Source of the DNA: a virus
Virus record (IMG/VR): IMGVR_UViG_3300027971_000028
Span: 1 to 64,000 of that record
Strand: one strand, 5' to 3'
DNA length: 64,000 bases
Within the stretch, counting starts at the first letter, position 1. Each line of letters starts with the position of its first letter. The notes beneath the pieces were generated by a model. That model had not been told where the DNA came from. It searched no databases and saw only the letters and a list, made by a program, of their open reading frames with translations. A program made the position numbers and the translations under genes. This document shows, piece after piece, positions 1 through 64,000 of this stretch.

Positions 1-1
1 C

Positions 2-907
2 TCCTTAACTTCTCCTGAGGAGAAAGAAGACACCTCCCTTTCCCTCCCTGATATTTCTACCCCTTACGACCTGCGGCCTGATTTAACAGAGATCGGCATC
101 ATCGAGGACGAACGAGGCGTCTGCCTAGACAGTTATGAAAACCGTTCCGCCTTGCGGCAAGCAGGCCTGAACTGGGATCCTGTATATGATCAACTTGGAA
201 TGCCAACGGGTCTCATTGTTGCCAGATCCAGAGAGTCCCTCAAAGAACGGCGTCTGCTTTCTCTATCTGAGAAACGACCTCTTCTTCAGGAACCAGACAA
301 TAACAACTCAGATTTCTTAACGGGTCTGGATCTCATCGTTGACGATAAGGCCAGCCGAATCACACCCCCTTGGGTTATCGGCGCGACTCGTGCCTACCTA
401 GCAGAACAAGAGAACGGCGGGCCGAAGTCCGCAAAGCGAGCGCCTGCCTCTCAACCACATAGATGTCGGATCATTAAACAAGACGGCTTGAGATGTTTAC
501 TCTGGAGTAGCGGGCGTCCGAAAGATGACGGCTTGTGTCGAGTCCACCTTCGTACCAATAGACGGCCTGGAGCAGATGTCGAACGGGCACGTCAGAAGTT
601 GTTGCAATCTGCACCTTACGCAGTTGATGTACTTGAGGAACTAATGGAGTCTGCTCAATCGGAACCCGTCAGGTTAAAAGCATCAACGGAGATCCTTGAC
701 CGAGCTGGAGTCAGAGGCGGCGTGGAGTTAGATGTCGGCGTGGATGTAACGGTCCGTAGTCCACATGAGGTTATTAAAGAACGGCTTGCCCGTTTAGCCG
801 CTGGTGCACAGCACATGCTGGAACTAAAGATGGACAAGGACGGCTCGTACATAGCACCCGTTGAGGAAACGGATGAAGCGGCAAGCCCAGAAGAAACCTA
901 CTCATGA
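2..907 (+). CDS. Terminase small subunit-like protein, 5'-truncated (frame open from base 2, upstream of the ORF-track start at 152)
   Basis: Cys/His knuckle CRIIKQDGLRC...GLCRVH (HGGxSTG-like) followed by AVDVLEELMESAQSEPVRLKASTEILDRAG, a pattern typical of phage TerS-like proteins; no stop codon in this frame between 2 and 152. Confidence 0.6.
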   Translation, partial: SLTSPEEKEDTSLSLPDISTPYDLRPDLTEIGIIEDERGVCLDSYENRSALRQAGLNWDPVYDQLGMPTGLIVARSRESLKERRLLSLSEKRPLLQEPDNNNSDFLTGLDLIVDDKASRITPPWVIGATRAYLAEQENGGPKSAKRAPASQPHRCRIIKQDGLRCLLWSSGRPKDDGLCRVHLRTNRRPGADVERARQKLLQSAPYAVDVLEELMESAQSEPVRLKASTEILDRAGVRGGVELDVGVDVTVRSPHEVIKERLARLAAGAQHMLELKMDKDGSYIAPVEETDEAASPEETYS

Positions 908-1083
908 GTATAAACAACTTAGAAGAACTAGCGGCTCGCCTGGCAAAGCGGCTTGAGGAAGACATACTTCTGTGCTCAACCCGTGCTGAACACATACGGG
1001 TAACGGCTCGAGCTAGCGAAGCTGTTGAACTTCTAAACAATGTAAAGATGTTGGTGGAGGAGAAGGCGGCGTGGGATTACTAG
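904..1083 (+). CDS. Hypothetical 59-aa protein (MSINNLEELAARLAKRLEED...)
   Basis: ATGA overlap with the upstream stop; open frame read by hand. Confidence 0.6.
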   Translation: MSINNLEELAARLAKRLEEDILLCSTRAEHIRVTARASEAVELLNNVKMLVEEKAAWDY

Positions 1084-1201
1084 AGGGTAATTGTCTGGGT
1101 GAGTACGAGGTACCTGACTTTGTCGACGGGCCTGACGGTATAGATCAGATGAAGCAAAAAAAGAAACAACGGCATGGGGTATAGGTAGGTACGCTGTGGA
1201 C

Positions 1202-1360
1202 ATGGAACGGATAGTGACGGTGTGCTACTTCTGCAAGGAGTCGTACGAGAGCGCGAAGTTAAACGGTGCTCATAGATGTAAGAGGACTGGTTACTCAACG
1301 GGTAAGTGGAGTGATGACGATGACTGGAGTCCCATAGTTGTATTTAGATCTAACCGCTAA
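1202..1360 (+). CDS. Putative 52-aa CxxC...HxC zinc-finger microprotein
   Basis: MERIVTVCYFCKESYESAKLNGAHRC...; weak RBS. Confidence 0.4.
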   Translation: MERIVTVCYFCKESYESAKLNGAHRCKRTGYSTGKWSDDDDWSPIVVFRSNR

Positions 1361-1367
1361 GCGTAAA

Positions 1368-1533
1368 AAAATACCCCCCTAACACCCCCCCAACATTCCA
1401 ACATTCCTCAATACAAATCCCCTTCTTAGACGCGTAACAGGTGAAAAGAGTTATCTCTATAAAACTTAGTTGCGGAATGTTGGAATGTTGAGGAATGTTG
1501 AGGGGGTATTGAGGGGGTATTGAGGGGGTATTG
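1368..1533. repeat. Inverted arrangement of short tandem repeats (CAACATTCC/GGAATGTTG x2-3; AGGGGGTATTG x3; ATACCCCCC)
   Basis: 1391-1414 CAACATTCCAACATTCCTCAATAC is mirrored by 1474-1533; exact 11-bp tandem at 1501, 1512 and 1523. Confidence 0.85.
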
Positions 1534-2033
1534 AAAAAACATCGCTTCAGGGATTCATTAAATTCGTACAGCCTTAATTCTAACTGTGTATATATCTGGC
1601 GGATCGAGGAGTAAAACTAGTAGAACCGTAAATTGTTTGTAGTGTGCAAATACGGGTTCTTCCTGGAGACTCACGCTCAGAAAATTAAATAAAAGCAGCA
1701 CATCAAGAAGTTGTTCCCATCTTCCTGGCTCGGCGGAGCTGGTGGCTCAGGCGGTGGTGGCGGAGGCGGTGGATCTTCGATCCATCACTTAAAGAAGTTG
1801 TTTGTTTCTACCAGCTCCTCAGGAGCTCTGGATAGCAAAAAGTAAAAAAGCGGCCTGGTACAGCAGCTGTGAGGACAATCTACAGAAGTTGTTTACATCT
1901 CTACCTGGTCAGCTCAACGGGCTTGGCGGCTTGACAGGCCTGATAGGATAGCTTTCTGCAGCACTGCATAAAGTTAAAAACAGAAAATTGTTTAGATGTT
2001 ACTTAGCCGACTAACGGCTTGTTACAGCGATCC

Positions 2034-2063
2034 TTGACAAACGGCTTGAGCCATTGCTAACAT
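2034..2063 (+). promoter_or_regulatory. sigma70-type promoter; probable leaderless whiB transcript
   Basis: TTGACA-N18-TAACAT, with GTG start 7 nt after the -10. Confidence 0.65.
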
Positions 2064-2069
2064 AACGGT

Positions 2070-2471
2070 GTGAACTCAGAACCCGTCTTCAATATCAATG
2101 ATGCATTAATACCGTCTGCCCGTAACTGGTCCTGGCAAGATAAAGCGCTGTGCAAAACTAACGGCGTGGACGTGACCGTGTTCTTTAATGATGACATGCT
2201 TCGCGGTCCTGAGAAGCAGGCACGGGAGAGTGCCGCCAAGAAAATATGTACGGCATGCCCTATCAAGACGGAGTGCTTAGAGCACGCATTAACGGTGCCC
2301 GAGAACTTCGGTGTGTGGGGAGGCTTGACAGAAGAGGAACGGATGGTTATTGTTAAGTTCAAGAGATCAATTGACAGAGCAGAGAAAGCAGGGATTAAAG
2401 CGGATGCTACTTCTTGGGTACATAGCGTACAAAGTGAATCAGATACAGAAACAATTACTACTACCGTCTGA
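2070..2471 (+). CDS. whiB: WhiB-family Fe-S transcription factor
   Basis: WQDKALC...AKKICTACPIKTECLEHAL...FGVWGGLTEEER: four Cys plus the G[IV]WGG signature. Confidence 0.95.
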   Translation: MNSEPVFNINDALIPSARNWSWQDKALCKTNGVDVTVFFNDDMLRGPEKQARESAAKKICTACPIKTECLEHALTVPENFGVWGGLTEEERMVIVKFKRSIDRAEKAGIKADATSWVHSVQSESDTETITTTV

Positions 2472-2623
2472 GTCGGATCAAAGAACCGCTGACACAATAA
2501 ATCGTTGGCTAAACAATTTTGTAGACAAAATAGATCCTGATAGATGTTGCACCCATGATGGTCATGAGAACTATTGTGTCTGCTGTATGAATGAACACGA
2601 GAAATGCCGTGTCCAAGACTGAT

Positions 2624-2653
2624 TTGACAAACGCTTTGTCGTGTGATTATAAT
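2624..2653 (+). promoter_or_regulatory. Consensus sigma70 promoter; leaderless start at 2660
   Basis: TTGACA-N18-TATAAT; in-frame ATG exactly 7 nt downstream. Confidence 0.8.
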
Positions 2654-2659
2654 ATTCCT

Positions 2660-2977
2660 ATGACAAACCAATACAAAGCAGTAAACTCGAAAACCCTGAA
2701 AAGGCTGATCGATACCGCAAAAATGCTCAACTTCAATCAGTATCCTGAGAAGTCGCATAACTTATCTATGAATGGCATCCATGTTTTAAAGATGGTTGTC
2801 CAAGACCACAAAGGTCATACAAATAAAGACATCATTCATCACAGAGCATCTGTCTTGGCTAGTGTTGGTGGAAGTTCTGAACCAATAGAATTCCTACTTG
2901 ACATTAGAGATGAAGACTGGAATAATCTAGTTGATGCCAAAGCAATGGCAGATAGCGCAAGGGAATTAAATGTCTAA
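2660..2977 (+). CDS. Hypothetical protein (start revised from 2591)
   Basis: ATG at the predicted +1 of the promoter at 2624. Confidence 0.7.
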   Translation: MTNQYKAVNSKTLKRLIDTAKMLNFNQYPEKSHNLSMNGIHVLKMVVQDHKGHTNKDIIHHRASVLASVGGSSEPIEFLLDIRDEDWNNLVDAKAMADSARELNV

Positions 2978-3890
2978 AAAAGTTTTACTTATGGTGGTTG
3001 CGATATCAGCAACCCTACTTCCCCTTCAGTCTGCGAGCGCGGTTGGAGAAAAGACTTTAGTAATTATTGACTCAGGCATAAATACAGATTTGGCTTGGGC
3101 TAAAAACTCAGTTGTAGATGAGGCATGCTTCGTTGAGTTTAATAGATGTCCAAATGGATTATCACAAATGACTGGTGCTGGATCAGCAAAAGTAACTCCT
3201 GCTATGACAACTGCTGGTTCATTTAGTCATGGAACTCAAATGGCTTCAGTTGCGGTTGCGGTTGATCCAAATGTAAAAATTGTTTCTATCCGAGTTGCTG
3301 GTATGACTGCTAAGGGCGTTCCTAATCCTTACACAGCCAAAGCAATTTCTTGGGCGTTGGATTATGTGGAAGCAAATAAGGCACGACTTAATGTTGGTGC
3401 GGTTTCTATTTCTCTAGGTAACTCTTACAAATCAACTTCTTGTCCAATAGTTGGAAACCTACAAACACAGATTTCTAACCTAATGGCTTCAGGAGTAGCA
3501 GTTGCTATTGCAGTTGGTAATGGTGGCTCTACCAAAATTGACTACCCTGCTTGTATCCCTGAGGCAATTGCGGTTGGCGCAACTGAGGATAGATATGCCA
3601 TGAAAGAGGTGTCAGGTTGGGTGTATCCAATTATGGCTATCTCTAACTACAACTCTGATGTTGATTATTTCGTAAATGGTAAATACACAGTTTCTGATCT
3701 TTCAGATAATAAAAATGTTTCTTTCGGAACTTCTAACTCAACTGTGGCTTTTGCTACCTATCTAACCAAAAGACTTTCTGCTGGCGAGAACTTAACTGCG
3801 GTTTTGGCTAGCGTTAATGCTTCTCTAGTCAATGCCTACAAAACCACGACACTCTTTTATCCTAAGCAGTTTAACTTGACAAATGGTTAA
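2970..3890 (+). CDS. Secreted subtilisin-like S8 serine protease
   Basis: Signal peptide MSKKVLLMVVAISATLLPLQSASA; catalytic triad IIDSG / SHGTQMAS / GTSNS; oxyanion-hole AVGN. Confidence 0.9.
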   Translation: MSKKVLLMVVAISATLLPLQSASAVGEKTLVIIDSGINTDLAWAKNSVVDEACFVEFNRCPNGLSQMTGAGSAKVTPAMTTAGSFSHGTQMASVAVAVDPNVKIVSIRVAGMTAKGVPNPYTAKAISWALDYVEANKARLNVGAVSISLGNSYKSTSCPIVGNLQTQISNLMASGVAVAIAVGNGGSTKIDYPACIPEAIAVGATEDRYAMKEVSGWVYPIMAISNYNSDVDYFVNGKYTVSDLSDNKNVSFGTSNSTVAFATYLTKRLSAGENLTAVLASVNASLVNAYKTTTLFYPKQFNLTNG

Positions 3891-3903
3891 AAACTGTTAA
3901 GAT
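3876..3903 (+). promoter_or_regulatory. sigma70-type promoter embedded in the 3' end of the subtilase gene
   Basis: TTGACA-N16-TAAGAT. Confidence 0.65.
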
Positions 3904-3929
3904 AAAGACAACTAGAAAGGGGTAGCCAA

Positions 3930-4106
3930 ATGGCTAAGTATCAAATGCTGATTTCTTTCGAGACAGATAAAGAACTTTCATCTGACGAGCAAGATAATTT
4001 AGTAGGGCATGTAGCACCACAAATTGAAGAACCAATTACAAGTGATGGAGATGATGAGGAATACTCAACATCAAACTTACAAATCTCACTAGAGGAGATT
4101 AAGTAA
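3930..4106 (+). CDS. Hypothetical acidic 58-aa protein
   Basis: AAAGGGG SD; hand-read ORF MAKYQMLISF... Confidence 0.7.
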   Translation: MAKYQMLISFETDKELSSDEQDNLVGHVAPQIEEPITSDGDDEEYSTSNLQISLEEIK

Positions 4107-4240
4107 TGGGTAAAGCAGTAATTTGTGAATGCGGTTATCAATTATCTACAAAGGCTAGAACTTGTTCTAACTGTGATGAAATGTTTAACGAGGAATTAGA
4201 AACCTATATTGAAGCAATTGAAACTAGAGGAGATAAGTAA
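4106..4240 (+). CDS. 44-aa zinc-ribbon microprotein
   Basis: MGKAVICECG...CSNCDE; GAGGAG SD; TAATG coupling. Confidence 0.7.
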   Translation: MGKAVICECGYQLSTKARTCSNCDEMFNEELETYIEAIETRGDK

Positions 4241-4395
4241 TGGGTCAAGCAATTTGGCAACATACTATTACACAAGACATGGTCGCTAAGTTAGATGACA
4301 ATCAACTAAGCCTATTCATAGATTCTTTAGAGAACTCTATAGATGAAATATATTCAAACTTTGATGTAGTTTCTACGACAGAAAAGGGGCAATAA
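4240..4395 (+). CDS. Hypothetical 51-aa protein
   Basis: GAGGAG SD; TAATG coupling. Confidence 0.65.
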   Translation: MGQAIWQHTITQDMVAKLDDNQLSLFIDSLENSIDEIYSNFDVVSTTEKGQ

Positions 4396-4399
4396 TAAA

Positions 4400-4786
4400 A
4401 TGGGTCAATATCATGTTCTAGCAAACCTAGACAAAAAAGAAGTTGTAACACCACACGGGCTCGGCATGGGCTTAAAGCAATGGGAACATATCGGGGGAAC
4501 TGCTTCACTAGCAGATGCTCAGTATATTTTAACCATGACTTCTCCAAACCGAGGCGGGGGAGATTTACCCCGAACGGACATCTCAGGCTCTTGGGCAGGC
4601 GACAGAGTTGTGATACTCGGTGACTACACAGAGGACTCGGACTTACCTAATATCCCTAATGCTGGCTCGCTCTGGGGTGAGACGGACAAGTGGGTAGATA
4701 TAACAGATTCTGTTGCTACCGCTTTTGAAGCGGTATTCAATGTAAAAATAACTGGCGAGGGTTGGAAGACTAGAGCCACCTTGTAA
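4400..4786 (+). CDS. Conserved phage hypothetical protein (MGQY...NLDKKE family)
   Basis: ORF track; AAGGGG SD. Confidence 0.75.
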   Translation: MGQYHVLANLDKKEVVTPHGLGMGLKQWEHIGGTASLADAQYILTMTSPNRGGGDLPRTDISGSWAGDRVVILGDYTEDSDLPNIPNAGSLWGETDKWVDITDSVATAFEAVFNVKITGEGWKTRATL

Positions 4787-4803
4787 TACTCTTAACTTAC
4801 TTT

Positions 4804-4852
4804 AGGCGTGTCTTTTAAGCCCGTATAGAAATACGGCAAGGGCACGCCTTTT
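4804..4852 (+). terminator. Intrinsic terminator-like nested hairpin
   Basis: AGGCGTGTC/GGCACGCCT stem enclosing CCGTAT/ATACGG, followed by a T-run. Confidence 0.7.
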
Positions 4853-5089
4853 GTATTTTCAAAAATACCCCCCATTCTTCCTAGACAAAAAAATGTAAAC
4901 TAAATCTATACAAGTTGTTTATACACTACTCCGAAAGTTGGAAGACTCCTTAGCAAAAAGTAAAATTAGGCTCAGCGAGGCAAGCAAAAAGTAAAAATTG
5001 CCGCTTTTTATTTAACTGAGCCAGGTGAAGAAGTTATTGTGATGTGGTGCTATTCCGGCGTTTGTCACCTGAACGAGTGGCAAGGGTGC

Positions 5090-5118
5090 TTGACAAAAAG
5101 ATTCGGTTGTTATACGAT
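5090..5118 (+). promoter_or_regulatory. sigma70-type promoter
   Basis: TTGACA-N17-TACGAT. Confidence 0.7.
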
Positions 5119-5208
5119 AAGGCTTCGCACCGCTACTCCGATAGTGAGAACCTAAGTGGGTTAGTCCGCTACTTGCGAACACGGACTACAAAATAATAAG
5201 GGGGAAAT

Positions 5209-5475
5209 ATGAAAGACGATATACAAGAACGCTGGAACGAAGGATATTACTCTGCTCTAAATGGGGCAAAGATTATTCGTTTTCTTGGCACTGTTCCTGA
5301 AGAGTTTGGTGGAACTGGTTTTCCACAGTTTCTAGTAAAACTCTCAACAGGGGAAATTATAGAGATGGAAGTTTCTAAAGATCCCGAAGGTAATGATGGC
5401 GGATTTTTATTTGGACTTCCTGATTTTACTTTACCTGAGTTTCGTGAAAATTTATTAGGGAGGAAAAATGCCTAA
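5209..5475 (+). CDS. Hypothetical protein
   Basis: ORF track; AAGGGGG SD. Confidence 0.75.
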   Translation: MKDDIQERWNEGYYSALNGAKIIRFLGTVPEEFGGTGFPQFLVKLSTGEIIEMEVSKDPEGNDGGFLFGLPDFTLPEFRENLLGRKNA

Positions 5476-6130
5476 CTGGGTATTTAACCATTTAACAATA
5501 GATGGTTCTAAAGAAGACATAGCAAAAGTAAAAGCGCAGGTTGGCGCAACTGTTAAAACAAAATATAAAAGCGCAGATGAAGTAGATGAAGAAGTAGATA
5601 GAGAACCTATTTTCTCTTTCATGAATATACTTCCACCACCAGAAGATAAGTTAGATGAGTATCACGCTGTTCATGGATACGCAGATGGAAAGAAATCAGG
5701 CGATACTGAATACAACTGGTATAACTTTAATGTCCGTGAGTGGGGAACTAAGTGGGATGCTCGTGATGTAGAACTTCTAGATGATGATGAAACATATCTT
5801 CAGTATAAGTTTGATACTGCTTGGTCACCGCCAACTGAAGTAATAGCAAAACTAGCAGAACAAAATCCTAATCTAAACATTACTTTGGAGTATCGTGAAG
5901 AACAGGGTTGGGGTGGAGAGATTGCTTTTAATGGTTCTACTGCTGAAGTTGTAAAAGAGTGGGATGTGCCAGACACTCATGCTGAAGAGATAGCAGTTAA
6001 TAATGGCTACTGCTGGAAGTGTGAAAACTTTGATGGGGATTTCAGCGACCTTTATCAAGATTGCCCTGAAAGCCTAAAGCCAATAGAACTCCACGCCAAG
6101 CAAGAACTGGTATTGACAAAAGAAAAGTAA
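5468..6130 (+). CDS. DUF1281/YubB ferredoxin-like fold protein
   Basis: MPNWVFNHLTIDG...WYNFNVREWGTKWD...FDTAWSPP signature. Confidence 0.8.
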   Translation: MPNWVFNHLTIDGSKEDIAKVKAQVGATVKTKYKSADEVDEEVDREPIFSFMNILPPPEDKLDEYHAVHGYADGKKSGDTEYNWYNFNVREWGTKWDARDVELLDDDETYLQYKFDTAWSPPTEVIAKLAEQNPNLNITLEYREEQGWGGEIAFNGSTAEVVKEWDVPDTHAEEIAVNNGYCWKCENFDGDFSDLYQDCPESLKPIELHAKQELVLTKEK

Positions 6131-6141
6131 TTTGATAGAGT
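6113..6141 (+). promoter_or_regulatory. sigma70-type promoter in the last codons of the upstream gene
   Basis: TTGACA-N17-TAGAGT. Confidence 0.65.
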
Positions 6142-6172
6142 TCTACCAAGCCTAAAGAAAAGGGGAAATAAA

Positions 6173-6571
6173 ATGGGTGATCGTATGGTGATTGGGTTTC
6201 AGGCAAAATCTGCCGAACCAACAATCTATCTCTACGCACAATGGGGTGGAGAAGCACAAAAAGAAATCCTAGTAAATGCTTTACAAAAATCAGAAAGTCG
6301 TTGGACAGATGCCGACTACGCAACTCGTATTTGTATTTCACAAATCGTGGGTGATAGTTGGAACGATACTTTGGGATTTGGTATCTCAGTAAATAATTTC
6401 TGCTCGCCTGACTACGACACAATTCAGGTAGTTGAGTGGCACAAAGGAAAAGTATCTATTCGGGAAACAAGTAATCCTGAAAATGTTCTAGAGGAAATCA
6501 CCCTAGAAACTTTCTGCCAAGACGACACGCTGGTAAAAGAGCAATTTGACAAAATAGTCAAAGGTATGTAA
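6173..6571 (+). CDS. Conserved phage hypothetical protein (MGDR...YLYAQWGG)
   Basis: ORF track; AAAGGGG SD. Confidence 0.75.
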   Translation: MGDRMVIGFQAKSAEPTIYLYAQWGGEAQKEILVNALQKSESRWTDADYATRICISQIVGDSWNDTLGFGISVNNFCSPDYDTIQVVEWHKGKVSIRETSNPENVLEEITLETFCQDDTLVKEQFDKIVKGM

Positions 6572-6613
6572 TAATATCCAAACAAGCAAGACAATTAACC
6601 TAGAGAGGAAAAA

Positions 6614-7069
6614 ATGTTAGACAAAGAAAAAAAAGTTCAGGGAGTTGCGGTGTATGCCGAGTTCCGAAAGCCGGGACAAGTCATGCAGATACTTGTGACA
6701 CCTGACGCATATAACACTTCGGGAAGCCTAGTTCCAATGTCTTTCCACCGCAGAATAATTACACCTGCGACACCTAAGAAACAATGGAGAACTACTTCCA
6801 TTAACTCTAAAGAGGTAAAAGATTTGATTGACAATAATCAAGTCTTACCTGATAGTGCTAAAGATGATTTTACAGAAAATCGTATGCGCTATACAACTTC
6901 TTACTTTGACCAAGTTATTTCACAAGGTTGGACTATGGAGAAAACTCCTATCCTTACTGAAATCTCTCGTCATGACGCAGATGATATTGGTAAGAGCAAA
7001 ACACCTAACAAGGTTATTTATCGTATCCATATTTCTAGGAAAGCACTCGCCTTTCCTGAATTGGTATAA
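6614..7069 (+). CDS. Hypothetical protein
   Basis: ORF track; GAGG SD. Confidence 0.75.
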   Translation: MLDKEKKVQGVAVYAEFRKPGQVMQILVTPDAYNTSGSLVPMSFHRRIITPATPKKQWRTTSINSKEVKDLIDNNQVLPDSAKDDFTENRMRYTTSYFDQVISQGWTMEKTPILTEISRHDADDIGKSKTPNKVIYRIHISRKALAFPELV

Positions 7070-7087
7070 GGGGAAAGGGGATAAACT

Positions 7088-8140
7088 ATGGACACTCTAA
7101 AAGAAAAATACAAAGAACTAAGTCCTAATCTTTCACCAACTTATTGGGAAATGATTATAGATGTAGCAACGCAAGGAGTAAATGAAAATGCGTCAAAGCA
7201 GTTATCTACCAATGTGCTTCCACAAGGACGCTATGTTGAGAGAGCGATTGGCTCTGACAGAAAAGCACGCAAAACAAAGGCAGATGCTCTAGTGAGTGTT
7301 GAGGCTTTGGGTGGCGAAAATATCTACTTGCGTCCTAATGGTTCTGCTTACCATGCTCGTATATGGGGGCAAAACAAAGATGTAGAAGTTTTACGCAAAG
7401 CAAGAGAAGCAACTAAACAATCAGTTCTAACTGGTGTTGGACAACCAATGTTTGCCATGCTTTATGGAGTTCCCGGAACAGGTAAAACTGCGCTGGTTGA
7501 GGCTTCTTTCGGCGAAGGTGTTCGCACACTACTTGGAAATGGTGATGTAGAAGTTGCCGACTTAATTGGTTCTTATGTCCAAACTCCTAGTGGAAACTTT
7601 GAGTGGATTGACGGCGACCTAGTTAAGGCAGCCGAAAATGGGGAAGTTTATTTCATAGATGAGATTGGTCTGATTGACCCTAAGGTTCTTTCAGTTATTT
7701 ACAATCTTATGGACGGAAAAAGAGAGATAACAATTACTGCTAATCCTGAAAGAGGAACAGTAAAATCTCACCCTGATTTCTATGTAGTTGCCGCAACTAA
7801 TCCAAAGGCTCCGGGCGTAAGACTTAGCGAAGCATTACTATCTCGCTTTGTTGTCCAAGCAGAAATGACAACTGATTGGAACTTGGCTCGTAGTCTAGGA
7901 GTGCCAACACAAATGGTGACTTGCGCACAAAACTTATATCGCAAAGTTCTGAATAAAGAAAGAATAAGTTGGTCGCCACAAATGCGAGAACTTCTAGCAT
8001 TTCGCGACATAGCAACAACTTTCGGAACTGAGTTTGCTATCGCAAACATGATTGCGTCTGCCCCAAATGATGATAGGGCAGTAGTAGCAGATGTTCTAAC
8101 CCGAGCCTATGGGGTAGAAGCAAAGCCTGCCAAAATCTAA
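7088..8140 (+). CDS. MoxR/CbbQ/CobS-like AAA+ ATPase
   Basis: Walker A GVPGTGKT, Walker B YFIDEIG, ATNP sensor, ALLSRF arginine finger. Confidence 0.9.
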   Translation: MDTLKEKYKELSPNLSPTYWEMIIDVATQGVNENASKQLSTNVLPQGRYVERAIGSDRKARKTKADALVSVEALGGENIYLRPNGSAYHARIWGQNKDVEVLRKAREATKQSVLTGVGQPMFAMLYGVPGTGKTALVEASFGEGVRTLLGNGDVEVADLIGSYVQTPSGNFEWIDGDLVKAAENGEVYFIDEIGLIDPKVLSVIYNLMDGKREITITANPERGTVKSHPDFYVVAATNPKAPGVRLSEALLSRFVVQAEMTTDWNLARSLGVPTQMVTCAQNLYRKVLNKERISWSPQMRELLAFRDIATTFGTEFAIANMIASAPNDDRAVVADVLTRAYGVEAKPAKI

Positions 8141-8163
8141 TTTATTAGATTGGCTGGATAAGG

Positions 8164-8204
8164 TGGGGGCGTATTTTTACTCTCTAGGTTAAATACGCTC
8201 TCCC
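8164..8204 (+). terminator. Hairpin between the AAA and VWA genes
   Basis: GCGTATTT/AAATACGC stem. Confidence 0.5.
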
Positions 8205-8212
8205 TTATTAAC

Positions 8213-8241
8213 TTGACATTTAACACCTGATATGGGATAAT
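8213..8241 (+). promoter_or_regulatory. sigma70-type promoter
   Basis: TTGACA-N17-GATAAT. Confidence 0.7.
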
Positions 8242-8266
8242 TTGATTAACAAAGGGGGTAGTAAAA

Positions 8267-10042
8267 ATGGCTCATATTAAAATGAGTGAAACTCGCGCCG
8301 AAGCCACACCTAAAGAGTGGTTAGGAGTTGGTAGAGATATTGGGCAATTAGCAAATAAGTGGTCGCTTCGTGACGACCTTGTTGCGTATGTTGGTCCGGG
8401 TGCTGGTGGTCCTGCGCCTGCGTGCTATAACCCAACAACAGCAGAAGTAGAAGTAAATGTTGATGTCGCTTTCGGAAAAGGAATTACGCCACTAGAGATT
8501 GGTGATATTTCTAATCGCTCTACTCAGTATGAGTTTCCTAAAGCAACTGGCGCAATTATTCATGAAGCCTTTCATGCTCGCTTCTCAGGTTGGTCTATGC
8601 CTAAAGCGTATGAGGAATTAAAAAATGATGAATACAAAGCCTTAATTTTATTAGAGGAAAGTCGTATTGAGTATCAGGGTGTTATTTCTAATCCAAATGC
8701 TCGCGCCTTCCTTCGCGCCTGCGCTATGGAAATTGTTATTGGCGATACAAAAGATATGGAAAATGAAACACAAACACAATCTTTAACTAATCTTGTTGGA
8801 CTTGTTCATGCTCGTATTGACGCTGGTATCTTAGATGAGCATGAAGTAAAAGATGTGACTACAATTATTGAGAAGCAACTTGGTCTTGATGTTGTTTCTA
8901 AACTAAGAGAGGTAGTTCGTAAAGCGCAACTTCATGATAATCACAGGGACGCAACAGAACTTTATCCATTAGCAAAAGAGTGGGCAAAGATTGTTCGTGA
9001 TACTGCTAAAGAGCGTGGAGATGAAAACGCTGGTGAAGGTATGAAAATGCCTAAAGAACTTCTTAAAGCAATCATGGGCGCACTTGGAGAAGCAAGTGGT
9101 TCAGTAGAACTAAATAACTTTGAGGAACTTGCCAACCAAGAACAATCTGAGGATTGGAAAGAGGAAGTTAAGGCTAAGGCTTCTGACGCTAATGAGCAGA
9201 AAGAAAATGAAGTAGTGGCTCAGAAAGTATTCAGTAAGAGTTCCGGTCCGGGTCAATCAAATACTAATAGCACTTTAATTGAGAGCAGAGAACCTACATT
9301 TGAGGAATTGCGTGCTTCTTTAATTATTGGCGAAGCGTTAGAAAAAGCCAAGTATCGTGAGCGAGATGAGATACAAGTTTCTAGTATCGTGCCACCCGGA
9401 CGACTTCGCGCTCGCGCTATTGTCCAAAATACTGCTTATCGTGCTAGAGGACAAATGGCACAAGCAAAACCTTTCCGTAGAACAGTTCGCAAACATACAG
9501 ACGAACCAACTCTTAATGTTGGTGTAATGGTTGATATTTCAGGTTCTATGGGAAGTGCTATGAACCCTATGGCTACAACTGCTTGGGTAATGAGTGAAGC
9601 AGTAAATCGTATTCAGGGCAACTGCGCTATGGTTTATTACGGAAATGATGTGTTCCCAACTTTATCTGCTGGACAAAGATTAGATAAAGTAAATGTTTAT
9701 TCTGCTTCGGACGGAACTGAAAAGTTTCAGAAAGCCTTCCAAGCATTAGACGGCTCATTAAACTTACTTCATGGAACTGGCGCAAGACTTCTAGTAATTG
9801 TTTCTGACGGAGAATACACTCCTGAGGAAAACAAAAGAGCAAGAGAAGTTATGGAAAAATGTAAAGCGTCAGGCGTTGCGGTTTTATGGTTGCCCTTTGA
9901 TGACGGCAGAAGTGCAAAAGATATTGGTGGAGATTATGCCGAGATTGTTCTAGGTATAAATCAACCTGCCGAAACTGCCGAAGTTATTGGTAAGTCAGCG
10001 CAGGCAGTTATGACAAGAATTGGTGAGCGTGAAAGTGCTTAA
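8267..10042 (+). CDS. CobT-like protein: N-terminal HExxH metallopeptidase-like domain plus C-terminal VWA domain
   Basis: IIHEAFH...LLEESRIE; MIDAS motif DISGSM; later IVSDGE. Confidence 0.85.
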   Translation: MAHIKMSETRAEATPKEWLGVGRDIGQLANKWSLRDDLVAYVGPGAGGPAPACYNPTTAEVEVNVDVAFGKGITPLEIGDISNRSTQYEFPKATGAIIHEAFHARFSGWSMPKAYEELKNDEYKALILLEESRIEYQGVISNPNARAFLRACAMEIVIGDTKDMENETQTQSLTNLVGLVHARIDAGILDEHEVKDVTTIIEKQLGLDVVSKLREVVRKAQLHDNHRDATELYPLAKEWAKIVRDTAKERGDENAGEGMKMPKELLKAIMGALGEASGSVELNNFEELANQEQSEDWKEEVKAKASDANEQKENEVVAQKVFSKSSGPGQSNTNSTLIESREPTFEELRASLIIGEALEKAKYRERDEIQVSSIVPPGRLRARAIVQNTAYRARGQMAQAKPFRRTVRKHTDEPTLNVGVMVDISGSMGSAMNPMATTAWVMSEAVNRIQGNCAMVYYGNDVFPTLSAGQRLDKVNVYSASDGTEKFQKAFQALDGSLNLLHGTGARLLVIVSDGEYTPEENKRAREVMEKCKASGVAVLWLPFDDGRSAKDIGGDYAEIVLGINQPAETAEVIGKSAQAVMTRIGERESA

Positions 10043-10129
10043 CCAAAAAGAACGAGTGGAACTCCTACCCCTTTGGGGTTTCACTCTGCTAGTTATTTGC
10101 GGCAGCGGCGAAAGCAAAAAGTAAAAAAT

Positions 10130-10573
10130 ATGGAAAGAGATGAAAGCAAGTTTGTTATTAAATACGCATCTCACATGTTGCCTTCCGTTGCGCATGGCAT
10201 TACAAGATTTGATGCTTGTTTCTATGCTGGCGAAGGTTATATAGCCACAGTTTTATATGAAGGCTTTGCCGTTGATATTTATTGCGACGGAGATACAAAA
10301 ATATATAACCCGAAGACAGAACAATATTACAGAGGCGGTGCGGATTTAATACTTGGTGGCTTTGATACGGATACTAAGTTTCATAAAGCAACTGAGGACG
10401 AGAGCCTAGTTATGGATATGAACTCTTGGTTTGACCTTTACTGCTACGGAGAACACCTTGCTGCGGTAAGCCACATGTTAGATGATGCGATTGGCTCTGC
10501 AAAAGATTATGTTTATCAAGAGTATTTCTGGGCTGAAACACTTCTTGACATGCCTGACATGCTTGACAAATAA
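10130..10573 (+). CDS. Hypothetical protein (start revised from 10073)
   Basis: ATG at 10130 in frame; the region upstream is motif-bearing intergenic DNA. Confidence 0.7.
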   Translation: MERDESKFVIKYASHMLPSVAHGITRFDACFYAGEGYIATVLYEGFAVDIYCDGDTKIYNPKTEQYYRGGADLILGGFDTDTKFHKATEDESLVMDMNSWFDLYCYGEHLAAVSHMLDDAIGSAKDYVYQEYFWAETLLDMPDMLDK

Positions 10574-10591
10574 AGACTATTATGAAATAAT
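10563..10591 (+). promoter_or_regulatory. sigma70-type promoter overlapping a stop codon
   Basis: TTGACA-N17-AATAAT. Confidence 0.65.
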
Positions 10592-10622
10592 ATGTTTAAA
10601 GCGAAAGGGGAAAAAGTAAAAA

Positions 10623-11156
10623 ATGCATACATGTCAGATTATGTTGGTAGAGGCAGATAGCGCAGAGCAGGCTCTGAGTTATGTAAAAGGCACAATTACC
10701 CATGCGGAAACTCCTTACCCCGCTTGGTCTGATTGGCATGGTGGTATTTCTGAAGGACTTGCTGGTCGCTGGTCTGGATTATTTCAGGGCTGGGAAGAGA
10801 ACCAAGATGTTCTTTGCTACACCGAGAATAAAGTTTTAGCAGACGACATTATTAAAGAGTTTGTTTCTTACCGAATAACTGAAGCCAAAAATCTTTGGGA
10901 CGAAATGAAAAAAGGAAATGGGTTTGATGTAGAGAAATCAATCTCTGAATATAATCCTTACGAACAAAGATTTGATGATAGCGGTATGAATATGTGGCGA
11001 CTACAAAGGATTTCCAAGATACTAAATAATGATTGGTGTTCTGATACTGGCGTATATGACTTACAAGAGCATACGGCTAACTTAAAATACTTTAAGGATA
11101 GGCTTGACAAAAATCCTGAAAAACAGTATCTTGTTCCAGTAGACTTTCACTTTTAA
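10623..11156 (+). CDS. Hypothetical protein
   Basis: ORF track; AAAGGGG SD. Confidence 0.75.
   Translation: MHTCQIMLVEADSAEQALSYVKGTITHAETPYPAWSDWHGGISEGLAGRWSGLFQGWEENQDVLCYTENKVLADDIIKEFVSYRITEAKNLWDEMKKGNGFDVEKSISEYNPYEQRFDDSGMNMWRLQRISKILNNDWCSDTGVYDLQEHTANLKYFKDRLDKNPEKQYLVPVDFHF
11104..11132 (+). promoter_or_regulatory. sigma70-type promoter inside a gene 3' end
   Basis: TTGACA-N17-TATCTT. Confidence 0.6.
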
Positions 11157-11167
11157 GACAAGGGGTA

Positions 11168-11392
11168 ATGATGATAAGTAATACAACAGTTTTAATGCGG
11201 ACACCAACATGTTTAATGTGTAGTGCTGGTGGGTTTGTAGAAGTTTTTTCTGAAGGATATATGAAATATAAACGAGGTGCGGCAATACAAGAGGCTTTTC
11301 CTGAACTAGATAAATCTTTAAGAGAACAAATTATTTCGGGAACTCACCCAAAGTGCTGGGAGAGTATGACAGCCGGATTGGAGAAAGAGTAA
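11168..11392 (+). CDS. Small CxxC...HxxC zinc-binding protein
   Basis: CLMC...THPKCW. Confidence 0.75.
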   Translation: MMISNTTVLMRTPTCLMCSAGGFVEVFSEGYMKYKRGAAIQEAFPELDKSLREQIISGTHPKCWESMTAGLEKE

Positions 11393-11529
11393 TGATAACT
11401 TGCCAAAGTTGCGGTTGGGAGATTACAACTGATTTTGATTTATGGATAGACAGTATGGGTGGTGCGGTTTGCTTCTGGGACAGAGGAGTAGAAAAGCCAC
11501 ACTACCCACGAGTATTGGTTTCAGCGTAA
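11392..11529 (+). CDS. 45-aa Cys/His microprotein
   Basis: MITCQSCGWE...VCFW...PHYP; TAATG coupling. Confidence 0.6.
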   Translation: MITCQSCGWEITTDFDLWIDSMGGAVCFWDRGVEKPHYPRVLVSA

Positions 11530-11563
11530 AAGCAAAAAGTAAAAATCAGGTGGTTGTTGCTGC

Positions 11564-11591
11564 TTGACTTTTTATTTTAAACTGGTATTAT
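11564..11591 (+). promoter_or_regulatory. sigma70-type promoter
   Basis: TTGACT-N16-TATTAT. Confidence 0.6.
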
Positions 11592-11618
11592 TAGATCAAC
11601 AGTAAGAAAAGGGGAAAA

Positions 11619-11993
11619 ATGGAAAAGCAAAAAGCAGTAATAATCTCAACTGAGGGGCACAAGTCCGTCGTTGAGTTTGAGTTCGGCAAGTCTTATCAAC
11701 TACTTAGTGATGCCGTAGGTGGCATGATTGAGTGTGTTAGTTTAAAAGATGCGGACTTATGGTGTAATGAAAACGGCATCGCTGAAGGTCTGGAGTTAAA
11801 TATGATTGCTTCGGCTATTTACTCAGATGCCTTTAATGCGAGTAATCCAATTCTAGGTAATGTAATTATTACTGGAAGCGTTGATGCTGAGGGTGAGACT
11901 TTAGGTCTTACTGATGAGCAAGTCGCCTACTGGTTGGAATATAACAAAAAAGTTATACCTACCGCCTACCTAATGAGTGGCATTTATAACTAA
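11619..11993 (+). CDS. DUF3846-like protein
   Basis: DAVGGMIECV...LWCNENG...LELN..AS...ILGNVIITG..D.EG.T..LT.EQ pattern. Confidence 0.75.
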   Translation: MEKQKAVIISTEGHKSVVEFEFGKSYQLLSDAVGGMIECVSLKDADLWCNENGIAEGLELNMIASAIYSDAFNASNPILGNVIITGSVDAEGETLGLTDEQVAYWLEYNKKVIPTAYLMSGIYN

Positions 11994-12009
11994 TAAACTT
12001 CCCACAAAG

Positions 12010-12046
12010 AGAAGATCTGGCTAACGCTGGATCTTCTTTTTTTTTG
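12010..12046 (+). terminator. Intrinsic terminator
   Basis: GAAGATC/GATCTTC stem plus a long T-run. Confidence 0.8.
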
Positions 12047-12164
12047 TAAAAGTTGTTTGGAAGTCTGCGGCCCTGGCTGCTCTGGCACAGCAAAAAGTAA
12101 AAAAAGCACTTGCTTGCCGCTGCCAGGTCCATAAAAATATTTTAGACTTTCCTGACTTTTAGAC

Positions 12165-12193
12165 TTGACTTTCCTAGAACAAGGGCGTATTGT
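12165..12193 (+). promoter_or_regulatory. sigma70-type promoter with inverted GTCAGGAAAGTC box just upstream
   Basis: TTGACT-N17-TATTGT; GACTTTCCTGAC at 12145-12156. Confidence 0.65.
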
Positions 12194-12240
12194 GCGCTAT
12201 GTAAGTGAGAAACTCTCTCTTACCGAAAGGAAAAGACACA

Positions 12241-12645
12241 ATGACAAACAATGTCAAAGGTGTTGTAGATACAGTAGTGGCAATTCGCACTACTACTACA
12301 ACCATTAAGAACGATACAAAAGTAATCGCTCTTGATGAAACTAATGCTAAAGAACTTCTAGCGAAGTTTGAGGCAAACAAGGCAGACAAGGCAACCTTAG
12401 AAGCCCAATACAAAGAACTACAAGCCGAAATCTATTCACTTCTTGGATACAAGAAGGTTGGCGACAAATGGATTGGTGTCGCAGATGAAGGCACTATTGA
12501 CGGAGTTTCCGTTATCAAAGTAGGAACACAAACTCGCACGAACTTTGATAGAGAAAAGTTTTTACAGGAAAATCCTGAACTTCTACCACTTGTTGAGGCT
12601 TTCACTTCACAAAGCACCAACACAATTCTAAAAACAACTCGGTAA
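12241..12645 (+). CDS. Hypothetical coiled-coil protein (start revised from 12205)
   Basis: Heptads KADKATLEAQYKELQAEI; C-terminal RTNFDREKFLQENPEL. Confidence 0.75.
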   Translation: MTNNVKGVVDTVVAIRTTTTTIKNDTKVIALDETNAKELLAKFEANKADKATLEAQYKELQAEIYSLLGYKKVGDKWIGVADEGTIDGVSVIKVGTQTRTNFDREKFLQENPELLPLVEAFTSQSTNTILKTTR

Positions 12646-12658
12646 TAATTAAAAAGAA

Positions 12659-12684
12659 GCCCCCGCTTAATTGCGGGGGTTTCC
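12659..12684 (+). terminator. Intrinsic terminator
   Basis: CCCCCGC-ttaatt-GCGGGGG followed by TTT. Confidence 0.75.
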
Positions 12685-12699
12685 CAACAAGGGGGAAAA

Positions 12700-13164
12700 A
12701 TGACAACAAAGACACTAACAATAGGTGAAGCAGTAAAATCTATGAACTTTCTTGCTACTAACTTTATGGAAACAAACGAGTTAGATAGAGAAGCGTTAGA
12801 GATATCCAGTAAAGCAATAAGTAAAAATCTACTTATTCGTGATTACTTTATGGGTATGCCGAAAGACTTCGGATTACCTTTTATGACTTCTCTATGTAAA
12901 AAAATGATAAGTGAGGTAGATAGTTCAGAACTTCTTGACCTATACGCAATTTATTCAGCGTTCTTATATGAGGGTGGAGAAAGCGAACTTGCTTTAGATA
13001 ACCTAAATAAAGCGTCAGAGATAAATAATAAGCACCCACTAACAGAACTGTTGGTTCGTGTTTATGAACACGCTTGGGAAGCAAGTAGTTTCTCTGAGAT
13101 GAGAAGTGCTATCCACAAAAAAGTTATTGCTGAAGCAAAGAAATACGCAAAAGACGAAATCTAA
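12700..13164 (+). CDS. DUF4192-like helical protein
   Basis: IRDYFMG...AFLYEGGESELAL..L.KA...PLTELL resembles the DUF4192 C-terminal pattern. Confidence 0.5.
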   Translation: MTTKTLTIGEAVKSMNFLATNFMETNELDREALEISSKAISKNLLIRDYFMGMPKDFGLPFMTSLCKKMISEVDSSELLDLYAIYSAFLYEGGESELALDNLNKASEINNKHPLTELLVRVYEHAWEASSFSEMRSAIHKKVIAEAKKYAKDEI

Positions 13165-13174
13165 AACAAAAGGA

Positions 13175-13204
13175 GAAGCCCCGCCAAGTGCGGGGTTTTT
13201 CTTT
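13175..13204 (+). terminator. Intrinsic terminator
   Basis: CCCCGC-caagt-GCGGGG followed by TTTTT. Confidence 0.8.
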
Positions 13205-13308
13205 ATGCGGCTACAGCAAAAAGTAAAAAATTACCAAGATGCCGCTGCTACAGAACTATAAACAATTTGGCTATGTGGGATAGGCAATTAAAAAACAGCG
13301 AGGGGTGC

Positions 13309-13337
13309 TTGACTAAATTATGTAAGTATGTAATACT
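13309..13337 (+). promoter_or_regulatory. sigma70-type promoter
   Basis: TTGACT-N17-AATACT. Confidence 0.55.
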
Positions 13338-13363
13338 ACGGATATCAGGGAAAGGGGAAACAA

Positions 13364-13615
13364 ATGAACTCTGAGGTGTTAGAACTAAAGTTAGACGAAG
13401 AGGAAGTTGGCTTCGTAAATATGGGTTTGGCATTGCTTTTAGAAATGCTTGGCTCTGATATAGATGGCTGGAAAAATAAGAAGGATACTTCTATGGATAA
13501 ATTATTCTTTTTAATGGATACCAAAATTGGAGTTGCTAACCTTTGGCGCAAGGTGCTTATCACCGCTGGGGCTGACCCTGAAGAAATTGCTGAACATTTA
13601 AGAGAGCAGGAGTAA
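13364..13615 (+). CDS. Hypothetical protein
   Basis: ORF track; AAGGGG SD. Confidence 0.75.
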   Translation: MNSEVLELKLDEEEVGFVNMGLALLLEMLGSDIDGWKNKKDTSMDKLFFLMDTKIGVANLWRKVLITAGADPEEIAEHLREQE

Positions 13616-13617
13616 TC

Positions 13618-13830
13618 ATGGCTGGGCACATTACAGTTAGAGAGTTGATTGACAACTTGATGAAGGTAGAGGATTTAGACTCGCCTGTTATCTATCAGTA
13701 TTATATTGGCGAACACTTTGAGGTTTCGGATAAAGTATTTGCTGAAGTTGCTAACGAGTATGAGTCTGTAATTCCATGTCTAACAAATTCTTACGACACG
13801 ATTTATCAGACAGTTAAGGAAAGGGTGTAA
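13618..13830 (+). CDS. Hypothetical protein
   Basis: ORF track; AGGAG SD. Confidence 0.7.
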   Translation: MAGHITVRELIDNLMKVEDLDSPVIYQYYIGEHFEVSDKVFAEVANEYESVIPCLTNSYDTIYQTVKERV

Positions 13831-13835
13831 TAACT

Positions 13836-14003
13836 ATGATTAAAGAAGTAGAGTTGGAATACACAGTAGATACTCTTGCTAAGTTAGTAAGAGATAACTA
13901 CGGAAAGAACGCAGTTGAGTATCTAGTTGGTAGATTAACTAGTGTGATAACTGAGAAACAACTCAAGACTTTGATTGACTATGAAAAGGGAATAGATGGA
14001 TAA
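13836..14003 (+). CDS. Hypothetical 55-aa protein
   Basis: Hand-read ORF MIKEVELEYT...; AAGGG SD. Confidence 0.65.
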   Translation: MIKEVELEYTVDTLAKLVRDNYGKNAVEYLVGRLTSVITEKQLKTLIDYEKGIDG

Positions 14004-14226
14004 TATACTTCCAAGCCGAACAGTAATGTTTGTTGGCGATTACTTTACTCTAATGACCACCATTGTCTTAGATGAAAAACTAAGAAATGAGGGCGAAGTT
14101 GATAATGACTTTGCGGTTCGTGTTGCGTCTGTATTCATGAACGAATACTACGGCTTTGATGTAGCGTCAGTTGCTAATAGTATTGGGGTTGTAGATGAAG
14201 ATGGCGCAGAGGTAGAAAATGATTAA
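13996..14226 (+). CDS. Hypothetical protein
   Basis: ORF track; overlaps its neighbours by 8 nt. Confidence 0.7.
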   Translation: MDNILPSRTVMFVGDYFTLMTTIVLDEKLRNEGEVDNDFAVRVASVFMNEYYGFDVASVANSIGVVDEDGAEVEND

Positions 14227-14566
14227 GACTTCCATAGATTTGTTTGATGAAACCTGTAATGCCGTTTCTAAAGGAGAACTAGATAAACAACTAGTTCCCC
14301 TTAAAAAACTTATAGAGGAGCGACTAAGTGTTGTGAGGGTAGATGCGGACATAAAGGATTTTGTAGTTGGAGATAGGATTGTTCTAAATAGTAATTGCGG
14401 AACTAAGTCTTTGATAGGAGATGAAGGAACTGTGGTTGCTATTAGGAGAAGTAAAATCACTATTACTTTTGATAAACCTAAAGGTAGGTTCGCTAGAACA
14501 AACTCACAGGGGGAGATTTACTCTGCCAATGCCGTAGTTCCTATATCCATAGTTGATAAGATTTAA
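14219..14566 (+). CDS. Hypothetical protein with SH3/KOW-like C-terminus
   Basis: FVVGDRIVL...GDEGTVVAIRRSKITITFD. Confidence 0.6.
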   Translation: MIKTSIDLFDETCNAVSKGELDKQLVPLKKLIEERLSVVRVDADIKDFVVGDRIVLNSNCGTKSLIGDEGTVVAIRRSKITITFDKPKGRFARTNSQGEIYSANAVVPISIVDKI

Positions 14567-14610
14567 GAGCGTCTGAGCAAATAAAAAGTAAAAAATCAGG
14601 CTAAACTAAT

Positions 14611-14712
14611 TCTCACCTTGGGTAGCGGTTAATCCCCTTTTCCGCCCCGAGTTGAGAGCAGAAAACACCCCTTCATGCTCCGCCGACCCCCCACCGATCT
14701 GGGGGGTTTGGT
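14611..14712 (+). ncRNA. Candidate structured RNA (three consecutive hairpins)
   Basis: TCTCA/TGAGA + CTTGGG/CCCGAG + GCGG/CCGC; GAGCA/TGCTC; CCCCCCA/TGGGGGG. Confidence 0.35.
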
Positions 14713-14760
14713 GTTTAACTCAACAAAATCACCCTTCTGAGAGTAGGGTATTTTTTAACC

Positions 14761-15006
14761 ATGGAAATCGTAGATAAGTATTACCACTCCAACGGCTCTG
14801 CCGTTCCATTTATTGCCGCCCTTGTTGATGACCCCGCTGATGGAGATACAAAAATTGTTATTATGTTTGACGAGAGGGACTTTACTGCTGTTCTTTCGCT
14901 AGACTCTCTACTTCGAGATGAGGATATCTCAGCAAGAAACAATGGATATCACGGAGACAAGTATGAAAAACTTAGAGAAGATTTGTGGGATGGGTTTTTA
15001 GACTAA
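14761..15006 (+). CDS. Hypothetical protein
   Basis: ORF track; no SD, possibly leaderless. Confidence 0.7.
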   Translation: MEIVDKYYHSNGSAVPFIAALVDDPADGDTKIVIMFDERDFTAVLSLDSLLRDEDISARNNGYHGDKYEKLREDLWDGFLD

Positions 15007-15038
15007 GCAAAAAGTAAAAAACAATTGGGGAAAAGACT

Positions 15039-15611
15039 ATGACAACTATTGCAGCGATACAGGGTGAGAACTGGGCTGCTATTGGGTATGACTCAAGGCT
15101 AACTGAAGACAATAGCAAGATCTATACGCTGCCTAAAGATAATGGCAAAGTAAATAGAAATGGTCCATACTTAATTGGCGCGGCTGGAGATATGCGTGCC
15201 ATCAACATACTTACACATGTTTTTAAGCCACCTGCGATAAATCCAAACCTTTACGGGGCAAAGTTGGATAAGTTTATTTCTTCAGTCTTTATCCAAGATA
15301 TGAAACACTGTTTCGAGGAGAACTCTTACAGCAAAGATGGAGAGCATGACTCTCAGGTAATGGTTGCGGTTAATGGAACTATCTACGAGATTGGTGATGA
15401 CTTCTCTTGGGCGCATGATGAAACAGGCGTATATGCCATAGGTTCAGGGGGCGGATACGCAATGGGAGCAATGCTGGCAAGCCTAGACAGCAAAAAGAAA
15501 ACCTTAGGCACAGCCAAAAATGTCATTAGACAAGCAATAACTATCGCTGCCAAGTTAGATCCAAGCACAGGGTTGCCGATCAATATCGCGGTGCAGCACT
15601 TCGGATCTTAA
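15039..15611 (+). CDS. HslV/proteasome-beta-like Ntn-hydrolase peptidase
   Basis: MTTIAAI...DSRLT N-terminal nucleophile Thr; LIGAAGD; AIGSGG.YA.GA. Confidence 0.8.
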   Translation: MTTIAAIQGENWAAIGYDSRLTEDNSKIYTLPKDNGKVNRNGPYLIGAAGDMRAINILTHVFKPPAINPNLYGAKLDKFISSVFIQDMKHCFEENSYSKDGEHDSQVMVAVNGTIYEIGDDFSWAHDETGVYAIGSGGGYAMGAMLASLDSKKKTLGTAKNVIRQAITIAAKLDPSTGLPINIAVQHFGS

Positions 15612-15695
15612 AAAGTTGTTTTGATCTGGGCCTACTAGCGGCTGAAGATATATTTTTTTTACTTTTTGCTAAGAAGAAACACCTGAGCATCATAC

Positions 15696-15724
15696 TTGCC
15701 AACAACTTATTAACATGATAGTAT
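15696..15724 (+). promoter_or_regulatory. sigma70-type promoter
   Basis: TTGCCA-N17-TAGTAT. Confidence 0.6.
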
Positions 15725-15749
15725 CTGTATTGAAAGAGGGGGAAATAAA

Positions 15750-16058
15750 ATGGCGAACTTCGACCTAGTAAAAGAAAGAGTTGGCGATGCTAAGGCTATC
15801 GCTTGGGATAGTTGCCACAAGATTTACTTGCTAATGGACGATGAGCAGGTAGAAACAATGCGTGGCTACGAGTATGACCCACTAATTAGAAACAAAGAAC
15901 TAACACCTGAAGAAATGCTAACAACCTTGCAAAACTGGTATTCAAATTCTTGCGGGCTTAGATTTATTCAAGCGGTTACTACTAACCACATAGATCCAAA
16001 CGCTGGCTTCGAAATCCTAATAGGACAGGGTGAACATGAAGAATACGAGGAAGACTAA
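15750..16058 (+). CDS. Conserved phage hypothetical protein (WDSCHKIY...SCGLRFI)
   Basis: ORF track; AGGGGG SD. Confidence 0.75.
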   Translation: MANFDLVKERVGDAKAIAWDSCHKIYLLMDDEQVETMRGYEYDPLIRNKELTPEEMLTTLQNWYSNSCGLRFIQAVTTNHIDPNAGFEILIGQGEHEEYEED

Positions 16059-16150
16059 TGGTGGACTTACTAACAATAAAGTGCCGTGAGTGTCTACAAA
16101 CTATGAGCCGTGAGGAATACGCCTATGGACACGACTGCGAATCTGCCTAA
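16058..16150 (+). CDS. 30-aa CxxC...HxC microprotein
   Basis: MVDLLTIKCREC...YGHDCESA; TAATG coupling; GAGG SD. Confidence 0.55.
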   Translation: MVDLLTIKCRECLQTMSREEYAYGHDCESA

Positions 16151-16164
16151 CATAAAATCAAACT

Positions 16165-16194
16165 AACTCCTTGCCTTACGGCAGGGAGTTTTTT
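16165..16194 (+). terminator. Intrinsic terminator
   Basis: AACTCCTTGCC-ttac-GGCAGGGAGTT followed by TTTT. Confidence 0.8.
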
Positions 16195-16417
16195 ATTGGA
16201 AAAACCTTTACATTTTTTTCATCAAGGCGGTATGCACATCCAAAAGTTGTTTGTAAATCTGGATCTACAGCAGCATGGTCATAGCAAAAAGTAAAAAAAT
16301 ACAGCAGCCTGGCTATTTGCGGCTTCGTAAGTTGTTTATAGATTTCAAAGCGGGCTCAAAGTGAGCGTAGGAAGTAAGCGCTTTTTCTGAAGGACAACTG
16401 TGGAAATTGTTGCCTTC

Positions 16418-16446
16418 TTGACAAAAAGTCAGGAAGGTGCTAATCT
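16418..16446 (+). promoter_or_regulatory. sigma70-type promoter with GTCAGGAAGGTG in the spacer
   Basis: TTGACA-N17-TAATCT. Confidence 0.7.
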
Positions 16447-16477
16447 TACGAAACAAGGTAGGAGAAAGGGGAACTCA

Positions 16478-16654
16478 ATGAGAGGCTTACCTGATAGTGC
16501 GATACTAGGAACTTATGGTCGTATGAAACACATGAGGCACAAAAGTCGTCATAGTGCTAAGGAGTATCAAGCAACTGCTGATTTCCTAAACAATATGATA
16601 AACAAAGCAATACAAAAAAGATTAGACAAAAAAAGTAATTTGACAAAAATCTAA
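16478..16654 (+). CDS. Small basic hypothetical protein (start revised from 16400)
   Basis: AAAGGGG SD before ATG 16478. Confidence 0.7.
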   Translation: MRGLPDSAILGTYGRMKHMRHKSRHSAKEYQATADFLNNMINKAIQKRLDKKSNLTKI

Positions 16655-16668
16655 TTATTTACTAAAAT
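16640..16668 (+). promoter_or_regulatory. sigma70-type promoter in the last codons of the upstream gene
   Basis: TTGACA-N17-TAAAAT. Confidence 0.75.
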
Positions 16669-16691
16669 ACAAAAAGAAAGGGTGGAACTAA

Positions 16692-17222
16692 ATGTTTTCC
16701 TTAGAAGATGAAGCAATAGAACTATTAGAAACAAAAATAGCACCACGCTCTTATACGATTGACTATCCAAAAGAGTTATGGTCAGAGGTTCTTCCTGGCT
16801 TATGGCAGGGCGGAACTGATGATGATGATGTCTTTGACCAACTAGCAAAGCCAATGATTACTAAGAAAGATTTTGACCTAGTAATTACCGCTTATGCTTC
16901 AGCGAACCCTGTTGATTGGTTTGTGAAAGAACTAAGGTTTGGATTTTACGACAGCGATATGCAGGACTTTGACCCTAATGAGTTAAAGCCGATTGTTCGC
17001 ATGGCACATGAGGATTGGAAACGCGGTCAGCGTGTCTTAATTCGTTGCCAAGCAGGTATGAACAGATCAGGCTTGATCATGGCTCTCGTTCTTATCCGTG
17101 AAGGTTATACGGCAGATGAGGCAATTAACTTGATCAGAACCAAGAGAAGCAAGCACGCCTTGTTCAATGGTCGCTTTGAGAAGTGGCTTAAAGAGGCAAG
17201 CGTTGAGGCTTGGAGAAACTAA
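16692..17222 (+). CDS. Dual-specificity/tyrosine protein phosphatase
   Basis: CX5R P-loop LIRCQAGMNRSG; LWQGG N-terminal motif; upstream general-acid Asp (FYDSD). Confidence 0.9.
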   Translation: MFSLEDEAIELLETKIAPRSYTIDYPKELWSEVLPGLWQGGTDDDDVFDQLAKPMITKKDFDLVITAYASANPVDWFVKELRFGFYDSDMQDFDPNELKPIVRMAHEDWKRGQRVLIRCQAGMNRSGLIMALVLIREGYTADEAINLIRTKRSKHALFNGRFEKWLKEASVEAWRN

Positions 17223-17386
17223 TGCCTAGATACGAGATTATCTTTGAGAAGAACAAGACTAAGGTCATACGGGCATCTTCGCTAGAGATTGCTGAAGAAA
17301 GAGCGACCAAGATGGAAGTAGATGGTTGGGCAGTTATGCGTATCTACGAGCAAAAGGGGCAACACGCCGAAAGTCAGGAAAGTTGA
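17222..17386 (+). CDS. Hypothetical 54-aa protein
   Basis: TAATG coupling; hand-read ORF. Confidence 0.65.
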   Translation: MPRYEIIFEKNKTKVIRASSLEIAEERATKMEVDGWAVMRIYEQKGQHAESQES

Positions 17387-17410
17387 TTTTGTCAGGAAAG
17401 TCTGTATAAT
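17383..17410 (+). promoter_or_regulatory. Promoter with two GTCAGGAAAG boxes (17373, 17391)
   Basis: TTGATT-N16-TATAAT. Confidence 0.65.
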
Positions 17411-17452
17411 TATCTTATTGGCAAATTGTCAATAGGACTGAAGGGGGTCTAT

Positions 17453-17608
17453 ATGAAAACGAAGGCAAAGTATATTAGACGCAGAGTGGTAGTAGCACTT
17501 GTGTTGATTGGTCTTATTGTTTGGGCTAACAACGCAACAACACCTGCCGAGTGTAAAGTGCCAACAGAGCAGATGAACCAATTCTGCTTAGATTTGTTAT
17601 ACCCATGA
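17453..17608 (+). CDS. Small membrane-anchored protein (start revised from 17426)
   Basis: AAGGGGG SD; basic N-terminus plus hydrophobic VVVALVLIGLIVW. Confidence 0.7.
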   Translation: MKTKAKYIRRRVVVALVLIGLIVWANNATTPAECKVPTEQMNQFCLDLLYP

Positions 17609-17817
17609 ATATAGAACCAAAGACACCTAGTCCTGCTACCACGGCACAAAGTTTTGCAAGGGTGGAACTAATCAAGCGCCACCGCGCTGAGTATGACGAA
17701 ATCTATCGAGCAAAAATGATTGAGTTAGGTGGCACGCCAAAGCCTACTACTCAAGAAAAGATAGAACTGTTAAAACAAGAAATAGAAAAACTGCAATCAG
17801 AATTGGCTTATAACTAA
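17605..17817 (+). CDS. Hypothetical protein
   Basis: ORF track; ATGA overlap. Confidence 0.7.
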   Translation: MNIEPKTPSPATTAQSFARVELIKRHRAEYDEIYRAKMIELGGTPKPTTQEKIELLKQEIEKLQSELAYN

Positions 17818-18104
17818 TGTCTGATACGCATAATCACCTTGAACAACTAACTGAGAAATGGAACGAAGTCCCTAACTGGACAGTTCTTGAGTATTGGAAA
17901 GGAAAAGGAAAAGAAAGTAATAAGTTCTATTTTAAGATTTATGAAGATAGAACAGGAGAGCATGCACCGTTCTATTGCTTAGAGGAAAACAAAGAAAGTA
18001 GGACTTTTATCTACTGCGCCACGAGGACAAAAGACAGAAAAGGGTATATCTTTCACCTAGAGGAAATAGATATAGCCCCACAACTAGTAGGAAGTGAGAA
18101 ATAA
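17817..18104 (+). CDS. Hypothetical protein
   Basis: ORF track; TAATG coupling. Confidence 0.7.
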   Translation: MSDTHNHLEQLTEKWNEVPNWTVLEYWKGKGKESNKFYFKIYEDRTGEHAPFYCLEENKESRTFIYCATRTKDRKGYIFHLEEIDIAPQLVGSEK

Positions 18105-18105
18105 T

Positions 18106-18252
18106 ATGATACTTGACACGGGAACAATGGTCGCTATTATTATTGCGCTTGCATGTTCATGCTTCGTAATGGTGCTTTCTATCGTAAAATATGGTGTTTT
18201 ATTTAGAGAGAACCAAGAACTAACCGAGAAATTAAGGAAAGGTAAAAAGTAA
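18106..18252 (+). CDS. 48-aa single-pass membrane protein
   Basis: MVAIIIALACSCFVMVLSIV hydrophobic helix. Confidence 0.6.
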   Translation: MILDTGTMVAIIIALACSCFVMVLSIVKYGVLFRENQELTEKLRKGKK

Positions 18253-18254
18253 AA

Positions 18255-18431
18255 ATGAACCAATTTCCAGAGTGCGACACCTTTAGGTGTCAGTTTGAGT
18301 GGCTTGACTTGTCAAGCAACTTCTTTGATATCTCAGTTTACACTCCTGCCGCACTTGCGGTGTTGTTTGGAGTTTTAATTTACAGAGCCGTTAAGAGAAA
18401 ACAGGGATCTGAGTTTAATGGCAAAAAGTAA
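18255..18431 (+). CDS. 58-aa single-pass membrane protein
   Basis: PAALAVLFGVLIY followed by a basic tail. Confidence 0.6.
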   Translation: MNQFPECDTFRCQFEWLDLSSNFFDISVYTPAALAVLFGVLIYRAVKRKQGSEFNGKK

Positions 18432-18618
18432 AAAACTAGAAAGTCAGGCTGCAGAACTATATACATCTGGTCTGGCTATCGATAGTGTTGCGGTTGAACT
18501 AGGAGTTTGTTATAGAACTGCTAGGAAGGCTATCCGTAATGGTGGAGTGCAACTAAGAGATCCCTCTTCTCGCTTGAGAGGTCGGACTAAACCTAACAAC
18601 AAGAAAGGCAAGAAATGA
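18418..18618 (+). CDS. Small helix-turn-helix DNA-binding protein (HTH_58-like)
   Basis: AAELYTSGLAIDSVAVELGVCYRTARKAIRNGGVQLR. Confidence 0.8.
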   Translation: MAKSKKLESQAAELYTSGLAIDSVAVELGVCYRTARKAIRNGGVQLRDPSSRLRGRTKPNNKKGKK

Positions 18619-18767
18619 ACAACTTAAACATAGTATGGACTGCTGTAGGAACAATAGTCTTAGGACTTGCGACCCTACTGTCAGCATGGCAGGGTGACAT
18701 GACCTACACGGTGGCATTTGGTCTTGCATCAATTGCTTCGGCTACTTTGTCTAGCAGAGAGAAGTAA
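18615..18767 (+). CDS. 50-aa two-helix membrane protein (holin-like candidate)
   Basis: Two hydrophobic segments; charged C-terminus. Confidence 0.5.
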   Translation: MNNLNIVWTAVGTIVLGLATLLSAWQGDMTYTVAFGLASIASATLSSREK

Positions 18768-18790
18768 GCCAGAAGATAGTTTTCAGCAGA

Positions 18791-18828
18791 AGCCCCCTAG
18801 AACTTTGGTTGGGACTAGGGGGTTTTTT
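18791..18828 (+). terminator. Intrinsic terminator
   Basis: CCCCCTAG/CTAGGGGG followed by TTTTTT. Confidence 0.8.
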
Positions 18829-18845
18829 GCTGTCTCGGCGTGTCT

Positions 18846-18874
18846 TTGACTATTTGTCAGGAAGGTGGTAGTAT
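18846..18874 (+). promoter_or_regulatory. sigma70-type promoter with GTCAGGAAGGTG in the spacer
   Basis: TTGACT-N17-TAGTAT. Confidence 0.7.
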
Positions 18875-18897
18875 TTGTCCTAAAGGGGGGTATTTAG

Positions 18898-19008
18898 ATG
18901 AAAACCATGAAAAAGCAAATCATTTATATTTCTTGCTGGAAATGTGGCAAATCTATGGCTGTAGCGGAGAAAGACTACCGAAATGGGCTCATATGTGAGA
19001 GTTGCTGA
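18898..19008 (+). CDS. 36-aa zinc-ribbon microprotein
   Basis: CWKC...CESC; AAAGGGGG SD. Confidence 0.65.
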   Translation: MKTMKKQIIYISCWKCGKSMAVAEKDYRNGLICESC

Positions 19009-19184
19009 CCCAAAAACCTACTTTCCTGCACTATTTGTGGTAACCTGATACCTATGAAGCACCAAACGACTTACGACCTACGGACGCATTAGAAAGGTAG
19101 TTGTAATACCTGTCTCCCCAAAGCGGGTGGCACGGGTTGGCTAGTTAAGCAACCTTGTCTCTGTCCCCTAACAAAGGAAAATCA

Positions 19185-19787
19185 ATGCACAAACCCAGTA
19201 ATAGAGTTGTCGAACAAATAGCAAGCATATTAATTGCTGTTCTATCTGTGTCTATCTTCTCTACTTATATTCAATCGTCTGTCGCACAAACGACAACGCA
19301 AACAAAAGATGCACTAAAGATCCAGATTGACAAAGAAATAGAACAGCATAAAGTAAAAATTAAGCAGTTAGAGTTGAAGAAGTTCTCTGAGCAGAAGACT
19401 CCTTTCACGGATGAAGAGTTAGCCAAGATGCTAAGTGCCATTGGTTTTGAAGGTAGAGCACTTAAAGTAGCGTGGGCAGTAGTGAAGAAAGAGTCAAATG
19501 GACGCCCTCTAGCCTTTAATGACAATGTTAAAACAGGAGATCACTCATACGGCATGTTCCAAATCAACATGATCGGTGGATTAGGAGTAGCCCGTCGAGA
19601 TAAGTATGATCTTAAATCTAATACGGATCTGTTTGACCCAGTTGTTAATGCCCAGATTGCATATCACATGAGCAACGAAGGAAGTGATTGGTCATCATGG
19701 GGGGTAGGTAAGTTCCCTTATAATGGTGCTACCGACCAAGCCATGTATAACTTATGGATTACCAAGTTCCCAGAAGGAGCAATCTAG
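19185..19787 (+). CDS. Membrane-anchored or secreted lytic transglycosylase (SLT/lysozyme-like; start revised from 19155)
   Basis: N-terminal hydrophobic helix; AVVKKES catalytic Glu; SYGMFQIN; DLFDPVVNAQIAY. Confidence 0.85.
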   Translation: MHKPSNRVVEQIASILIAVLSVSIFSTYIQSSVAQTTTQTKDALKIQIDKEIEQHKVKIKQLELKKFSEQKTPFTDEELAKMLSAIGFEGRALKVAWAVVKKESNGRPLAFNDNVKTGDHSYGMFQINMIGGLGVARRDKYDLKSNTDLFDPVVNAQIAYHMSNEGSDWSSWGVGKFPYNGATDQAMYNLWITKFPEGAI

Positions 19788-20266
19788 TGAGCGATGAATT
19801 AAATCAAGAAGCCCCAGTCAGTTGGGAAGCCCCTGCTGAGGCTGAAGCCCCTGCGGTTGTAGAAGTTGTTTCTACTCCAGCAGAGCCAGAACCAGTTGTA
19901 GTTCCAGAACCAGAGCCAAAGCCAGTTGTTGAAGTTGTTGCTACTCCAGAGCCTGCGGCTGTAGTTGAAACACCTGCGGCTGAAGAAGCAAAAAGTAAAA
20001 AACCAGCAGCAGCCAGCTATCAAGATGGCGAAGTTGTTGTGTTGTCTAAGTTAGTTCTTAGCAGCAAAGAGAGAAACTCTAGGTCAGTTGCTTTAGTTCA
20101 AGAGCAATTGATATCAAAAGGATATGCCGATGCCGATATGGATAAACGCGGTTGGTATAAAGAGAATACCCAGAAGGCATTGTTAGAGTTCTGCGGCAGC
20201 GAAGGTATTAACGAAGCTACATTAAAAAAGCTATTCGCTAATACAAAGGTAGCAATAGCCTACTAA
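19787..20266 (+). CDS. Pro/Glu/Ala-rich linker plus peptidoglycan-binding-like domain (GTG start overlapping the TAG)
   Basis: GAAGGAG SD; VALVQEQLISKGY...DKRGWYKENTQKALLEF resembles PG_binding_1. Confidence 0.65.
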   Translation: MSDELNQEAPVSWEAPAEAEAPAVVEVVSTPAEPEPVVVPEPEPKPVVEVVATPEPAAVVETPAAEEAKSKKPAAASYQDGEVVVLSKLVLSSKERNSRSVALVQEQLISKGYADADMDKRGWYKENTQKALLEFCGSEGINEATLKKLFANTKVAIAY

Positions 20267-20270
20267 AATT

Positions 20271-20299
20271 AAAAAGCCCCCCATGCGGGGGGCTTGTTT
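20271..20299. terminator. Bidirectional terminator between convergent genes
   Basis: AAAAAGCCCCCC-atgc-GGGGGGCTTGTTT. Confidence 0.8.
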
Positions 20300-20311
20300 A
20301 TAGATTGTTAA

Positions 20312-20458
20312 TTATTTTCTAGATTTCTTTACATCAAAACTTACGGGCACTAGCTCAAGACTTAAAGCGGGTAGGACCGCTACTTTAATTAAATCCTCTA
20401 AACCGTATTGGTCTAGCTTGTTGCCTTCTACTTTAAAGCTAACTGTATATTTAGTCAT
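20312..20458 (-). CDS. 48-aa hypothetical protein (only supported minus-strand gene)
   Basis: MTKYTVSFKVEGNKLDQYGLEDL...; AAGGGGG SD; its own promoter and terminator. Confidence 0.7.
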   Translation of the reverse strand: MTKYTVSFKVEGNKLDQYGLEDLIKVAVLPALSLELVPVSFDVKKSRK

Positions 20459-20508
20459 TTTATTGCCCCCTTGTTTTTGCCCCGCCTACTGCGTTGCTTA
20501 TGAAGCAT

Positions 20509-20538
20509 ATCTTACACCCATAATAAAAGGCTTGTCAA
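20509..20538 (-). promoter_or_regulatory. Minus-strand sigma70-type promoter
   Basis: TTGACA-N18-TAAGAT on the reverse strand. Confidence 0.6.
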
Positions 20539-21004
20539 GTATCTACTATAGGCGTGTCTTAGTCAGACATATGTTCTAGGAATATCTAGAGTAAAGGTTT
20601 ATAGTTAGACTTAAGGGCAAGAGTAGTCAAACCATTAACAAGAACTCTGGTGCATTCAACATCAGAACAATTTATTTACTCGTGAAACATCTACACCTGA
20701 TATATCTAGGCTAATCAACCTTGAGCCACCTTGACTCAACCTTGACTACAAGCCTATCCCTATAGAACAATAATTTATATAAATAAAAAAAAATAAAGTG
20801 TTGTCTGTCTTAGAACTTAAAAAATATAAAAAAGTTCTTATTATTAAAAAACTTTCCGGAAACGATTTAGAAAATGTTCAAACCCATGCAGAGCCTTCTC
20901 ACAGGCCAAAAGCAAATAATGGAAACCTTCATATTTTTGTCTTTTCGTCCAATAAGCAATGCCCTCTTCCTGTACGACATTTAAAAACAATGTAAAATAA
21001 AGGA

Positions 21005-21505
21005 GTGAAAAACAAACCAAAACTACCTAAAGAAGAGATTAAGTTTTTACTCTCTCTTTCCCAAGATGCATTTACTGCCCGCCTTCGCTCCCTCTGGGAA
21101 GCAGGCTGGTCACTTGGGATCATTGCTGAGTCTTTCACTCCGCCTAAACCAAAATCAACTATTCATTTCTGGGTTAAAACCGCTACTCAACAAGAGCAAA
21201 TAAAGCCTATTCCAGAAACTCCATCCAAGTCTTTAACGGTTCTTTCCCCTATTACTGATACGCCTAGACTTCGTTCTATCTCTCTTGGTGTACCTCCTGA
21301 GATTAGAGCGCGTTTAAAACACCTTTCTAGCCTTTCTAGACGCTATAGATCAAAGAGCGCAGCAAATAGTGAACCAGCCTTAGCAAATGTTGCTTTAACT
21401 GAACTTGCAAGGAGTCTACATAATCGAGGAGTTGCAACCGCTACTATTGCCGAGGCCGCTGGAGTCACATATCGAGCCATGGCTAGAAGAATAAGCAATG
21501 GCTAA
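21005..21505 (+). CDS. Double helix-turn-helix DNA-binding protein
   Basis: LWEAGWSLGIIAESF and LHNRGVATATIAEAAGVTYRAMARRI; TAAAAT 7 nt upstream suggests a leaderless start. Confidence 0.75.
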   Translation: MKNKPKLPKEEIKFLLSLSQDAFTARLRSLWEAGWSLGIIAESFTPPKPKSTIHFWVKTATQQEQIKPIPETPSKSLTVLSPITDTPRLRSISLGVPPEIRARLKHLSSLSRRYRSKSAANSEPALANVALTELARSLHNRGVATATIAEAAGVTYRAMARRISNG

Positions 21506-21845
21506 GACATATAAAAACTCTTCTGGCACATACTTAGATAAAGATCTAGTTGTTGCCATATGGCTAAACCCAGAGAAGCAAGGCTCTAGACCAAACGCTA
21601 GACGTCTAGAAACAATTACCTCTAAGGAATCTCCTAACCCAATTGCTTTTCCATTATCACTTCTTAAGAAAAATAAAGTCTGGGCTTTATGTCCCGTTGT
21701 AGTTAAAGTAGAGGACATAGATGTATGGTTAACCCCTAAAGGTGCTTCTAGAGAAAAACCTCTTCTAGTCCCCCTAACAATCGCTAAATCATATTTCGGC
21801 TGGGAAGATTTTCACATACCTTCCGAGTATAAGGAGGTTGTGTGA
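21498..21845 (+). CDS. Hypothetical protein
   Basis: ORF track; overlap coupling. Confidence 0.75.
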   Translation: MAKTYKNSSGTYLDKDLVVAIWLNPEKQGSRPNARRLETITSKESPNPIAFPLSLLKKNKVWALCPVVVKVEDIDVWLTPKGASREKPLLVPLTIAKSYFGWEDFHIPSEYKEVV

Positions 21846-22201
21846 ACGTGGTAGCTGATGTATTTCCAGCGATGGTCGCCTTAGCCTTACCAGGATCTTT
21901 AGAGGATATAAATGAACTTCTACCTAAGGGCGCATCTCCTGCAGGCACTAGGCATGTAGATAGATGTAGAGCAATCTTGCTAAATAATAAACTCTTAATT
22001 GCTGTAGATACCCCTACAGGAGCCAATGTAGTTTTTAATGAAACTTATGTTTCTCATAGCAAAATAGATAGAATCCATAGGGTTACCACCGAGTCTGGAA
22101 AACTTATTGCATTTACTAAAGACGATAACTGCGGATGTGGCTCTAGGCTTAGGTCTTGGAACCCATACGGGTCAATCATTACTGTTGGAGGGGAAGAGTA
22201 A
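21842..22201 (+). CDS. Conserved hypothetical protein (C-terminal CGCG.RLR.WNP)
   Basis: ORF track; AAGGAGG SD. Confidence 0.75.
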   Translation: MNVVADVFPAMVALALPGSLEDINELLPKGASPAGTRHVDRCRAILLNNKLLIAVDTPTGANVVFNETYVSHSKIDRIHRVTTESGKLIAFTKDDNCGCGSRLRSWNPYGSIITVGGEE

Positions 22202-22492
22202 ATGGACAACTTCTTTGAGTTATCAGTGGCTGGTCTTGCTACCTATAGAATAGCAAGGCTTATTGTTAAGGACGAAATATTCTCTAAATTAAGAAATGCA
22301 ATTTGGAAAAAGTTTCCCCCAGAGAAGTCCAAATTTGGCTACCTGTTCACCTGTATGTGGTGTACCGCAATTTGGGTCGCATCACTACTTGAAATATCAC
22401 GTATCATTATCCCTAACGTAATACATCCAGTAGAGGTTGTTCTAGCGATCTCTGCTATTGCTGGTTTGTTGGCTGCGTATGAAGAAAAGTGA
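22202..22492 (+). CDS. DUF1360-like membrane protein
   Basis: LATYRIARLIVKD.IF..LR...FTCMWCTAIW. Confidence 0.75.
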   Translation: MDNFFELSVAGLATYRIARLIVKDEIFSKLRNAIWKKFPPEKSKFGYLFTCMWCTAIWVASLLEISRIIIPNVIHPVEVVLAISAIAGLLAAYEEK

Positions 22493-22532
22493 TAGTTCTT
22501 CTACTCCGCCACAGAGACGAGGAGTTTCAAGG

Positions 22533-24260
22533 GTGAGTGTTTTCAAACACCAAGAGCCGATAGAGCCTACCCCTATCGTTGCGTCTGAAATTGTCCCAAA
22601 GAAAGTTAGAAAAAGAAAAAAGTCTACTACTCGTTCAACTCAGATAGTTAGAAACATTAAACCAAAACTTACAGGCGCTGCTGGAATATTTATTTCCTCT
22701 AATGCTCAAGCAGTTTCCTATTCAACACCTAGAACTTTAACTGCTGCTGCAGTACAAATTAAAATTAATGATAAAGGCGAGTTTGAACAATTCAAACAAC
22801 GTCGATCTGCTGGCTCTAGTGCATGGCAATCCGAAGCATGGGAATATTATGATGCTATTGGAGAAATAAAATATGCATTTAACTTAGTTGCTTCCGTTGT
22901 TTCTCGTATTCGTATCTACGCTGCTGCCATCGATAACGCTGCAGAAGCACCAGCACCCGTTGCGTTATCTAGTGTTATTGATCCACGTTTAGCAGCAGCT
23001 GCGGAGCGAGCACTTGCTCGTTTAGATTCTGCGTACGGTGGACAAGCAGGACTTCTTCGTGATGCTGCATTAAATATTTCAGTTGCTGGTGAATGTTATT
23101 TAGTTCAAATGCCAGAACGAGTTGGTTCAGGTATTCCAGAGTCTTGGGATATTAAATCTGTAGATGAAATAATGGCTGACACTCGCGGTGGATTTAATAT
23201 TGTTGGTCGCAGAGAACAAAGTATTGGTGGAGGTATGTCACCGAACAATAAACTTTCTAAGAGTGCATTTGTAGGACGCATCTGGCGTTCACATCCTCGT
23301 TACTCAGATGAAGCAGATTCATCTCTTCGTGGCTTACTAGATCTTTGCGCAGAACTTTTACTTCTTAATAGAACATTCCGTGCTACAGCACGTTCACGCC
23401 TAAATGCTGGTGCACTTTACTTGCCAGATGGTTTGTCAGTTGCAGCAGGTGGCGACCCAGACTATCCATATGACACAGATAGCGAAGCGAACCCAGGGTT
23501 TACTGCAGAAGAAGCAGAGGATGAGTTTGAAGAACAATTAATTGACGCTATGACAACTCCTATTCGCGACGAGGAGTCTGCTAGTGCAGTAGTTCCACTT
23601 ATTATTCGAGGTCCCGCTGAACTTGGCGACAAGATTAAACAATTTAAGTTTGAGCGTTCATTTGATCCAGCACTTGCTTCTCGCGCCGACAGAGTATTAG
23701 AGCGAATCCTGCAAGGACTAGATGTTCCTAAGGATGTTGTTACTGGTCTAGCAAACGTTAAGTATTCAAACGCACTTCAAATCGATGAGTCACTATATAA
23801 AGCACATATCGAACCATTGATGTTATTAATTGCTGATGCTTTAACAGTTGTTTACTTACGTCCATACCTTAAGGCACAAGGATTTACTGAATCAGAGGTA
23901 GATCGAATTGTTGTTTGGTATGACCCTTCAGCAGTTGCTACTAGAAATGATAAAGCAGCCGATGCTGACTCAGGATTTGATCGTGGCGCTATTTCTTACG
24001 ACTCATGGAGACGTGCTCATGGATTCTCATCTATGGATGCACCAACACCAAATGAACTTGCTATCCGAATGCTTTCTGAAAAGGGAGCAATTAGCCCTGA
24101 GTTAACAGAAGCAATGTTAAACACTGTTGCTCCAGAAATGATGAACGCAGTTAGAGATACACAGCAAGAAAATTCTGTTGCTCCTCTGCCACCAGAGGTA
24201 GAACAAGTTTTACAACAAGCAACACAACCCCCAACTGAGCAACAAGGAGTTACACAATGA
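22533..24260 (+). CDS. Portal protein (start revised from 22458)
   Basis: GAGGAG SD before GTG; WQSEAWEYYDAIGEIKY..., AVVP, LDVP...G..N.W/Y pattern of actinophage portals; first large head gene. Confidence 0.85.
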   Translation: MSVFKHQEPIEPTPIVASEIVPKKVRKRKKSTTRSTQIVRNIKPKLTGAAGIFISSNAQAVSYSTPRTLTAAAVQIKINDKGEFEQFKQRRSAGSSAWQSEAWEYYDAIGEIKYAFNLVASVVSRIRIYAAAIDNAAEAPAPVALSSVIDPRLAAAAERALARLDSAYGGQAGLLRDAALNISVAGECYLVQMPERVGSGIPESWDIKSVDEIMADTRGGFNIVGRREQSIGGGMSPNNKLSKSAFVGRIWRSHPRYSDEADSSLRGLLDLCAELLLLNRTFRATARSRLNAGALYLPDGLSVAAGGDPDYPYDTDSEANPGFTAEEAEDEFEEQLIDAMTTPIRDEESASAVVPLIIRGPAELGDKIKQFKFERSFDPALASRADRVLERILQGLDVPKDVVTGLANVKYSNALQIDESLYKAHIEPLMLLIADALTVVYLRPYLKAQGFTESEVDRIVVWYDPSAVATRNDKAADADSGFDRGAISYDSWRRAHGFSSMDAPTPNELAIRMLSEKGAISPELTEAMLNTVAPEMMNAVRDTQQENSVAPLPPEVEQVLQQATQPPTEQQGVTQ

Positions 24261-24712
24261 ACGTAGAAAAACCAGAACTAGTTAATGCTTTAGCAGTATC
24301 ACTTAGTGATGCTGTAGTGCTTTCTCATAAAGTACAAGGCGCTCATTGGAATGTTATGGGGCCTAATTTTCCAGAGTTTCATGAGTTCTTTGGTGAGATA
24401 TATGAAGACATTGATGGATCTATAGATCCTTTTGCTGAAAACATAAGAAAACTTGGAGCTGTATCTCCATCCCGTTTGTTTGAGTTCGCACGTATGTCAA
24501 ACGTTGAAGATACTGAAGTTGGATATATGTGCTTAGATCTTACTAACGATATTCTTATTGCTAATGCTGTAATGCTTAATGGGTTAAGAAGAGCATTTGA
24601 TATAGCAAATCAAGCAAATGAGCAAGGCATTGCAAACTTTATTGCAGAGCGTATTGATATGCATGCAAAGTGGGATTGGCAGTTAAAAGCAACTACTTAC
24701 CAAGGAATGTAA
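24257..24712 (+). CDS. dps: Dps/ferritin-like protein
   Basis: HWNVMGPNFPEFHEFFGEIYE...DPFAENIRKLG ferroxidase signature. Confidence 0.92.
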   Translation: MNVEKPELVNALAVSLSDAVVLSHKVQGAHWNVMGPNFPEFHEFFGEIYEDIDGSIDPFAENIRKLGAVSPSRLFEFARMSNVEDTEVGYMCLDLTNDILIANAVMLNGLRRAFDIANQANEQGIANFIAERIDMHAKWDWQLKATTYQGM

Positions 24713-24721
24713 ATAACAAAA

Positions 24722-25756
24722 ATGGCAAAGCAGTGGGCGCCCTCTAACTGGGCAAAAGAAGGTAGTAAGGATTATGTTCCTGTAACTACCTCTATTTCTG
24801 CTGCCGCTGGTTCAAAACCTGCCCCTAAAAAAGATCAAATAAAAGGCTCAAATAAAAACTCTAAAGGATCTGCATCAGGTTCTCGCAAAGTTGTTTTTTC
24901 TAAAGCAGTAGAGAACTCTCTTAAAGAGAAAGTCTCTAATCATAACGAGAAAAGTCCTAAAGGAAGAAGAGCAACTTTAGGTATGTTAAAAGCAGTTTAT
25001 CGTCGTGGCGCTGGAGCATTTTCTGTTTCTCATCGTCCTGGTATGAACCGTAATCAGTGGGCAATGGGAAGAGTAAATGCTTTTCTAAAACTACTTAAGT
25101 CTGGCAGACCAACAAATGCTGCTTATAAGTCAGACAATGATTTGCTACCATCTTCTCATCCTCGTAGCACTAAAAAATCAAACTCTATTACTGCAGCAGG
25201 TTTAGTTCCTGAAGAACAAGATTTAGCAAATGCATTGATTGAGATCTCGCAGAAGTATGGAAAATTTAATGAAGACGAAGAAGGTATTTGGGCAGGCTAC
25301 ACGCCGCCAGCGGAAAATGAAGTTGCTTCTATTGGTGTTACTTGCGCCAATTGCGTTCTATATGCTGGGGGTTCGAATTGTAAAATCATTGCTCTCCCAG
25401 TTGAGCCAACAGGAAAATGTAGATTTGCCGTAATACCTGACGGAGTTGTTAATGTAGAAGGCAGTAAAAATCTAACTGAAGTAAAAGATGAATTAGATGA
25501 GTACGTAATAGATCAAGAGTTAAATGTTCTACTAAAGAACAAAGAAGATTATGAAACTGTAGAAGATGCAATTTTTGCTATGACTGAGTATCTAGGTTAT
25601 GGATATGAAGCAGAGCCTGCAATTAGAGCAAGTTGGTTAAGAGCAGTTAAAAATGGAGAAGATCCATTCTTAAGAGCATCACTTCTTGCTTCACTAGGAA
25701 AAGGTAGTTTAGATGCAGATTTGCTTCCAGTACTAGAAGAGGAGGATCAAGCATGA
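24722..25756 (+). CDS. Two-domain head-associated protein (VYRRG...HRP...QWA..RVN domain plus Cys-rich domain)
   Basis: First domain recalls DUF5824-type proteins; second has CANC...C...C (HiPIP-like spacing). Confidence 0.6.
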   Translation: MAKQWAPSNWAKEGSKDYVPVTTSISAAAGSKPAPKKDQIKGSNKNSKGSASGSRKVVFSKAVENSLKEKVSNHNEKSPKGRRATLGMLKAVYRRGAGAFSVSHRPGMNRNQWAMGRVNAFLKLLKSGRPTNAAYKSDNDLLPSSHPRSTKKSNSITAAGLVPEEQDLANALIEISQKYGKFNEDEEGIWAGYTPPAENEVASIGVTCANCVLYAGGSNCKIIALPVEPTGKCRFAVIPDGVVNVEGSKNLTEVKDELDEYVIDQELNVLLKNKEDYETVEDAIFAMTEYLGYGYEAEPAIRASWLRAVKNGEDPFLRASLLASLGKGSLDADLLPVLEEEDQA

Positions 25757-28700
25757 GTAGAATAAGAAGAATTAGTTATGCCATCACTCCTGAAGGTCGT
25801 CGTGCTGTTGCTATTAAGCAAGCAGTAGATTTAAGAGATAAAGTTTTGTCAGTTGTAGATAATGCTAATTTTTCAACATCTACTGCAAGAAAGATTACTA
25901 AAAAAGCTGCTTTTTCTGTAGTTATGCGCTCTCTAGAAGAGAGCAAAGGATTGCCACTATCTCTTCGCGAGCACTTAGCAATGAAAGAACTTAATAAGTA
26001 CATATCACTTGCTAAACATAATAAAAGTGATTTCTTCTACGCAACTAATACAGATTTATTACCAATCTCTCACCCACGCTCAACTCGCGAGCATTCAATG
26101 ACTGCTAGTGCATTAAGAATTGCACGCTCTCGTTGGTTTGCTGCTGATCCAAGGATTACAGATGAAAGAGCAAAAGCAGTTCTTGCTTCAGCATTTGAAT
26201 CAATACCAGGATCTGTAGAGCATCTTTACTACACTTCAATATTACTTTCACTTCCTCAAGGAATGATTCCAGGCGAGGCTTTAATTGCAGCATCTGATGG
26301 AAACTCTTTTGAGTCACGTAGTGCTCGTGCTAGACGTCAACGTCGTGATCGTAAAGGAAGATTTGCTTATGAAGGTGGAGGTATTCGTGCTCTTATTCGT
26401 CGTCTTGACGGAAATGTATTTAGTCTTAGTGGAAGAGTAGTTGCCAACGCTAAAAATAGTAAAGATGTAGAAGTAGAGTTTCCAGATGGAAAAATCGCTG
26501 AAATAAATCCTGCTAAAGGTGAATATATAAAAGCAGTTCTACCTACTCCAAATGGCTACTCTCCTGAACCTATAATTCCAAGTGTAACTGATGAAGTTAT
26601 AAATGAAAAAGATTTAGTATTTCTTGATGCCCCTAACGGCTGGGAAAAAGATGAAAAATATAAAGAGTTTGGCGATAAAGTAGAGAGATATGTAGATTCT
26701 GATAAAGAGTTTGTAGTTTTTGTCTCTAAACAAGATGATGGAACAAAAGATTATCAAATACTAAATGCTAAGTCTGCTGAACAAATTGCTGTAGTTAAGA
26801 ACTGGGCAGATGTTCAAGATAAATTAGAAGGAAATGAAGATAAACTATTAAATCCAAAAGCAAATCTTCCATTTAGACAAGGCTTAATTCCTGCTGAAGA
26901 TAGACCAGGGCCAAATGCATATGAGCGCCTTATGGCTGAGAAAAAAGATAAAGAAAATGCCATTGCAAATCGTAAAGCAGAGTTAAAGAAGAATGCTGAT
27001 GACAGAGTAGATGCTTTAGATCGCACCGTCCCCGAGGGTTGGGATATTGAAGAGAAAAACAATGCTCTTATGTTACGCAGAGCCACAGAGCCAGCAGACT
27101 TAGAGAACGTTTATAAGCAAGATAACTTTGTAGCAAGAGTTATAGAGCAAGGTGATATCTCAGTTAAAGATGCAAACAATCTTTTAAAAGACAAGGTTTA
27201 TCAGAACTGGGCTTATGTAGATAAAGAAAAAGATGCTAGAGCCACGGAGTATGCTCAAAAGGCTCGTGAAGAGATTAAAAACTTTGCTCCTGCTTATGGA
27301 TACAAAGAAGAAGATTTAAAAAAGATTGATTCAATGTCCGCTGATGAAATTGCTAGTTTCTTTTTAGATGAAAAACTTCAACCAGAAGGATTTGCTAGTG
27401 CATTAGATGACTATATGAATTCAGCTATGGTAGATGCTCCATCTAAGCAACAAGAAGAAAAGTGGAATAGTTTTGGTAAAAAATTAAAGATTATAAATGA
27501 CGCTGGAGATTTTCCTGGTAATAATAAAAAGAAGGCTGAGTTACCTAAGCAACCAGATGCTCCAGTTGAAACTAAAGGTGGCTTTGAATTTAACTACCCA
27601 GCGGGGGCGTATAAAATTAAGCAAGGTTCTGCATATGATCCTCAAGGGCGCGTAGATGAAGATAGTCCAGACTTTACAGATGACCCTATTGAACTTGCTC
27701 AAAAGCAAGATGAAAGAGACATACTTGCTGCATTAGAGCAAGCAGTTTCTCCAGGAGAAAACGGGGAGAATGCTTTAGGAGTAGGAGCTCTTCCTTTTGC
27801 TAAAGGCGATGAGTTTGTTCCTGCTGAAGCACTTTTCTTTGCTTTAGAAGAAGCAGGAATTGATGCTCCTATGGAGTTAGCAAAGATTTATGATAAAAAA
27901 CTTGGTGCTGATAATAACGAAAAAGCATTAAATGATTTTAGAAAGAAAGCAGAGATTGTTTCTGGTAATACTCCAGAACTTGCCGAGTCATTTAAAAAAG
28001 TTACAGAACAAAATCCTGATTTAGAGCCTCCTACTCAAGAGCCAAAGTTTGATGCTAAAGAAATGGATTTGGTTCCACTTCCTCCGCTTCTAGAAGGTCT
28101 TAGCCAAAAAGAGTTAGATCAATTTAATGAGACAAAAGATCACATTCCATACTTACCTAAGAATGAAGAAATTCAAATGCCAGAAGGTTATAACCCTCTT
28201 AGCCCAGAGCCATTTGCAGCATGGAAAGAAGTAACTGCAGAAAATCCTGATGCAATTCTTCCTGAAGGCTTCTCAGACAATCCTGTTTTCTTAGCACAAG
28301 AGATTTCTACAAATGATTTGTTAAAAGAATTACGTCGATCTGTAGAACCAGGCAATGAGGTTCCAGGCGCTGCTGTAATAGCACTTCCTACAGATGATGG
28401 AGAAGACTTTGTTGCAAACGTACCAGGAGAAGCAGTTAGAGATGCTCTTCAACTTAAAGGAATTGACACTAACGCTGAATTAAAGAAGATTGCTGAAGAA
28501 GGATTAATCGGTCAAGTAGATGAGGCACCTGTAGCAGAACTTCCTGCTGATGATGCCATACGTCTTGTTGTTGATGGAGATGTTCCACTAGAGACTCAGA
28601 TTAGAGATGCAATTGCTGCTAAAAAGAAAATTGCATTCTTATACAATGGAACTGAGCGTTTAGTTCTTCCTGTAGAAGTTTTTGAAAATCCTAGAAACTC

Positions 28701-31700
28701 AAATGTAAATGTAAGAGCAATTGATGCAAAGGGAGACAAAAGAACATTTACTCTTAGCAAGATTGAGAACAGTAAAGAAGGTTCACCAGCGGGTACCCCC
28801 GAAATTACCGATAAAGAAATTTTTGATCGCCGCATGGCTGGAGAGTCATTACAAGATATTGCAGATGCTACAGGCATCCCTCGTGAAGAGATTCGTGCAA
28901 GAGAGGCTAAGTATGCTCGTGAGAACCCAGAAGCAAAGCCAGAGGCAGTTGTTGGAGACTACAAACCTACTGCTGATCAAATAGATAAACTTCAAAAGGG
29001 TGTTGCAGAGATGGATTGGCTAGATAACGGAATTATGTTCCTAAAGCCTGATGATGGTGGTCCTCGCGCAGAAGCACCTATTGAGATTTATGACGATAAT
29101 GGTTTACCAGAAGATGGCCCATTTGCAAAGATTGATTCAAATGGAAACTTTGAATGGAAAGATCAAGGAGCATACGATAAATATGCTGATCGCTTAAAAG
29201 AAATTCTAGATGCTGACTTAGCAGGTATCGGCAATAATCAAGATAACCAACAACCAAAAGAAATTGATAACGTGCCCGTCGAGCAGGCAAAACTTGATGA
29301 TAATCAAGAGCCAAAAGATAAAAAATATGTAGAAGAGAACCCTGAAGTAATCAAGGTGAATGCTTTTGTTGAAGCAAATGCTGGACGTCTTGCTCCTACT
29401 AAAGCAAGAGATGTAAAAACTGGTGATTTCTTATGGAATAACTTTAATAAAGTATATGAAGAGATTCTTGATATTCAACCAGCACCTTTTGGTCGAGTTA
29501 GGTTTTTAATTAAAGATCCAAGAAATCAAAAAGAGTATTTCCGTTTCTTTGATCGTCGCTCTCCTATTCGTAATATGCGTCGTCTTGGTACTGGAGAGGT
29601 GCCTGAAGATTTTAGAGTTCCGCCAGAAGAGAATAAGGGCGATGGACCAAAGCGTGGTCGCGCTTTAAGACAACCACTAGAAAAAAGAGTTGAAGTAGTT
29701 GCTGGGCGTGATGTAGGAGGATTTGCATACAGAGAAGGCTTCTATAAAGATAAAAATGGAATTGTTTTAAAACCTGGCGATAGAGTTCGTCATGGAAATG
29801 CAAAAAAGAATGAGATGTATGGCGAGGGTGTAGTTCTTGTTCGCGCTGGAGATCAGATTGATGAAGCCAAAAAGGTTGGTGGAATTGGTCGTAACGGAAA
29901 AGTTTATAAAGACTACGTATGGGTACAACTACCAGGTGAAGATGGTCCACGTTTGTGGAAATCAAGAATGATTGTCAGACAAGGAGATAACGCAGGTCCT
30001 GCTCGCGTTGCACCTGAGGCTAGAGATGTTGCACCTGATGCTCCTAAGATAGAGATCCCTAAAGCAGAGCCAATAGCAGAAAAAGTTCCTGACGCTGCTG
30101 ATATGAATGAAGAACTTATTCAAAAAGAACTTAAGAAGATTAGAGTTAAGTATCTCCCTAAAGCCAGAGATTATAAAGCAAATGATGAAGTCCGTGGTGC
30201 TGGTAAAAAACTAGACGAGGTAGTTAATAAATTAAATGCTGGAGAAAAAATAGAAGATCTTTCTACATCTCCTCTAGATTCAGCAATTCGTAAATTACGT
30301 AGAGTTAGGGATCTAGAGAATAACCCTAATGCGTTAGTTCTTGCTGACTATATAGAAAACTTCAAGAAAGAAATAGAAAAATATAAAGATGAGAAAGATA
30401 AAGAAAGACGTGCTGAGTTTGAAAGAATATTAAATGAGCCAATACCAGATGATTTAATCCCAGCAAACGTAGATGCTCTTGATGAAGAAAAAATTAAAGA
30501 GGCTGTAAAAGTAATTTCTATAAAACTTCCTAAGTGGAATGAGAGAGGCGCTAATCGCAAAGCAAGTGAGGCTGCCTACTACTTAGAGAGATTTGCTAAA
30601 GAAATGGATCAAGGTCAAGTAATTGAAGGAATTGACCCTGCTGATCTACTTCAGGTATCTACATACTTAAAAGACTCAGGGGATGCTAGATACGAGTCTT
30701 TGGGAGATAAGATAGATCAACTTAACGAACTTATCAAACAAAGACAAATTGCCAATGAGAAGCCTTTTGCTAAAGCAAATATGGAGTTTATTGATCCTGT
30801 TGCTGAAGCAGAAAAAAGAGTTAATAATAAAGATAATGAGTTTAATGCTTCTGAAAAACTACGATCTGCTTTTGCTTCAGATGAGATCTATCAACAAAAC
30901 TCTTATTTAAATCCTCATAAAGATCAATTAAAAGAATTTTTTGCTCTTGAAGGCGGGGCCTCTTTAGCAAAACTAGACCAAAAGGCTCGTCAGGCTTTGG
31001 CTCAATATGTAAGTCAAGAGATTAGAAATCCTGATGGCATGCAAGGTGCTGATGACGCTGAGACAGCAAAGAACATAAATGAAATTGCTACTTTAGTAAA
31101 AGCACTTCACGATGAAAAGATGGTTTACAGCCCAAATAGATCTAACATTGGACCAGCAGATGCTTTACTAAATATAGATCCTACAAAGATTTTAAATTTT
31201 GGAAAAACTCTTGATTCAGGAGTTCGTAAGAAGTTAGTTATAGATGGAAACGACACTGGGTTTGATATTCAAAGAGTTTCTCAAGGTATAAATAGCGGTA
31301 GCAACTTTAGACTTATACATAGACAAAGTGGTCAGGTTGTTTACTTTAAGAGAGAAAAAACAGAAGGAGCAGCTGATGCAGAGTATGTTTCTTCAAAGAT
31401 AGCCCAATCTCTAGGTATTGCAGGTGCAGCATATGTTCAAAAGCATCCAAACGATTCTAGAACAGTTCTTATTACAAATGCTGGAGATGGAATAGATTTT
31501 AAGAATAAGCCAGTACTATTTGATAACTTCCCTGGTAAATCTTCAACCGAGACTATTGCTAAGAGAGCTGCTCTTGCTGATGTGATTGGTTTAGCAGTTC
31601 TTGATGCTGTTATTTATAATACTGATAGACACGTACAAAACTTCTTAGCAGGAGTCGTTGACAATAAAGGCGTAGATAAAAATGGTTATGAAGAAATTCA

Positions 31701-32019
31701 ACTTTTACCAATTGATCACGGATACGCTCAACTTCTAAATGGTGGTGGTAGTAGAAGTGTTACAGATCCATTTACCCACATGAAGGGCAGAGATGCTCGT
31801 ACAGGTGGAGAGATCAATAAAGCAGTGGCTAAGCAAATTGGAGCAACTGCATATAAAGAATTAATAGACATGACCTCTCAACAAGCGATACAAGCACTGA
31901 AAAGAATGTATGGTTCTGACATTAGTAAAGCAACTTTAGATGAGGTAATTACTCGTCTGGAGGATCTACGGGGAATAAGTAAAGAAAAATGGCGTACTGG
32001 TTTAGCGGGAAGGAACTAG
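25753..32019 (+). CDS. 2088-aa multidomain protein: WYL domain, HTH, SH3/KOW-like modules, C-terminal HipA/PI3K-like kinase
   Basis: WYL-like IRDAIAAKKKIAFLY..ERLVLP...RTFTLSKI (28588-28770); HTH (28801-28914); kinase YFK, AEYVSSKIA, NTDRHVQN, IDHG. Confidence 0.85.
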   Translation: MSRIRRISYAITPEGRRAVAIKQAVDLRDKVLSVVDNANFSTSTARKITKKAAFSVVMRSLEESKGLPLSLREHLAMKELNKYISLAKHNKSDFFYATNTDLLPISHPRSTREHSMTASALRIARSRWFAADPRITDERAKAVLASAFESIPGSVEHLYYTSILLSLPQGMIPGEALIAASDGNSFESRSARARRQRRDRKGRFAYEGGGIRALIRRLDGNVFSLSGRVVANAKNSKDVEVEFPDGKIAEINPAKGEYIKAVLPTPNGYSPEPIIPSVTDEVINEKDLVFLDAPNGWEKDEKYKEFGDKVERYVDSDKEFVVFVSKQDDGTKDYQILNAKSAEQIAVVKNWADVQDKLEGNEDKLLNPKANLPFRQGLIPAEDRPGPNAYERLMAEKKDKENAIANRKAELKKNADDRVDALDRTVPEGWDIEEKNNALMLRRATEPADLENVYKQDNFVARVIEQGDISVKDANNLLKDKVYQNWAYVDKEKDARATEYAQKAREEIKNFAPAYGYKEEDLKKIDSMSADEIASFFLDEKLQPEGFASALDDYMNSAMVDAPSKQQEEKWNSFGKKLKIINDAGDFPGNNKKKAELPKQPDAPVETKGGFEFNYPAGAYKIKQGSAYDPQGRVDEDSPDFTDDPIELAQKQDERDILAALEQAVSPGENGENALGVGALPFAKGDEFVPAEALFFALEEAGIDAPMELAKIYDKKLGADNNEKALNDFRKKAEIVSGNTPELAESFKKVTEQNPDLEPPTQEPKFDAKEMDLVPLPPLLEGLSQKELDQFNETKDHIPYLPKNEEIQMPEGYNPLSPEPFAAWKEVTAENPDAILPEGFSDNPVFLAQEISTNDLLKELRRSVEPGNEVPGAAVIALPTDDGEDFVANVPGEAVRDALQLKGIDTNAELKKIAEEGLIGQVDEAPVAELPADDAIRLVVDGDVPLETQIRDAIAAKKKIAFLYNGTERLVLPVEVFENPRNSNVNVRAIDAKGDKRTFTLSKIENSKEGSPAGTPEITDKEIFDRRMAGESLQDIADATGIPREEIRAREAKYARENPEAKPEAVVGDYKPTADQIDKLQKGVAEMDWLDNGIMFLKPDDGGPRAEAPIEIYDDNGLPEDGPFAKIDSNGNFEWKDQGAYDKYADRLKEILDADLAGIGNNQDNQQPKEIDNVPVEQAKLDDNQEPKDKKYVEENPEVIKVNAFVEANAGRLAPTKARDVKTGDFLWNNFNKVYEEILDIQPAPFGRVRFLIKDPRNQKEYFRFFDRRSPIRNMRRLGTGEVPEDFRVPPEENKGDGPKRGRALRQPLEKRVEVVAGRDVGGFAYREGFYKDKNGIVLKPGDRVRHGNAKKNEMYGEGVVLVRAGDQIDEAKKVGGIGRNGKVYKDYVWVQLPGEDGPRLWKSRMIVRQGDNAGPARVAPEARDVAPDAPKIEIPKAEPIAEKVPDAADMNEELIQKELKKIRVKYLPKARDYKANDEVRGAGKKLDEVVNKLNAGEKIEDLSTSPLDSAIRKLRRVRDLENNPNALVLADYIENFKKEIEKYKDEKDKERRAEFERILNEPIPDDLIPANVDALDEEKIKEAVKVISIKLPKWNERGANRKASEAAYYLERFAKEMDQGQVIEGIDPADLLQVSTYLKDSGDARYESLGDKIDQLNELIKQRQIANEKPFAKANMEFIDPVAEAEKRVNNKDNEFNASEKLRSAFASDEIYQQNSYLNPHKDQLKEFFALEGGASLAKLDQKARQALAQYVSQEIRNPDGMQGADDAETAKNINEIATLVKALHDEKMVYSPNRSNIGPADALLNIDPTKILNFGKTLDSGVRKKLVIDGNDTGFDIQRVSQGINSGSNFRLIHRQSGQVVYFKREKTEGAADAEYVSSKIAQSLGIAGAAYVQKHPNDSRTVLITNAGDGIDFKNKPVLFDNFPGKSSTETIAKRAALADVIGLAVLDAVIYNTDRHVQNFLAGVVDNKGVDKNGYEEIQLLPIDHGYAQLLNGGGSRSVTDPFTHMKGRDARTGGEINKAVAKQIGATAYKELIDMTSQQAIQALKRMYGSDISKATLDEVITRLEDLRGISKEKWRTGLAGRN

Positions 32020-32028
32020 GAGATAAAA

Positions 32029-32805
32029 ATGGCTATAGAAATATTTAGAGCATACGTAAACTCTGACCTGCCTATTCAAGATGGAGATCATATATTTTCC
32101 ATTATTGCTTCTGATGCTGATGTTGCTTTTGCTGCACCACAAGAAGTTATAGATTCATACGGTCTTACTCAAGAAAGAATTGATATGGCAAAAAATTTAT
32201 ACACTGCTTCTGATGTAGAACTACCTACAACACCAACGGACTGGGCGATACTGGCTTCAACAAATATGAGTCAAATTTCTGTTATTCCTTTTGATGTATC
32301 AGAGCCTTACGACACTATTGAGCAAGCAGTTACTGATGAGACTAGTGATGCTCAAGATGCGTTAGAGATAAGAAATGAAAATCAATCAGTAGAACCTGTA
32401 ACTGCTGCTGTATCAGATGCTTGTCCTCCTGCAACACAAGATATACCAACTAACCTTGCAAACCGCGAGAAGGCAATTAAAGATGCTGCTTATGGCCCAC
32501 TAAATCCAGCAGAACCAAATGAAGAATTCTGGCAAGAAAAAGCAACACGCTGGTCTGTAACAATAGATGAAGCAAAGAAGTCACGTTGCGGAAACTGCGT
32601 AATGTTTATTAGAACTACTAAAATGAAAGACTGCATTGCTCAAGGCATTGAGCAAGGTGGATCAAGTGAAAATAACGCTTGGGATGCTGTAGATGCTGCT
32701 GAACTTGGTTACTGCGAAGCATTTGATTTTAAATGCGCCGCTTCCAGGACTTGTAACGCTTGGGTTGCAGGTGGTCCAATTGATGACTCTAAGGCAAAGG
32801 AGTAG
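32029..32805 (+). CDS. Protein with C-terminal Cys-rich domain
   Basis: CPPATQD...RCGNCVMF...GYCEAFDFKCAASRTCNAW. Confidence 0.75.
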   Translation: MAIEIFRAYVNSDLPIQDGDHIFSIIASDADVAFAAPQEVIDSYGLTQERIDMAKNLYTASDVELPTTPTDWAILASTNMSQISVIPFDVSEPYDTIEQAVTDETSDAQDALEIRNENQSVEPVTAAVSDACPPATQDIPTNLANREKAIKDAAYGPLNPAEPNEEFWQEKATRWSVTIDEAKKSRCGNCVMFIRTTKMKDCIAQGIEQGGSSENNAWDAVDAAELGYCEAFDFKCAASRTCNAWVAGGPIDDSKAKE

Positions 32806-32807
32806 TT

Positions 32808-33092
32808 ATGGCTTTCACACCAGATAAACCAGAAAACATTTCAGATTTGTATGCACTGATTGATACAGAATTTGATGAGGTAGTAGTAGTAATTTACGAG
32901 TCAGATGAAGGCACTTTCTACAGACAGAATGGTGACTGGATTGAGCTATCTGACGAGGATGACCACTTTGATTTTGATGGTTTAATGGTCATATATGTTG
33001 ACCCCGCCTTTATAGCCGTATACGACGAAGCCGAAGGTTCCAGCGAGGCTATTGGAATAAACGAACTAAAAGAGTACGAGTCAGCGAAGTAA
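32808..33092 (+). CDS. Small acidic hypothetical protein
   Basis: ORF track; AAGGAG SD. Confidence 0.75.
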   Translation: MAFTPDKPENISDLYALIDTEFDEVVVVIYESDEGTFYRQNGDWIELSDEDDHFDFDGLMVIYVDPAFIAVYDEAEGSSEAIGINELKEYESAK

Positions 33093-33109
33093 AAGAGACG
33101 GAGTTTAAG

Positions 33110-36100
33110 TTGCAATTTATAGGTCGTAGTGGGAATAACGCCTTATTTGTGCTTGAAAACAAGGCTGTAGTTGTAGACGAAAAAAGAAACTTAGTTTCTT
33201 CTATTGACTATGCAGATGCGCTCACTGCTTCTTTCACTCCTGATGATAACCAAGAGAATCCATCTTCTGTTACTTACGAGTTAGCAACCGCTGCAATATC
33301 AGATTTAGACATAAAGATTTTTTCAAATAATGACCGTTTATACACAATTCCAAAATCAGTTCAGTCAGAGGCAAAACGTGCCTTAGAGTGGCGTAAAAAG
33401 CATGATCGCGGTGGCACATCGGTAGGTTTAAATACTGCTAGAACTCTTGCTCGTGGTGGTCAAATTGGTATTAGAAAAATTCGTCACATCGCTAAGTACT
33501 TCCCTCGTCATCAAGTAGATAAAAAAGGAAAAGGCTACGAGCCTTCAGAACCTGGCTATCCTTCAAATGGACGCATCGCTTGGGCTCTTTGGGGTGGAGA
33601 TGCTGCTGAACGCTGGGCCAGTGCAATAGTTGCCCGTGAAAATAAGAAGGCTCAGGCAAACTCAATTACTGCTTCATATAAATTTGTTATGGCCGACTAT
33701 GAGTCTCCAGAAAAGGTAGAACTTAACTCTTTTATAGAGTCAGAGATGTTGCCAGAAGATATGGCTCCTCAGTTCTTTATTCGTATTCGTTTAGATGGTA
33801 CTGGCATTGATCGCTTATATAAAGTAAATACAGACGGATCAGTCTTTGTTTGGGACGATGCAATGTGGGAAGATCTTGGAAATATTAACTATGATTTTCA
33901 CACTTACGATAAAAGCCTCGATGATCCCTATGACATGGTTGAGAAAATACATGTTCCTGTAGACACAGAAACTGCAATTATTGTTTCAGGAAACTTAGAC
34001 TCTAATCCTATGAAATCAATTTCTATATCTCAAATTAATCAAGAAGAGTCTGACATATTTGTAGATGAGATGGATAAAATTGATTGGGATTTAATTAATG
34101 AGATTTCTTATGATGAAAATATGTATAGCGAGTATGAGGAGTTTTCAGACTCTTCTTTAACTGCTGCCACTGCTCCGACAGCAGGAACTCCTGTAACTAA
34201 TCAAGATGGAAATTACACTCCAGAAGAGCGCTCTCAGAAAGCACGTTCTCAGGTAAGAGATGCTATAGGTAAGTTTGCCAAGTCTGGTGGACGAGTTGTT
34301 ATTGGTAAAAAGCCAGAGTATTCAGGAACTATTGAATCTATTAACCCTGCTACTCAAAGCGTTAAGGTTAAGTTAGATAATGGAAATTATGTTGATGTTC
34401 CTGCTAATACTACAGAGCCTGCAGATACTTTTAAACCACTTCCACAAGAAAAAACTTTAACATCTACTAAGCAACTTACTAAAGGAATTTTAGGAGAGCC
34501 TAGAGTTCCTATTGATTCCCCTAATGCCACTCTTCCTGGAAAACTTCCTCAATTAAACACTGCTCAAGTTCAAACAATATTAAATGACCTTCCAGCATGG
34601 AGCACTGATCAAAGATTAAAAGCATCTTCTCCTAGCGCTCCTACGGCTGTTAGCACAGAAACAAAAACTCCTAATGCTTATAACGATCCAAGTTTAAGAA
34701 AGTTTTTAGAGAAAAAAGTTGTAGTAAATGGAGAAACCACTTATCCTAATTCAATTTGGTATCAACCAAAAGTAGATCCTTCTTCAATAGAAGGCTACAA
34801 ACCAACTAAAGACTTAACTCCTTCCCCTGGATTAAAAGTTCCACCTGCTTTTCGACAACCTGCTAAAGGTCTTACCTCTGCTGCATCTGTAGCATTAACG
34901 CCAGATACTTCAGATGTTCCACCAATTTATATGGCAATTGTTTCACCTGATGATCCTCAAGCGGTAATGGAATTAGTTTCATTAATACCTACTAGTAAAG
35001 ACTCTGTTGTAACTTCTACATGGAAGCGTAAGCCAGGAGTATGGGAAAAAGATGACTCAATTCTTTCTGATTTAAAGAGTCCTACACCTCCACCAGTTGT
35101 TGTCTTAGATGATGACACCTTAAAAATAGTTTTGGATCAAATAGATTCAGCTGCTAAAACTGCATCTGCATATATTACAGATTCAATAATTTCTTCCTTA
35201 ATTGCTGCTGGAGGAATTGACCGTAACAAAGGAAATGCTGAAAAACTTCGTCGTTATTGGTTATATGGAAAAGGTGCAGCAAAAATTCGTTGGAATACCG
35301 CAGGTGATTGGACCCGCTGCGTTCGCCAACTTTCAAAATACATGGGTCCTCGAGCAAAAGGCTACTGTGCATTGCGTCATAAAGAAGCAACTGGCATGTG
35401 GACTGGAGATAAGGAGCATCGTCAACTTTATGGCAAAAAAGGAATTAGAGCAGACGCGTTTAGCACAGATTTTATACTTCCTTCTGAAGCCATACTCGAA
35501 GCAACCTCTCTTAAAGCAAGAGCAGCGGATGCCAGAAACAGAGTTGTCTTAGCAGGAGCAGAGATAGAAGATTTTAAAGGAGCAGAGTTTGTTATTCCTT
35601 TAGTTATCCCAGAAGACATAGAGTCTGGAGATGGTCGTAAGTTTGAAAAAGGCGCTATTACTATGCGTGAACTTCCTCTTCCATTTTTATGGCAAATTAA
35701 GACTGGCGAGGGTCATTCTGGATCAGTTGTAATTGGAACAATTATTCAGATGGAAAGAGTAGAACAAGGTATTGGAAATGCCAGAGGATATTTTGATACT
35801 GGAGAATACGGAAAAGAAGCGGAAAGATTAGTTCGTGGAGGCTTCATCCGTGGAGTTTCTGCTGATATGGACATGTTTGAAGCAGATGAAGAAAAAGAAA
35901 ATGCTGAAAATGACTCTAACAAAAAAGTTGGAGCAGGTAAAATGAACATAACTAAGGCAAGGGTTATGGCTGTAACTCTTGTCCCCAAGCCCGCTTTTCA
36001 GGAATGTCGAGTAGAACTCGCAGACCAAAGCGGAGAAATGCAGGAGGAAGAAGTGATATCTGATGGAGTGTATGTCGAAGGATTAAATCCTTTAGACGCA

Positions 36101-38302
36101 TCAGCGTTAGTAGCGTGTGGAATTGTGGCTGGGTCAATACCAGTTACTCCACCGAAAGATTGGTTTGCTAACCCAAAATTAAAAAAACCAACCGCACTAA
36201 CAGTAACTGATGAAGGTCAAGTGTATGGTCACATTGCTGCATGGCATGTAGATCATATTGGAATGTCTTATGGAACTCGTCCTCCTCGGAGTAAGAGCAG
36301 TTATGCATACTTCCACACTGGTGCTGTACGTGCTGACGATGGAACAGATGTTCCAGTTGGACAATTAACTTTAGCTGGAGGACATGCTTCTCTTGAAGCA
36401 AGTGCTTCAGAAGCAGTTCGTCATTATGACGACACAGCATCTGCAGTAGCAGATGTACATGCTGGAGAAGATGCTTATGGTATCTGGGTATCAGGAGCAC
36501 TTCGCCCTGGCACAACTCCAGAACAAATTCGTGCTCTACGTGCCTCTGCTCCGTCAGGAGATTGGAGACCGATTAAAGGTGCTTTAGAGCTTGTAGCAAT
36601 TTGTCAGGTAAATGTTCCTGGCTTCCCAATTGCTCGTGCTCGTGTTGCATCAGGTCAAGTTATGGCACTTGTTGCTGCTGGTGCAAGCGTTCTTGCTCAA
36701 CTAAAGAACGATCCTTTAGCAGAGTTACATACTCGAATTGATAAACTAGAAGCACCATTAATTGCGGCTAGTAATAGTGCTAAAGATAGAATGAGAACAA
36801 TTACTGCTGCTATTAAAGCATCTGAATTATCTAATAGAGTAAATAAGATGAAAGAAGAATCTTCTTCTTATATGCTTCAAAGTATTGATAACTCAGATTC
36901 AGAGTTAGCAGTCATTACTCGCAAACAACGTATGGAATTAGCAAAAGATAAAAAAGCACTTCCAGATGGGTCATTCCCAATTAGAAATGTTTCTGATCTA
37001 AAAAATGCTGTTCATGCATATGGACGTGCTAAGCCAGGAAATCGTGGTTTGGTTCGCCGTCATATTGTAAAGATGGCTCGTCAGTTAGATCGAAAAGATC
37101 TAATTCCAGAGAACTGGAAAGAAGCATCCGTAAACGATACAGATAGTATTGCTGCTAGTTTAAGAGCAAGAATCTCTATTGTTGAATCAGTTGTTGCCGC
37201 TGGCGGTTTGGATCGTAACCGGGGAAACGCTGAAACGCTTCGTCGCTACTGGACAAGAGGCGAAGGAGCTGCAAAAATCCGTTGGGGAGCACCTGGTGAC
37301 TGGAGTAGATGCGTAAAGCATTTAGCAAAGTATCTAGGTCCTCGTGCTAAGGGTTACTGTCAACTACGTCATAAAGATGCTTTAGGTATTTACACTGCAA
37401 CACATGCTAAGCGTGATAGAGCTAAGAATAATTCTGTAGAAGAATTTTCTAGTGATTACATGCCAGAGACAATGGAGCAGATGGAGATTCCACAGGATCA
37501 ACTACAAATGCCTGTAAGCAAAATTATTCAACAACCAGATGATCTATATGACGCTCAATGGGAGCCAGAAGATATGATTGTTGTCATTTTAAATGAAATG
37601 GGAGAGGCTTCAGAAGCAGATTTTTTAGCCAATTCTGAAACATTTGCTGAAAAAGATCCTTATGTAGTAGATCAAAGTGAGCCTGTTGGTACACCTGATT
37701 TAACAAAAGAAGATCTAAAAGGTCTTACAGATGAAGAAACAGATATACTAAAAAAAGAAGTTAAGAGTAAGCAAGACGCAGAAAAGTCTAGAGCTAAATA
37801 CACACCTAAAACCCAACCCCGTGATGCCACAGGGAAGTTTCGACAAGTGCTTGCTCGGTTGAAACTGGACCTAGGTGATGCTGGATCAGATGCTGCATTA
37901 AAGAAGATTGAAGAGGTTGATAATCTAGATAATGCTGGTAACTACGCTGAAGCAGCCAAGGCTGCTGGCGATTTGCTAGATATTGTAGATAGATTAGATA
38001 CAGGAGCACTTAACGCTGAGGCTATAGGCAATGTTAGAAACAGTGCTGGAGAATTAGGCAAGGTTATTGCTAACCTACCTTTTGCCTTTGGAGAAGATGC
38101 TCAGAAGATCAGATTTAGTGATGTACCACCTGCCCTACAGGATCTAATGGAAAAAATGATCACTAGGGTTGAGAATAAAATTGGTCAAAAAGACGCAGAT
38201 ATTGCTACTAAAGGTATGAAGGACTTTATGTCAGGTCAAGAGGTCTACAGCCAGAGCGAGATATCTAGTCAAATGTCTAAGTTACTTAGACTACTTACCT
38301 AA
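33110..38302 (+). CDS. 1730-aa multidomain capsid maturation protease
   Basis: HK97-type protease core IESGDGRKF...LPLPFLWQ...GHSGSVVIG...RGVSAD...TLVPKPAF; second WF.NP.L..PT...GHIA.W domain; position between portal and capsid genes. Confidence 0.8.
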   Translation: MQFIGRSGNNALFVLENKAVVVDEKRNLVSSIDYADALTASFTPDDNQENPSSVTYELATAAISDLDIKIFSNNDRLYTIPKSVQSEAKRALEWRKKHDRGGTSVGLNTARTLARGGQIGIRKIRHIAKYFPRHQVDKKGKGYEPSEPGYPSNGRIAWALWGGDAAERWASAIVARENKKAQANSITASYKFVMADYESPEKVELNSFIESEMLPEDMAPQFFIRIRLDGTGIDRLYKVNTDGSVFVWDDAMWEDLGNINYDFHTYDKSLDDPYDMVEKIHVPVDTETAIIVSGNLDSNPMKSISISQINQEESDIFVDEMDKIDWDLINEISYDENMYSEYEEFSDSSLTAATAPTAGTPVTNQDGNYTPEERSQKARSQVRDAIGKFAKSGGRVVIGKKPEYSGTIESINPATQSVKVKLDNGNYVDVPANTTEPADTFKPLPQEKTLTSTKQLTKGILGEPRVPIDSPNATLPGKLPQLNTAQVQTILNDLPAWSTDQRLKASSPSAPTAVSTETKTPNAYNDPSLRKFLEKKVVVNGETTYPNSIWYQPKVDPSSIEGYKPTKDLTPSPGLKVPPAFRQPAKGLTSAASVALTPDTSDVPPIYMAIVSPDDPQAVMELVSLIPTSKDSVVTSTWKRKPGVWEKDDSILSDLKSPTPPPVVVLDDDTLKIVLDQIDSAAKTASAYITDSIISSLIAAGGIDRNKGNAEKLRRYWLYGKGAAKIRWNTAGDWTRCVRQLSKYMGPRAKGYCALRHKEATGMWTGDKEHRQLYGKKGIRADAFSTDFILPSEAILEATSLKARAADARNRVVLAGAEIEDFKGAEFVIPLVIPEDIESGDGRKFEKGAITMRELPLPFLWQIKTGEGHSGSVVIGTIIQMERVEQGIGNARGYFDTGEYGKEAERLVRGGFIRGVSADMDMFEADEEKENAENDSNKKVGAGKMNITKARVMAVTLVPKPAFQECRVELADQSGEMQEEEVISDGVYVEGLNPLDASALVACGIVAGSIPVTPPKDWFANPKLKKPTALTVTDEGQVYGHIAAWHVDHIGMSYGTRPPRSKSSYAYFHTGAVRADDGTDVPVGQLTLAGGHASLEASASEAVRHYDDTASAVADVHAGEDAYGIWVSGALRPGTTPEQIRALRASAPSGDWRPIKGALELVAICQVNVPGFPIARARVASGQVMALVAAGASVLAQLKNDPLAELHTRIDKLEAPLIAASNSAKDRMRTITAAIKASELSNRVNKMKEESSSYMLQSIDNSDSELAVITRKQRMELAKDKKALPDGSFPIRNVSDLKNAVHAYGRAKPGNRGLVRRHIVKMARQLDRKDLIPENWKEASVNDTDSIAASLRARISIVESVVAAGGLDRNRGNAETLRRYWTRGEGAAKIRWGAPGDWSRCVKHLAKYLGPRAKGYCQLRHKDALGIYTATHAKRDRAKNNSVEEFSSDYMPETMEQMEIPQDQLQMPVSKIIQQPDDLYDAQWEPEDMIVVILNEMGEASEADFLANSETFAEKDPYVVDQSEPVGTPDLTKEDLKGLTDEETDILKKEVKSKQDAEKSRAKYTPKTQPRDATGKFRQVLARLKLDLGDAGSDAALKKIEEVDNLDNAGNYAEAAKAAGDLLDIVDRLDTGALNAEAIGNVRNSAGELGKVIANLPFAFGEDAQKIRFSDVPPALQDLMEKMITRVENKIGQKDADIATKGMKDFMSGQEVYSQSEISSQMSKLLRLLT

Positions 38303-38361
38303 TCGGTAAAAACAGTACAAAAAAGAAAATCACACTATAAGAACTAATGTAGTATTCAGTA

Positions 38362-38470
38362 TTAGGTGGAGTGCCTCCACGCATCTATTGCGTCCGCGAG
38401 TCCCTCAGCCTCGACTGATCAGCGAGATGGGGAAAAGCCCTATCCTAACTGACCCTAAGGAGGGACAGTA
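38362..38470 (+). promoter_or_regulatory. Structured 5' leader of the major capsid gene
   Basis: GTGGAG/CTCCAC, ACGCA/TGCGT, TCAG/CTGA, GATGGGG/CCCTATC, and GTCCCT/AGGGAC pairing over the SD; TAGTAT -10 at 38350. Confidence 0.5.
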
Positions 38471-40609
38471 GTGGACCAAATCAAACAAATGATGGATCAG
38501 TTATCTGACATCACTGACGAACAAGTTAGTGAACTTCAGGCATCTATCCTCAGCGAATTTGAATCGGTCGAGAAGGAGGATCCTACTCCGCAGACAGTTG
38601 ACGCTATGACGTCACTTGCCGACATGCTCGATGGAGTTAGAAACGAAATCAAGCGTCGTGAGGTAGCAACTGTAGAACTTGCTCAAAAAGCAGCAGAAGC
38701 AACTAATCGCGTATACGGAAAAGAAGACGAAAATAAAGACATGGAAACTACTGAAGTTAAAGATGCTGCAATGCATGAAGAGGCTCCTGCCGCTCCTGCT
38801 GAAGAAGCACCTGTAACTGAAGAAGCACCTGTTTCTGAAACTCCTGCCCCAACCATGGAAGAGGAGAAAAAAATGGAAGATGCAGCAGCAATGCCTGCAG
38901 CTCCAGAAGTTACTCCAGAAGTAGAAGATGAAAAATCTCCTGCAGACATGGAAGAAGACAAAAAGGAAGAAAAGGAAATGGAAAAAACTATGACTGAAGC
39001 GTCAACCGAAGCAGATAAGAAATCTGAATTTTCGACTGAAGTTAAAGAAACAACTGAAGCAGCAGCAGCTGTGGAAGAGATAGTTGTTGCAGCTGTTGCA
39101 GAAGCACCAGCAACAACAACAACAGCAGAAGTACCAGTAGTAGCAGAAGCAGCAGTTGTAGAAGAGGTAGCAGTATCGCAAGATGCTCCTGCAGCTGAAG
39201 CAGCAGTTGTTGTTACTGAAGGTGCTGAAGCAGCAATCATTGAAACACCAACACAAACAGAAAATGTGCAAACAGCACAAGAAACTATGGAGGCACCCGT
39301 GACCGCCGCTGCAGATAACGCAGATAACCTCAACATCGAGGTACCGGCTGACCGTCGCCCAACATCTCGGACAACAGAAGCAGCCGTGGCAATCACTGCT
39401 GGTGCTGATATTCCTGGATATACAGCAGGCAGCTCAATTTCAAGCATGGCAGAAGTTGCAGAAGCAATGGCCAAGCGTCTACATGGCCTACGCCGTGTAA
39501 ATGGTGGAGATGGAGAACAACATATTGTTGCTTCTATTTCTACCCAATTTCCAGAGGCTCGCACCCTTAATCAGGATGCACAAGCTAACTGGGACAAAGT
39601 ACAAGCTGTAGTCGGACCTGAGGCACTTGTTGCTTCTGGTGGACATCAAGCACCTTTCGAGGTTAAGTACGATATCTTCGGTCTTGGCTCAGCAGTGCGC
39701 CCAGTCCGTGATTCTCTACCTCGTTTCCAAGCAGACCGTGGCGGTATCCGCTACATCACTCCACCAGTACTTAGCTCATATGCTAGCGCTGTTGGTGTAT
39801 GGACTGCTGCTAACGATTCAGCAGAAACACCAAGCCCAGCTTCAAAGTTGAGCTTAACTGTAGCCGCAGCTGCTGAGACAACTGTCTCAACTGATGCTGT
39901 TACTTTGCAACTACAATTCGGTAACCTTCTAAGCCGTGCATATCCTGAATTAATTGCTCGTCACAACGAACTTGGTTTAATTCAACATGCTCGCGAGGCT
40001 GAAGGAAATCTTATGGCAAAAATCGGTTCAGCATCAACAGCCGTTACTTCAACTTCCGTAATTGGAATGGGTCGTGACTTCCTAGTTCAACTAGGTCGCG
40101 CTGCTGCCGCTTACCGTGCACGTCATCGTCTAGATGCAGATGCTCCACTTCGCGCAATTATTCCAGCATGGATTAAAGACGCAATGGCAGCTGATCTAAC
40201 TTTAAATATGCCTGGAGATTCAACTCTAAATGCATATGCAGAGATTGATGGCTACATTGCAGCTCGCGGAATCAACGCTACATTTGCTCTAGATACTGCA
40301 GCAGGAGCTTCTCCTTTTGCAGCACAGAGCTCTGGCGCAATGAATGAGTTCCCAGATACATTCGTTTGGTACTTATTTGCTGAAGGATCATTCTTGTTCC
40401 TTGATGGTGGCACTTTGGATCTTGGAGTTATCCGTGATTCAACACTTGTCGGCACCAACGACTACAAGATGTTCGTTGAAACCTTTGAGAACGTTGCCCT
40501 TATCGGCGTCGAATCTCTACAGGTTACATCAACTATCAATGTAAACGGAGTAGCAGCCGCTCTTCGCGATACACTTGGTGGATTGACTGCAGCAACAATC
40601 GAGTACTAA
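38471..40609 (+). CDS. Major capsid (hexamer) protein with long acidic N-terminal scaffold-like region
   Basis: ITAGADIPG, LVASGG, LPRFQADRGGIRY, FAEGSFLFLDGGTLDLGVIRDSTL...NDY..F.ETFE, typical of cluster-B-like hexamer proteins; codon bias of a highly expressed gene. Confidence 0.9.
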   Translation: MDQIKQMMDQLSDITDEQVSELQASILSEFESVEKEDPTPQTVDAMTSLADMLDGVRNEIKRREVATVELAQKAAEATNRVYGKEDENKDMETTEVKDAAMHEEAPAAPAEEAPVTEEAPVSETPAPTMEEEKKMEDAAAMPAAPEVTPEVEDEKSPADMEEDKKEEKEMEKTMTEASTEADKKSEFSTEVKETTEAAAAVEEIVVAAVAEAPATTTTAEVPVVAEAAVVEEVAVSQDAPAAEAAVVVTEGAEAAIIETPTQTENVQTAQETMEAPVTAAADNADNLNIEVPADRRPTSRTTEAAVAITAGADIPGYTAGSSISSMAEVAEAMAKRLHGLRRVNGGDGEQHIVASISTQFPEARTLNQDAQANWDKVQAVVGPEALVASGGHQAPFEVKYDIFGLGSAVRPVRDSLPRFQADRGGIRYITPPVLSSYASAVGVWTAANDSAETPSPASKLSLTVAAAAETTVSTDAVTLQLQFGNLLSRAYPELIARHNELGLIQHAREAEGNLMAKIGSASTAVTSTSVIGMGRDFLVQLGRAAAAYRARHRLDADAPLRAIIPAWIKDAMAADLTLNMPGDSTLNAYAEIDGYIAARGINATFALDTAAGASPFAAQSSGAMNEFPDTFVWYLFAEGSFLFLDGGTLDLGVIRDSTLVGTNDYKMFVETFENVALIGVESLQVTSTINVNGVAAALRDTLGGLTAATIEY

Positions 40610-40629
40610 GCCGTAACCAATTTGTTGAA

Positions 40630-40653
40630 GGGGAGCCTAAAAATAGGCTCCCC
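40630..40653 (+). terminator. Strong hairpin after the capsid gene
   Basis: GGGGAGCCTA-aaaa-TAGGCTCCCC. Confidence 0.75.
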
Positions 40654-40697
40654 CGATACAATAAACAAAAACTAGATTTAAGTTAGGAACAGAGAAC

Positions 40698-41564
40698 ATG
40701 GCTTTTACCGGAATATTTGAAGCTCCAAAGATCACACCTTCAGAGTTCGGTCTATTCACCGTAGCAAAGCCTGATACTAAGATAAAAGAAGATCAATGGA
40801 TTAGAGGATTCTCACAAGAGTGGGATACCAGTATTTATTCTACAAAAAACTGGGACGATACAGATACTACATCCGCTGTTATTGCCTCGAATGCAACACC
40901 TACGCGATACACTGAAATTAAACCATTTTTTATTGAAGCTGAAGATTATCGCTCAACATTAGGTTTTACTGGCTTTGACTATGTAGCAAGAGTTAAACGT
41001 CAACTTGAAGGAATAACACAGAAGTCAATTGAACGCGAGCTATGGGATGGAGCAGTTAGAAAAGGCGAATCCCACGAAAATAAAGCACTTAGTGCCGCAA
41101 GTGCAACACTTGTTAATGGAACTACAGCACTTTCTGTTCAACGTGCACTTGCATTACTTGACTATGAATTGTCTGATACTTCCCCTTGCGGAGAAAACGG
41201 TGTCATTCACATGACAAAGGATGTGGCTGGTCTTCTATCTGCTAACTATATGATTTTTGATAATAAAGAAAAAGGCCACCTTCAGACAGTTAGTGGAACT
41301 AAAATTATTGTTGGTTCTGGTTACACTGGAAATGGTCCAGATTCACAGACAGGCGCAACAGCGTCAGCGACAAACAAATGGATGTACGGCACTGGCACAA
41401 TCAAGACACTTATTGGTGATGTTGATGTCGTAGCTGACAATCTGGCTCAAAGCTATGATGTAGCGGGAAATCAAAATGATATGCGTATTAAGGCAATTCG
41501 CCCAGCGGCGGTTTACTTTGATACATCTATACATTTAGCAATCAGAGTTGATTTAACAGCGTAA
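40698..41564 (+). CDS. Major capsid pentamer protein (putative)
   Basis: Position directly after the hexamer gene; N-terminal AP...P..FGLF..A; ...ERELW.G...HM...A pattern of cluster-B-like pentamer proteins. Confidence 0.65.
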   Translation: MAFTGIFEAPKITPSEFGLFTVAKPDTKIKEDQWIRGFSQEWDTSIYSTKNWDDTDTTSAVIASNATPTRYTEIKPFFIEAEDYRSTLGFTGFDYVARVKRQLEGITQKSIERELWDGAVRKGESHENKALSAASATLVNGTTALSVQRALALLDYELSDTSPCGENGVIHMTKDVAGLLSANYMIFDNKEKGHLQTVSGTKIIVGSGYTGNGPDSQTGATASATNKWMYGTGTIKTLIGDVDVVADNLAQSYDVAGNQNDMRIKAIRPAAVYFDTSIHLAIRVDLTA

Positions 41565-41603
41565 AATAAGAACAAGTAAAAACCAACTAAAGGAGAAATC
41601 AGT

Positions 41604-42653
41604 ATGGCCACTCAGGACTACGCGGCAAGCGTCCAAGGTGTGGCGATCCGTGTCACTAGACTGGACGCCTCAGGTAACCTACTCACCCAACCAGGTGATA
41701 GTTATACAACCTCGGCGTTCCTTCGCGCTTCATTTACACCAGAGTACGAAGAGGGCGATGAAATCGTAGAGAAGTCAGCAAACGGTACAGTTTGCGTTTC
41801 CTACAAAGCCCCAGACACTCTTAAAAGAATTACTATGGAACTGGCAATTTGTGAGCCAGATACAGAACTTACTGCTCTATTAGCAGGCGGGTTACTACTT
41901 CGTAAGAATCTAGGAACTTATGCTTCACCAGATCGCACATCAATTGGTTGGGCCGCACCAGCCGTTGGAGATGACCCTGCTGGAAACGGCGTTGCTCTTG
42001 AAGTTTGGTCATTTGCTGTGAAGGATGGAAAGCGTGCAACAACTCGTCCATACTTCCACTGGGTTTTCCCATATGTTAAGTTGCGTCAATCAGGTGACCG
42101 TGTAATTGAAAACGGATTACTTGCAAACACTTTCGAAGGCTATGGTCTTGGAAATGAGTCCTTTGATGCAGGTCCAGACGGCCGCTGGGAGTTTCCAGTT
42201 GCAGCAGAGCGTCCATACTCATACGCTCGCGATTCATGGGCACCAACTGGTCTAAAGGGCTTCTACGAGTGGCATGATGATATTACTAAGACTATTAGTA
42301 ACACATACCGCACTGGAACTACTGCAACTATTACAACATCTTCTGCTCACGGATTCCGTGTAGGAGATAGCGTAACTGTTGCTGGTACCAACGGAAACTC
42401 TGCACTTCACGGTACTAAAACAATTACCGCAGTTCCAACAACAACAACCTTCACATACACCACTACAACAAGCGGAACTATCACCTCTGCTGCTGATACT
42501 GGAACCGCAGTTGTTGCTAAGGGCTACTGGGCAGTTACAGACTTTACCTCTCAAGGATCTACTACTGCGTACAACGTACCTGGTAGCAGTTCATATAATG
42601 CTGACAACGCTGTTGACTTCATTATTGCTTCATCAGAGGATGCAACCTCTTAA
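41604..42653 (+). CDS. Major tail protein with an inserted beta-barrel repeat
   Basis: VQGVAIRVTRLDASG...YEEGDEIVEKSANG.VC, typical actinophage major tail protein; insert at 42288-42515. Confidence 0.85.
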   Translation: MATQDYAASVQGVAIRVTRLDASGNLLTQPGDSYTTSAFLRASFTPEYEEGDEIVEKSANGTVCVSYKAPDTLKRITMELAICEPDTELTALLAGGLLLRKNLGTYASPDRTSIGWAAPAVGDDPAGNGVALEVWSFAVKDGKRATTRPYFHWVFPYVKLRQSGDRVIENGLLANTFEGYGLGNESFDAGPDGRWEFPVAAERPYSYARDSWAPTGLKGFYEWHDDITKTISNTYRTGTTATITTSSAHGFRVGDSVTVAGTNGNSALHGTKTITAVPTTTTFTYTTTTSGTITSAADTGTAVVAKGYWAVTDFTSQGSTTAYNVPGSSSYNADNAVDFIIASSEDATS

Positions 42654-42665
42654 TATAAGTAAAAG

Positions 42666-42721
42666 AAGGGCGGACGACGTGTTGGTCGTATCATTGATAC
42701 AACTACCCGTTGTTCGCCCTT
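42666..42721 (+). promoter_or_regulatory. Long intergenic stem-loop (RNA stability or processing element?)
   Basis: 14-bp stem AAGGGCGGACGACG/CGTTGTTCGCCCTT with inner GTATC/GATAC; no U-tract. Confidence 0.55.
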
Positions 42722-42744
42722 ACTCTTTAGGATTGGTGTAAATA

Positions 42745-43887
42745 ATGGGCAATCTTTGGGTAGATGTTAACGAACTTGGCTCTACTTATGCAGAGTCTCA
42801 ATACGCATATGATGCTGTACAAACAGCCTCCTACCTACTTTGGGGCATGTCTGGAAGAAAATACTCTGGCGTAACAACTGTTACTGAGCGATATGTATCT
42901 TCTTATGATCCTCATATCCGAACAGGCGCCTCTATTCTTACATACTCTCCCACTTTAATTAGGGGAAATGTTGAAAATATTAGATTAAATGGTTCAGGAC
43001 CATATCAGCAAGATGACTTTTCAGGGGATGGAACATCTGCAAGTACTCGCGTACGCCTTCGTGGTCGTAAAGTAATAAGAGTTCATACACTAAGAGATAG
43101 AAATGGCGTTGTAATAGATCCAAGAGATTACTATTTAGTAGAGCACTCAACTATTCTTGCTACACCAGGGGCTAGTTGGACATCTTCTAATATTGAAGTT
43201 ACTTATTCATATGGAACACCGCCACCATTAGCAGGAAAAGCTGCTGCTCGCTTACTTGCCATTGAACTTGTTAAGTTATATGAAAATGACGACACTTGTG
43301 CTCTTCCTCAGCGTGTAACCTCTGTTGCTCGCCAAGGTGTTTCATATACAATTCTTGATAATCAAGATTTTATTGATGAACTTAGAACTGGTTTATATGC
43401 TGTAGATCTTTTCTTAAAAACAACTAACCCAGATAGGGCTAGAGCAAAAGCAAAAGTATTTAGTCCAGATACGCCTAGAGCACGTCGCCCTATTCCTAAG
43501 CCATATCAATTAACAGAGACTCCTTATGACTTAAAGGTACTTACATCTGGTTCAGCACTAGTTCTTTATTTAAGTGAAATAAATGGAAGTTTCTTAGAAG
43601 ATGATTCAGCATGGGAAGTATCTTTAACTGTGTCTGATCACTCTTACACAAAATCAGAAGACTTAGAAAACTCTATTAGCCTAAGTCGTGTTAATGGAAC
43701 AATAACTATCTCCCCAACTTATAGTCAAATATTAGACATTATTGGTCCAAGAGAGCCTGGTGTTTATGACATCTATTGCACTAGACCTAGCCTAGCCGAT
43801 CCAACTGTTGATGAAGTAATTAACCTACTTACAGCAAACGTATCATTTGAACTTTACACAAGAGTAGAGCCAATTTACACACTGTAG
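42745..43887 (+). CDS. Head-to-tail adaptor
   Basis: ASYLLWGMSGR...LAIELVK...CALPQRVTSVARQGVS...TGL..VD.FL...NP. Confidence 0.75.
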   Translation: MGNLWVDVNELGSTYAESQYAYDAVQTASYLLWGMSGRKYSGVTTVTERYVSSYDPHIRTGASILTYSPTLIRGNVENIRLNGSGPYQQDDFSGDGTSASTRVRLRGRKVIRVHTLRDRNGVVIDPRDYYLVEHSTILATPGASWTSSNIEVTYSYGTPPPLAGKAAARLLAIELVKLYENDDTCALPQRVTSVARQGVSYTILDNQDFIDELRTGLYAVDLFLKTTNPDRARAKAKVFSPDTPRARRPIPKPYQLTETPYDLKVLTSGSALVLYLSEINGSFLEDDSAWEVSLTVSDHSYTKSEDLENSISLSRVNGTITISPTYSQILDIIGPREPGVYDIYCTRPSLADPTVDEVINLLTANVSFELYTRVEPIYTL

Positions 43888-43914
43888 GATATAGACAACA
43901 AGTAGGAGAGACAA

Positions 43915-44421
43915 ATGTCGACAACGATAAATAAGGCAACTGTTAGTAGTGACGCCAAAAATCTTGCTGTATTTTTAGATGCAGTACTTGCTCAAGTTGT
44001 TACTTCTTACGCTTCTTATACTATGCCACTTCCTCTGCGTAGATACTACACATTAGGACAACCTGTAGTTGATTGTGAGCAAGTAGTTGTTTCTTTTGTA
44101 CAAATGTATGTTGGTGCTCCAGGAGATGAAGCGACTCAGCCTCGTAGATGTAGTGATCCAAGAAGTGCGACAATTAATGTTTCCGTATCAAGAGCAGTTC
44201 CAGTAGTTGGTCAGAACGGTAGACCACCTTCTGCTGAAACAATAGAGAGTGCTTCAGAAATTGCTGCGTATGATGCATGGATTTTACTAGATAGCGCTTC
44301 TCAATTAGATACTTGGGAGTCTTCTGGTTTTGGTCTTGGAGTTATTGCAACTGTTGAGGTTCAAGCCCCTGAAGGTGGTTTTCAAACTGTAACTCTTACC
44401 CTGACTGCAGCCGTTCCATAA
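43915..44421 (+). CDS. Tail terminator/completion protein
   Basis: Synteny; P..DCEQ.VV...GP.GG C-terminal pattern. Confidence 0.55.
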   Translation: MSTTINKATVSSDAKNLAVFLDAVLAQVVTSYASYTMPLPLRRYYTLGQPVVDCEQVVVSFVQMYVGAPGDEATQPRRCSDPRSATINVSVSRAVPVVGQNGRPPSAETIESASEIAAYDAWILLDSASQLDTWESSGFGLGVIATVEVQAPEGGFQTVTLTLTAAVP

Positions 44422-44422
44422 A

Positions 44423-44806
44423 ATGGCAACAGTAGTATTTCGCAGGGCAGAGTTAGATTTTCTACTTAACTCTCCTGAAGGTGATGTAGGAAAGTACTTA
44501 GCAAAAAAAGGTCGTTTAATAACCGCTGCTGCTAAGGCTCAAGTTGGCGTAAGAACAGGAGCACTTCGTTCTTCTATCCACATGAGACATTTACGAGACT
44601 CTCGGGGTCAGTATGTGAAAATTGGATCTAATTTGGACTACGCTTTGCTACACCATCAAGGAACTAAGCCTCATGTTATTCGACCAGATAGGGCAAAAGT
44701 GCTGAGATTTGTTAGAGGCTCAAGGATTATATACACGACTTCTGTCATGCATCCTGGAACTAAGGCAAATCGCTATCTATCAGATAACTTAAAGTTGGTA
44801 AAATAG
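44423..44806 (+). CDS. HK97 gp10-like neck/tail completion protein
   Basis: VRTGALRSSI...YAL.HHQGT.PH.I.P...V.HPGTK.N.YL. Confidence 0.75.
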   Translation: MATVVFRRAELDFLLNSPEGDVGKYLAKKGRLITAAAKAQVGVRTGALRSSIHMRHLRDSRGQYVKIGSNLDYALLHHQGTKPHVIRPDRAKVLRFVRGSRIIYTTSVMHPGTKANRYLSDNLKLVK

Positions 44807-44866
44807 TAACAACATTTACTATAAAAATAGTAAATAAAAGACAAATGAGAAAAGAGGAATATCAAC

Positions 44867-45220
44867 ATGACAACAGGTAGGTTTAAGGATTTTGGTAGCG
44901 GTGGTGATGTAAACACGCAACCTTTATCTTTCAAACTTTACGGAGAAGATTTCCAATGTAAAACGGCTCTTCAAGGTAAAGTTCTTTTAGACATGGTTGC
45001 AGATGCTGGTTCTGATTCAAGCGGAATGGCAGCTGCTCTTATTGACAAGTTCTTTGCAAAGGTTTTATTGCCAGAAAGTTTAGATCGTTTTCTAAAACTG
45101 GTGGATGACCCTAGCAAAATTGTAACTGTTGAAAAATTAGGTGAAATCACTTCTTGGTTGGTCGAGCAGTACTCAAGCCGTCCTATACCGGGGCTAGAGG
45201 ACTCGCAGAGTGGGCAGTAG
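44867..45220 (+). CDS. Tail assembly chaperone
   Basis: Two small overlapping ORFs directly upstream of the tape measure gene. Confidence 0.7.
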   Translation: MTTGRFKDFGSGGDVNTQPLSFKLYGEDFQCKTALQGKVLLDMVADAGSDSSGMAAALIDKFFAKVLLPESLDRFLKLVDDPSKIVTVEKLGEITSWLVEQYSSRPIPGLEDSQSGQ

Positions 45221-45600
45221 ATCTCTGGCCTTATGTTAACGGGAAAGCACTAATGAACGGCCTACAACTATCTTCTATGGAACTAGCAGACATGCTAGAC
45301 GTTATCCATGTAATTTTTGAAGATGACATGACCTCCGTCGCTAGTGCAGAACAAGTTGACGTCAAAGAAAAAGTAAGAGAAATTATTTATAGGGATTTTT
45401 ATAAAACTACTTATAAATATAAAACAACTAAAAAAAGTCAAAACGCAGGTTTTGACAACTCTGTTGGAGATTTTGACTACAGCGACATCACACCGTTTGA
45501 CCCAAGCAGTCAAGCAGTGAAGCCGTTTGTTCCGCCAACAGAGTTTAATCCAGACATGCAAAAGCCGTTTGGATCAGTACTAGATGCCCCTTTGGGCTAA
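45154..45600 (+). CDS. Tail assembly chaperone C-terminal extension (probably via -1 frameshift)
   Basis: -1 frame overlap with the upstream ORF; no good SD at TTG 45154. Confidence 0.6.
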   Translation: MVGRAVLKPSYTGARGLAEWAVDLWPYVNGKALMNGLQLSSMELADMLDVIHVIFEDDMTSVASAEQVDVKEKVREIIYRDFYKTTYKYKTTKKSQNAGFDNSVGDFDYSDITPFDPSSQAVKPFVPPTEFNPDMQKPFGSVLDAPLG

Positions 45601-45621
45601 GAGATTAGGAGGTGATGGCGC

Positions 45622-48441
45622 ATGGCAATTGTTGGTGATGCATATGTAGTAGTTCGCGCCATCACTACTAGTGTTGAAAGAGATATTCAAAAATCTTTTA
45701 AAGGTGTGGACGCAGTTGGAGAAAAAGCTGGAGTAGATATATCTAATGGAATAAATAGAGGTATTCGCAGAGCTAAATTTGATTTTAGTGGAAGTTTTGC
45801 AAAATCAGCAATAGATGCTAAAGAACGATTTTCATCTTTAACAAGAGCGGGATATGCGTTAGCGCCAGCACTTACAGCATTAGGTGGGATTATTGGTCTT
45901 CTTGGTACAGGACTTATTTCTTTAACTTCAATAATTGGAGCCGCTGCTACCCCCGCGTTAATTACTTTAGCTGGAGCATTTACAGCCGCAGGTCAAGCAG
46001 CTCTGACACTAAAATTAGCATTTTCTGGGGTCGCTAAAGCAGTACAAGCAGGAACTAAAAACTCTAAAAAAAGTGCTTCTGCTGCAAAATCAGAAGTAGA
46101 TGCTCAAAGAAATTTAGCAAAAGCATATGAAGATCTAGCAGATGCTCAAAAAGGAGTAAATGATGCTAGAGAAACTGCAATTGAACAGATACAACAACTA
46201 GGTTTTGATTCTGAAGATGCTGCAATTAACGAACAAAAAGCAGCACTCGAACTTGAAAAAGCCCGTGAGACTCTTGCTCGTGTTTCAGATCTTCCACCTA
46301 ACTCTCGTGCTCGTAAAGAGGCTCAGCTTGCTTTTGCTGAAGCAGATTTAAATCTTAGAAGAGCGGTTGATCGTAACAATGATTTAAAAAAGGCAGAAGC
46401 AGAAAATGCAAAAGCAGGTCCTGATTTATCTTCTCAAGTAGAGGCAAGTAAAGTTGTTGTTAATGCTAAAAAAGCAGAATTAGATGCTGAAAGAAACTTA
46501 ATAAAAGCAACAGAAGCAAGAGATGCTGCTCTACAAGGATCTGGAGCAGATGCTTACGCTGACGCACTTTCTAACTTGTCAAAAGAAGCCCAAAACTTTG
46601 TTAAATATTTAGTTTCTATACAGGGAGAGTTTAAAAAACTTAAGGCTGCTGCTGGAGAAAAACTTTTCCCTCAACTAGAAACAGCAATAGATAACTTAGT
46701 AAAAAACCTATTTCCTGCTCTAAGACCTCTTCTTACTGAAACAGGAGATGTTTTAGGTAAGGTAGCAATAAGAATATCTGAAGTAATAACAAAATCAGAA
46801 AACATAAAAAGACTAGAGTCTATATGGAAGACAAATAATAAATTTATAGACAATTTTGGTAGTGCAATAGCCAATCTTTATGAAGGATTTTTAATTCTTT
46901 TAAACGCTGCTAAACCTTTAATTGATGCTTTCGGTGAATGGCTAAAGAATGTTACTGGCTCATGGAAAGAAACTTTAAAACTTGATGAAGCAACTGGAAA
47001 ACTTGGAGAGCGTTTTAAAATTGCTAAAGGAATATTAAAAGACTTAGGCACTATTCTTGGAAACGTTTTTGGAGGATTTAAAAATCTTGTAAAGGCAAAC
47101 GTGGGTCCTGGCAGTGGCGGTCAAATATTCTTAGACTACTTTAAAAAAGTATCTTTAGCATTTAAAAATTTAAAGACAATAGATGGACGTCCTCTAAAAG
47201 ACTTTTTTGCAGATGCAGCAAAAAACGGTACAGTTCTTCTATCATTGCTAGGAGAAATTATTGGTGGGTTCATAAGACTAGCCGATAATAAAGGCTTAGG
47301 AATTTTCTTAGAGCAACTTAGAGTAGTAAACGGTATCTTTAGTGATATAGGTGAAAGTTTAGACTCTTCTTTACCATCTTTTGGTAATTTTTTAATAGAG
47401 TTTTCAACTTTTATAAAAACAGTAACAGACTCGGGATCTATAACAATATTTTTTGATACTTTGTCTGGAGTTCTTAAAAAATTAAATGATTTTTTAAATA
47501 GCGAATTTGGTCAAGCATTACTGAGGGTATCTGCTCAAATACTTCCTTTATTAGCAGCCTTTGGGTTAATAACTAAAGCAGTAACATTTTTTGGAAAAGT
47601 ACTTTTAGGACCTCTATTTTCGCTTATTAAGTTTGTTGATAAAATTGTAGAGATAGCCCCTAAGATACGAGCATTTGCAACAGCATTTGGCGGCCCAATT
47701 GCAATTATTTTAGCTGTTGTAGCTGTGTTTGCTCTTCTCTACCAAAATAGCGAGATATTTAGAGAATCTATTGGAAAGCTAGTTTCTGCTGTTGGTGGTG
47801 CGTTAACAGATGCATTTAAAACAATAAAAACTGCTGTAGATGGTTTTGATCTTTCTGGAATTATGAGTGTATTTAAAATGCTTGGTGATTTTTTAGGAAC
47901 ATTTATAGTTCCAATAATTAGTGTAGTTTTAGTTACTGCTATAAAAACTGTTGCTGGTGTAATTTCTTCACTAATAAAAGTAGTAGGTCTTTTAACAAAT
48001 GCATTTAGCGGAATTGCAGGTGCTGTAAGCAAGGCTTTTAGTATCGTAATTTCAGTAGTTAAAGGTGCAATAAATGCATTAATATCAGTTTGGAATAATA
48101 GTCTTGGTAATTTAAAGATTACGCTACCTAAAATTGGGCCATTCGGCGGCGGAACCATTGGATTCCCAAAAATTAATCCTCTTGCAAAAGGTGGAGTTGT
48201 AATGCCAAGCGCTGAAGGAACTCTTGCCACAATCGGTGAAGCAGGTCGACCAGAACGTGTAGAGCCACTTGATCCAAACGGTCTGTCAAAGCGTGATAAA
48301 GCAATGATAGAAACATTATCTGGTGGAAAAGGTTCTGGAATTAATATAACAATTAATCCTTCTGCTGGCATGGATGAGAGAGAACTTGCCTCTATTGTTT
48401 CTCGTCAGATTGCCTTCCAACTTCGTAAGGGAGCCGCCTAA
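45622..48441 (+). CDS. Tape measure protein
   Basis: MAIVGDAYVVVRA start; helical Ala/Gly/Lys-rich body; C-terminal LAKGGVV...GEAG..E.V.PL. Confidence 0.9.
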   Translation: MAIVGDAYVVVRAITTSVERDIQKSFKGVDAVGEKAGVDISNGINRGIRRAKFDFSGSFAKSAIDAKERFSSLTRAGYALAPALTALGGIIGLLGTGLISLTSIIGAAATPALITLAGAFTAAGQAALTLKLAFSGVAKAVQAGTKNSKKSASAAKSEVDAQRNLAKAYEDLADAQKGVNDARETAIEQIQQLGFDSEDAAINEQKAALELEKARETLARVSDLPPNSRARKEAQLAFAEADLNLRRAVDRNNDLKKAEAENAKAGPDLSSQVEASKVVVNAKKAELDAERNLIKATEARDAALQGSGADAYADALSNLSKEAQNFVKYLVSIQGEFKKLKAAAGEKLFPQLETAIDNLVKNLFPALRPLLTETGDVLGKVAIRISEVITKSENIKRLESIWKTNNKFIDNFGSAIANLYEGFLILLNAAKPLIDAFGEWLKNVTGSWKETLKLDEATGKLGERFKIAKGILKDLGTILGNVFGGFKNLVKANVGPGSGGQIFLDYFKKVSLAFKNLKTIDGRPLKDFFADAAKNGTVLLSLLGEIIGGFIRLADNKGLGIFLEQLRVVNGIFSDIGESLDSSLPSFGNFLIEFSTFIKTVTDSGSITIFFDTLSGVLKKLNDFLNSEFGQALLRVSAQILPLLAAFGLITKAVTFFGKVLLGPLFSLIKFVDKIVEIAPKIRAFATAFGGPIAIILAVVAVFALLYQNSEIFRESIGKLVSAVGGALTDAFKTIKTAVDGFDLSGIMSVFKMLGDFLGTFIVPIISVVLVTAIKTVAGVISSLIKVVGLLTNAFSGIAGAVSKAFSIVISVVKGAINALISVWNNSLGNLKITLPKIGPFGGGTIGFPKINPLAKGGVVMPSAEGTLATIGEAGRPERVEPLDPNGLSKRDKAMIETLSGGKGSGINITINPSAGMDERELASIVSRQIAFQLRKGAA

Positions 48442-50582
48442 TGAGTCGCTCAAATTTATTTACAAACCCTACTTACCAAACTAACACTACTGGCTGGTCT
48501 GCTGCTCAAAAACTAAACAAAAGAATTATTAACTCCCAAAGAAGTGCCACCACTGCGACAATAACTACTAGTACTGCCCATGGTTTTTTAGTTGGTGATA
48601 GCGTAACTATTGCTGGCACTAATGGTAACTCTGCTTTACATGGTACTTATACAATTACAGCAATACCAACCTCAGTAACATTTAGATATACAACTGCAAC
48701 CAGTGGAACCATAACTTCAGCAGCAGATACAGGAACTGCCACCGTATTTGGGCTAGCACCTTCTGCTAATACAAAAACTATTAGCAACTCTCAAAGAAGT
48801 ACTACAACAGCACTTATAACTACTTCAGCATCTCACGGTTTTGCGGTAGGAGATGTCGTAACGATTGCTGGAACTAATGGCAACACCCCCTTACACGGCA
48901 CTTACACAATTACAGGAGTTCCTAGCGATACTACCTTTACCTACACAACCTCAACCTCTGGAACTATTACATCCGCTGCCGATACTGGTACAGCAGTAAT
49001 TGCCACTACATCTTTAGCAAGAATTACCTCTGACTACTTTGTTGGCTCTTCTTCTTTACAAATAACCAAGTCTGCTCAGGCTAACTCTGGAGTAATTACT
49101 ACCGACAGAATTGCTACTACAGCGTTATCTAGTTATGCAGTTTCTGGGTATGTAAAAGTTCCTACTGGCGCAGAAGAAGGCTCTTTTAGTATTAAGGCTA
49201 TTTGGTATAACGCATCTACTGCTGGAAGCATAGTTTCAATAAGTAATAACACTGCAAGAGATTTAACCAGTTCCTCAGGCTGGCAAAGAATCACGGCAGT
49301 ATTCACCGCACCAGCCACTTCAACTCATGCAAACTTTGCTTTTATTCAAAGCACCGCTGGTACTAAAGCCGAGACTTTCTTACTTGACGCTGTTTTATTA
49401 GAGCAGTCTGACTCAGTAGAGGGCTTTTTTGTTAACTCTAATCAAGCCAATGAAACTTCAAAGGTAAACCTTGCTTTAGCCCCACTTCCACAGCCTCATT
49501 TGACGGGAATGAAGTTACAAGCAGATATATCGCTGAATGACTTTACTTTTAATACAATTGATGAATACGGAGTTATTTGGGTAGTTACTGATATTGGTGG
49601 TTGGTGGCAACATCCTTCTCCTGAAATCCCTGAGGTTTCTAGAGGCTGGGGCGATGGTTCATATGATGTTAAAGGTAAATACAACGCAAGAGATATAACT
49701 TTTGAAGGCGTTATTCTGACTCCAGATCCTTCTCTACTTGCTGCTGCTAGAGATAGATTTGTCGCGGCTACAAATTTAGTTTATACAGGTGGATGGCTTA
49801 AAACAAATGAAGGATCTTACATTAAAGCATCTTATGTAAGATTAAGCGGAGATCCAGAAATACAAACAGTAAATGCTCGCGGGCGCACTGAGTTTTCTAT
49901 CGGACTTAGAGCAGCAGATCCTATAAAATATAAGTGGAATACAGAAGACCCAATCTATGGGTATGAGAACGTATTAATACCGTGTGAAGCAACATCTACA
50001 GCCGCGGATGGAACCGAGATTATAGAAAATGAAGGTAACTACCCTGTTAGCGTATATTTAACTATTACTGGTCCGCTAGTTGGTCCAGCGGTAATATCTA
50101 ATGACACTTCCGAGGAACAAATTAATATAACAGGTGCTCTAAGAGCTGCTACTACTAAAACAATTAATAACAGAGGCTTAACTGATAATTTAGTAACCCT
50201 CTCAACTACCACCACTCACGGATTAGTTGTTGGTGATGTTGTTACTGTTTCTGGTCTTGGTTCACCGTATGACGGGGATTTTGTAGTACTTAGTGTTCCT
50301 ACAACTAGCACATTTACATATGCAGCAACTGGTTCTAACGTCGCTTATGGAGCTGGTAGTGGGAGCCTTGCCTATGGTCCAGATACTTTAGAAATCAACA
50401 CATATGATAGATCTGTATTTTTAAATGGAGAGTATTTAGGAGCAAGAGCAAAATTAGAAGTGTATAACGAATGGATTAATTTATACCCAGGCAATAACAC
50501 AATTAGTTTTTATGACATAGGCGATGCTGCCAATTCAACGGCTACTTTATCTGTAGACTATCGTTCTGGATGGCTTGCTTAA
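48441..50582 (+). CDS. Distal tail (Dit)-like minor tail protein with carbohydrate-binding-like insert and three beta-barrel repeats
   Basis: Position after the tape measure gene; GDG...G.Y..RDIT.EG and L.A.DP.KY Dit motifs; CBM4/9-like YVKVP...FLLDAVLLEQ. Confidence 0.75.
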   Translation: MSRSNLFTNPTYQTNTTGWSAAQKLNKRIINSQRSATTATITTSTAHGFLVGDSVTIAGTNGNSALHGTYTITAIPTSVTFRYTTATSGTITSAADTGTATVFGLAPSANTKTISNSQRSTTTALITTSASHGFAVGDVVTIAGTNGNTPLHGTYTITGVPSDTTFTYTTSTSGTITSAADTGTAVIATTSLARITSDYFVGSSSLQITKSAQANSGVITTDRIATTALSSYAVSGYVKVPTGAEEGSFSIKAIWYNASTAGSIVSISNNTARDLTSSSGWQRITAVFTAPATSTHANFAFIQSTAGTKAETFLLDAVLLEQSDSVEGFFVNSNQANETSKVNLALAPLPQPHLTGMKLQADISLNDFTFNTIDEYGVIWVVTDIGGWWQHPSPEIPEVSRGWGDGSYDVKGKYNARDITFEGVILTPDPSLLAAARDRFVAATNLVYTGGWLKTNEGSYIKASYVRLSGDPEIQTVNARGRTEFSIGLRAADPIKYKWNTEDPIYGYENVLIPCEATSTAADGTEIIENEGNYPVSVYLTITGPLVGPAVISNDTSEEQINITGALRAATTKTINNRGLTDNLVTLSTTTTHGLVVGDVVTVSGLGSPYDGDFVVLSVPTTSTFTYAATGSNVAYGAGSGSLAYGPDTLEINTYDRSVFLNGEYLGARAKLEVYNEWINLYPGNNTISFYDIGDAANSTATLSVDYRSGWLA

Positions 50583-50606
50583 ACTTAAAAAACTTAAGGA
50601 ACTAAA

Positions 50607-53264
50607 ATGACAACTAATGAAATTAACCCAGCTGATTACAGATACTACGCTGTAGATTTGCTTACAAACACCTTGTTGGTAGAGATCCCGTTTGTAGATG
50701 TTACTTATGGAAGGGCTCTAAGTAAAGCAGGTTCTTTTTCTGGGTCAATTCCTATAGTTGAAGCAAACGCTCATTTAAATCTATATGAAAACACCATGCC
50801 AGGAAAAACAGCAATATATATTCTTAGAAACGGCGTCTGCGTCTGGGGCGGAATTATATGGAGCAGAAGTTACTCTCCCATTGATAAAAAGTTAACTGTA
50901 GATGGCGCAGAGTTTATAAGTTATTTGTATCATAGGATGGTATGGCAAACTCTTTATTATGGAAGTGAGCCTTACTACTGCAGCAGATATGTAGCAGGGT
51001 CTGGTACAGCAACTATTTACACTAGTACAGAACATGAATTTGAAGTAGGAGATGTTGTAAAGGTTTACGCACTAAATAATGCTTTAAATGGTACGCATGT
51101 AATAACAGCAATCCCGTCTGCTTCAAGTTTTTCTTTTGCCTCCGCTGCGACGCTCTCTTTAAGCCCTTCTGATATAGGTCAAGCTCGTTCTGTTGTTGAT
51201 TCATATGATGTTGCTAGAGATATTTTAGGCTGGTTAAATGAGGATTTTTCTACAAATGATTTTTTAAATGATGAGGCTTATGGCGATAGACGTATAAATT
51301 TTCCAGCCACGGATGAAGAGTACACAGTTACCAATAAACTTTGTGTTTCAAACAGTACTACTCTAACTTTAGATAGGCCGCATGATCTAATAGTAGGTCA
51401 ACTAGTTGAAATTGCAGCTGTAGATGATTTATTAGATGGTTATCAAACTATTACAGCCGTCCCAACCAGCACAACCATTAAATACAACGTCACTGGTTCT
51501 GTAAATATCTCGACTGCTGCTGTAACCCCGTACACAAGTTATGATGTAACTTCAAAAAGCATATCCACTACTTCTTTAACTATAACATTTAAATCAGTTT
51601 CATCTAATATTGCAACAATAACTACGAGTCAACCCCATGGGCTTGCAGTAGGAGATTATGTAAGCATAGCAAAATTAGATAACAGCGTTTCTTATACTAA
51701 AACAGCCACTGCCTTTAGTGGATCTACTACCCTTACAGTTACAAGTGCTACTAATTTAGTAGCAGGAATGTTAGTTTCTGTAACAACTGGAAAACTTAGT
51801 GGAAACACTATTGTTGAGAAAATAGTTGGAACTACTGTTACTTTAAACAAACCTACATTATCTGCTATAACTTCTGAAACTGTAAGTTTTACAAATCAAT
51901 CTGCACTAAATGGCACTACTAACGTTATTTCAATACCAACTAGTACAACTTTTACAATACCAGTAGATAGTGCTGATATTGGTACTACCGCTGTCGCTGC
52001 AAATACAGGCGAGGCTTCTTATAAAACTGTTACCTTAACTACATCTGCTAATCACGGAATAGTGGCAGGTACCAGCATTATTGTTGAAAATATAGGAAGT
52101 GATTACGATGGTAATTATGTAGTAGCGTCAGTACCAGATGTTAAAACTATAAAATACACAGTCTTTTCTACTTTAAACTACGTTACCACAGGAGTTTCTG
52201 GCGGTACTGTTTCTTGGGGTGGCAGATTAGTTGCTGGTACTTATGGTTCATATTCTTCTAACTCTAATATAGGCATAGACTCTACTGAAGAGTTAAGTGC
52301 AAAATATTTAGGGTCAAGTAGTAAAGTATTTAGAGGCTCTGACTTAAGATCTTTTGGAGATATATTAGAAGATTTTTCTAAAGAACTTGAAGGTTTTGAG
52401 TACAGAATAGATTGTGATTTTGAAAATGATGCTTTTACTAGAACATTTACTTTTGTTCCTTTTGTTGATCCACCTGTAAGAATACCTGTAACATTTAAAC
52501 AACTAACATCTAACATTGCAACAATAACTACAAGCACTGCTCACGGGTTAGTTGCTGGGGACGAGACTGTTATTACAGAGGTTGGCTCATCATTTGACGG
52601 AACAGTTACTGTTGTTAGCGCTCCTACTACAACTACCTTTACTTTTTACTCTTATAACAACAATGTCCCTTCTACTGCATCTACAGGATATATAGGAGTG
52701 GTTCATCCGTTAAGTGTTTTAGGCGCTGATCAATATGTTTTCGAGTACCCAGGCAATATTTTTCAATTTACTTTAAATGAAAATGCAGAAGACTCTGCTA
52801 CTAGAATGTGGGTAGGTGGATCTGCTGATGGATTAGATGGCACTGCTAGCCAACCTTACGCTGCAGCGGCTTCAAAAGATTTACTAAATCAAGGTTGGCC
52901 ACTATTAGATGAGATCGAAGAAAAAAATGATGTAGATACTGTTGCTGCTGGTAAAGAGGCTTTATATAACTATGCTTTAGACTTTTTAGGAGAATCTAGA
53001 CCTCCAGAGGCAACTTTTAATATAGAGGTTAATGGATCTTTAGATCCTGTAGTTGGGTCTTACTACCCAGGAGATTGGTGCTCAATAATTCTTGATGATG
53101 AGTTTGTTAGAATGCGTCTAGCAACTGATCTAGAGCCTAGAGGTGATGTAATTGTTCGTAAAATTATTGCCTACACAGTTGGTGTTCCAGAAACTCCATC
53201 TTTTCCAGAAAAAGTAACACTGACTCTTCAAACTGAATGGAAGGAGGATAGAAAAAATGTCTAG
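50607..53264 (+). CDS. Minor tail/baseplate hub protein with about six beta-barrel repeats
   Basis: RNGVCVWGGIIWSRSY; Y.PGDW...V.I..Y.V; multiple T...HG...GD.V repeats. Confidence 0.75.
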   Translation: MTTNEINPADYRYYAVDLLTNTLLVEIPFVDVTYGRALSKAGSFSGSIPIVEANAHLNLYENTMPGKTAIYILRNGVCVWGGIIWSRSYSPIDKKLTVDGAEFISYLYHRMVWQTLYYGSEPYYCSRYVAGSGTATIYTSTEHEFEVGDVVKVYALNNALNGTHVITAIPSASSFSFASAATLSLSPSDIGQARSVVDSYDVARDILGWLNEDFSTNDFLNDEAYGDRRINFPATDEEYTVTNKLCVSNSTTLTLDRPHDLIVGQLVEIAAVDDLLDGYQTITAVPTSTTIKYNVTGSVNISTAAVTPYTSYDVTSKSISTTSLTITFKSVSSNIATITTSQPHGLAVGDYVSIAKLDNSVSYTKTATAFSGSTTLTVTSATNLVAGMLVSVTTGKLSGNTIVEKIVGTTVTLNKPTLSAITSETVSFTNQSALNGTTNVISIPTSTTFTIPVDSADIGTTAVAANTGEASYKTVTLTTSANHGIVAGTSIIVENIGSDYDGNYVVASVPDVKTIKYTVFSTLNYVTTGVSGGTVSWGGRLVAGTYGSYSSNSNIGIDSTEELSAKYLGSSSKVFRGSDLRSFGDILEDFSKELEGFEYRIDCDFENDAFTRTFTFVPFVDPPVRIPVTFKQLTSNIATITTSTAHGLVAGDETVITEVGSSFDGTVTVVSAPTTTTFTFYSYNNNVPSTASTGYIGVVHPLSVLGADQYVFEYPGNIFQFTLNENAEDSATRMWVGGSADGLDGTASQPYAAAASKDLLNQGWPLLDEIEEKNDVDTVAAGKEALYNYALDFLGESRPPEATFNIEVNGSLDPVVGSYYPGDWCSIILDDEFVRMRLATDLEPRGDVIVRKIIAYTVGVPETPSFPEKVTLTLQTEWKEDRKNV

Positions 53265-54312
53265 TAGAAGACGTAACAGTAAGAAAAATCTAGGAACTAA
53301 TCTATCTGACATACAAAGACGTCTGCGACGTATGGAGAGAAAGCCTATAAGAACTAGGCTTCAAAATAGAGTTATTAAAGGTGCTGCTATAGCCCCTAGC
53401 AGTATTACAGCAGATGAGGTTGGTTTTGGTACTAATATAGTAAGCACAGAAAATCCTGAAGATTTTGTTAATTTAAAAGATGGGCAAGAAATAACAAACC
53501 CAAACACTGGTGAGAAAAAAGTATATGATGAACTAAATGACGAATTTATAACTATAAAAGACCCCGCTGCTCAAGCGTCCGCAGATGGAAAAAATAAAAT
53601 CTATCGTCAAACTTCTCAACCTACGGGGGGTACCTACGTTCAAGGAGATACTTGGTTTGATACAGATGATGACAATAAAATTTATCGTTATGATGGGACT
53701 TCTTGGGTAGGGTTTACTTTAGGAGATGGCGCTTTAGCCAGTATTTCTGCTAATAAACTCACTGCTGGAACAATTGATGCACGTGTCATAACTGTTTCAT
53801 ATCTTGATGCAGGAAACATAACATCTGGAACAATAACTGGAAGAACTCTTCAAACTTCTGCATCTGGAAGAAAAGTTATTATAGATGGGTCCAATAACTA
53901 TATTAGACTTGATGATCAAACTGGTACGGCTACTGCATTTATAACTCCTTTAACCATAGAAAGTCTTGGAGATTACGGAATTTTTATGCATTCTGGATCT
54001 ACGGTAGACACTACTGGTGCTACTGCTGGAGCTGGAATATTTATTGCCGAGTATGCAACAAGAATATATGCTCAAGATAGAGCAAGTTTTATCAGAATGG
54101 ACAACGGTCAAATAGAAATCTCGGCGGACAATGCAACGTTTGCAACTATTATTTTAGATTCTACTGAAGTTTACATTAGTAAACTTAATGGACAGGCTAT
54201 AGCAGAAGACCCTACATCAGACATGAAAGTTAGAAATATAATGGCAACTAATACGGCAGGTACCCCGACTTATAGCGGGGGAGCCGGGGACATAATGTTG
54301 GTTTACACTTAA
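53257..54312 (+). CDS. Minor tail protein
   Basis: ADGKNKIYRQ..QP...GDTWFDTD..NK.YRYDG..W and ISANKLTAGTIDA tail-tip motifs. Confidence 0.75.
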   Translation: MSSRRRNSKKNLGTNLSDIQRRLRRMERKPIRTRLQNRVIKGAAIAPSSITADEVGFGTNIVSTENPEDFVNLKDGQEITNPNTGEKKVYDELNDEFITIKDPAAQASADGKNKIYRQTSQPTGGTYVQGDTWFDTDDDNKIYRYDGTSWVGFTLGDGALASISANKLTAGTIDARVITVSYLDAGNITSGTITGRTLQTSASGRKVIIDGSNNYIRLDDQTGTATAFITPLTIESLGDYGIFMHSGSTVDTTGATAGAGIFIAEYATRIYAQDRASFIRMDNGQIEISADNATFATIILDSTEVYISKLNGQAIAEDPTSDMKVRNIMATNTAGTPTYSGGAGDIMLVYT

Positions 54313-54316
54313 TCTC

Positions 54317-56755
54317 ATGCCTACTAATTACATAAAGACAAACTCTGGTTGGAATCCTATATCGCAAATTTGGATAAAACTTGCAGCGGGATGGAAAAGT
54401 ATTTCACAGGGGTGGGTTTATGTAGCTGGAAATTGGCGTCAATTCTTTCCAGGAGGTCTTGTTCCTGTCATTGCTGCTCAAGTAACAATAGCCAAGTCTG
54501 GTACTGGCACTATAACTTTAACTGGAACAAATAGACGTTGGACTAACTTTTCTACTGGTGTTTATTACTTTGATAGTTCTACCGATAACTCGAACTGGAC
54601 GCAGATGGATACGGGAGCAATTACAAACCCTGCAGTTGCTGGAACAAATACTAAGACTTATGTTTTAACTCAGTCGGACGTTACAGCCAATACAACTAAT
54701 TACTACAGATTTCGTGTAGAAGTAACTAGTTCTACTCCAGTAACTGCTACTTCTACCTCCACCAATGTCACAGTTGAAGGCACTCGGGACATAACTGATC
54801 TATCAGCAACTGCAAGTCTTTTATATGGAAGTGTTATAGATCTTTCATGGACTGCTTCCGTCTACGCTGGAAGCCAGAGAGTTCAATATAAACTTGCCTC
54901 AAGCGGTATTTGGAGTACTTTTTCTACAGTATCTGGCTCTGCAACATCAGTAAGCGTAACTGGGCTAACAGGCGGCGGAATTTCTTATAATTTTAGAATA
55001 CTTCCTTATACAGGAGCCTCTGCTACAGGCTATTACGGAAACTACTCCAATACAGCAACCGCCTCTACATACGCAGGATATCCGTATACTTTTAATTTTG
55101 GAAATACTTTATATATAGGAACAAATGGATACATATCTTTTGACTCTGGAAGAACTGTAACTTATCTTGGTTTTGTAGGTCGCGTACTTTCTATGCTTAC
55201 AGCAGATCTAGTACAAGACTTTTTAAGCGTTGCTGCCTCTGGATCTACGCAATATATTTTTTGGAGAGGTCATCGTTTTGGAAATTCAAATACATCTGAA
55301 ATTAGATTAGAAATACAAATACCAGATGCAGGTGGCTATGCTTTTATAGAGTATACCTTTACTACAGCAGTTAGTCCAAGAAACAGCTCTACTATAAGTA
55401 CTGATATTGGATATTATGTAGATGGAATCGGACCTTCTGGCGGGTATAGCAACATATCTTCTAGCATTTTAACCACGCAGCAAGTATTGATATATTTTGG
55501 CTTTGGCGCTTCTACAGGTCCAGGATCTGGAATTTTTTCTTCTCAAGGTATTAGTTGGGGAGGATGGATACAACTTGATACGGTATCAGGTGGTGATCTT
55601 GATGATGGATACTATGCTCTTACAACAGTTGCTGGCTCATCTCCATCAGCGCCTACATCTGTAAGCAACTCTAGTGTAACTGGAAGTTCTGCATCTGTAT
55701 CTTGGTCTGCTCCATCTAGCCTAGGCGGATCTAAAATATTAAGTTATGACTACTCAACGGATCAATCAAACTGGACAAATACAGGATTAACAACGTCTGC
55801 AACTGTTACTGGTCTTTCTGGTGGAACAAACTATACGGTTTACGTTAGGGCTAATAACTACTTTTTTACTGGAACCAGTTATGGAACTACTAATTTTACA
55901 ACTTCTTCTGTTTTAACACCGCCAACCATTTACCTAGTAACTGCTGGAGACTCCAGTGGGCAGCCAGTAACAGTTTATTTTTCTGGTGGCTCTGGACCTT
56001 ATTATCAAATATGGTGGACTCTCTCATTCGGTAGCACTTCATATGATGAGTATGGTAGTTCGAGCCCAATAACTGATTACACTGGACCTACTTCTGCCAG
56101 CAATGCTTGGTATGCTTACGTTAGATCTGTTTCAAGTCCAACTAACACTGGGCTAGGTCCGTCTTCAACAATAAGTGATTGGAGCCCTGGATACCAATTT
56201 ACTGTTACTCAAGCGCCAATTATTCCAACAATTACAATGAATGCAAACACTGGTATTAGTTCAAGTGGTGCAACAATTAACTGGTCATCAACTAATCAAT
56301 CATATTCTTATGTAAATAGTACATATCTTGGTTTTGCTAATAGTTATACTTTTTCTGGTCTATCTTCAAGCACATTCTACTCTGGAACTGTTACCGTATA
56401 TTCTTCTACTGGCAATACAGCATCTGCTAGTTATAGTTTTACAACATCTGCTCCAGTGGTAACAATACCAGCAACTCCGACTGGTCTTACCCTAAGTGGA
56501 AGCGGAGCCGTAAATTGGAATGCAGTTTCTGGTGCAACTTACTATGAAGTATTAAATTACACGGCGCGGAGTTCCTCTGGTGCAAGTCGCCTTGGACCTT
56601 ATAACACAATTGTGTACGGAACATCTCTTCAGCTTGGAGCCAGCCAAGGGTACTCGGGTTTAAATAACTATGCAAGAGTTCAGGTAAGGGCAGGAAACAG
56701 CGCTGGGGTTTCATTATATGGTCCATGGGAGCCAAGTGCTACAACATACACTTAG
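54317..56755 (+). CDS. Ser/Thr/Gly-rich tail fibre/receptor-binding protein with fibronectin type III repeats
   Basis: DLSWTAS...Y.V.Y...W...VTGL..G.SYNFRI; VSWSAPSS.GG..I..YDYS...VTGLSGGTNYTVYVRA.N. Confidence 0.75.
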   Translation: MPTNYIKTNSGWNPISQIWIKLAAGWKSISQGWVYVAGNWRQFFPGGLVPVIAAQVTIAKSGTGTITLTGTNRRWTNFSTGVYYFDSSTDNSNWTQMDTGAITNPAVAGTNTKTYVLTQSDVTANTTNYYRFRVEVTSSTPVTATSTSTNVTVEGTRDITDLSATASLLYGSVIDLSWTASVYAGSQRVQYKLASSGIWSTFSTVSGSATSVSVTGLTGGGISYNFRILPYTGASATGYYGNYSNTATASTYAGYPYTFNFGNTLYIGTNGYISFDSGRTVTYLGFVGRVLSMLTADLVQDFLSVAASGSTQYIFWRGHRFGNSNTSEIRLEIQIPDAGGYAFIEYTFTTAVSPRNSSTISTDIGYYVDGIGPSGGYSNISSSILTTQQVLIYFGFGASTGPGSGIFSSQGISWGGWIQLDTVSGGDLDDGYYALTTVAGSSPSAPTSVSNSSVTGSSASVSWSAPSSLGGSKILSYDYSTDQSNWTNTGLTTSATVTGLSGGTNYTVYVRANNYFFTGTSYGTTNFTTSSVLTPPTIYLVTAGDSSGQPVTVYFSGGSGPYYQIWWTLSFGSTSYDEYGSSSPITDYTGPTSASNAWYAYVRSVSSPTNTGLGPSSTISDWSPGYQFTVTQAPIIPTITMNANTGISSSGATINWSSTNQSYSYVNSTYLGFANSYTFSGLSSSTFYSGTVTVYSSTGNTASASYSFTTSAPVVTIPATPTGLTLSGSGAVNWNAVSGATYYEVLNYTARSSSGASRLGPYNTIVYGTSLQLGASQGYSGLNNYARVQVRAGNSAGVSLYGPWEPSATTYT

Positions 56756-56763
56756 GAGAATTG

Positions 56764-56979
56764 ATGCTAACCAATGAAGAAAAAATAAACATTATAATTG
56801 ATAAACTTAACAAACTGGATTTTGTAATAAAATCATTCATTGATCATGCCGAAGAATTTAAAGATAAATATTCCTTGGAAGATGAGTTAGCAGATTGCAA
56901 CGCTAAAAAGGCTGTTTTTATATCAATGCTAGAAGATTTAGGCTATTCAGGGCATGAAAGCCCTATACAGTCAGGTTAA
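56764..56979 (+). CDS. Small coiled-coil protein, paralog 1 (start revised from 56725)
   Basis: AGGAG SD; LTNEEKINII. Confidence 0.7.
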   Translation: MLTNEEKINIIIDKLNKLDFVIKSFIDHAEEFKDKYSLEDELADCNAKKAVFISMLEDLGYSGHESPIQSG

Positions 56980-57031
56980 GAACCCCTCTCTCCTGATACA
57001 ATAAGAACCTACACTACACAGAACTAAGGAA

Positions 57032-57259
57032 ATGGAAAAAATGACAATAGAACTAAGTAAAGAAGAAAAAGTAAGCATTATAAATCAACACATCAAAACT
57101 TTGAAGTACAACAAGTATGACTATCAAATATCTATAAAAGAAGAAGAAGCCGTAGCAACACCTTCTACTTCTAGAGTAGACTCACTTAATGAAAAAATAA
57201 CAGAGGTCGATGCAAAGGTTGCAGCACTAAGCGCTGAAATAGCAGCACTAAACGCGTAA
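57032..57259 (+). CDS. Small coiled-coil protein, paralog 2
   Basis: LSKEEKVSII...IKEEEAV..PS. Confidence 0.75.
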   Translation: MEKMTIELSKEEKVSIINQHIKTLKYNKYDYQISIKEEEAVATPSTSRVDSLNEKITEVDAKVAALSAEIAALNA

Positions 57260-57268
57260 GGATCTTCA

Positions 57269-57493
57269 GTGGTCACTAAAGAGGTAACAAAGCAAGAAAA
57301 ACTTGACTTAGTTGCTTCTCGTATACGTAATCATAAAATTAATAAATTTAACTCTGAACTTTTTATTATAGAAGAAGAGGCTAGTTTATCCCCAACTGAG
57401 TCCGATATAGCCTCTGCAAGAGCCTCTATACTTTCATCAGAGTCTCAGATAGCGGCTTTAGAAGAAACATACTCTGTCATCCAAGCAGAGTAA
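57269..57493 (+). CDS. Small coiled-coil protein, paralog 3
   Basis: VTKQEKLDLV...IIEEEAS..PT. Confidence 0.7.
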   Translation: MVTKEVTKQEKLDLVASRIRNHKINKFNSELFIIEEEASLSPTESDIASARASILSSESQIAALEETYSVIQAE

Positions 57494-57518
57494 AAACATA
57501 AGAGAAAGACAAAAAGAC

Positions 57519-57683
57519 ATGAGTGAATTTAAGACAAAGCAAGAGTTAATGATTATTGCCCTTCAACAACGTATCGGTGAACTTACTGCAAATTATGAAG
57601 GACAAATTGCTTCCCTTCGCGCTGATCTAACTCAACTTATGGAGATAGCAAAGATTTCTGAAACCGAAACTAAAGAGACATAA
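57519..57683 (+). CDS. 54-aa coiled-coil protein
   Basis: ALQQRIGELTANYEGQIASLRADLTQL; TAATG coupling downstream. Confidence 0.7.
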   Translation: MSEFKTKQELMIIALQQRIGELTANYEGQIASLRADLTQLMEIAKISETETKET

Positions 57684-58153
57684 TGTTTGAGGTAAAAGAT
57701 AGTTCTAGAACTTTACAGTTTAATGGAACACTACTAAGTAAATCTTCTTCATGGCGTAAGGGATCTGTTCGCTGGATTGAGTTTGCTCTTTATAAAACTG
57801 AAAACGGTTCTTATGTACTTTCTCGTATTGGAGTTTCTTTAATTTACCACGGCGCAACCTGTGAAAAGGTAGATCGATATAATTTAGTTGACGAGTTCAC
57901 CGAAAACCTTGAAGATGACGCCATTCCTTGTGAAGAGTGCTCCCCTAATAGATCTTTACCTATTATTTTTCCAGAAAAGTATCGCTACTGGGCTCAGGTG
58001 AGTGATAACCCTCAGCCAGTATTAGACGCACTTTACAAATATAACGAGAATGGGGCAAGATACCTCACCTACGTTGCTCAGAAACTTCTAGACATTGCCG
58101 CTAAGAATGACGAGAATATAGATCTTATCTATAGAGTAGAGACAATTCCATAA
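57683..58153 (+). CDS. Conserved actinophage hypothetical protein with His/Cys motif
   Basis: RW.EFALYKT..G.YVLSR.G.S..YH...C...C.EC.P. Confidence 0.7.
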   Translation: MFEVKDSSRTLQFNGTLLSKSSSWRKGSVRWIEFALYKTENGSYVLSRIGVSLIYHGATCEKVDRYNLVDEFTENLEDDAIPCEECSPNRSLPIIFPEKYRYWAQVSDNPQPVLDALYKYNENGARYLTYVAQKLLDIAAKNDENIDLIYRVETIP

Positions 58154-58190
58154 AAAAGAACTAAACTAAATCAAAACGACAGAAGGATAA

Positions 58191-60011
58191 ATGACAAACG
58201 GATTAGATGGAATTCAAGTAAGCCTTGTTGACTCTGTAGAAAAGGCAAACGAATTTATTTCTTGGTTAGGCCAGCGCCGTCCTCATGATGCAATTGCAAT
58301 CGACACTGAGACGGGGGAAAAACTAGGTTCACCTAGAGATCATGCTTTATCTCCTTGGCATGGTGATCTTCGTTTGGTTCAAGTTGGTGATGGTATGCAC
58401 GGCTGGTCTATTCCTTGGGCAGAATGGTCTGGAGTTTTTTATGAAGCAATGAATAAATTTGATGGACCTATTGTGTGCCACAATATTGCATTTGAAGCAA
58501 GATGGTTTGCGATTAAATCTAATTGGGAAATACCTTGGCATCGTGCACATGACACAATGATTATGGCTCACCTTATTGATCCGTTAGGTCCTGGTGGATT
58601 AAAGCCTTTATCAGCAAGACTTGTAGATGGTCATGCTGCCCACCTTCAAGATAAGTTAGATGTTGACCTAGCAAAAAATGGTTGGACTTGGGGAACTGTT
58701 CCAACAAACTTTGAGCCTTATTGGTCCTATGGCGCACTAGATACTATTTTAACAATGCGTCTTTGGGAAAAGTTTTATGAGAAGTGCGGTCCTGGTCAGC
58801 CTTATCACAAAGCCTATGAGATCGAGATGGCTGCTAGAAAAATAGTTACTCGTATGGAAATAAACGGAGCAAGAGTTGATCTAGAGTATTCAAAACGCAA
58901 GTATGAAGAACTTATTGATTACACGGAGTCAGTAAAAGACTGGGCTGCTAAAACCTATGCTGGAACTAGTATCACTAGCAATATTCAACTAGTTAGATTA
59001 TTTGAAAAACTTGGCGCAGAGATAACTGAAACTACCCCTTCTGGTCAAAAATCTGCAAGTAAGGATCAACTTCACCTACTAACTATTCAAGGAAATGATG
59101 AGGTTAAAAATCTTGCTGAGACAATTTTAAAACAGCGTAAAGCAGATAAACTGGCAAATACCTATTTCCTCAACTTCTTAAACAAGTCCATTGATGGCAT
59201 TGTCCACCCTTCTGTAAAGACTTTAGGTGCTCGTACCTCTCGTATGTCTATCACCGACCCAGCGCTACAAACCCTGCCAAAGGGAGATGACACTGTTCGC
59301 AGAGCATTTATCCCTAAAGATAAAGATCACGTAATTATTACCTCTGACCTAGATCAGGTTGAGTTTCGTATGTTTGCTTCTTTATCTAAAGATCCTAATT
59401 TAATTAATCTTTTTAATCGCGCTGATGCAACTGGTTCAGATCCCTTTACTGAAATTGGTCGTGAGGTTTATCAAGAACCAGATATGACTCGTGCAGATAA
59501 AAGACGTAACCTAATTAAGGGAATGGTTTATGGTCGTCTCTACGGTGCTGGAGTTGCTAAACAAGCACTTACTGCTGGAGTTCTAGAGTCTCAGATGAAA
59601 TCTGTATCAGATGCTTTTGATAAGCGTTACCCAGGGATGATTAAGTTTCAAAGAGATATTGAAAATCTTGGTGCTCGTAGAGAAAGAGATGAGGGTCAAG
59701 GTTACATTTACACTTGGACTGGTCGTAAGATTCCTTGCGATGAAGGACGTGTTTACACGTTAATTAACTACTTAATCCAAGGCGGGGCTGCCGAAATATT
59801 TAAAAGTAATCTAATAAAACTTGATCAAGCAGATTTGACCGAGTACCTTATCGTCCCTGTACATGATGAAATTGTTTTACAAGCACCAAGGGATGAAGCA
59901 GAAGAAGTAAAGAAAGTAGTTCAAGAATGTATGACAACCACTGAAGGTTGGGATGTTCCACTAACTGCTGGAATAGATGGTCCATTAGAGAACTGGGGAC
60001 AAAAGTACTGA
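58191..60011 (+). CDS. polA: Family A DNA polymerase with 3'-5' exonuclease domain
   Basis: Exo I DTETG, HNIAFE, DTMIMAHL; motif A DLDQVEFR; motif B R..IK...YG..YG; motif C VHDEIV. Confidence 0.95.
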   Translation: MTNGLDGIQVSLVDSVEKANEFISWLGQRRPHDAIAIDTETGEKLGSPRDHALSPWHGDLRLVQVGDGMHGWSIPWAEWSGVFYEAMNKFDGPIVCHNIAFEARWFAIKSNWEIPWHRAHDTMIMAHLIDPLGPGGLKPLSARLVDGHAAHLQDKLDVDLAKNGWTWGTVPTNFEPYWSYGALDTILTMRLWEKFYEKCGPGQPYHKAYEIEMAARKIVTRMEINGARVDLEYSKRKYEELIDYTESVKDWAAKTYAGTSITSNIQLVRLFEKLGAEITETTPSGQKSASKDQLHLLTIQGNDEVKNLAETILKQRKADKLANTYFLNFLNKSIDGIVHPSVKTLGARTSRMSITDPALQTLPKGDDTVRRAFIPKDKDHVIITSDLDQVEFRMFASLSKDPNLINLFNRADATGSDPFTEIGREVYQEPDMTRADKRRNLIKGMVYGRLYGAGVAKQALTAGVLESQMKSVSDAFDKRYPGMIKFQRDIENLGARRERDEGQGYIYTWTGRKIPCDEGRVYTLINYLIQGGAAEIFKSNLIKLDQADLTEYLIVPVHDEIVLQAPRDEAEEVKKVVQECMTTTEGWDVPLTAGIDGPLENWGQKY

Positions 60012-60490
60012 TGAAATATATAGTTTCTGTAGATCCTGGTAAAGCAACGGGAGTTTGTTTAGTTGAGTGGTCTGGCTTGCCAGAAGAGGCTCCAGTAGTA
60101 AAGATGTCAGCAGAGGTTGACCCAGAAACATTTGCTTCTTGGATAGACACGGCTATGTCTATTGCTTTTTCCTCAGCCGAGTCCTACGATAATGTTTTAG
60201 TGGTTTGTGAGCGATTTGTTATTACTGCTCAGACAGTGAGAAACTCACAAGCGCCATTTAGCCTTGAACAGATAGGGGTTTTAAAGCATATGTGTCGAAC
60301 TAAGGAATATGACCCTGAAAAAATCATTTTTCAATCCCCTGTAGATGCCAAAACTATGTTTCCTAACGATGCTTTAAAGAAGTTAGGCACTTGGCATAAA
60401 GGCGGAGAAGGTCATGCAAATGACGCCATACGACACGCCCTTTTAAAGTTGGTTAAGATCGGTTGGAAGCCATTAGTTCTGTTAAAATAG
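60011..60490 (+). CDS. RuvC-like Holliday junction resolvase (start revised from 59948)
   Basis: SVDPGKATG, VCERF, HANDAIRHA; TGATG coupling to polA. Confidence 0.8.
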   Translation: MKYIVSVDPGKATGVCLVEWSGLPEEAPVVKMSAEVDPETFASWIDTAMSIAFSSAESYDNVLVVCERFVITAQTVRNSQAPFSLEQIGVLKHMCRTKEYDPEKIIFQSPVDAKTMFPNDALKKLGTWHKGGEGHANDAIRHALLKLVKIGWKPLVLLK

Positions 60491-60551
60491 GTATGGACAG
60501 AAAAAAATAATCTAAAAACTATTTCAGTCTATATATAGGTAGGGGGTAAAA

Positions 60552-62351
60552 GTGGCAGTATCTGTAGATATAGATGCCCAAGGCGAACATATCCTTATAA
60601 GTGCTGACTGGCGCTACAAAGAACTCTGTAAAAGCCTCCCAGGAGCCTCCTGGAGCGCTTCTGAGCAGGTTTGGAGAGTCCCCCTAAGTTGGACAACCTG
60701 TTTAGCCTTACGCTCCACTTTCCGCAGTGATTTAGAGATAAAGCCTACTTTAGGCGCTTGGGCAGCCAATCAATTAGAGACAAGAATTACCCCAGCCAAC
60801 AATTTAAGAGAGTTAGAGACCTATGAAGGCGATGATGTGCTATTCCCTCATCAAAGAGCGGGAGTTGCCTTTTTAGCAACCGCTAAAAGAGCCCTTCTAG
60901 CCGATGAACCTGGCTTAGGTAAGACTGCTCAGGCTATTAGAGCCCTAAAAGAGTTAAACGATAGAGGAGAAGAGGTTTTCCCTATCCTTATTGTCTGCCC
61001 TAACACTTTAAAGAATAACTGGGCAAGAGAGTTTGCTAGATGGTGGCCAGATGTAACTACACAAGTTATTAAAGGATCTGCTGTTCAACGCAAAAAACAA
61101 TTCGAACAACCAGCACAAGTATTTATTATTAACTGGGAGTCACTGCGTTCTCACTCAAGACTTTCTCCTTATGGATCTATCTCTTTAACAAGATGCCGTG
61201 CTTGTGGTGGTCAAGATGAAAAAATTAGCGAGAACCGTTGTGAAGTTCATTTAAGAGAGTTAAACAACTTTAAATTTAAAGCAGTGGTTGCAGATGAAAT
61301 TCACAGAAGTAAAGATCCTAAGTCAAAACAATCTCGTGCTCTTTGGTCTGCCTCTGGTAATGCTGAAATTCGCTTTGCACTAACTGGAACACCTATTGCT
61401 AACAATGTTGTAGATCTTTGGTCAATACTTCACTGGATCTCTCCTAAGGACTGGCCTAGCAAGACAAAGTGGATTGATCGAATGGTTGATGTAATGCTTA
61501 ACGCTTTTGGTGGAATGATGGTTCTAGGAGTTAAGCCTCAGATGCAGGATGAGTTTTATAAGAGCGTAAATCCATACATGAGACGCATGCTTAAAAAGGT
61601 TGTACTACCAAACCTTCCTCCAGTTCTAAAAGAGCGTAGAGATGTAGAGATGTCTACTAAGCAGAAAAAAGCCTACGAGCAGATGAGAGACTTAATGATC
61701 TCTGAACTTGAGTCTGGCGATACTCTCGCAGCACCTAGCGTTCTAACTCAAACAATTAGACTTCTTCAATTTGCTAGTTCTTATGCAACTATTGCCACCA
61801 ATGAAGTTACTGGTGAGCCTAGAGCAGTATTAGATGCTCCTTCATGCAAAATTGATGCTCTGATGGATGATATTGAAAACGGAGACTTTGGAGATGACTC
61901 TGTAGCGGTAAGCGCCGTCTCTAAACAACTTATTAATCTGCTGAGCGCTGAGTTAACAAAGAAAAAGATTTCTCACGGATTAATTACAGGAGATCAAGAT
62001 GAGGATGAACGTCAGAAGGCTATTGACGATTTTCAGTCTGGAGCAATAAAATGGATTCTGTTTACAGCCCAAGCGGGAGGAGTTGGAATCACACTAACCG
62101 CTGCTCGTCGTCTGATAATGCTTCAAAGACCTTGGTCTTTAGTTGATTACAAGCAAGTATTAGATCGCGTACACAGAATCGGAAGCGAAATACATGACTC
62201 TATAGTAATTACCGACTATGTTACGGAAGGAACTATAGAAGAGAGGGTTATCCAAGTTTTAGAAACTAAAGCCGATAACTTTGAACAAATTGTTAAAGAT
62301 AAAGATCAACTTCTAAAACTACTACAAGATGATAAGACAGGAAACCTATGA
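60552..62351 (+). CDS. SNF2-family helicase
   Basis: LLADEPGLGKT, DEIH, LTGTPI.N, AGGVGITLTAA, Q..DRVHRIG. Confidence 0.92.
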   Translation: MAVSVDIDAQGEHILISADWRYKELCKSLPGASWSASEQVWRVPLSWTTCLALRSTFRSDLEIKPTLGAWAANQLETRITPANNLRELETYEGDDVLFPHQRAGVAFLATAKRALLADEPGLGKTAQAIRALKELNDRGEEVFPILIVCPNTLKNNWAREFARWWPDVTTQVIKGSAVQRKKQFEQPAQVFIINWESLRSHSRLSPYGSISLTRCRACGGQDEKISENRCEVHLRELNNFKFKAVVADEIHRSKDPKSKQSRALWSASGNAEIRFALTGTPIANNVVDLWSILHWISPKDWPSKTKWIDRMVDVMLNAFGGMMVLGVKPQMQDEFYKSVNPYMRRMLKKVVLPNLPPVLKERRDVEMSTKQKKAYEQMRDLMISELESGDTLAAPSVLTQTIRLLQFASSYATIATNEVTGEPRAVLDAPSCKIDALMDDIENGDFGDDSVAVSAVSKQLINLLSAELTKKKISHGLITGDQDEDERQKAIDDFQSGAIKWILFTAQAGGVGITLTAARRLIMLQRPWSLVDYKQVLDRVHRIGSEIHDSIVITDYVTEGTIEERVIQVLETKADNFEQIVKDKDQLLKLLQDDKTGNL

Positions 62352-63274
62352 GTGGAGTCATAAGACTATCTAACTCGGAAATACAGACATTTAAAGATTG
62401 TCGCCGTCGTTGGTGGCTAACTTACTATCGTGCATTAAAACCTAAGCATCAAGATATGACTGGTCCACTTGCTATGGGAAGCAGAATCCATGCCGCTCTA
62501 GATGCTCACTACGCAAAAGGTGTTCCTTTGCTAACTGCGCACTCTGAATTAATTGAACAAGATAAACAACTTTTACTACAAGATTTTAGAGATGTATCTA
62601 ACCTTGAAACAGAAGGTGAGTTAGGTCGCATCATGCTTGAAGGCTATGAGCAATGGGTAGAAGAAAATGGTATTGATGCAGAACTTGAGATGATTTCAAC
62701 GGAGGAAACAATTATTGCTCCACTGTTTAATGGCGAAGTAGAACTTCAAGGAAAACTTGATATGCGTGTTCGTCGCAAAGCCGACGGCGTAAGAATGTTC
62801 CGTGACTTTAAAACTGTAGGAGGCTCTTTATCTGAGTTTGCAAATATGGCTCATATGAATGAGCAGGTTATGACATATATGCTTTTAGAGTCTACTAAAA
62901 CAGATGAGAAGGAAAGAAGTGAGGGTGGAATATTTACACTTCTTAAAAAAGTTCGTAGAACTGCGGCTGCTAAACCTCCGTTCTATGATCAAGTAGAAAT
63001 TCGCCATAACATATTTACTTTACGCTCTTTCTGGAATAGAATTCACGGAACGATTACAGATTTAATGAGAGTAAGACAGGCGTTAGATGCTGGTGAAAGC
63101 CATGCATTTAATGCTTATCCAAAACCAAGTCGTGACTGTAAATGGAAATGCCAATTTTTTGCTATCTGCCCAATGTTTGACGACGGAAGCGCCGCTGAAC
63201 AAGCACTTAGTGAAATGTATGAGGAGACTGATCCTTATGCATATTATGAAACAGAGAAAAAAGGAGGCGAGTGA
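62348..63274 (+). CDS. PD-(D/E)XK (RecB/Cas4-like) exonuclease
   Basis: SNSEIQTFKDC, GS.IH, GKLD...RDFKT, Q...Y, C.W.C.F..IC. Confidence 0.85.
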   Translation: MSGVIRLSNSEIQTFKDCRRRWWLTYYRALKPKHQDMTGPLAMGSRIHAALDAHYAKGVPLLTAHSELIEQDKQLLLQDFRDVSNLETEGELGRIMLEGYEQWVEENGIDAELEMISTEETIIAPLFNGEVELQGKLDMRVRRKADGVRMFRDFKTVGGSLSEFANMAHMNEQVMTYMLLESTKTDEKERSEGGIFTLLKKVRRTAAAKPPFYDQVEIRHNIFTLRSFWNRIHGTITDLMRVRQALDAGESHAFNAYPKPSRDCKWKCQFFAICPMFDDGSAAEQALSEMYEETDPYAYYETEKKGGE

Positions 63275-63277
63275 CGT

Positions 63278-64000
63278 ATGAGTGAGATCCAACGCTCTCT
63301 TACGGTTATGGTGTACGGAGAAAGCAAGGTAGGTAAATCTACTTTTGCTGTAACTGCTCCATACCCACGACTCATGCTTGACGTCGAGGGTGGGCACCGA
63401 TTCCTACCTATCGTTGTTAAGTATTGGGATCCTCTTCGCGAGGAACCACCAATCGCTGATGGAACTTGGGACACTGTTGTAGTTACAGTTCGTGACTATG
63501 ACACTGTTATTAAGGTTTATCAGTGGTTACAACTTGGAAAGCATCACTTCAAGAGTTTGATTATTGATTCAATCTCTGAACTACAAGTTAAATGTATGGA
63601 CAGCATCGCAGGTACAGAACAAATGAAGATGCAACAGTGGGGCGAACTTCTTCGTCACATGGGTGGGCTTCTTCGTGATCTTCGCGATCTAACTATGCAT
63701 GCTACAAATCCTCTTGAAGCAGTTGTACTTACTGCTATGTCAAGAACAAGCCAGGATGGAAGACACCGTCCATATCTACAAGGTCAACTAGCAATTCAAG
63801 CACCATATTTTTACGACATTCTTGGTGCGTTGACAGTAGAGCAAATGGCAAATCCAGATCCACTACAACCTCCTTATAAAGTAAGGCGTATGTATGTGGA
63901 AAGAACAAACGATTATGAGGCTGGCGAGCGAGTACAAGGTCGTCTAGGTTCTATAGTCGAGCAAGACAAGTTATCAATTGAAGTAATGCTTAATACCATT
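63278..64000 (+). CDS. AAA_24/Sak4-like P-loop ATPase, 3'-truncated
   Basis: Hand-translated: VYGESKVGKST, LMLDVEGG, LIIDSISE; open to the window end. Confidence 0.85.
   Translation, partial: MSEIQRSLTVMVYGESKVGKSTFAVTAPYPRLMLDVEGGHRFLPIVVKYWDPLREEPPIADGTWDTVVVTVRDYDTVIKVYQWLQLGKHHFKSLIIDSISELQVKCMDSIAGTEQMKMQQWGELLRHMGGLLRDLRDLTMHATNPLEAVVLTAMSRTSQDGRHRPYLQGQLAIQAPYFYDILGALTVEQMANPDPLQPPYKVRRMYVERTNDYEAGERVQGRLGSIVEQDKLSIEVMLNTI

Follow-up and report, generated by a model that had tools for sequence, protein, structure and literature searches.

A strand-biased 14-mer punctuating the early region of a freshwater actinophage: a possible operator array

The window analyzed here is a stretch of 64,000 nucleotides, positions 1 to 64,000 of the 133,336-bp virus record IMGVR_UViG_3300027971_000028. 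Its source is an uncultured freshwater actinobacterial phage (freshwater actinophage) that shares 77% portal identity with phage DSL-LC01 and that we take to be lytic. The early region of this genome is built of promoter-gene cassettes, in which promoter-like sites are found 17 times in the sense direction versus once in the antisense direction over 21 kb. Dispersed through it is a 14-mer, AGCAAAAAGTAAAA (here M1; consensus, tAGCAAAAAGTAAAAA; 11-nt core, AAAAAGTAAAA), with 11 exact copies in the window against 0.01 expected, all of them within positions 1834-20000, 10 on the plus strand and 1 on the minus strand (15657-15670). The initial annotation had reported these 11 copies as confined to the early region, and a search of the whole record bore this out: the exact motif is absent from the other 113 kb. 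The core occurs 16 times from genome position 132551 through window position 20000, the copies beyond the 11 exact ones being four variants and one just before the contig end; an extra match to the core at 72.8 kb is likely due to chance. A second element, M2 (AAGTTGTTT), has 13 occurrences in the window, where 1.3 would be expected. The features on which the analysis draws are as follows.

1795..1803, plus strand: M2; the M1 at 1834 is 39 nt on
1834..1847, plus strand: exact M1, flanked by M2 on both sides, in the long noncoding region preceding the first early gene (WhiB-like, 2070-2471)
1886..1894, plus strand: M2, 38 nt past the end of M1 1834-1847
4912..4920, plus strand: M2; the M1 at 4952 is 40 nt on
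4952..4965, plus strand: exact M1, first of a tandem pair, after a terminator-like hairpin (4806-4852) and M2 4912
4983..4996, plus strand: exact M1, second of the tandem pair; promoter-like site at 5090
10113..10126, plus strand: exact M1; ATG 10130 (147-aa ORF) 3 nt downstream
10608..10621, plus strand: M1 variant GGGAAAAAGTAAAA; promoter-like site 10563-10591 upstream, ATG 10623 1 nt on
11531..11544, plus strand: exact M1, immediately after a stop codon; TTGACT of a promoter-like site (11564) 19 nt on
12050..12058, plus strand: M2; the M1 at 12089 is 39 nt on
12089..12102, plus strand: exact M1, in the order terminator (12006-12041), M2 12050, M1, promoter-like site (12165)
13215..13228, plus strand: exact M1, in the order hairpin terminator (13179-13195), M1, reversed M2 variant, promoter-like site (13309)
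13256..13268, minus strand: reversed M2 variant (CTATAAACAATTT on the plus strand), 27 nt past M1 13215-13228
14580..14593, plus strand: M1 variant AATAAAAAGTAAAA; the stop of ORF 14219-14566 is 14 nt before
15006..15019, plus strand: exact M1, following the stop codon of ORF 14761-15006 and preceding the Shine-Dalgarno sequence and ATG (15039) of an HslV-like gene
15613..15621, plus strand: M2, neighbor of the reversed M1 at 15657
15657..15670, minus strand: exact M1, the sole reversed copy, 46 nt past the HslV-like gene
16244..16252, plus strand: M2; the M1 at 16283 is 39 nt on
16283..16296, plus strand: exact M1, with M2 at 16244 and 16329 and a terminator (16165-16190) upstream
16329..16337, plus strand: M2 (AAGTTGTTTATAG), 32 nt past M1 16283-16296
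18241..18254, plus strand: M1 variant GGTAAAAAGTAAAA, giving K-K-stop to ORF 18106-18252 and abutting ATG 18255
18418..18618, plus strand: 66-aa ORF starting MAKSKK (M1-like), with weak HTH matches below the Pfam cut-offs
18420..18433, plus strand: M1 variant GGCAAAAAGTAAAA, giving K-K-stop to ORF 18255-18431 and, in the small HTH-like ORF 18418-18618, making up codons 2-5 (AKSK)
19987..20000, plus strand: exact M1 within ORF 19754-20266, read as A-K-S-K in the sole open frame
Genome 114941..115564, minus strand, outside the window: two-HTH protein

Iteron-like repeats adjoin the first M1 module. M1 is an asymmetric, multicopy motif that lacks the dyad symmetry typical of recombinase core sites and is itself neither a promoter nor a stem-loop, and no conserved hairpin forms around it. 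The four M2-M1 pairings in the window from which a nearly fixed distance had been proposed (39, 40, 39, and 39 nt, start to start) are correct, as is the inverted partner at 15613/15657; however, over 107 distinct sites from several relatives the spacing is only loose, with M2 starting 36 to 50 nt upstream of the M1 start or 41 to 62 nt beyond that start. M2 can thus be found on both sides of M1, about 30 bp off, and its downstream copies occur in both orientations. The flanks are strongly enriched in GCNGC: the 80-nt flanks of the 11 exact copies hold 24 such words, where 1.9 to 3.1 would be expected, with a peak 11 to 15 nt from either M1 end, and the words on opposite sides of M1 are not mutually complementary. 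In the longer spacers, these elements make up a module of roughly 100 bp in the order M2, GCNGC, M1, GCNGC, M2.

The corresponding region of relatives, down to 73% portal identity, carries 11 to 26 copies of M1: all 26 copies in relative G001 lie at 20.3-48.3 kb, and 21 of the 23 matches (with at most one mismatch) in G003 lie at 6.2-31.8 kb. The relatives that lack M1 form a single portal clade. The orthologue of the copy at 15006..15019 is retained in G001, G003, and L148 despite diverged flanks, and the reversed copy after the HslV-like gene is retained in four sublineages (close relatives, L148, G001, and L170). In G003, a sense copy directly follows the HslV-like gene, and the one reversed copy read in its M1 region lies about 570 nt further past it. 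The coding copy at 19987..20000 reads GCA AAA AGT AAA, with synonymous sites invariant in five diverged lineages in which the neighboring residues differ. On comparison of sequences, the orthologous sites and the coding copy suggest that selection acts on the M1 nucleotides themselves, which we count as support for the interpretation developed below.

In about 91% of copies, the orientation of M1 is that of local transcription, a rule that holds within the inverted gene block of L165, L187, and L191. That orientation tracks gene direction even there is easier to reconcile with transcription than with the polarity of replication or packaging, and it weighs against the proposal, which we rate as quite improbable, that M1 serves some other strand-specific DNA transaction, such as His-Me/HNH nicking, a replication fork barrier, or a packaging or ejection signal. 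An exact and strand-biased motif would suit such a transaction, as would the iteron-like repeats beside the first module, and tblastn with the ORF of an HNH endonuclease (genome 97406-97885) gave matches in G001 and G003 and none in G002, G005, and DSL-LC01; but no link joins this endonuclease to M1, and HNH endonuclease genes are commonly mobile. Equally improbable, in our estimate, is an antisense network in which reversed copies would be transcribed into anti-M1 RNA that pairs with sense copies, leading to silencing or marking for cleavage. Such pairing would account for the exact conservation of M1, its sense bias, and the conserved coding and reversed copies, and the reversed copy would fall, without a terminator in between, in the 3' untranslated region of the HslV-like mRNA. 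However, several reversed copies of the relatives sit behind terminators, the arrangement after the HslV-like gene of G003 runs counter to the proposal, no RNA family matched the region, and M2 and GCNGC would be left unexplained.

With respect to genes, 17 of 71 copies (24%) abut a start codon at 0 to 5 nt, nearly always ATG, with a gap of 0 nt in 11 of the 17 and of no more than 4 nt in any, and 12 of 71 (17%) lie 6 to 30 nt upstream of one, against roughly 1 to 4 start-associated copies expected on a rough estimate. The other 59% are not near any start codon and are found in spacers upstream of sigma-A-like promoters. M1 further has stop codons in two frames and terminates several upstream ORFs. 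In a sister clade, a Shine-Dalgarno-type motif, GGGGTAAAAA(ATG), replaces M1 at some shared gene junctions, including those before the "MVLDTGT" gene and the primase/helicase-like gene, and the two motifs are mutually exclusive across 21 loci. The initial annotation did not include the association with start codons, the orientation rule, the copy within a coding sequence, or this replacement, and its placement of most copies between a terminator and a strong promoter proves overstated: both features flank 4 of the 11 copies, a promoter-like site follows within about 110 nt in 7 of the 11, and the copies at 10113, 15006, and 19987 are beside a start codon or inside a gene. Among the 42 non-start copies of three genomes, a terminator-like hairpin precedes 10 by no more than 130 nt (5% at random, an about fivefold excess), a strict promoter-like site follows 13 within 160 nt (10.6% at random), and none lies just downstream (within 160 nt) of a promoter-like site.

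These positions bear on the main rival reading, to which we assign a lesser but appreciable chance, namely, that M1 is an RNA-level start-associated (SAS-like) signal, a leader or intercistronic element at work in the mRNA. Such an element might promote Shine-Dalgarno-independent or coupled initiation, or a phage factor might bind or cut it and thereby control the translation or stability of early messages, as T4 RegA and RegB do on early mRNAs. The copies that abut or closely precede start codons, the stops that end upstream ORFs, the sense bias, and the mutual exclusion with GGGGTAAAAA(ATG) at the same junctions all argue for it, and the SAS motifs of Cluster K and EF phages are likewise genome restricted and of single orientation. 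Against it stand the majority of copies away from any start codon; being upstream of promoters and partly behind terminators, these would be transcribed only by read-through. Moreover, in a manual alignment M1 pairs poorly with the anti-Shine-Dalgarno sequence, the HslV-like gene has a separate GGGG Shine-Dalgarno sequence besides M1, a reversed copy is conserved, M2 occurs in both orientations, and no phage ribosomal protein S21 was found.

The organization in cassettes also invites a reading of the M1/M2 modules as linkers for homologous or site-specific exchange that shuffle promoter-led cassettes, for which the PeSLs of T4-like phages offer a precedent (PMC4122927). The alignments of relatives end exactly at the M1 edge at 15671 and break just past the M1/M2 module of 13215..13228 (13240-13280), and the gene at 15750-16058 sits behind a different M1 module in G006. 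However, about 5 of about 14 breakpoint regions against four close relatives touch M1, and roughly one-third of early junctions carry it; hence, there is no enrichment, and the cassette shuffling suggested initially is a side effect at most. Recombination would not explain the in-gene and start-abutting copies or the conservation of orthologous sites, M1 lacks recombinase-type dyad symmetry, and homologues of the candidate serine recombinase (ORF 106187-106837) are also found in M1-lacking relatives. We therefore hold this reading to be improbable, if marginally less so than the antisense and DNA transaction proposals. An indel at 10610-11160 that seemed to end at an M1-like copy was discarded, as it joins two AAGGGG Shine-Dalgarno sequences.

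By analogy, M1 resembles repeat motifs of cultured actinobacteriophages whose own role is unexplained. SAS and M1 are both asymmetric repeats of the 13-bp class that occur in 10 to 19 copies among nonstructural genes only, in nearly a single orientation, with a preference for ATG, an upstream stop codon sometimes within the motif, and a second, weaker element just upstream in about half of the cases; SAS has no established function to date (PMC3203893, PMC7302621, PMC11373665). Virtually all SAS copies, however, lie within a few bases of a start codon (typically 3 to 9 bp), whereas 24% of M1 copies abut one, and SAS contains an AGGAG Shine-Dalgarno core that M1 lacks. Likewise, ESAS is an inverted repeat containing a promoter, whereas M2 is a single 9- to 13-mer about 30 bp off and is not a promoter. 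Cluster EC Microbacterium phages have an 18-bp asymmetric intergenic motif, to which repeats in Clusters EG, EI, and O are related; like M1, these are cluster-specific conserved repeats that occupy small intergenic gaps in a common orientation and are known from genome sequence only, with no role assigned (PMC7302621). They differ from M1 in sequence and in lying a fixed 14 to 30 bp from start codons, and no M2- or GCNGC-like flanking module has been described for them. The PeSLs, like M1, are composite conserved sequences that border small cassettes of early genes in plastic regions and coincide with the ends of some indels (PMC2839356, PMC4122927), but a PeSL is itself a promoter plus stem-loop, which M1 is not, and breakpoints are not enriched at M1.

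The closest parallel for a DNA-level role is with the stoperators of Cluster A mycobacteriophages (L5 gp71-type repressor sites), which, like M1, are asymmetric 13- to 16-bp sequences present in more than 10 near-identical copies in short intergenic spaces, with an orientation that follows transcription (PMC9283540). The two sequences are unrelated, and stoperators extend over the whole genome of temperate phages, where they function in immunity, whereas M1 occupies only about 21 kb. Classical stoperators serve lysogeny, which, for a phage taken to be lytic, counts against an operator reading. Nonetheless, of the three roles raised initially, the operator/stoperator role is the best supported, the motif being asymmetric, exact, multicopy, intergenic, transcription oriented, and conserved in relatives. 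The best reading of M1 is thus as a sequence-specific recognition site that punctuates the promoter-dense nonstructural (early) region, and we tentatively favor, at somewhat less than even probability, a stoperator-like array of DNA operators for a phage regulator. DNA is favored over RNA by M2 lying about 30 bp (three helical turns) off on either side, with downstream copies in both orientations, and by the noncomplementary GCNGC words, the lack of a conserved hairpin, and the conserved reversed copy. Two observations weigh against DNA binding, in that neither the exact abutment of M1 and ATG nor the GGGGTAAAAA of the sister clade at the same junctions has a ready explanation there; both point to a role in translation start.

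DNA action, repression, and the identity of the binder are what we infer for M1. In such an operator array, a phage-encoded regulator would bind M1 on double-stranded DNA, at long-spacer modules upstream of the next sigma-A-type promoter, often behind a terminator, and at tight junctions between a stop codon and the following start codon. Once made, it would occupy the M1 sites, such that early transcription units might be switched off or insulated, with an effect that could depend on orientation, as with Cluster A stoperators. The best candidate for this regulator is the two-HTH protein, of about 205 aa with a flexible linker, in which one HTH domain might hold M1 and the other M2; we propose that separate linked domains could account for the loose spacing and orientation of M2. 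Its predicted structure has two four-helix HTH domains joined by a linker of about 35 aa (pLDDT 82.5), comparable in size and layout to the stoperator binder, a small two-domain protein of about 183 residues that binds as a monomer, although the predicted fold matches a Cluster A2 repressor (7tz1) only weakly (Z 4.2). The C-terminal domain weakly resembles the DNA-binding domains of ParB/KorB (Z 5.2-5.6), and Z scores below 6 are common for small helical domains.

By locus, the two-HTH family is present in 13 M1-bearing loci, missing within the locus from 8 others that bear M1 (one of which, G000, has a distal copy), and present in 0 of 17 M1-lacking loci; in G002 and DSL-LC01, which are complete genomes without M1, the matches are marginal only. 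This association is confounded by descent because all relatives without M1 fall into one portal clade, and a 58-aa membrane protein unrelated to the two-HTH protein co-occurs with M1 equally well. A secondary candidate binder is the 66-aa ORF at 18418..18618, homologues of which are also found in M1-lacking relatives. A paralog of the two-HTH protein is encoded inside the M1 region of G001 and L187, where an M1 copy lies 20 nt before its ATG, and the same paralog is present in L165, L191, and G003.

The 14-mer AGCAAAAAGTAAAA (M1) occurs in 11 exact copies in this phage genome against an expectation of 0.01, and these are confined to positions 1834-20000, just as the initial annotation had it for the window, with none in the remainder of the genome. 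When 76 distinct instances from this phage and its relatives are aligned, the consensus lengthens to tAGCAAAAAGTAAAAA, a nonpalindromic sequence with the invariant core AAAAAGTAAAA; counting five variants together with the exact copies, the core is found 16 times, from genome position 132551 to window position 20000. Two features reported for its surroundings likewise hold: the second, 9-nt motif, AAGTTGTTT (M2), occurs 13 times (1.3 expected) and is paired with M1 where it had been placed, and the flanks carry 24 GCNGC words where 2 to 3 are expected, an approximately tenfold enrichment. A scan of IMG/VR with the bare 14-mer retrieved single chance matches only. M1 is a real element, strongly selected and specific to one lineage.

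The record of 133,336 bp, of which the window is the first 64 kb, is rated complete by CheckV. Its first 100 bases (window 1-100) are found again at 132578, within the terminal stretch 132578-133336, while the first 200 do not recur exactly; the contig ends therefore overlap, and the start coordinate is arbitrary. This overlap points to circular permutation or terminal redundancy of the genome, which IMG/VR classes as linear. The portal protein shares 77% identity with its counterpart in the lake phage "Actinomycetia phage DSL-LC01" (metagenome-assembled) and 58 to 64% with those of large Microbacterium phages. The G+C content is about 41%, there are three WhiB-like genes, and we take the host group to be low-GC freshwater Actinobacteria. 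The landmarks are as follows.

Window 2070-2471, plus strand: WhiB-like gene
Genome 66740-66943: WhiB-like gene
Genome 67779-67976: WhiB-like gene
Window, from about 21-22 kb: head module, with the portal gene at 22458

Past the M1/M2 array and, at 2034, a promoter close to consensus, the first gene is the WhiB-like one at 2070-2471; a minus-strand ORF of 233 aa at 2057-2758 is apparently spurious, the WhiB-like protein being encoded on the plus strand there. Besides small ORFs, the first 21 kb code for an ATPase/CobT-like pair, an HslV-like peptidase, and a phosphatase. Strict sigma-A-like promoter matches number 17 in the sense and 1 in the antisense direction within 1-21 kb, versus 14 in total over the other 112 kb. 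The 700-bp noncoding stretch that precedes the first early gene contains an iteron-like block (1368-1533), in which tandem copies of CAACATTCC are opposed to copies of GGAATGTTG and followed by three copies of AGGGGGTATTG, perhaps marking an origin or a packaging site. Farther along, M2-like units form a loosely periodic series (1630, 1708, 1795, 1886, and 1985, within 1630-2000), in which M1 stands at 1834 and a degenerate M1-like sequence, GCATAAAGTTAAAAA, at 1966.

M1 is oriented with the local genes in about 64 of 70 copies in this phage and the related genomes G001 and G003, and the rule holds even inside an oppositely oriented gene block in the relatives' loci L165, L187, and L191. The 71 core sites fall into three positional classes. 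In 17 of the 71, M1 lies 0 to 5 nt from a start codon (0 nt in 11 and no more than 4 nt in any), which is nearly always ATG, and several upstream ORFs terminate at a TAA or TAG within M1. A further 12 have the start codon 6 to 30 nt downstream, mostly with a separate GGGG-type Shine-Dalgarno sequence between. The remaining class (42/71) has no near start codon and occupies longer spacers, where a strict promoter-like site follows within 160 nt in 13 of 42 (10.6% at random) and precedes within 160 nt in none of the 42, and a terminator-like hairpin stands within 130 nt upstream in 10 of 42 (5% at random). In this class about 30 bp separates M1 from an M2 before or after it, and the M2 copies downstream occur in either orientation; over 107 sites, 67 occurrences of M2 fall within 90 nt of M1. 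The GCNGC words peak 11 to 15 nt from either end of M1. Two adjacent small membrane-protein genes in the window (18106-18431) owe their shared ending, ...GKK-stop, to an M1-like sequence that forms their last codons.

Several more specific identities were examined and set aside. Within 60 nt on each side of M1 in the 76 distinct instances, only positions -1 (T) and +14/+15 (A) are conserved, and no partner is found at a fixed distance, as a two-part promoter (-35/-10 or MotA box) would have. The GCNGC words on the two sides are not complementary and thus do not form a paired stem; folding z-scores are inconsistent and place M1 in no fixed structure; and neither Rfam matches above noise nor tRNAs were recovered. 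A mini-ORF running from a TTG in M2 to a stop codon in M1 is open in this phage and broken in its relatives, the frame relation at a potential programmed -1 frameshift (AAA-AAG) differs between orthologues, and M1 lies anywhere from 7 to more than 100 nt from the -35 element, unlike an UP element or a WhiB7-like AT-hook site.

A portal-based search yielded 598 related contigs, of which 80 loci were kept. M1 copies are syntenic in close relatives, and the identical 14-mer or its core is present in distant ones (portal identity of 73 to 83%). The copies keep to one region of 21 to 28 kb, and structural and other modules are free of them. In G001, 19 copies are exact and 7 have one mismatch, and all lie at 20.3-48.3 kb, directly upstream of the portal gene; the 23 matches of G003, in which the first three bases are variable, have at most one mismatch, and 21 lie at 6.2-31.8 kb. 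No comparable repeat is found in the cultured relative Microbacterium phage Pumpernickel. Three individual copies are particularly informative. The one between the stop codon of the ORF at 14761-15006 and the HslV-like gene is kept in G001, G003, and the locus L148, with differing noncoding bases around it. Another lies within the ORF at 19754-20266, in the only frame of M1 that is free of stops, and reads GCA AAA AGT AAA (A-K-S-K) in five lineages, while neighboring residues vary. A reversed copy 3' of the HslV-like gene is kept in four sublineages. The retention of all three shows selection on the nucleotides themselves. At 15006-15670, a sense M1 precedes the HslV-like gene and a reversed M1 follows it, an inverted pair kept in several sublineages. 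That M1 copies constitute an antisense pairing network is very improbable, as is a nicking or other DNA site.

The relatives that lack M1 form one well-supported portal clade; DSL-LC01 falls outside both groups, and the long-branched locus L156 is of unresolved position. Five loci of this sister clade (L154, L166, L182, L183, and L193) have 4 to 8 copies of GGGGTAAAAA(A)ATG, mostly 0 to 14 nt from start codons, in which GGGGTAAAAA unites a Shine-Dalgarno sequence with an embedded TAA and a spacer rich in A. None of 21 loci has both M1 and GGGGTAAAAA, and the two share junctions, namely, those before a small "MVLDTGT..." gene and before the homologue of the DSL-LC01 "primase/helicase." Before the HslV-like gene, M1-lacking phages have TAGGGGTAAAAAAttATG, where M1-bearing ones have a stop codon, M1, 7 to 11 nt, a Shine-Dalgarno sequence, and ATG. 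These shared junctions indicate that M1 is positionally related to a translation-start junction; it is without the former Shine-Dalgarno core and has spread to sites lacking a start codon. It is conceivable, if improbable, that in one clade the early-gene GGGGTAAAAA-ATG junction was replaced wholesale by a phage-private signal of 14 to 16 nt, read by a phage factor or by its own antisense copy. Were this so, the phage would own an "address label" that switches the whole early gene set on or off and acts at translation starts and transcription-unit borders alike.

In L182 (1-10000) the GGGGTAAAAA(A)ATG motif has a longer form of about 23 nt, (C/G)ATATATAGAAGAGGGGTAAAAAA, that resembles a -10 element with a short leader, and a second repeated box, CAAAGTGCAGGAAGGT, is present in L182, L154, and L193. 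In the equivalent region of the published relative DSL-LC01, an extended -10 promoter-like motif, TCTAAAGATGTTATAAT, recurs, and DSL-LC01 and the relative G002 share a repeated SAS-like ribosome-binding motif, ACGACGAAAGG, extended in the former to ACGACGAAAGGACAA. At 23500-43400 of DSL-LC01 (L205), the promoter-like core CTAAAGATGTTATA occurs in 16 copies and its variant CTAAAGTTGTTATA in 6 more, and the SAS-like motif ACGACGAAAGGACA occurs in 12.

Known classes of repeat invite comparison. Like M1, the stoperators of Cluster A phages are short asymmetric sites in many near-identical copies whose orientation correlates with the direction of transcription. However, stoperators are spread genome-wide over early and late operons of temperate phages with an integrase and an immunity cassette, whereas M1 keeps to a single region; and they are bound by the immunity repressor, which blocks elongation in one orientation, where for M1 there is a candidate two-HTH protein. 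The reading that we place first, tentatively, is a stoperator-like array of DNA operators through which a putative phage regulator would switch off or insulate early transcription units. Rather unlikely, but ranked next, is an RNA-level start-associated signal akin to SAS. SAS repeats resemble M1 in being limited to the nonstructural part of the genome and in their single orientation. In contrast to M1, with 42 of 71 sites not near a start, virtually all of their copies lie a few bases (typically 3-9 bp) from a start codon and contain a Shine-Dalgarno core at the ribosome-binding site; M1 has no GGAG/GGGG core, and the HslV-like gene has its Shine-Dalgarno sequence separately after M1. It is the GGGGTAAAAA motif of the sister clade that shares the core and position of SAS. 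Some SAS have a second conserved element, ESAS, just upstream, to which M2 may correspond in part: M2 is frequent near M1 but stands on either side of it and is not a promoter-holding inverted repeat. PeSL, which in itself comprises an early promoter and a terminator stem-loop, is again unlike M1, which has no conserved hairpin or fixed-distance partner.

Of the proteins that might read M1, the strongest contender is a family of two-HTH proteins, each about 205 aa long.

Genome 114941-115564, minus strand: two-HTH protein of this phage
G001 46466-47011, minus strand: family member
G003 7912-8439, plus strand: family member

In an AlphaFold model of the protein (pLDDT 82.5), some 35 residues of linker connect two four-helix HTH domains. 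Its C-terminal domain resembles the DNA-binding domains of ParB/KorB (Z scores of 5.2 to 5.6), the fold match to a Cluster A2 repressor is weak (Z score of 4.2), and some homologues give Sigma70_r4 or XRE-type HTH matches. Every M1-bearing lineage examined has a member of the family, as against 0 of 17 M1-lacking loci, and complete M1-lacking genomes gave marginal matches only; since the M1-lacking phages are a single clade, this co-occurrence is a lead rather than a test. Phyletic profiling for a binder is confounded by the same clade, and a 58-aa ORF coding for a small membrane protein co-occurs equally well (12/12 M1-bearing versus 0/9 M1-lacking loci). In G001 and L187 the M1 region includes, among its inverted genes, a paralog with M1 20 nt before the ATG, and the same paralog is present in L165, L191, and G003. 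Such a second family member, in an inverted block just upstream of the head module, is found in some genomes, and the family is common in freshwater viral contigs. Among other potential readers, the product of a 66-aa ORF (18418-18618) has weak HTH matches and begins with MAKSKK, encoded by an M1-like sequence, and its homologues are also found in M1-lacking phages. A whole-genome search found ribosomal protein S21 to be absent. M1 as a promoter for a phage RNA polymerase was discarded: no polymerase was matched among the large ORFs scanned, nor does the annotation of DSL-LC01 list one.

The proposal that the elements are recombination sites shuffling early-gene cassettes was examined by setting the early region against those of four close relatives. 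Breakpoint regions number about 14, of which about 5 touch an M1 copy; M1 is found at roughly one-third of junctions, the same proportion, so there is no enrichment. Two breaks do fall exactly at the edge of M1 or its module (at 15671 and just past the M1/M2 module at 13240-13280), and in the related genome G006 the gene at 15750-16058 stands behind a different M1 module; an indel at 10610-11160, however, joins two AAGGGG sequences. At a PeSL-type border, the indels and replacements that distinguish close relatives would have their end points on the motif. Exchange at conserved M1 modules does occur but looks like a by-product, and a recombination linker as the function of M1 is highly doubtful; we rank it with antisense pairing and nicking, below the operator array and the SAS-like RNA signal. 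The annotation of DSL-LC01, the closest cultured relative, lists one small "recombinase family protein," with no homologue at that position in this phage.

Because M1 departs from stoperators in not being spread genome-wide, and from SAS in having many copies away from start codons and no Shine-Dalgarno core, we regard it as a variant of the cluster-specific repeats of actinobacteriophages. Short exact strand-specific repeats of this kind (SAS/ESAS and the motifs of Clusters EC, EG, and O) have been known for more than a decade and are as a class still unexplained; M1 brings them to the abundant, uncultured actinophages of low-GC freshwater hosts. It offers three informative contrasts, namely, one motif at both start codons and transcription-unit borders, a defined three-part module (M2, GCNGC, and M1), and a plain Shine-Dalgarno-type motif at the same junctions in a sister clade. 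These, together with the short list of candidate binders, make the choice between DNA operator and RNA signal directly testable. M1 is also a practical marker by which the lineage's early region can be recognized in metagenomes. Elsewhere in the genome, a perfect 12-bp tandem repeat, GGAATCTCTGTA, occurs in at least nine copies at 104309-104420, and dense coding repeats of the collagen-like Gly-X-Y type (GGTGCAACTGGT and similar) are found on the minus strand at 82500-91800 and about 116500-116900.

Follow-up and report, generated by a model that had tools for sequence, protein, structure and literature searches.

In T4 and phiKZ, many head proteins are processed at short motifs by gp21 (L/I-x-E) and gp175 (S/A/G-x-E), and N-terminal targeting peptides are removed. 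The freshwater phage analyzed here (the window, positions 1 to 64,000 of IMG/VR record IMGVR_UViG_3300027971_000028, holds its head module) resembles these systems in its gp21-fold protease, in a short motif that is enriched in head and not in other proteins, and in N-proximal sites in internal and cargo proteins that spare the large C-terminal part. It differs from them in that Ala, not Glu, occupies the putative P1 position, in that the protease sits within an apparent polyprotein of 1730 aa, and in that the putative propeptides are long (100–180 aa) and include a shared folded module. With HK97 gp4/gp5 and its delta domain the locus shares a scaffold-like N-terminal extension of the capsid protein, a protease gene just upstream and a weak Peptidase_S78 match, whereas its extension is far longer (280–390 aa, with an acidic variable linker) and its site motif, unlike in HK97, is recognizable and conserved across distant relatives. 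For capsid proteins of such actinophages the cut site has been called unpredictable (bioRxiv 10.1101/2022.09.09.507160).

The R and M sites of herpes assemblin (PrV) read YLQA-T and VQA-S, and the herpes protease-scaffold layout resembles that of the window phage (PMC4498786). Alike are the fold, the embedding of the protease in a longer polypeptide of scaffold-like character, the presence of a conserved site immediately behind the protease domain and, for sites that are presumed to be cut in the window phage, their form, hydrophobic-x-Ala followed by Ser/Thr/Ala. Unlike herpesvirus assemblin (UL26/UL26.5), the window phage has two protease-fold domains in tandem, many more sites, spread across portal, cargo and capsid proteins, and a second motif position restricted to Thr/Val/Ile. 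Self-processing by embedded metallopeptidase domains has been proposed for phage polyvalent proteins (Iyer et al. 2017, PMC5512222), which, like the 2088-aa protein of this locus with its putative multidomain build, are giant proteins encoded among head genes and presumably packaged and delivered; the 2088-aa protein differs in that its motif copies are N-proximal only and belong to a motif common to all head proteins, an arrangement that speaks for a prohead protease and for trimming in place of dicing. The presumed kind of process is ordinary, and the tag itself has not been described before. We consider it probable that the phage's prohead protease, itself contained in the 1730-aa protein, recognizes and cuts the head proteins at the conserved subset of motif copies, which numbers about 14 sites.

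Enrichment of the motif in head proteins

The motif consists of Leu/Ile/Val/Met, Thr/Val/Ile, Ala and Ala/Ser ([LIVM][TIV]A[AS]) and recurs only in head-building proteins of the freshwater phage and its relatives. Each coordinate listed in the initial annotation translates to the tetrapeptide given there within the ORF given there, and a regex search adds seven sites (portal 22575 and 22884; 258-aa protein 32101; protease 33221; capsid 39083, 39524 and 40583). By a definition of the motif made after inspection of these same proteins, the head module (8 ORFs, 5977 aa) holds 21 matches against 4.8 expected from per-protein composition (2000 shuffles, maximum 13), and the rest of the 133-kb genome (163 ORFs, 34968 aa) holds 25 against 26.2, so the proposed comparison of head with other proteins came out in favor of a head-specific excess. 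Shuffling the head proteins in blocks of 15, 25 or 50 residues yields only about 5 matches (maximum 14), and local composition therefore does not explain the excess. Permuted or substituted control motifs occur in head proteins at 0.4–1.9 times expectation, with one that overlaps the motif at 2.9 times, and the extended form [APST]-core-[GAST] sharpens the difference, with 11 matches against 0.46 in head proteins and 3 against 3.8 elsewhere. Codons differ among the sites, thus the signal lies at the peptide and not at the DNA level.

Some 14 of the 21 head-module sites are conserved at aligned positions and sit at module borders. About one-third of the sites listed in the initial annotation lack conservation. 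Among all matches, the copies at portal aa 40, protease aa 1217 and 1231 (both within a predicted long helix) and capsid aa 205 and 705 are probably due to chance, judging from the alignments.

The excess recurs in eight comparison phages (DSL-LC01, Pumpernickel, Cece, Atuin, Forza, GMA2, JangoPhett and Piperis), with 106 matches against 24.1 expected (4.4-fold) in head-module proteins and no such excess in tail and other proteins (22 against 17.2), a replication that is only partly independent, since these phages are homologous to the window phage and the motif was chosen post hoc. The first 60 residues of head proteins, taken over the eight phages and the window, hold 17 matches against 2.7.

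Sites in portal, cargo and capsid proteins

The features of these proteins, all on the + strand, are as follows.
22458..24260, +, portal protein, 600 aa (phrog_776 match, E 1e-107)
22575, +, portal IVAS, aa 40, non-conserved (19% of 56 IMG/VR homologues)
22737–22748, +, portal LTAA, aa 94–97, conserved (56/56 IMG/VR homologues)
22884, +, portal LVAS, aa 143, conserved, inside the core (56/56 IMG/VR homologues)
24869..25198, +, N-terminal DUF5824-like module of the 344-aa protein, aa 50–159 (Pfam DUF5824, E 3e-7)
25786..26109, +, second occurrence of this module, near the N-terminus of the 2088-aa protein, aa 12–119, ending in S-MTAS (26098–26109)
26281..26292, +, LIAA of the 2088-aa protein, aa 177–180 (71% of homologues; LLAA in another 20%)
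32398..32409, +, VTAA of the 258-aa protein, aa 124–127, where homology to a DSL-LC01 protein starts
38471..40609, +, major capsid protein, 712 aa (phrog_777 match)
39299, +, capsid VTAA, aa 277, end of the acidic linker (100% of 57 sequences)
39524, +, capsid IVAS, aa 352 (100% of 57 sequences)
39626, +, capsid LVAS-GG, aa 386, followed by the HK97-type body (98% of 57 sequences)

An equivalent of the conserved portal LTAA, R-x-LTA[AS], lies near the portal N-terminus in Pumpernickel, Cece, JangoPhett, Piperis and GMA2. The N-terminal modules of the 344-aa and 2088-aa proteins align with each other (BLASTP, E 4e-6) and both segments stop at the motif; that of the 344-aa protein terminates exactly in S-ITAA (25187–25198), a site kept in 82% of 44 homologues, and at the S-MTAS of the 2088-aa protein most of 34 homologues have either the motif itself or a close variant of it (LTAS, LSAS). 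The LIAA of the 2088-aa protein is proposed, from these sequence comparisons, to mark the end of an N-terminal propeptide: the alignment with the giant protein of Pumpernickel begins at this site, and the giant protein of Cece starts with MPITA-LTAA-GGNS at the corresponding position. The 2088-aa protein, a head-module gene product whose sole Pfam match is sub-threshold and kinase-like, has just these two motif copies, both in its first 180 residues, and none in the remaining 1900 aa; cleavage would therefore trim and not dice it, leaving the effector-like body as a single fragment of about 1900 aa. In the 258-aa protein, aa 122–253 align with aa 101–241 of the DSL-LC01 protein (BLASTP), where A-VTAA-V stands at aa 103; for this site the alignment of IMG/VR sequences is ambiguous.

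The capsid protein comprises a conserved helical N-terminal part (aa 1–80), a variable acidic linker (aa 81–276) and, after LVAS-GG, the HK97-type body. Conservation among the 57 sequences is low for its VVAA (aa 205) and LTAA (aa 705), and the capsid proteins of JangoPhett and Piperis, 26% identical, have the same three sites as those listed above. Shotgun mass spectrometry of virions has been published for Gordonia phage GMA2 (PMC4524720, Table S5). Three capsid-protein peptides in these data fall at aa 15–69, upstream of every candidate site, and a tryptic peptide at aa 213–225 spans, uncut, the LIAS that is the counterpart of aa 352 in the window capsid protein, the other sites being covered by no GMA2 peptide. 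That virion preparation had not been resolved on gels and could have included proheads; in it, the counterpart of aa 352 was thus left uncut at least in part, and the N-terminal part was at least partly retained.

The putative protease polyprotein and its two protease-fold domains

The protease gene lies between the portal and major capsid protein genes, as is the case for assemblin/gp21/HK97-type prohead proteases (MEROPS clan SH), and the gene order portal, cargo proteins, protease protein, capsid protein is the same in relatives. Its features, again all on the + strand and with sites taken from homologue alignments, are the following.
33110..38302, +, apparent protease polyprotein, 1730 aa
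33221, +, LTAS, aa 38, weaker
33665, +, ITAS, aa 186, conserved
34157, +, LTAA, aa 350, conserved
35198, +, LIAA-GG, aa 697, conserved
35210..35419, +, 65-aa Cys/His domain, copy 1, directly after LIAA (phrog_6439 match)
35567..36031, +, protease-fold domain 1, aa 820–974 (AF2 model; conserved His869, Ser917)
36107, +, LVAC, aa 1000, conserved, outside the regex (LVAA/MVAS in relatives)
36191..36619, +, protease-fold domain 2, about aa 1028–1170 (AF2 model; invariant His1092, Ser1146, Ser1149)
36668..36682, +, LVAAG, aa 1187, in the disordered loop immediately following protease domain 2
aa 1217 and 1231, +, LIAA and ITAA, probably chance matches
37190, +, VVAA-GG, aa 1361, conserved
37202..37414, +, 65-aa domain, copy 2, directly after VVAA (insertion in a minority of homologues)

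According to the AF2 models, both domains have the T4 gp21/herpesvirus assemblin fold and stand in tandem. Domain 1 superimposes (VIA-align) on T4 gp21 (5jbl) with Z 10.3 over 126 residues (rmsd 3.4) and on the herpesvirus proteases with Z 9.9 (VZV) and 7.6–9.3 (others). For domain 2, an unbiased search of 48,161 chains returned only two at Z of at least 5, these being T4 gp21 (Z 7.5, 120 residues) and VZV protease (Z 5.6). Against Pfam PF04586 (Peptidase_S78), domain 1 scores 19.2 bits (E 1.4e-3), below the cut-off of 21, and domain 2 gives no match; one homologue, P0085, carries a precomputed PF04586 match. Domain 2 is a homologue of the protein annotated as 'capsid maturation protease' in cluster B mycobacteriophages and Gordonia phages, and tblastn with it matched 862 phage records. 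The two domains have no detectable sequence similarity to each other. From conservation among homologues, candidate catalytic residues stand in the expected order and spacing in both: His869/Ser917 in domain 1 and His1092/Ser1146/Ser1149 in domain 2.

Behind domain 2 follows LVAAG, in which four residues (V, A, A, G) do not vary and L hardly varies among 63 homologues (53–83% identity), in a loop with pLDDT below 50 (residues 349–381 and 178–210 of two AF2 models). By analogy with the herpesvirus R-site, we propose it as a candidate self-release site. Both copies of the 65-aa domain begin directly after LIAA-GG and VVAA-GG, as had been remarked from the sequence at the outset. The domain also exists as a separate gene, in 22 stand-alone homologues of 67–122 aa, most of which have their Met start within a few residues of the motif position in the fused form. 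The region of copy 2 (aa 1376–1500) has conservation 0, and the xxAAGG in front of the domain is present or absent together with it.

With about six to seven conserved sites, the 1730-aa protein looks, from its sequence, like the only true polyprotein of the locus. The initial annotation had suggested that the head proteins at large may be processed polyproteins and that a few giant ORFs could release perhaps 15–20 separate proteins. Of this reading, comparative evidence supports a head-specific conserved signal at module borders, a protease of predicted gp21/assemblin fold whose herpesvirus relatives cut sites of like form, and an invariant LVAAG after it. The polyprotein part narrows to the 1730-aa protein, and the larger number looks overstated, the 2088-aa protein having two N-proximal sites and the 1730-aa protein some six or seven conserved ones.

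Proposed cleavage and its alternatives

In the process we envisage, the portal, 344-aa, 2088-aa, 258-aa, protease and capsid proteins would co-assemble into a prohead, in which the protease would cut itself free at the LVAAG that follows domain 2 and at the sites to either side of the 65-aa domain, with the polyprotein cut into about six or seven pieces. N-terminal targeting modules would be removed from the portal and cargo proteins, and the capsid protein would be cut where the acidic linker ends and/or at LVAS-GG, which would separate its scaffold-like N-terminal part from the HK97-type body. The scissile bond would most likely be that between Ala and the next Ala/Ser, by analogy with assemblins, which cut (V/L/I)-x-A-S between A and S, and the cut may alternatively fall one residue further on, before Gly/Ala.

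The motif might instead be a docking or addressing tag, a strand-forming peptide bound by a common head partner that recruits proteins into the prohead with most copies left intact. This we hold to be rather unlikely, even if it would accommodate the GMA2 virions with their uncut site-2 peptide and N-terminal capsid peptides, the lack of detectable sequence similarity between the two protease-fold domains, one of which could then be a binding module, and the two small head-region proteins of relatives that terminate exactly in W-MVAA, as expected of a free C-terminal tag. Release is better suited by the invariant disordered-loop copy after the protease and by the copies that replace gene borders, and both domains retain the conserved His and Ser. 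Candidate partners for docking are a non-cutting protease-fold domain acting as adaptor, the scaffold and the portal. Targeting and cleavage signals are found side by side in T4, and docking and cutting are therefore not exclusive.

It is improbable that the conserved copies are ordinary structural residues, small and hydrophobic ones in strands or helix caps that homologous head proteins have inherited, so that the excess would stem from shared ancestry and Ala/Val/Thr-rich linkers and carry no common function. The motif-bearing proteins are not homologous to each other, local-composition shuffles fall short of the count, permuted motifs are not enriched, copies at nonhomologous positions in relatives increase the excess, and several copies form conserved islands amid variable or disordered sequence. 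All this stands against the nonconservation of about a third of the matches, the post hoc choice of the regex and the location of several copies in highly conserved, probably folded sequence, among them portal aa 143 and capsid aa 352, two sites that could well be conserved for structural reasons. Cutting by a host enzyme, in keeping with [TIV]-A-[AS] obeying the small-x-small (−3/−1) rule of signal peptidase I, would have a precedent in staphylococcal phage 80alpha, where a host protease trims head proteins, and would agree with Forza, which keeps the motif with domain 2 only and domain 1 absent, yet it is very hard to credit for cytoplasmic head proteins without signal peptides, given that protease domain 2 is present in every motif-carrying phage and that the motif flanks the phage protease itself.

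Returning to cleavage by the phage protease, we tentatively raise the possibility that a single code, hydrophobic-[T/V/I]-Ala-[Ala/Ser] with the cut between Ala and Ala/Ser, is common to a large actinophage clade and is read by a tandem double-assemblin protease with the P3/P1/P1' logic of herpesviruses. If true, phage and herpesvirus capsid proteases would have a substrate preference in common, besides their fold. One of the two protease-fold domains may then act as an adaptor, binding the motif and loading cargo ahead of cutting by the other. The putative clade takes in freshwater phages of the window type, cluster B mycobacteriophages, and Gordonia, Microbacterium and Arthrobacter phages.

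Distribution of the motif

A single phage contig of 133,336 bp with ~40% G+C, the first 64 kb of which form the window, has as its closest named phages the uncultured Actinomycetia phage DSL-LC01 and Microbacterium phages Pumpernickel and Cece, with Arthrobacter phage Atuin and Gordonia phages Forza and GMA2 also among them. The features that matter here are the following.

22458–40609: head module, comprising the portal (phrog_776), a 344-aa protein (DUF5824 match), a 2088-aa protein, 258-aa and 94-aa proteins, a 1730-aa protein (the protease protein; PHROG 'head maturation protease' matches) and the 712-aa major capsid protein (phrog_777)
24257–24712: ferritin/Dps-like protein, its gene following that of the portal and preceding those of the cargo (Pfam Ferritin, E 7e-15)
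24869–25198 and 25786–26109: shared DUF5824-like N-terminal module of the 344-aa and 2088-aa proteins, respectively (30% identity over 115 residues)
35210–35419 and 37202–37414: two copies of a 65-aa domain in the protease protein (phrog_6439, no assigned function)
35567–36619: two tandem T4 gp21/herpesvirus assemblin-fold domains in the 1730-aa protein
42621–42632 and 44401–44412: motif copies in the major tail protein (DF-IIAS-S) and a 168-aa protein (LTAA)

The ferritin is fused to the protease protein in some metagenomic relatives (PF00210 in the precomputed Pfam list for homologues P0004, P0005, P0007 and P0011). A 288-aa protein encoded after the capsid gene (40698–41564; phrog_779, no assigned function) holds the position of the cluster B mycobacteriophage gene annotated 'major capsid pentamer protein', a correspondence by place.

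The initial annotation had placed the motif [LIVM][TIV]A[AS] in nearly every head-module protein; translation reproduced all of its motif coordinates and added seven further matches. The excess proved confined to the head module, with 21 matches where composition predicts 4.8, compared to 25 against 26.2 in the other 163 ORFs. Shuffling never gave more than 13 head-module matches in 2000 trials, shuffling inside blocks of 15–50 residues left the expectation near 5, and permuted or substituted control motifs were not enriched in head proteins. Adding the usual neighbours ([APST] before, [GAST] after) sharpened the contrast to 11 against 0.46 expected in the head proteins and 3 against 3.8 elsewhere. 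Codons vary among the sites, so that the signal lies at the peptide level and a repeat at the DNA level is ruled out. A search for exact tri- and tetrapeptides enriched in head proteins missed the motif on account of its degeneracy. With the expression unchanged, the head-module proteins of eight other phages hold 106 matches against 24.1 expected, and their tail and other proteins 22 against 17.2. In the nine phages pooled, head proteins contain 17 matches within their first 60 residues against 2.7 expected, examples being the giant protein of Cece, which starts MPITA-LTAA-GG, and the third protease piece of DSL-LC01, which starts MTNSEA-VIAA. Across 160 IMG/VR loci the excess is 5.5-fold in the protease-protein family and 3.9-fold in the capsid family.

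Conserved copies and module borders

Three capsid copies stand out among 57 distinct sequences: VTAA (aa 277) and IVAS (aa 352), both kept in 100%, and LVAS|GG (aa 386), kept in 98%. The first is a conserved island that ends a poorly conserved acidic linker, and all three recur in the capsid proteins of phages JangoPhett (ITAS, LVAA and LIAA-GGWC) and Piperis, which share only 26% identity with that of the window; the start of the HK97 fold relative to them is placed by sequence comparison. Portal LTAA (aa 94) is kept in 56/56 homologues, and distant portals carry a counterpart near the N-terminus. In the protease protein, sites near aa 186, 350, 697, 1187 and 1361 are common to relatives, and LVAAG (aa 1187–1191) is invariant in 63 homologues of 53–83% identity. 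Between the two protease-fold domains lies a homologous site that reads LVAC in the window, LVAA in Pumpernickel, Cece and Piperis, and MVAS in JangoPhett. Five matches are poorly conserved and probably arose by chance: one in the portal (aa 40), two in the protease protein (aa 1217 and 1231, both within a long predicted helix) and two in the capsid protein (aa 205 and 705).

The copies also coincide with module borders. The 344-aa protein (aa 50–159) and the 2088-aa protein (aa 12–119) have in common a module (E 4e-6) that ends in both as ...DLLPxSHPRSTxxxS-[IM]TA[AS] and is followed by unrelated C-terminal parts; it looks like a common head-targeting module. The stretch after LIAA in the 2088-aa protein resembles the one behind the LTAA of the protease protein (E 1.5e-4), and it is at this LIAA that the alignment with the giant protein of Pumpernickel begins. 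Homology of the 258-aa protein with DSL-LC01 likewise begins at its VTAA. As had been noted, both copies of the 65-aa Cys/His domain come right after the motif. In other phages this domain is encoded by a small gene of its own, its Met being no more than a few residues away from where the motif stands here, and stand-alone proteins of 67–122 aa occur in metagenomes; its Cys, Cys and Tyr are invariant, its His nearly so, and copy 2 is an insertion found in a minority of homologues only. In DSL-LC01 the 1730-aa homologue is split into three CDSs (L001:11998–16917), the break points of which fall off the motif sites, may be frameshifts or assembly errors, and neither support nor oppose processing.

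Protease domains and proposed cleavage

In a structure model, domain 1 (aa 820–974) matches T4 gp21 (Z 10.3) and herpesvirus proteases (Z 7.6–9.9); its Pfam S78 match is below threshold, and it retains His869 and Ser917. Domain 2 (about aa 1028–1170) matches T4 gp21 (Z 7.5) and VZV protease (Z 5.6), the only two at Z≥5 among 48,161 chains searched, and has an invariant His and Ser. No sequence similarity between the two was detected by hhalign, and a recent duplication is not supported. In the genomes of cluster B mycobacteriophages and of many Gordonia and Microbacterium phages, domain 2 is the part labelled capsid maturation protease; 862 phage records carry this domain. Both domains are present in JangoPhett, Piperis, Atuin, Pumpernickel and Cece; Forza has the second alone, its whole genome giving no domain 1 or S78 match where the control phage Atuin scored E 8e-53. 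Domain 2 is therefore probably a protease that is active in its own right. The tandem protease-fold pair, one member of which is the only protease candidate in Forza-type phages, merits a structural look. NCBIfam was uninformative on the protease domains, on the shared N-terminal module and on the 65-aa domain.

A herpesvirus assemblin is synthesised joined to the scaffold, detaches itself at an R-site that immediately follows the protease and processes the scaffold at an M-site; in pseudorabies virus these sites read YLQA-T and VQA-S (PMC4498786). The window motif is likewise hydrophobic-x-Ala followed by a small residue, and the invariant copy in the protease protein occupies the R-site position; in models, LVAAG lies in a loop (pLDDT <50) right after domain 2. 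Because of this form and this position we read the conserved copies as putative cut sites of the phage's own protease, with the scissile bond most likely after Ala. Cutting would trim N-terminal modules off the portal and cargo, yield six or seven fragments from the 1730-aa protein and part the scaffold-like portion of the capsid protein from its body. Processing of the same kind, at other motifs, takes place in T4 and phiKZ, and systems in which a prohead protease of the gp21/assemblin fold cuts at a coded motif are already known. The idea in the initial annotation that many proteins, effectors included, could come off a few giant ORFs is not supported for the 2088-aa protein, which has none of the sites past aa 180. 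In JangoPhett the protease-MuF fusion (L086:5216–7789) carries RVAAGGWTAPSEQDY immediately before domain 1 and the capsid protein (L086:8613–10358) carries LIAAGGWCAPSEQLY at the third site; enzyme and substrate thus share one extended sequence.

The one data set of relevance that we located comes from GMA2 virions analysed by shotgun mass spectrometry (PMC4524720, Table S5), the peptides of which, other than those of orf10, we placed by five-residue tags. It includes three capsid-protein peptides from aa 15–69, so the N-terminal part was present in the preparation, which may have contained proheads. A tryptic peptide (aa 213–225) spans the LIAS that corresponds to window capsid aa 352, so at this position some of the protein at least stays uncut; none of the detected peptides covers the other candidate sites. 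That the motif acts as a docking tag and is left uncut we consider unlikely, and that its copies are kept by structural conservation distinctly improbable. Cutting of the sites by a host protease is very unlikely. In the literature we found no N-terminal or semi-tryptic data for the present phage group; the Rosebush supplement gives coverage figures only (at most 6% for the capsid protein), and cluster J data, which concern an unrelated HK97-like system, were set aside. Sequence searches of solved structures with the capsid, the protease protein, the JangoPhett capsid and a capsid profile gave no match, and no solved relative could supply a mature N-terminus.

Our literature search turned up neither an account of this motif nor a cut site of any kind for the actinophage protease family, and a recent structural survey of actinophage capsid proteins calls the delta-domain cut site unpredictable (bioRxiv 10.1101/2022.09.09.507160). 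For polyvalent proteins, processing by embedded metallopeptidases has been proposed (Iyer et al. 2017, PMC5512222), unlike the prohead-protease reading here. If the motif is a cut site, one could predict where the mature capsid, portal and packaged cargo proteins begin or end in hundreds of sequenced actinobacteriophages, including cluster B mycobacteriophages and many SEA-PHAGES isolates, and there would be a rule for which head-encoded giant proteins get trimmed and packaged, as well as a phage example of herpesvirus-like protease specificity. These predictions are open to test in phages already cultured.

Further copies, some at protein C-termini

The 127-aa and tail-tube families show a 4–6-fold motif excess in IMG/VR relatives, owing to single conserved copies. 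In the major tail protein, DF-IIAS-S is conserved ten residues from the C-terminus, as it is in DSL-LC01, and the 168-aa protein ends ...LT-LTAA-VP. Two small proteins, Piperis gp24 (L087:5836–6120, beside the protease gene) and JangoPhett gp3 (L086:1294–1509, its gene separating those of the terminase and the portal), have W-MVAA as their very last residues before the stop codon, which resembles a ready-made product end.

What the first reader, a model, noticed from the sequence alone, without database searches (positions are those of the whole stretch)
25753..32019. 2088-aa polyvalent protein with WYL, HTH, SH3-like modules and a HipA/PI3K-like kinase inside the head operon
The kinase catalytic motifs are intact: beta3 Lys YFK (31348), alphaC Glu, DRHxxN (31624-31641) and IDHG (31711-31722). 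A WYL domain, a nucleic-acid-sensing module of defence regulators (established), and an HTH lie mid-protein among long acidic spacers. The gene occupies the slot where MuF-toxin or internal proteins are often found, between portal and protease. Probable role: a virion-delivered multi-effector for host takeover or counter-defence. I do not recognise this WYL + kinase combination in a head protein.
Basis: partly seen in the sequence, partly recalled or inferred. Interest (0 to 1): 0.85.

Follow-up and report, generated by a model that had tools for sequence, protein, structure and literature searches.

The report
Giant phage head-cargo protein with kinase
An uncultured 133-kb phage of actinobacteria encodes, between its portal and capsid genes, a real 2088-residue modular protein with DNA-binding-type domains and an intact atypical kinase at its tip. 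It is most likely packed in the virus head and shot into the host with the DNA; the idea is known, but this family has not been studied at the bench.

Summary
These are a WYL-type barrel (res 940-1007), an HTH (1016-1066), two KOW/SH3-like barrels (1214-1279, 1325-1412) and a C-terminal atypical kinase (1810-2088). The kinase model (pLDDT 83) matches CotH, HipA, CtkA and PI4K-II at Z 12-15. Its catalytic residues (K1866, E1877, D1958, N1963, D1988) are kept in 118-122 of 122 family domains.

The protein belongs to a metagenome-only family of 1,200-4,200-aa proteins. In nine relatives' loci the gene sits in the same slot: portal, ferritin (in some), DUF5824, giant, small genes, a 1400-1900-aa gene (in one locus more than 4,500 aa), then, where the locus reaches that far, a ~705-aa capsid-sized gene. 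Family members keep a constant N-terminal module. In 53 of 70 they also keep the helical-plus-kinase C-terminus. The middle is shuffled, and the end can be swapped for ArdC-N/MPTase, exonuclease, helicase or primase modules.

That makes it a new variant of the "polyvalent proteins" of Iyer et al. 2017. Packaging into virions, ejection and kinase targets are inferred, not shown. The host is an actinobacterium (three WhiB genes; portal relatives are all actinophages). This scan has already found the same kind of protein on other DNA.

The parts
25753..32019 (+). Whole gene, 2088-aa modular (polyvalent) protein P0001
   Evidence: ORF listing and translation; 70 homologues of 1,200-3,600 aa
25753..26877 (+). 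Constant N-terminal module (res 1-375), inferred capsid-loading part; the first 120 residues are basic (pI 10.3)
   Evidence: Present in nearly all relatives; 51-88% identity in four loci, with many invariant columns; charge; no Pfam, PHROG, PDB or Atlas match
25795..26115 (+). Segment (res 15-121) resembling the core of the upstream DUF5824 protein, ending in LLPxSHPRST...[IM]TA[AS]
   Evidence: BLASTP E=1e-9, 32% identity; the same likeness recurs in loci L023-L026
26854..27552 (+). Module B (res 368-600), a mobile module found at other positions in relatives
   Evidence: HSP map; tblastn on loci
27529..28557 (+). Module C (res 593-935), very acidic (net -43) and the most conserved module of the family; function unknown
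   Evidence: no PDB sequence match
28570..28773 (+). WYL-type small beta-barrel (res 940-1007)
   Evidence: Model pLDDT about 85. VIA matches: PafBC Z 8.2 at 27% id, DriD Z 8.1 at 26% id and rmsd 1.8, BrxR Z 8.0, CapW Z 7.6-7.7. Foldseek top hits are DriD, BrxR and CapW. Pfam WYL E=0.0027, 18.1 bits, below the cut-off of 21.8. Six-frame hit at 28594-28770. PADLOC WYL E=1.7e-4
28798..28950 (+). Three-helix HTH (res 1016-1066)
   Evidence: Pfam Sigma70_r4 E=5.8e-4 on the isolated segment, below cut-off; VIA DeoR/SorC DNA-binding domains Z 6.3
28957..29220 (+). Alpha/beta domain (res 1069-1156), unassigned
   Evidence: Model pLDDT 58-80; no row in the fold lists covers it, so it is barely tested
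29392..29589 (+). SH3/KOW-like barrel 1 (res 1214-1279)
   Evidence: VIA EF-P domain I Z 8.3, rmsd 1.8, 62 aligned
29725..29988 (+). SH3/KOW-like barrel 2 (res 1325-1412)
   Evidence: VIA Spt5 KOWx-KOW4 Z 9.1, rmsd 2.5, 62 aligned
30100..31179 (+).
   Evidence: Joint block q1477-2085 in relatives; alignment A5; no PDB sequence match
31180..32016 (+). C-terminal atypical protein-kinase-like domain (res 1810-2088) with K1866, E1877, D1958-R-H, N1963 and D1988
   Evidence: Model pLDDT 82.9, pTM 0.83. VIA: CotH Z 15.4 over 250 aa, HipA 12.0, CtkA 11.9, PI4K-IIalpha 11.8. Foldseek: Vps34, CtkA, PI4K-II, CotH and HipA at E about 1e-4. Profile vs PDB: PI4K-IIbeta E=0.018. Pfam PI3_PI4_kinase 19.4 bits, below cut-off. 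Residue conservation
24722..25756 (+). Upstream partner gene, 344-aa DUF5824 protein, always immediately upstream of the giant
   Evidence: Pfam DUF5824 E=3.3e-7; synteny
22458..24260 (+). Portal protein
   Evidence: phrog_776 E=1e-107; 876 actinophage portal matches
33110..38302 (+). 1730-aa protein with a region like prohead proteases
   Evidence: phrog_18402 'head maturation protease' E=1e-57 at res 1012-1250
38471..40609 (+). Major head protein
   Evidence: phrog_777 E=1e-77
16692..17222 (+). Dual-specificity phosphatase in the upstream (presumed early) region; a possible antagonist of the kinase (inferred)
   Evidence: Pfam DSPc E=4e-11, above cut-off

Best explanation
The gene encodes a 'polyvalent' cargo protein of an uncultured, siphovirus-like actinobacteriophage of about 133 kb.

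Shown here: it is one real 2088-aa polypeptide built from modules. In order these are a family-constant N-terminal module, acidic spacer modules, a central block of nucleic-acid-binding-type folds (WYL, HTH, two KOW/SH3 barrels), a further ~360-residue region, and a C-terminal atypical kinase. The kinase's complete catalytic set is under strong purifying selection. The gene keeps a fixed place in the head-assembly block in every relative examined. Relatives shuffle the middle and swap the end for antirestriction (ArdC-N + MPTase), exonuclease, helicase or primase modules.

Inferred: the constant N-terminal module loads the protein into the procapsid. Its first ~120 basic residues resemble the neighbouring DUF5824 protein and end in a shared HPRST...TA[AS] motif. 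The protein would leave the head with the DNA. The basic WYL/HTH/KOW block would hold it on the incoming DNA or on nucleic-acid-bound host complexes. The kinase would then phosphorylate host proteins (defence, DNA-binding or transcription factors) before any phage gene is expressed. Phage T7 does this with a kinase steered by a DNA-binding domain. An early phage dual-specificity phosphatase may later limit or reverse this phosphorylation.
For: Gene and family.

Synteny: the order portal, ferritin (in some), DUF5824, giant, one or two small genes, a 1400-1900-aa gene, ~705-aa capsid-sized gene holds in L023, L036, L038 and L039. L024-L026 and the P0041 contig keep the same order as far as they reach. 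In L037 a 436-aa ferritin-bearing gene precedes the giant and a gene of more than 4,500 aa follows. DSL-LC01 has portal, giant and two protease genes in that order.

Polyvalent hallmark domains in family members: ArdC-N and MPTase-PolyVal in P0017 and P0061; RNase_T, UvrD and DnaG/Toprim in P0061 and P0070.

Kinase: the model has pLDDT 83 and pTM 0.83. Fold matches are to CotH, HipA, CtkA, PI4K-II, Vps34, MavQ and Fam20C at Z 10-15, with Foldseek probability 1.00. Across 122 family kinase domains down to about 22-30% identity, K1866, E1877 and R1959 are kept in 122 of 122, D1958 in 118, and N1963 and D1988 in 119 each. The domain ends within 22 residues of the C-terminus in 110 of 110 near-full matches.

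WYL, HTH and KOW folds. These modules are basic, with pI 9.2-10.

Shared N-terminal segment with the DUF5824 neighbour.

Precedents: polyvalent proteins next to portal and terminase genes are predicted to be packaged and injected (PMC5512222). The T7 kinase disarms defences and is steered to nucleic-acid-binding substrates by a DNA-binding domain (bioRxiv 10.1101/2024.12.20.629319). Phage TM4 depends on Ser/Thr phosphorylation to silence immunity in a mycobacterium (cited in PMC12363180).

Other phages: the same kinase fold occurs in MuF-, portal- and ART-annotated proteins of other phages.

Phosphatase.
Against: There is no direct evidence of packaging, ejection, cleavage or kinase activity.

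No MuF or other known head-anchoring domain was detected. The N-terminal module has no recognisable relative outside the family.

Sequence-level family hits for the kinase, WYL and HTH domains are all below curated cut-offs.

The kinase is the conserved end of the protein, not the variable one. That fits a core function of the protein at least as well as a swappable 'effector'.

The closest fold, CotH, phosphorylates structural (spore-coat) proteins. That would fit a role in assembly rather than in the host.

The substrate class (protein, lipid or small molecule) cannot be read from the fold.
Confidence: 0.5

Rival explanations
1. Assembly enzyme, not an injected effector. The protein is built into the procapsid or works beside it, and its kinase phosphorylates phage structural proteins (capsid, scaffold/protease protein, portal) to control head maturation. 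CotH does this for spore-coat proteins.
For: CotH is the best structural match and stands above the rest: Z 15.4 over 250 of 279 residues, against 12.0 for the next. The kinase is the constant end of the family rather than a swappable module. The gene lies among head-morphogenesis genes.
Against: 17 of 70 family members lack the kinase and carry ArdC-N/MPTase, helicase or primase modules instead, so the kinase cannot be essential for building this kind of head. WYL, HTH, KOW, exonuclease, helicase and primase modules make sense on DNA in a host cell, not in capsid assembly. No sequence-level CotH family hit was found.
Confidence: 0.12
2. The kinase acts on a non-protein substrate. One candidate is a membrane lipid: actinobacteria make phosphatidylinositol (my own knowledge). 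Another is a small molecule or nucleotide signal of a defence system.
For: The only sequence-level family signal is to phosphatidylinositol 3-/4-kinases. Type II PI4K is the best PDB sequence match, over the NtDRxxxN...IDxG motifs. Lipid kinases PI4K-II, PI4K-III, Vps34 and MavQ score Z 10-12. The host is an actinobacterium.
Against: Protein kinases of the same superfamily (CotH, HipA, CtkA, Fam20C, actin-fragmin kinase) score as well or better. The fold does not reveal the substrate. The fused modules are nucleic-acid-binding types, not membrane-binding ones.
Confidence: 0.13
3. A late cytoplasmic protein that is not packaged, for example a DNA-bound regulator or replication/recombination scaffold (WYL-HTH sensor plus kinase) or a superinfection-exclusion factor. 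On this reading it lies in the head block only because of transcription timing.
For: WYL plus HTH is the architecture of transcription regulators such as PafBC, DriD, BrxR and CapW. No known virion-anchoring domain was found.
Against: Its position between portal/DUF5824 and the protease/capsid genes is strictly conserved in nine relatives' loci, across relatives that differ widely in sequence and module content. The family includes members with the hallmark domains of packaged or transferred polyvalent proteins. The N-terminal segment is shared with another head-block protein.
Confidence: 0.1
4. The C-terminal domain is a pseudokinase or a purely structural or ATP-binding cap, and the protein's role is only to bind or protect the DNA end.
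For: A few family members have lost the catalytic loop, for example P0128.
Against: K, E, D, N and D are kept in 118-122 of 122 domains at low overall identity. That pattern is typical of active enzymes.
Confidence: 0.05

Closest known systems
Polyvalent proteins of phages and conjugative elements (Iyer, Burroughs, Anand, de Souza, Aravind 2017, PMC5512222)
   Same: Many unrelated domains sit in one giant polypeptide. The gene lies with the portal and head genes of a tailed phage. Family members carry the class's hub domains ArdC-N and MPTase-PolyVal, plus helicase, primase and exonuclease. The predicted logic is the same: packaged, delivered with the DNA, acting before phage gene expression.
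   Different: P0001 itself has none of the hub domains and no MuF. The kinases described in that paper are Ser/Thr/Tyr-type domains lacking the C-lobe, from Verrucomicrobia-Chlamydia and Bacteroidetes (pro)phages. Here the kinase is a PI3/4K-HipA-CotH-like domain in actinophages. The paper mentions WYL only for CRISPR systems, and KOW, CotH and phosphatidylinositol are not mentioned. The constant N-terminal module and DUF5824 partner are not described there.
Phage T7 protein kinase gp0.7 (bioRxiv 10.1101/2024.12.20.629319)
   Same: It is a phage kinase joined to a DNA-binding domain that directs it to nucleic-acid-binding host proteins, and it acts as a broad counter-defence. This is the functional model proposed here.
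   Different: T7 kinase is a small early-expressed protein and is not encoded in the head module. No sequence relation was found. Nothing is known about the substrates of the present kinase.
Phage P1 DarB and the Dar antirestriction system (my own knowledge; P1 Ddr proteins are discussed in PMC5512222)
   Same: A protein of more than 2,000 aa with several domains is packed in the head with the help of accessory head proteins, is ejected with the DNA, and protects it in cis.
   Different: DarB is a methyltransferase-helicase with no kinase, WYL or shared modules. No homology was tested or found here; the likeness is functional only.
Atypical kinases CotH, HipA, CtkA, PI4K type II, Fam20C
   Same: The fold matches at Z 10-15. 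The catalytic Lys, Glu, DxxxxN loop and metal-binding Asp are shared. The NtDRxxxN...IDxG motif is like that of PI4K type II.
   Different: No curated family threshold is reached. There is no HipA N-terminal domain. Here the domain is a C-terminal cap of giant phage proteins, preceded by a family-specific ~360-residue region.
WYL-domain regulators PafBC, DriD, BrxR, CapW
   Same: The WYL-type barrel superposes at rmsd 1.8-2.7 A with 14-27% identity and is followed closely by an HTH.
   Different: In those regulators the HTH comes before the WYL, there is a WCX dimerisation domain, and they are small cellular transcription factors. Here the WYL is a mobile module, sometimes duplicated, inside a giant phage protein.
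Actinomycetia phage DSL-LC01 (OQ999401, PMC10611076)
   Same: It is the only deposited phage genome with a relative: a 3289-aa 'hypothetical protein' in the same slot. Its portal is 77.5% identical.
   Different: Its giant protein shares only the N-terminal modules (res 24-739, 35% identity). That genome has neither the kinase nor the DSPc phosphatase.

Membership tests
Polyvalent proteins (Iyer et al. 2017) | Two to fifteen distinct domains in one polypeptide, encoded by a phage or conjugative element | tested here: met
   At least five fold-assigned domains plus three family-specific modules, in a complete virus record
Polyvalent proteins (Iyer et al. 2017) | Phage-type context: encoded with the portal/terminase head genes | tested here: met
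   Portal upstream, protease-like protein and major head protein downstream; conserved in nine relatives' loci
Polyvalent proteins (Iyer et al. 2017) | Hub domains of the class (MPTase, ArdC-N, MuF, ART, SNF2/methylase) | tested here: not met
   None found in P0001. They are present in homologous family members P0017 and P0061: ArdC-N E=4e-31, MPTase-PolyVal E=4e-30
Polyvalent proteins (Iyer et al. 2017) | Packaged in the virion and delivered with the DNA | not testable with these tools
   Needs virion proteomics of a cultured relative
PI3K/PI4K catalytic domain (Pfam PF00454) | Score over the curated gathering threshold | tested here: not met
   19.4 bits against 27.1, E=0.0011, covering only profile positions 132-171. 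Among the ten relatives scanned, the best scores were P0147 at 27.6 and P0136 at 26.4 bits
PI3K/PI4K catalytic domain (Pfam PF00454) | Catalytic loop DRHxxN and metal-binding D[FH]G, with the beta3 Lys and alphaC Glu | tested here: met
   K1866, E1877, D1958-R-H, N1963 and D1988-H-G; conserved in 118-122 of 122 domains
Protein-kinase-like fold (CotH/HipA/PI4K branch) | Two-lobed kinase fold | tested here: met
   CotH Z 15.4 (rmsd 3.9, 250 aligned), HipA Z 12.0, CtkA 11.9, PI4K-IIalpha 11.8; Foldseek probability 1.00
HipA toxin family | HipA_C family match, HipA N-terminal domain and a HipB-type antitoxin partner | tested here: not met
   No HipA_C or HipA_N hit in P0001 at E<=1. Relatives give only weak HipA_C hits, E=0.005-0.06. 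No antitoxin-like neighbour
WYL domain (Pfam PF13280) | Score over the curated gathering threshold | tested here: not met
   18.1 bits against 21.8, E=0.0027, profile positions 4-67 of 70. The six-frame search places the only hit in the genome at 28594-28770. PADLOC WYL models give E=1.7e-4
WYL domain (Pfam PF13280) | WYL-type Sm/SH3-like barrel fold | tested here: met
   PafBC Z 8.2 at 27% id, DriD Z 8.1 at 26% id and rmsd 1.8, BrxR Z 8.0, CapW Z 7.6-7.7. Hfq and Sm proteins score lower, at 4-12% id. Foldseek top ranks are WYL proteins
MuF head-morphogenesis domain | Sequence or profile match to MuF | tested here: inconclusive
   No Pfam hit in P0001 or the DUF5824 protein. hhalign against the MuF-like protein of Microbacterium phage Margaery gives probability 0.1-0.3%. 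The N-terminal module was not folded
KOW / SH3-like barrels | Small five-stranded barrel fold | tested here: met
   Spt5 KOW4 Z 9.1 and EF-P domain I Z 8.3. No Pfam hit. The folds are small, so the Z values lie near the tool's stated background of 7-8

The most novel reading that the evidence does not exclude
A time-zero phosphorylation switch. On this reading, a promiscuous atypical kinase arrives inside the capsid, tethered to the entering DNA by WYL, HTH and KOW modules. It phosphorylates and disarms DNA-associated host defence and transcription proteins before any phage gene is read. The phage's own early dual-specificity phosphatase then resets the cell. This would be a virion-borne kinase paired with an early phosphatase, a form of host takeover not described for any phage.
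Probability: 0.12. Interest if true: 0.8.

Novelty: new variant of a known kind. Interest (0 to 1): 0.52.

Why it matters
If the protein is packaged and ejected, these abundant freshwater actinophages carry a ready-made enzyme into the cell. That enzyme could act before transcription, at the stage when restriction and many other defences decide the outcome. A virion-delivered kinase has not been shown experimentally for any phage that I know of (own knowledge; none turned up).

The family also offers a natural experiment in module exchange: kinase, ArdC/MPTase, exonuclease, helicase or primase on one constant chassis. Its unassigned N-terminal module and DUF5824 partner are candidates for a new capsid-loading signal. 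Such a signal could be useful for packing foreign proteins into phage heads.

Against that, the general concept was laid out in 2017, and this scan has already met the family several times.

Tried and rejected
PHROGs gave no family for P0001, the DUF5824 protein, or the 258-aa and 94-aa neighbours.

phmmer of the kinase region against PDB sequences found nothing meaningful; the one hit was AcrF8 at E=0.92, which is chance.

Profile searches of the N-terminal module, module C and the region before the kinase against PDB sequences found nothing.

The ESM Atlas gave no usable hit for the N-terminal module. For the C-terminal 639 aa it gave only unnamed clusters plus PI3_PI4_kinase and HipA_2 leads.

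megablast of 20 kb of the window against phage genomes found no match. tblastn of the kinase domain against 50,697 phage records found no match even at E<=1.

A scan of GTDB genome contigs with module C found no relative, so there is no sign of prophage or cellular copies. The same scan with the kinase alignment could not run because no conserved stretch was long enough.

A search for short stand-alone forms of the N-terminal module returned only pieces on short contigs.

MuF likeness was not detected.

I tested the idea that the giant is cut into its domains at [LIVM][TIV]A[AS] sites. It has only two such sites, both in the first 180 residues, against 0.9 expected, so this motif gives no support for cutting at domain boundaries. 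N-terminal trimming remains possible. The GLSSG/LRSSG-type tags noted elsewhere in the scan are absent.

Self-BLAST found no internal repeats.

Kinase/phosphatase co-occurrence could not be tested properly. The 10-kb flanks stop short of where the phosphatase gene lies, and those contigs are not held for whole-record searches.

No organism names could be obtained for relatives. No tRNA genes were found in the window.

I did not run complex prediction, because no specific binding pair is claimed.


Full report
**1. The observation**

The window is the first 64 kb of an IMG/VR virus record of 133,336 bp that CheckV rates as complete. ORF 25753-32019 on the + strand is a single open frame of 2088 codons.

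- YFK is res 1864-1866, with the Lys codon at 31348-31350.
- DRHVQN is at 31624-31641.
- IDHG is at 31711-31722.

The gene is real. A word-indexed search of 5.8 billion proteins returned 70 relatives of 1,200-3,600 aa. The closest eight are collinear at 68-88% identity.

**2. Surroundings and host**

Upstream lie three genes:
- a portal (22458-24260, phrog_776, E=1e-107);
- a ferritin/Dps-like gene (24257-24712);
- a 344-aa DUF5824 protein (24722-25756).

Downstream lie four genes:
- two small genes;
- a 1730-aa protein with a prohead-protease-like region (33110-38302);
- the major head protein (38471-40609).

Major tail protein, head-tail adaptor and tape-measure genes follow, so this is a siphovirus-like phage.

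The record carries three WhiB genes. All 876 phage records that match its portal infect actinobacteria. The one deposited relative is the lake MAG-phage DSL-LC01, predicted to infect Actinomycetia. WhiB is confined to actinobacteria and their phages, so the host is an actinobacterium. With about 40% G+C it is plausibly a low-GC freshwater lineage; that last point is inference.

**3. The family and its architecture**

Mapping BLAST segments of P0001 on the 70 relatives gives these modules:
- A constant N-terminal module (res 1-375).
- A mobile module B (368-600).
- A very acidic, highly conserved module C (593-935; pI 4.1, net -43).
- A shuffled middle.
- A joint C-terminal block (about 1477-2088).

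53 of 70 members carry the C-terminal kinase, 36 a WYL-like module (six of them twice), 15 the HTH, and 50 the pair of barrels. Members without the kinase end in ArdC-N + MPTase-PolyVal (+SprT), or carry RNase_T exonuclease, UvrD helicase and DnaG primase/Toprim.

Nine loci of relatives have the giant in the same place. L023, L036, L038 and L039 show the full order: portal, DUF5824, giant, one or two small genes, a 1400-1900-aa gene, then a ~705-aa capsid-sized gene. L024-L026 and the P0041 contig keep that order as far as they reach, with a ferritin gene before DUF5824. In L037 a 436-aa ferritin-bearing gene precedes the giant and a gene of more than 4,500 aa follows. DSL-LC01 has portal, giant and two protease genes in that order.

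No relative was found in 185,579 GTDB genomes with module C. The family is therefore known only from viral and metagenomic contigs.

**4. The kinase**

An alignment of eleven diverse C-terminal domains gave an AlphaFold2 model of res 1810-2088 with pLDDT 82.9 and pTM 0.83.

All-against-representatives structural alignment ranks the following:
- CotH kinase first: Z 15.4, rmsd 3.9, 250 of 279 residues aligned.
- HipA: Z 12.0.
- CtkA: Z 11.9.
- PI4K type II alpha: Z 11.8.
- PI4K-III beta, Vps34, MavQ, Fam20C and actin-fragmin kinase: Z 10-11.4.

Foldseek agrees, at E about 1e-4 with probability 1.00.

At sequence level only the catalytic-loop region is recognisable:
- Pfam PI3_PI4_kinase scores 19.4 bits, below the cut-off of 27.1.
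- The same sub-threshold hit recurs in nine of ten relatives scanned.
- A family profile finds PI4K type II beta over NtDRxxxN...IDxG at E=0.018.

In 122 family domains aligned to the profile, K1866, E1877 and R1959 are invariant. D1958 is kept in 118, and N1963 and D1988 in 119 each. Identities go down to about 22-30%. This is the signature of an active phosphotransferase.

An exhaustive HMMER search of 1.84 billion cluster representatives found the region in only 81 proteins. Most of them have more than 1,000 residues. In 110 of 110 near-full matches the domain ends within 22 residues of the C-terminus. A few short forms exist, either fragments or a 406-aa stand-alone gene in another context.

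PADLOC's candidate defence protein PDC-M03A gives a weak match at E=2.7e-6, so cellular cousins may exist in defence loci.

**5. The middle**

A 12-row alignment of res 935-1450 gave a model with confident small domains joined by low-confidence linkers (mean pLDDT 61).

- **Res 940-1007 (WYL).** It superposes on the WYL domains of PafBC (Z 8.2, 27% identity), DriD (Z 8.1, rmsd 1.8, 26%), BrxR (Z 8.0) and CapW (Z 7.6-7.7). Hfq and Sm barrels score lower, at 4-12% identity. The top Foldseek ranks are also WYL proteins. Pfam WYL scores 18.1 bits against a cut-off of 21.8, covering 64 of 70 profile positions. It is the only WYL signal in the whole phage. PADLOC WYL models give E=1.7e-4. I accept a WYL-type domain, with formal Pfam membership not reached.
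- **Res 1016-1066 (HTH).** Sigma70_r4 gives E=5.8e-4, and DeoR/SorC DNA-binding domains give Z 6.3.
- **Res 1214-1279 and 1325-1412 (barrels).** These are SH3/KOW-like: EF-P domain I at Z 8.3 and Spt5 KOW4 at Z 9.1. The Z values lie near the tool's stated background for small folds, so the fold class is supported but nothing more.

The WYL, barrel and kinase modules are basic (pI 9.2-10) and the spacers are acidic.

**6. The N-terminus**

Res 15-121 resemble the core of the upstream DUF5824 protein (E=1e-9). The same likeness recurs in four diverged loci.

Both segments end in a near-identical motif. The DUF5824 protein has LLPSSHPRSTKKSNSITAAGL and the giant has LLPISHPRSTREHSMTASAL.

Another first-stage note proposed [LIVM][TIV]A[AS] as a protease code. 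I tested it:
- The motif is enriched in the 1730-aa protein (8 against 1.2 expected), the major head protein (5 against 1.2) and the portal (3 against 0.6).
- In the giant it occurs only at res 116 and 177.

If this is a cleavage code, the giant is trimmed at its N-terminus and is not diced into domains. This fits a shared capsid-targeting pro-segment, but it is inference only. No MuF likeness was detected.

**7. Mechanism**

Shown: a modular, conserved, head-block gene with nucleic-acid-binding-type folds and a kinase under purifying selection, in a family whose other members carry antirestriction and DNA-processing enzymes.

Inferred, with my odds:
- The protein is loaded into the procapsid through the constant N-module and leaves with the DNA: about 0.55.
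- The kinase acts on host proteins as takeover or counter-defence: about 0.35.

The best functional model is the T7 kinase, whose DNA-binding domain steers it to nucleic-acid-binding substrates and disarms defences (10.1101/2024.12.20.629319). Here WYL, HTH and KOW modules would do the steering.

An early dual-specificity phosphatase (16692-17222) is present in this phage, in three close relatives and in the L023 contig. It is absent, together with the kinase, from DSL-LC01. That is two or three independent data points, so it is a hint only.

The rivals are an assembly kinase in the manner of CotH, a lipid or small-molecule kinase, an unpackaged regulator, and a pseudokinase.

**8. Comparison and novelty**

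The protein fits the polyvalent-protein concept of Iyer et al. 2017 (PMC5512222) in architecture and context. It differs in several respects:
- It lacks their hub domains.
- It carries a different kinase clade from the one they describe, which is STY-type without a C-lobe, in Verrucomicrobia and Bacteroidetes.
- It uses WYL and KOW modules that the paper does not list.

The BFVD library shows the same kinase fold in uncultured-phage proteins auto-annotated as PI3K/PI4K, in MuF-, portal- and ART-annotated proteins, and in a 1479-aa protein of Gordonia phage GodonK. Head-associated atypical kinases are therefore a recurring, uncharacterised theme rather than a singularity.

This scan has already reported giant head-slot proteins with kinase and WYL modules in other uncultured actinophages.

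Verdict: a new variant of a known kind. It is of solid but moderate interest, and the open experimental question is whether a phage really delivers a kinase in its capsid.

Noticed in passing
window 16692-17222 (+): A 176-aa dual-specificity phosphatase (Pfam DSPc, E=4e-11) lies in the upstream, presumably early, region. It is present wherever the kinase was seen in whole records (G000, G002-G004, the L023 contig). Both are absent from DSL-LC01. There are too few independent genomes to call this co-occurrence.
   Followed up: partly
window 26860-26874, 27535-27549, 28534-28548 (res 370-374, 595-599, 928-932 of P0001): The short motif [KV]A[EN]LP sits exactly at the three junctions between modules A/B, B/C and C/middle: 3 observed against 0.03 expected, though the pattern was chosen post hoc. 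AELP also marks the corresponding junctions in relatives P0013, P0027, P0028 and P0041. It could be a recombination micro-homology or a linker signal.
   Followed up: partly
window 33110-38302, 38471-40609, 22458-24260: The motif [LIVM][TIV]A[AS] is enriched in the 1730-aa protease-containing protein (8 against 1.2 expected), the major head protein (5 against 1.2) and the portal (3 against 0.6). It closes the segment shared by the DUF5824 protein (ITAA, res 156) and the giant (MTAS, res 116). This is a candidate prohead-protease site code; no cleavage has been shown.
   Followed up: partly
window 2133-2345 (+); also record positions 66740-66943 and 67779-67976, outside the window: Three WhiB-family genes (E=1e-23 to 1e-12) mark the phage as an actinobacteriophage.
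   Followed up: yes
window 24257-24712 (+): A ferritin/Dps-like gene lies between the portal and the DUF5824 gene. It is conserved there in several relatives (L024, L026, the P0041 contig). In L037 the 436-aa gene immediately upstream of the giant carries a Ferritin hit and no separate DUF5824 gene is called.
   Followed up: no
L037:19798-29372: In one relative, the gene in the place of the 1730-aa protein is longer than 4,557 aa and carries a PIF1-type helicase. The second giant of the head block is therefore also modular and polyvalent.
   Followed up: no
window 30100-32016 (+): The kinase region gives weak matches (E=2.7e-6) to PDC-M03A, a protein of a candidate anti-phage defence system in PADLOC. 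Related kinases may therefore serve on the bacterial side as well.
   Followed up: no
window 2970-3890, 7088-8140, 15039-15611, 19155-19787: The upstream region encodes a subtilase (S8), an AAA_5 ATPase, a weak proteasome-subunit-like protein (at the Pfam threshold) and an SLT_3 lysozyme-like protein.
   Followed up: no
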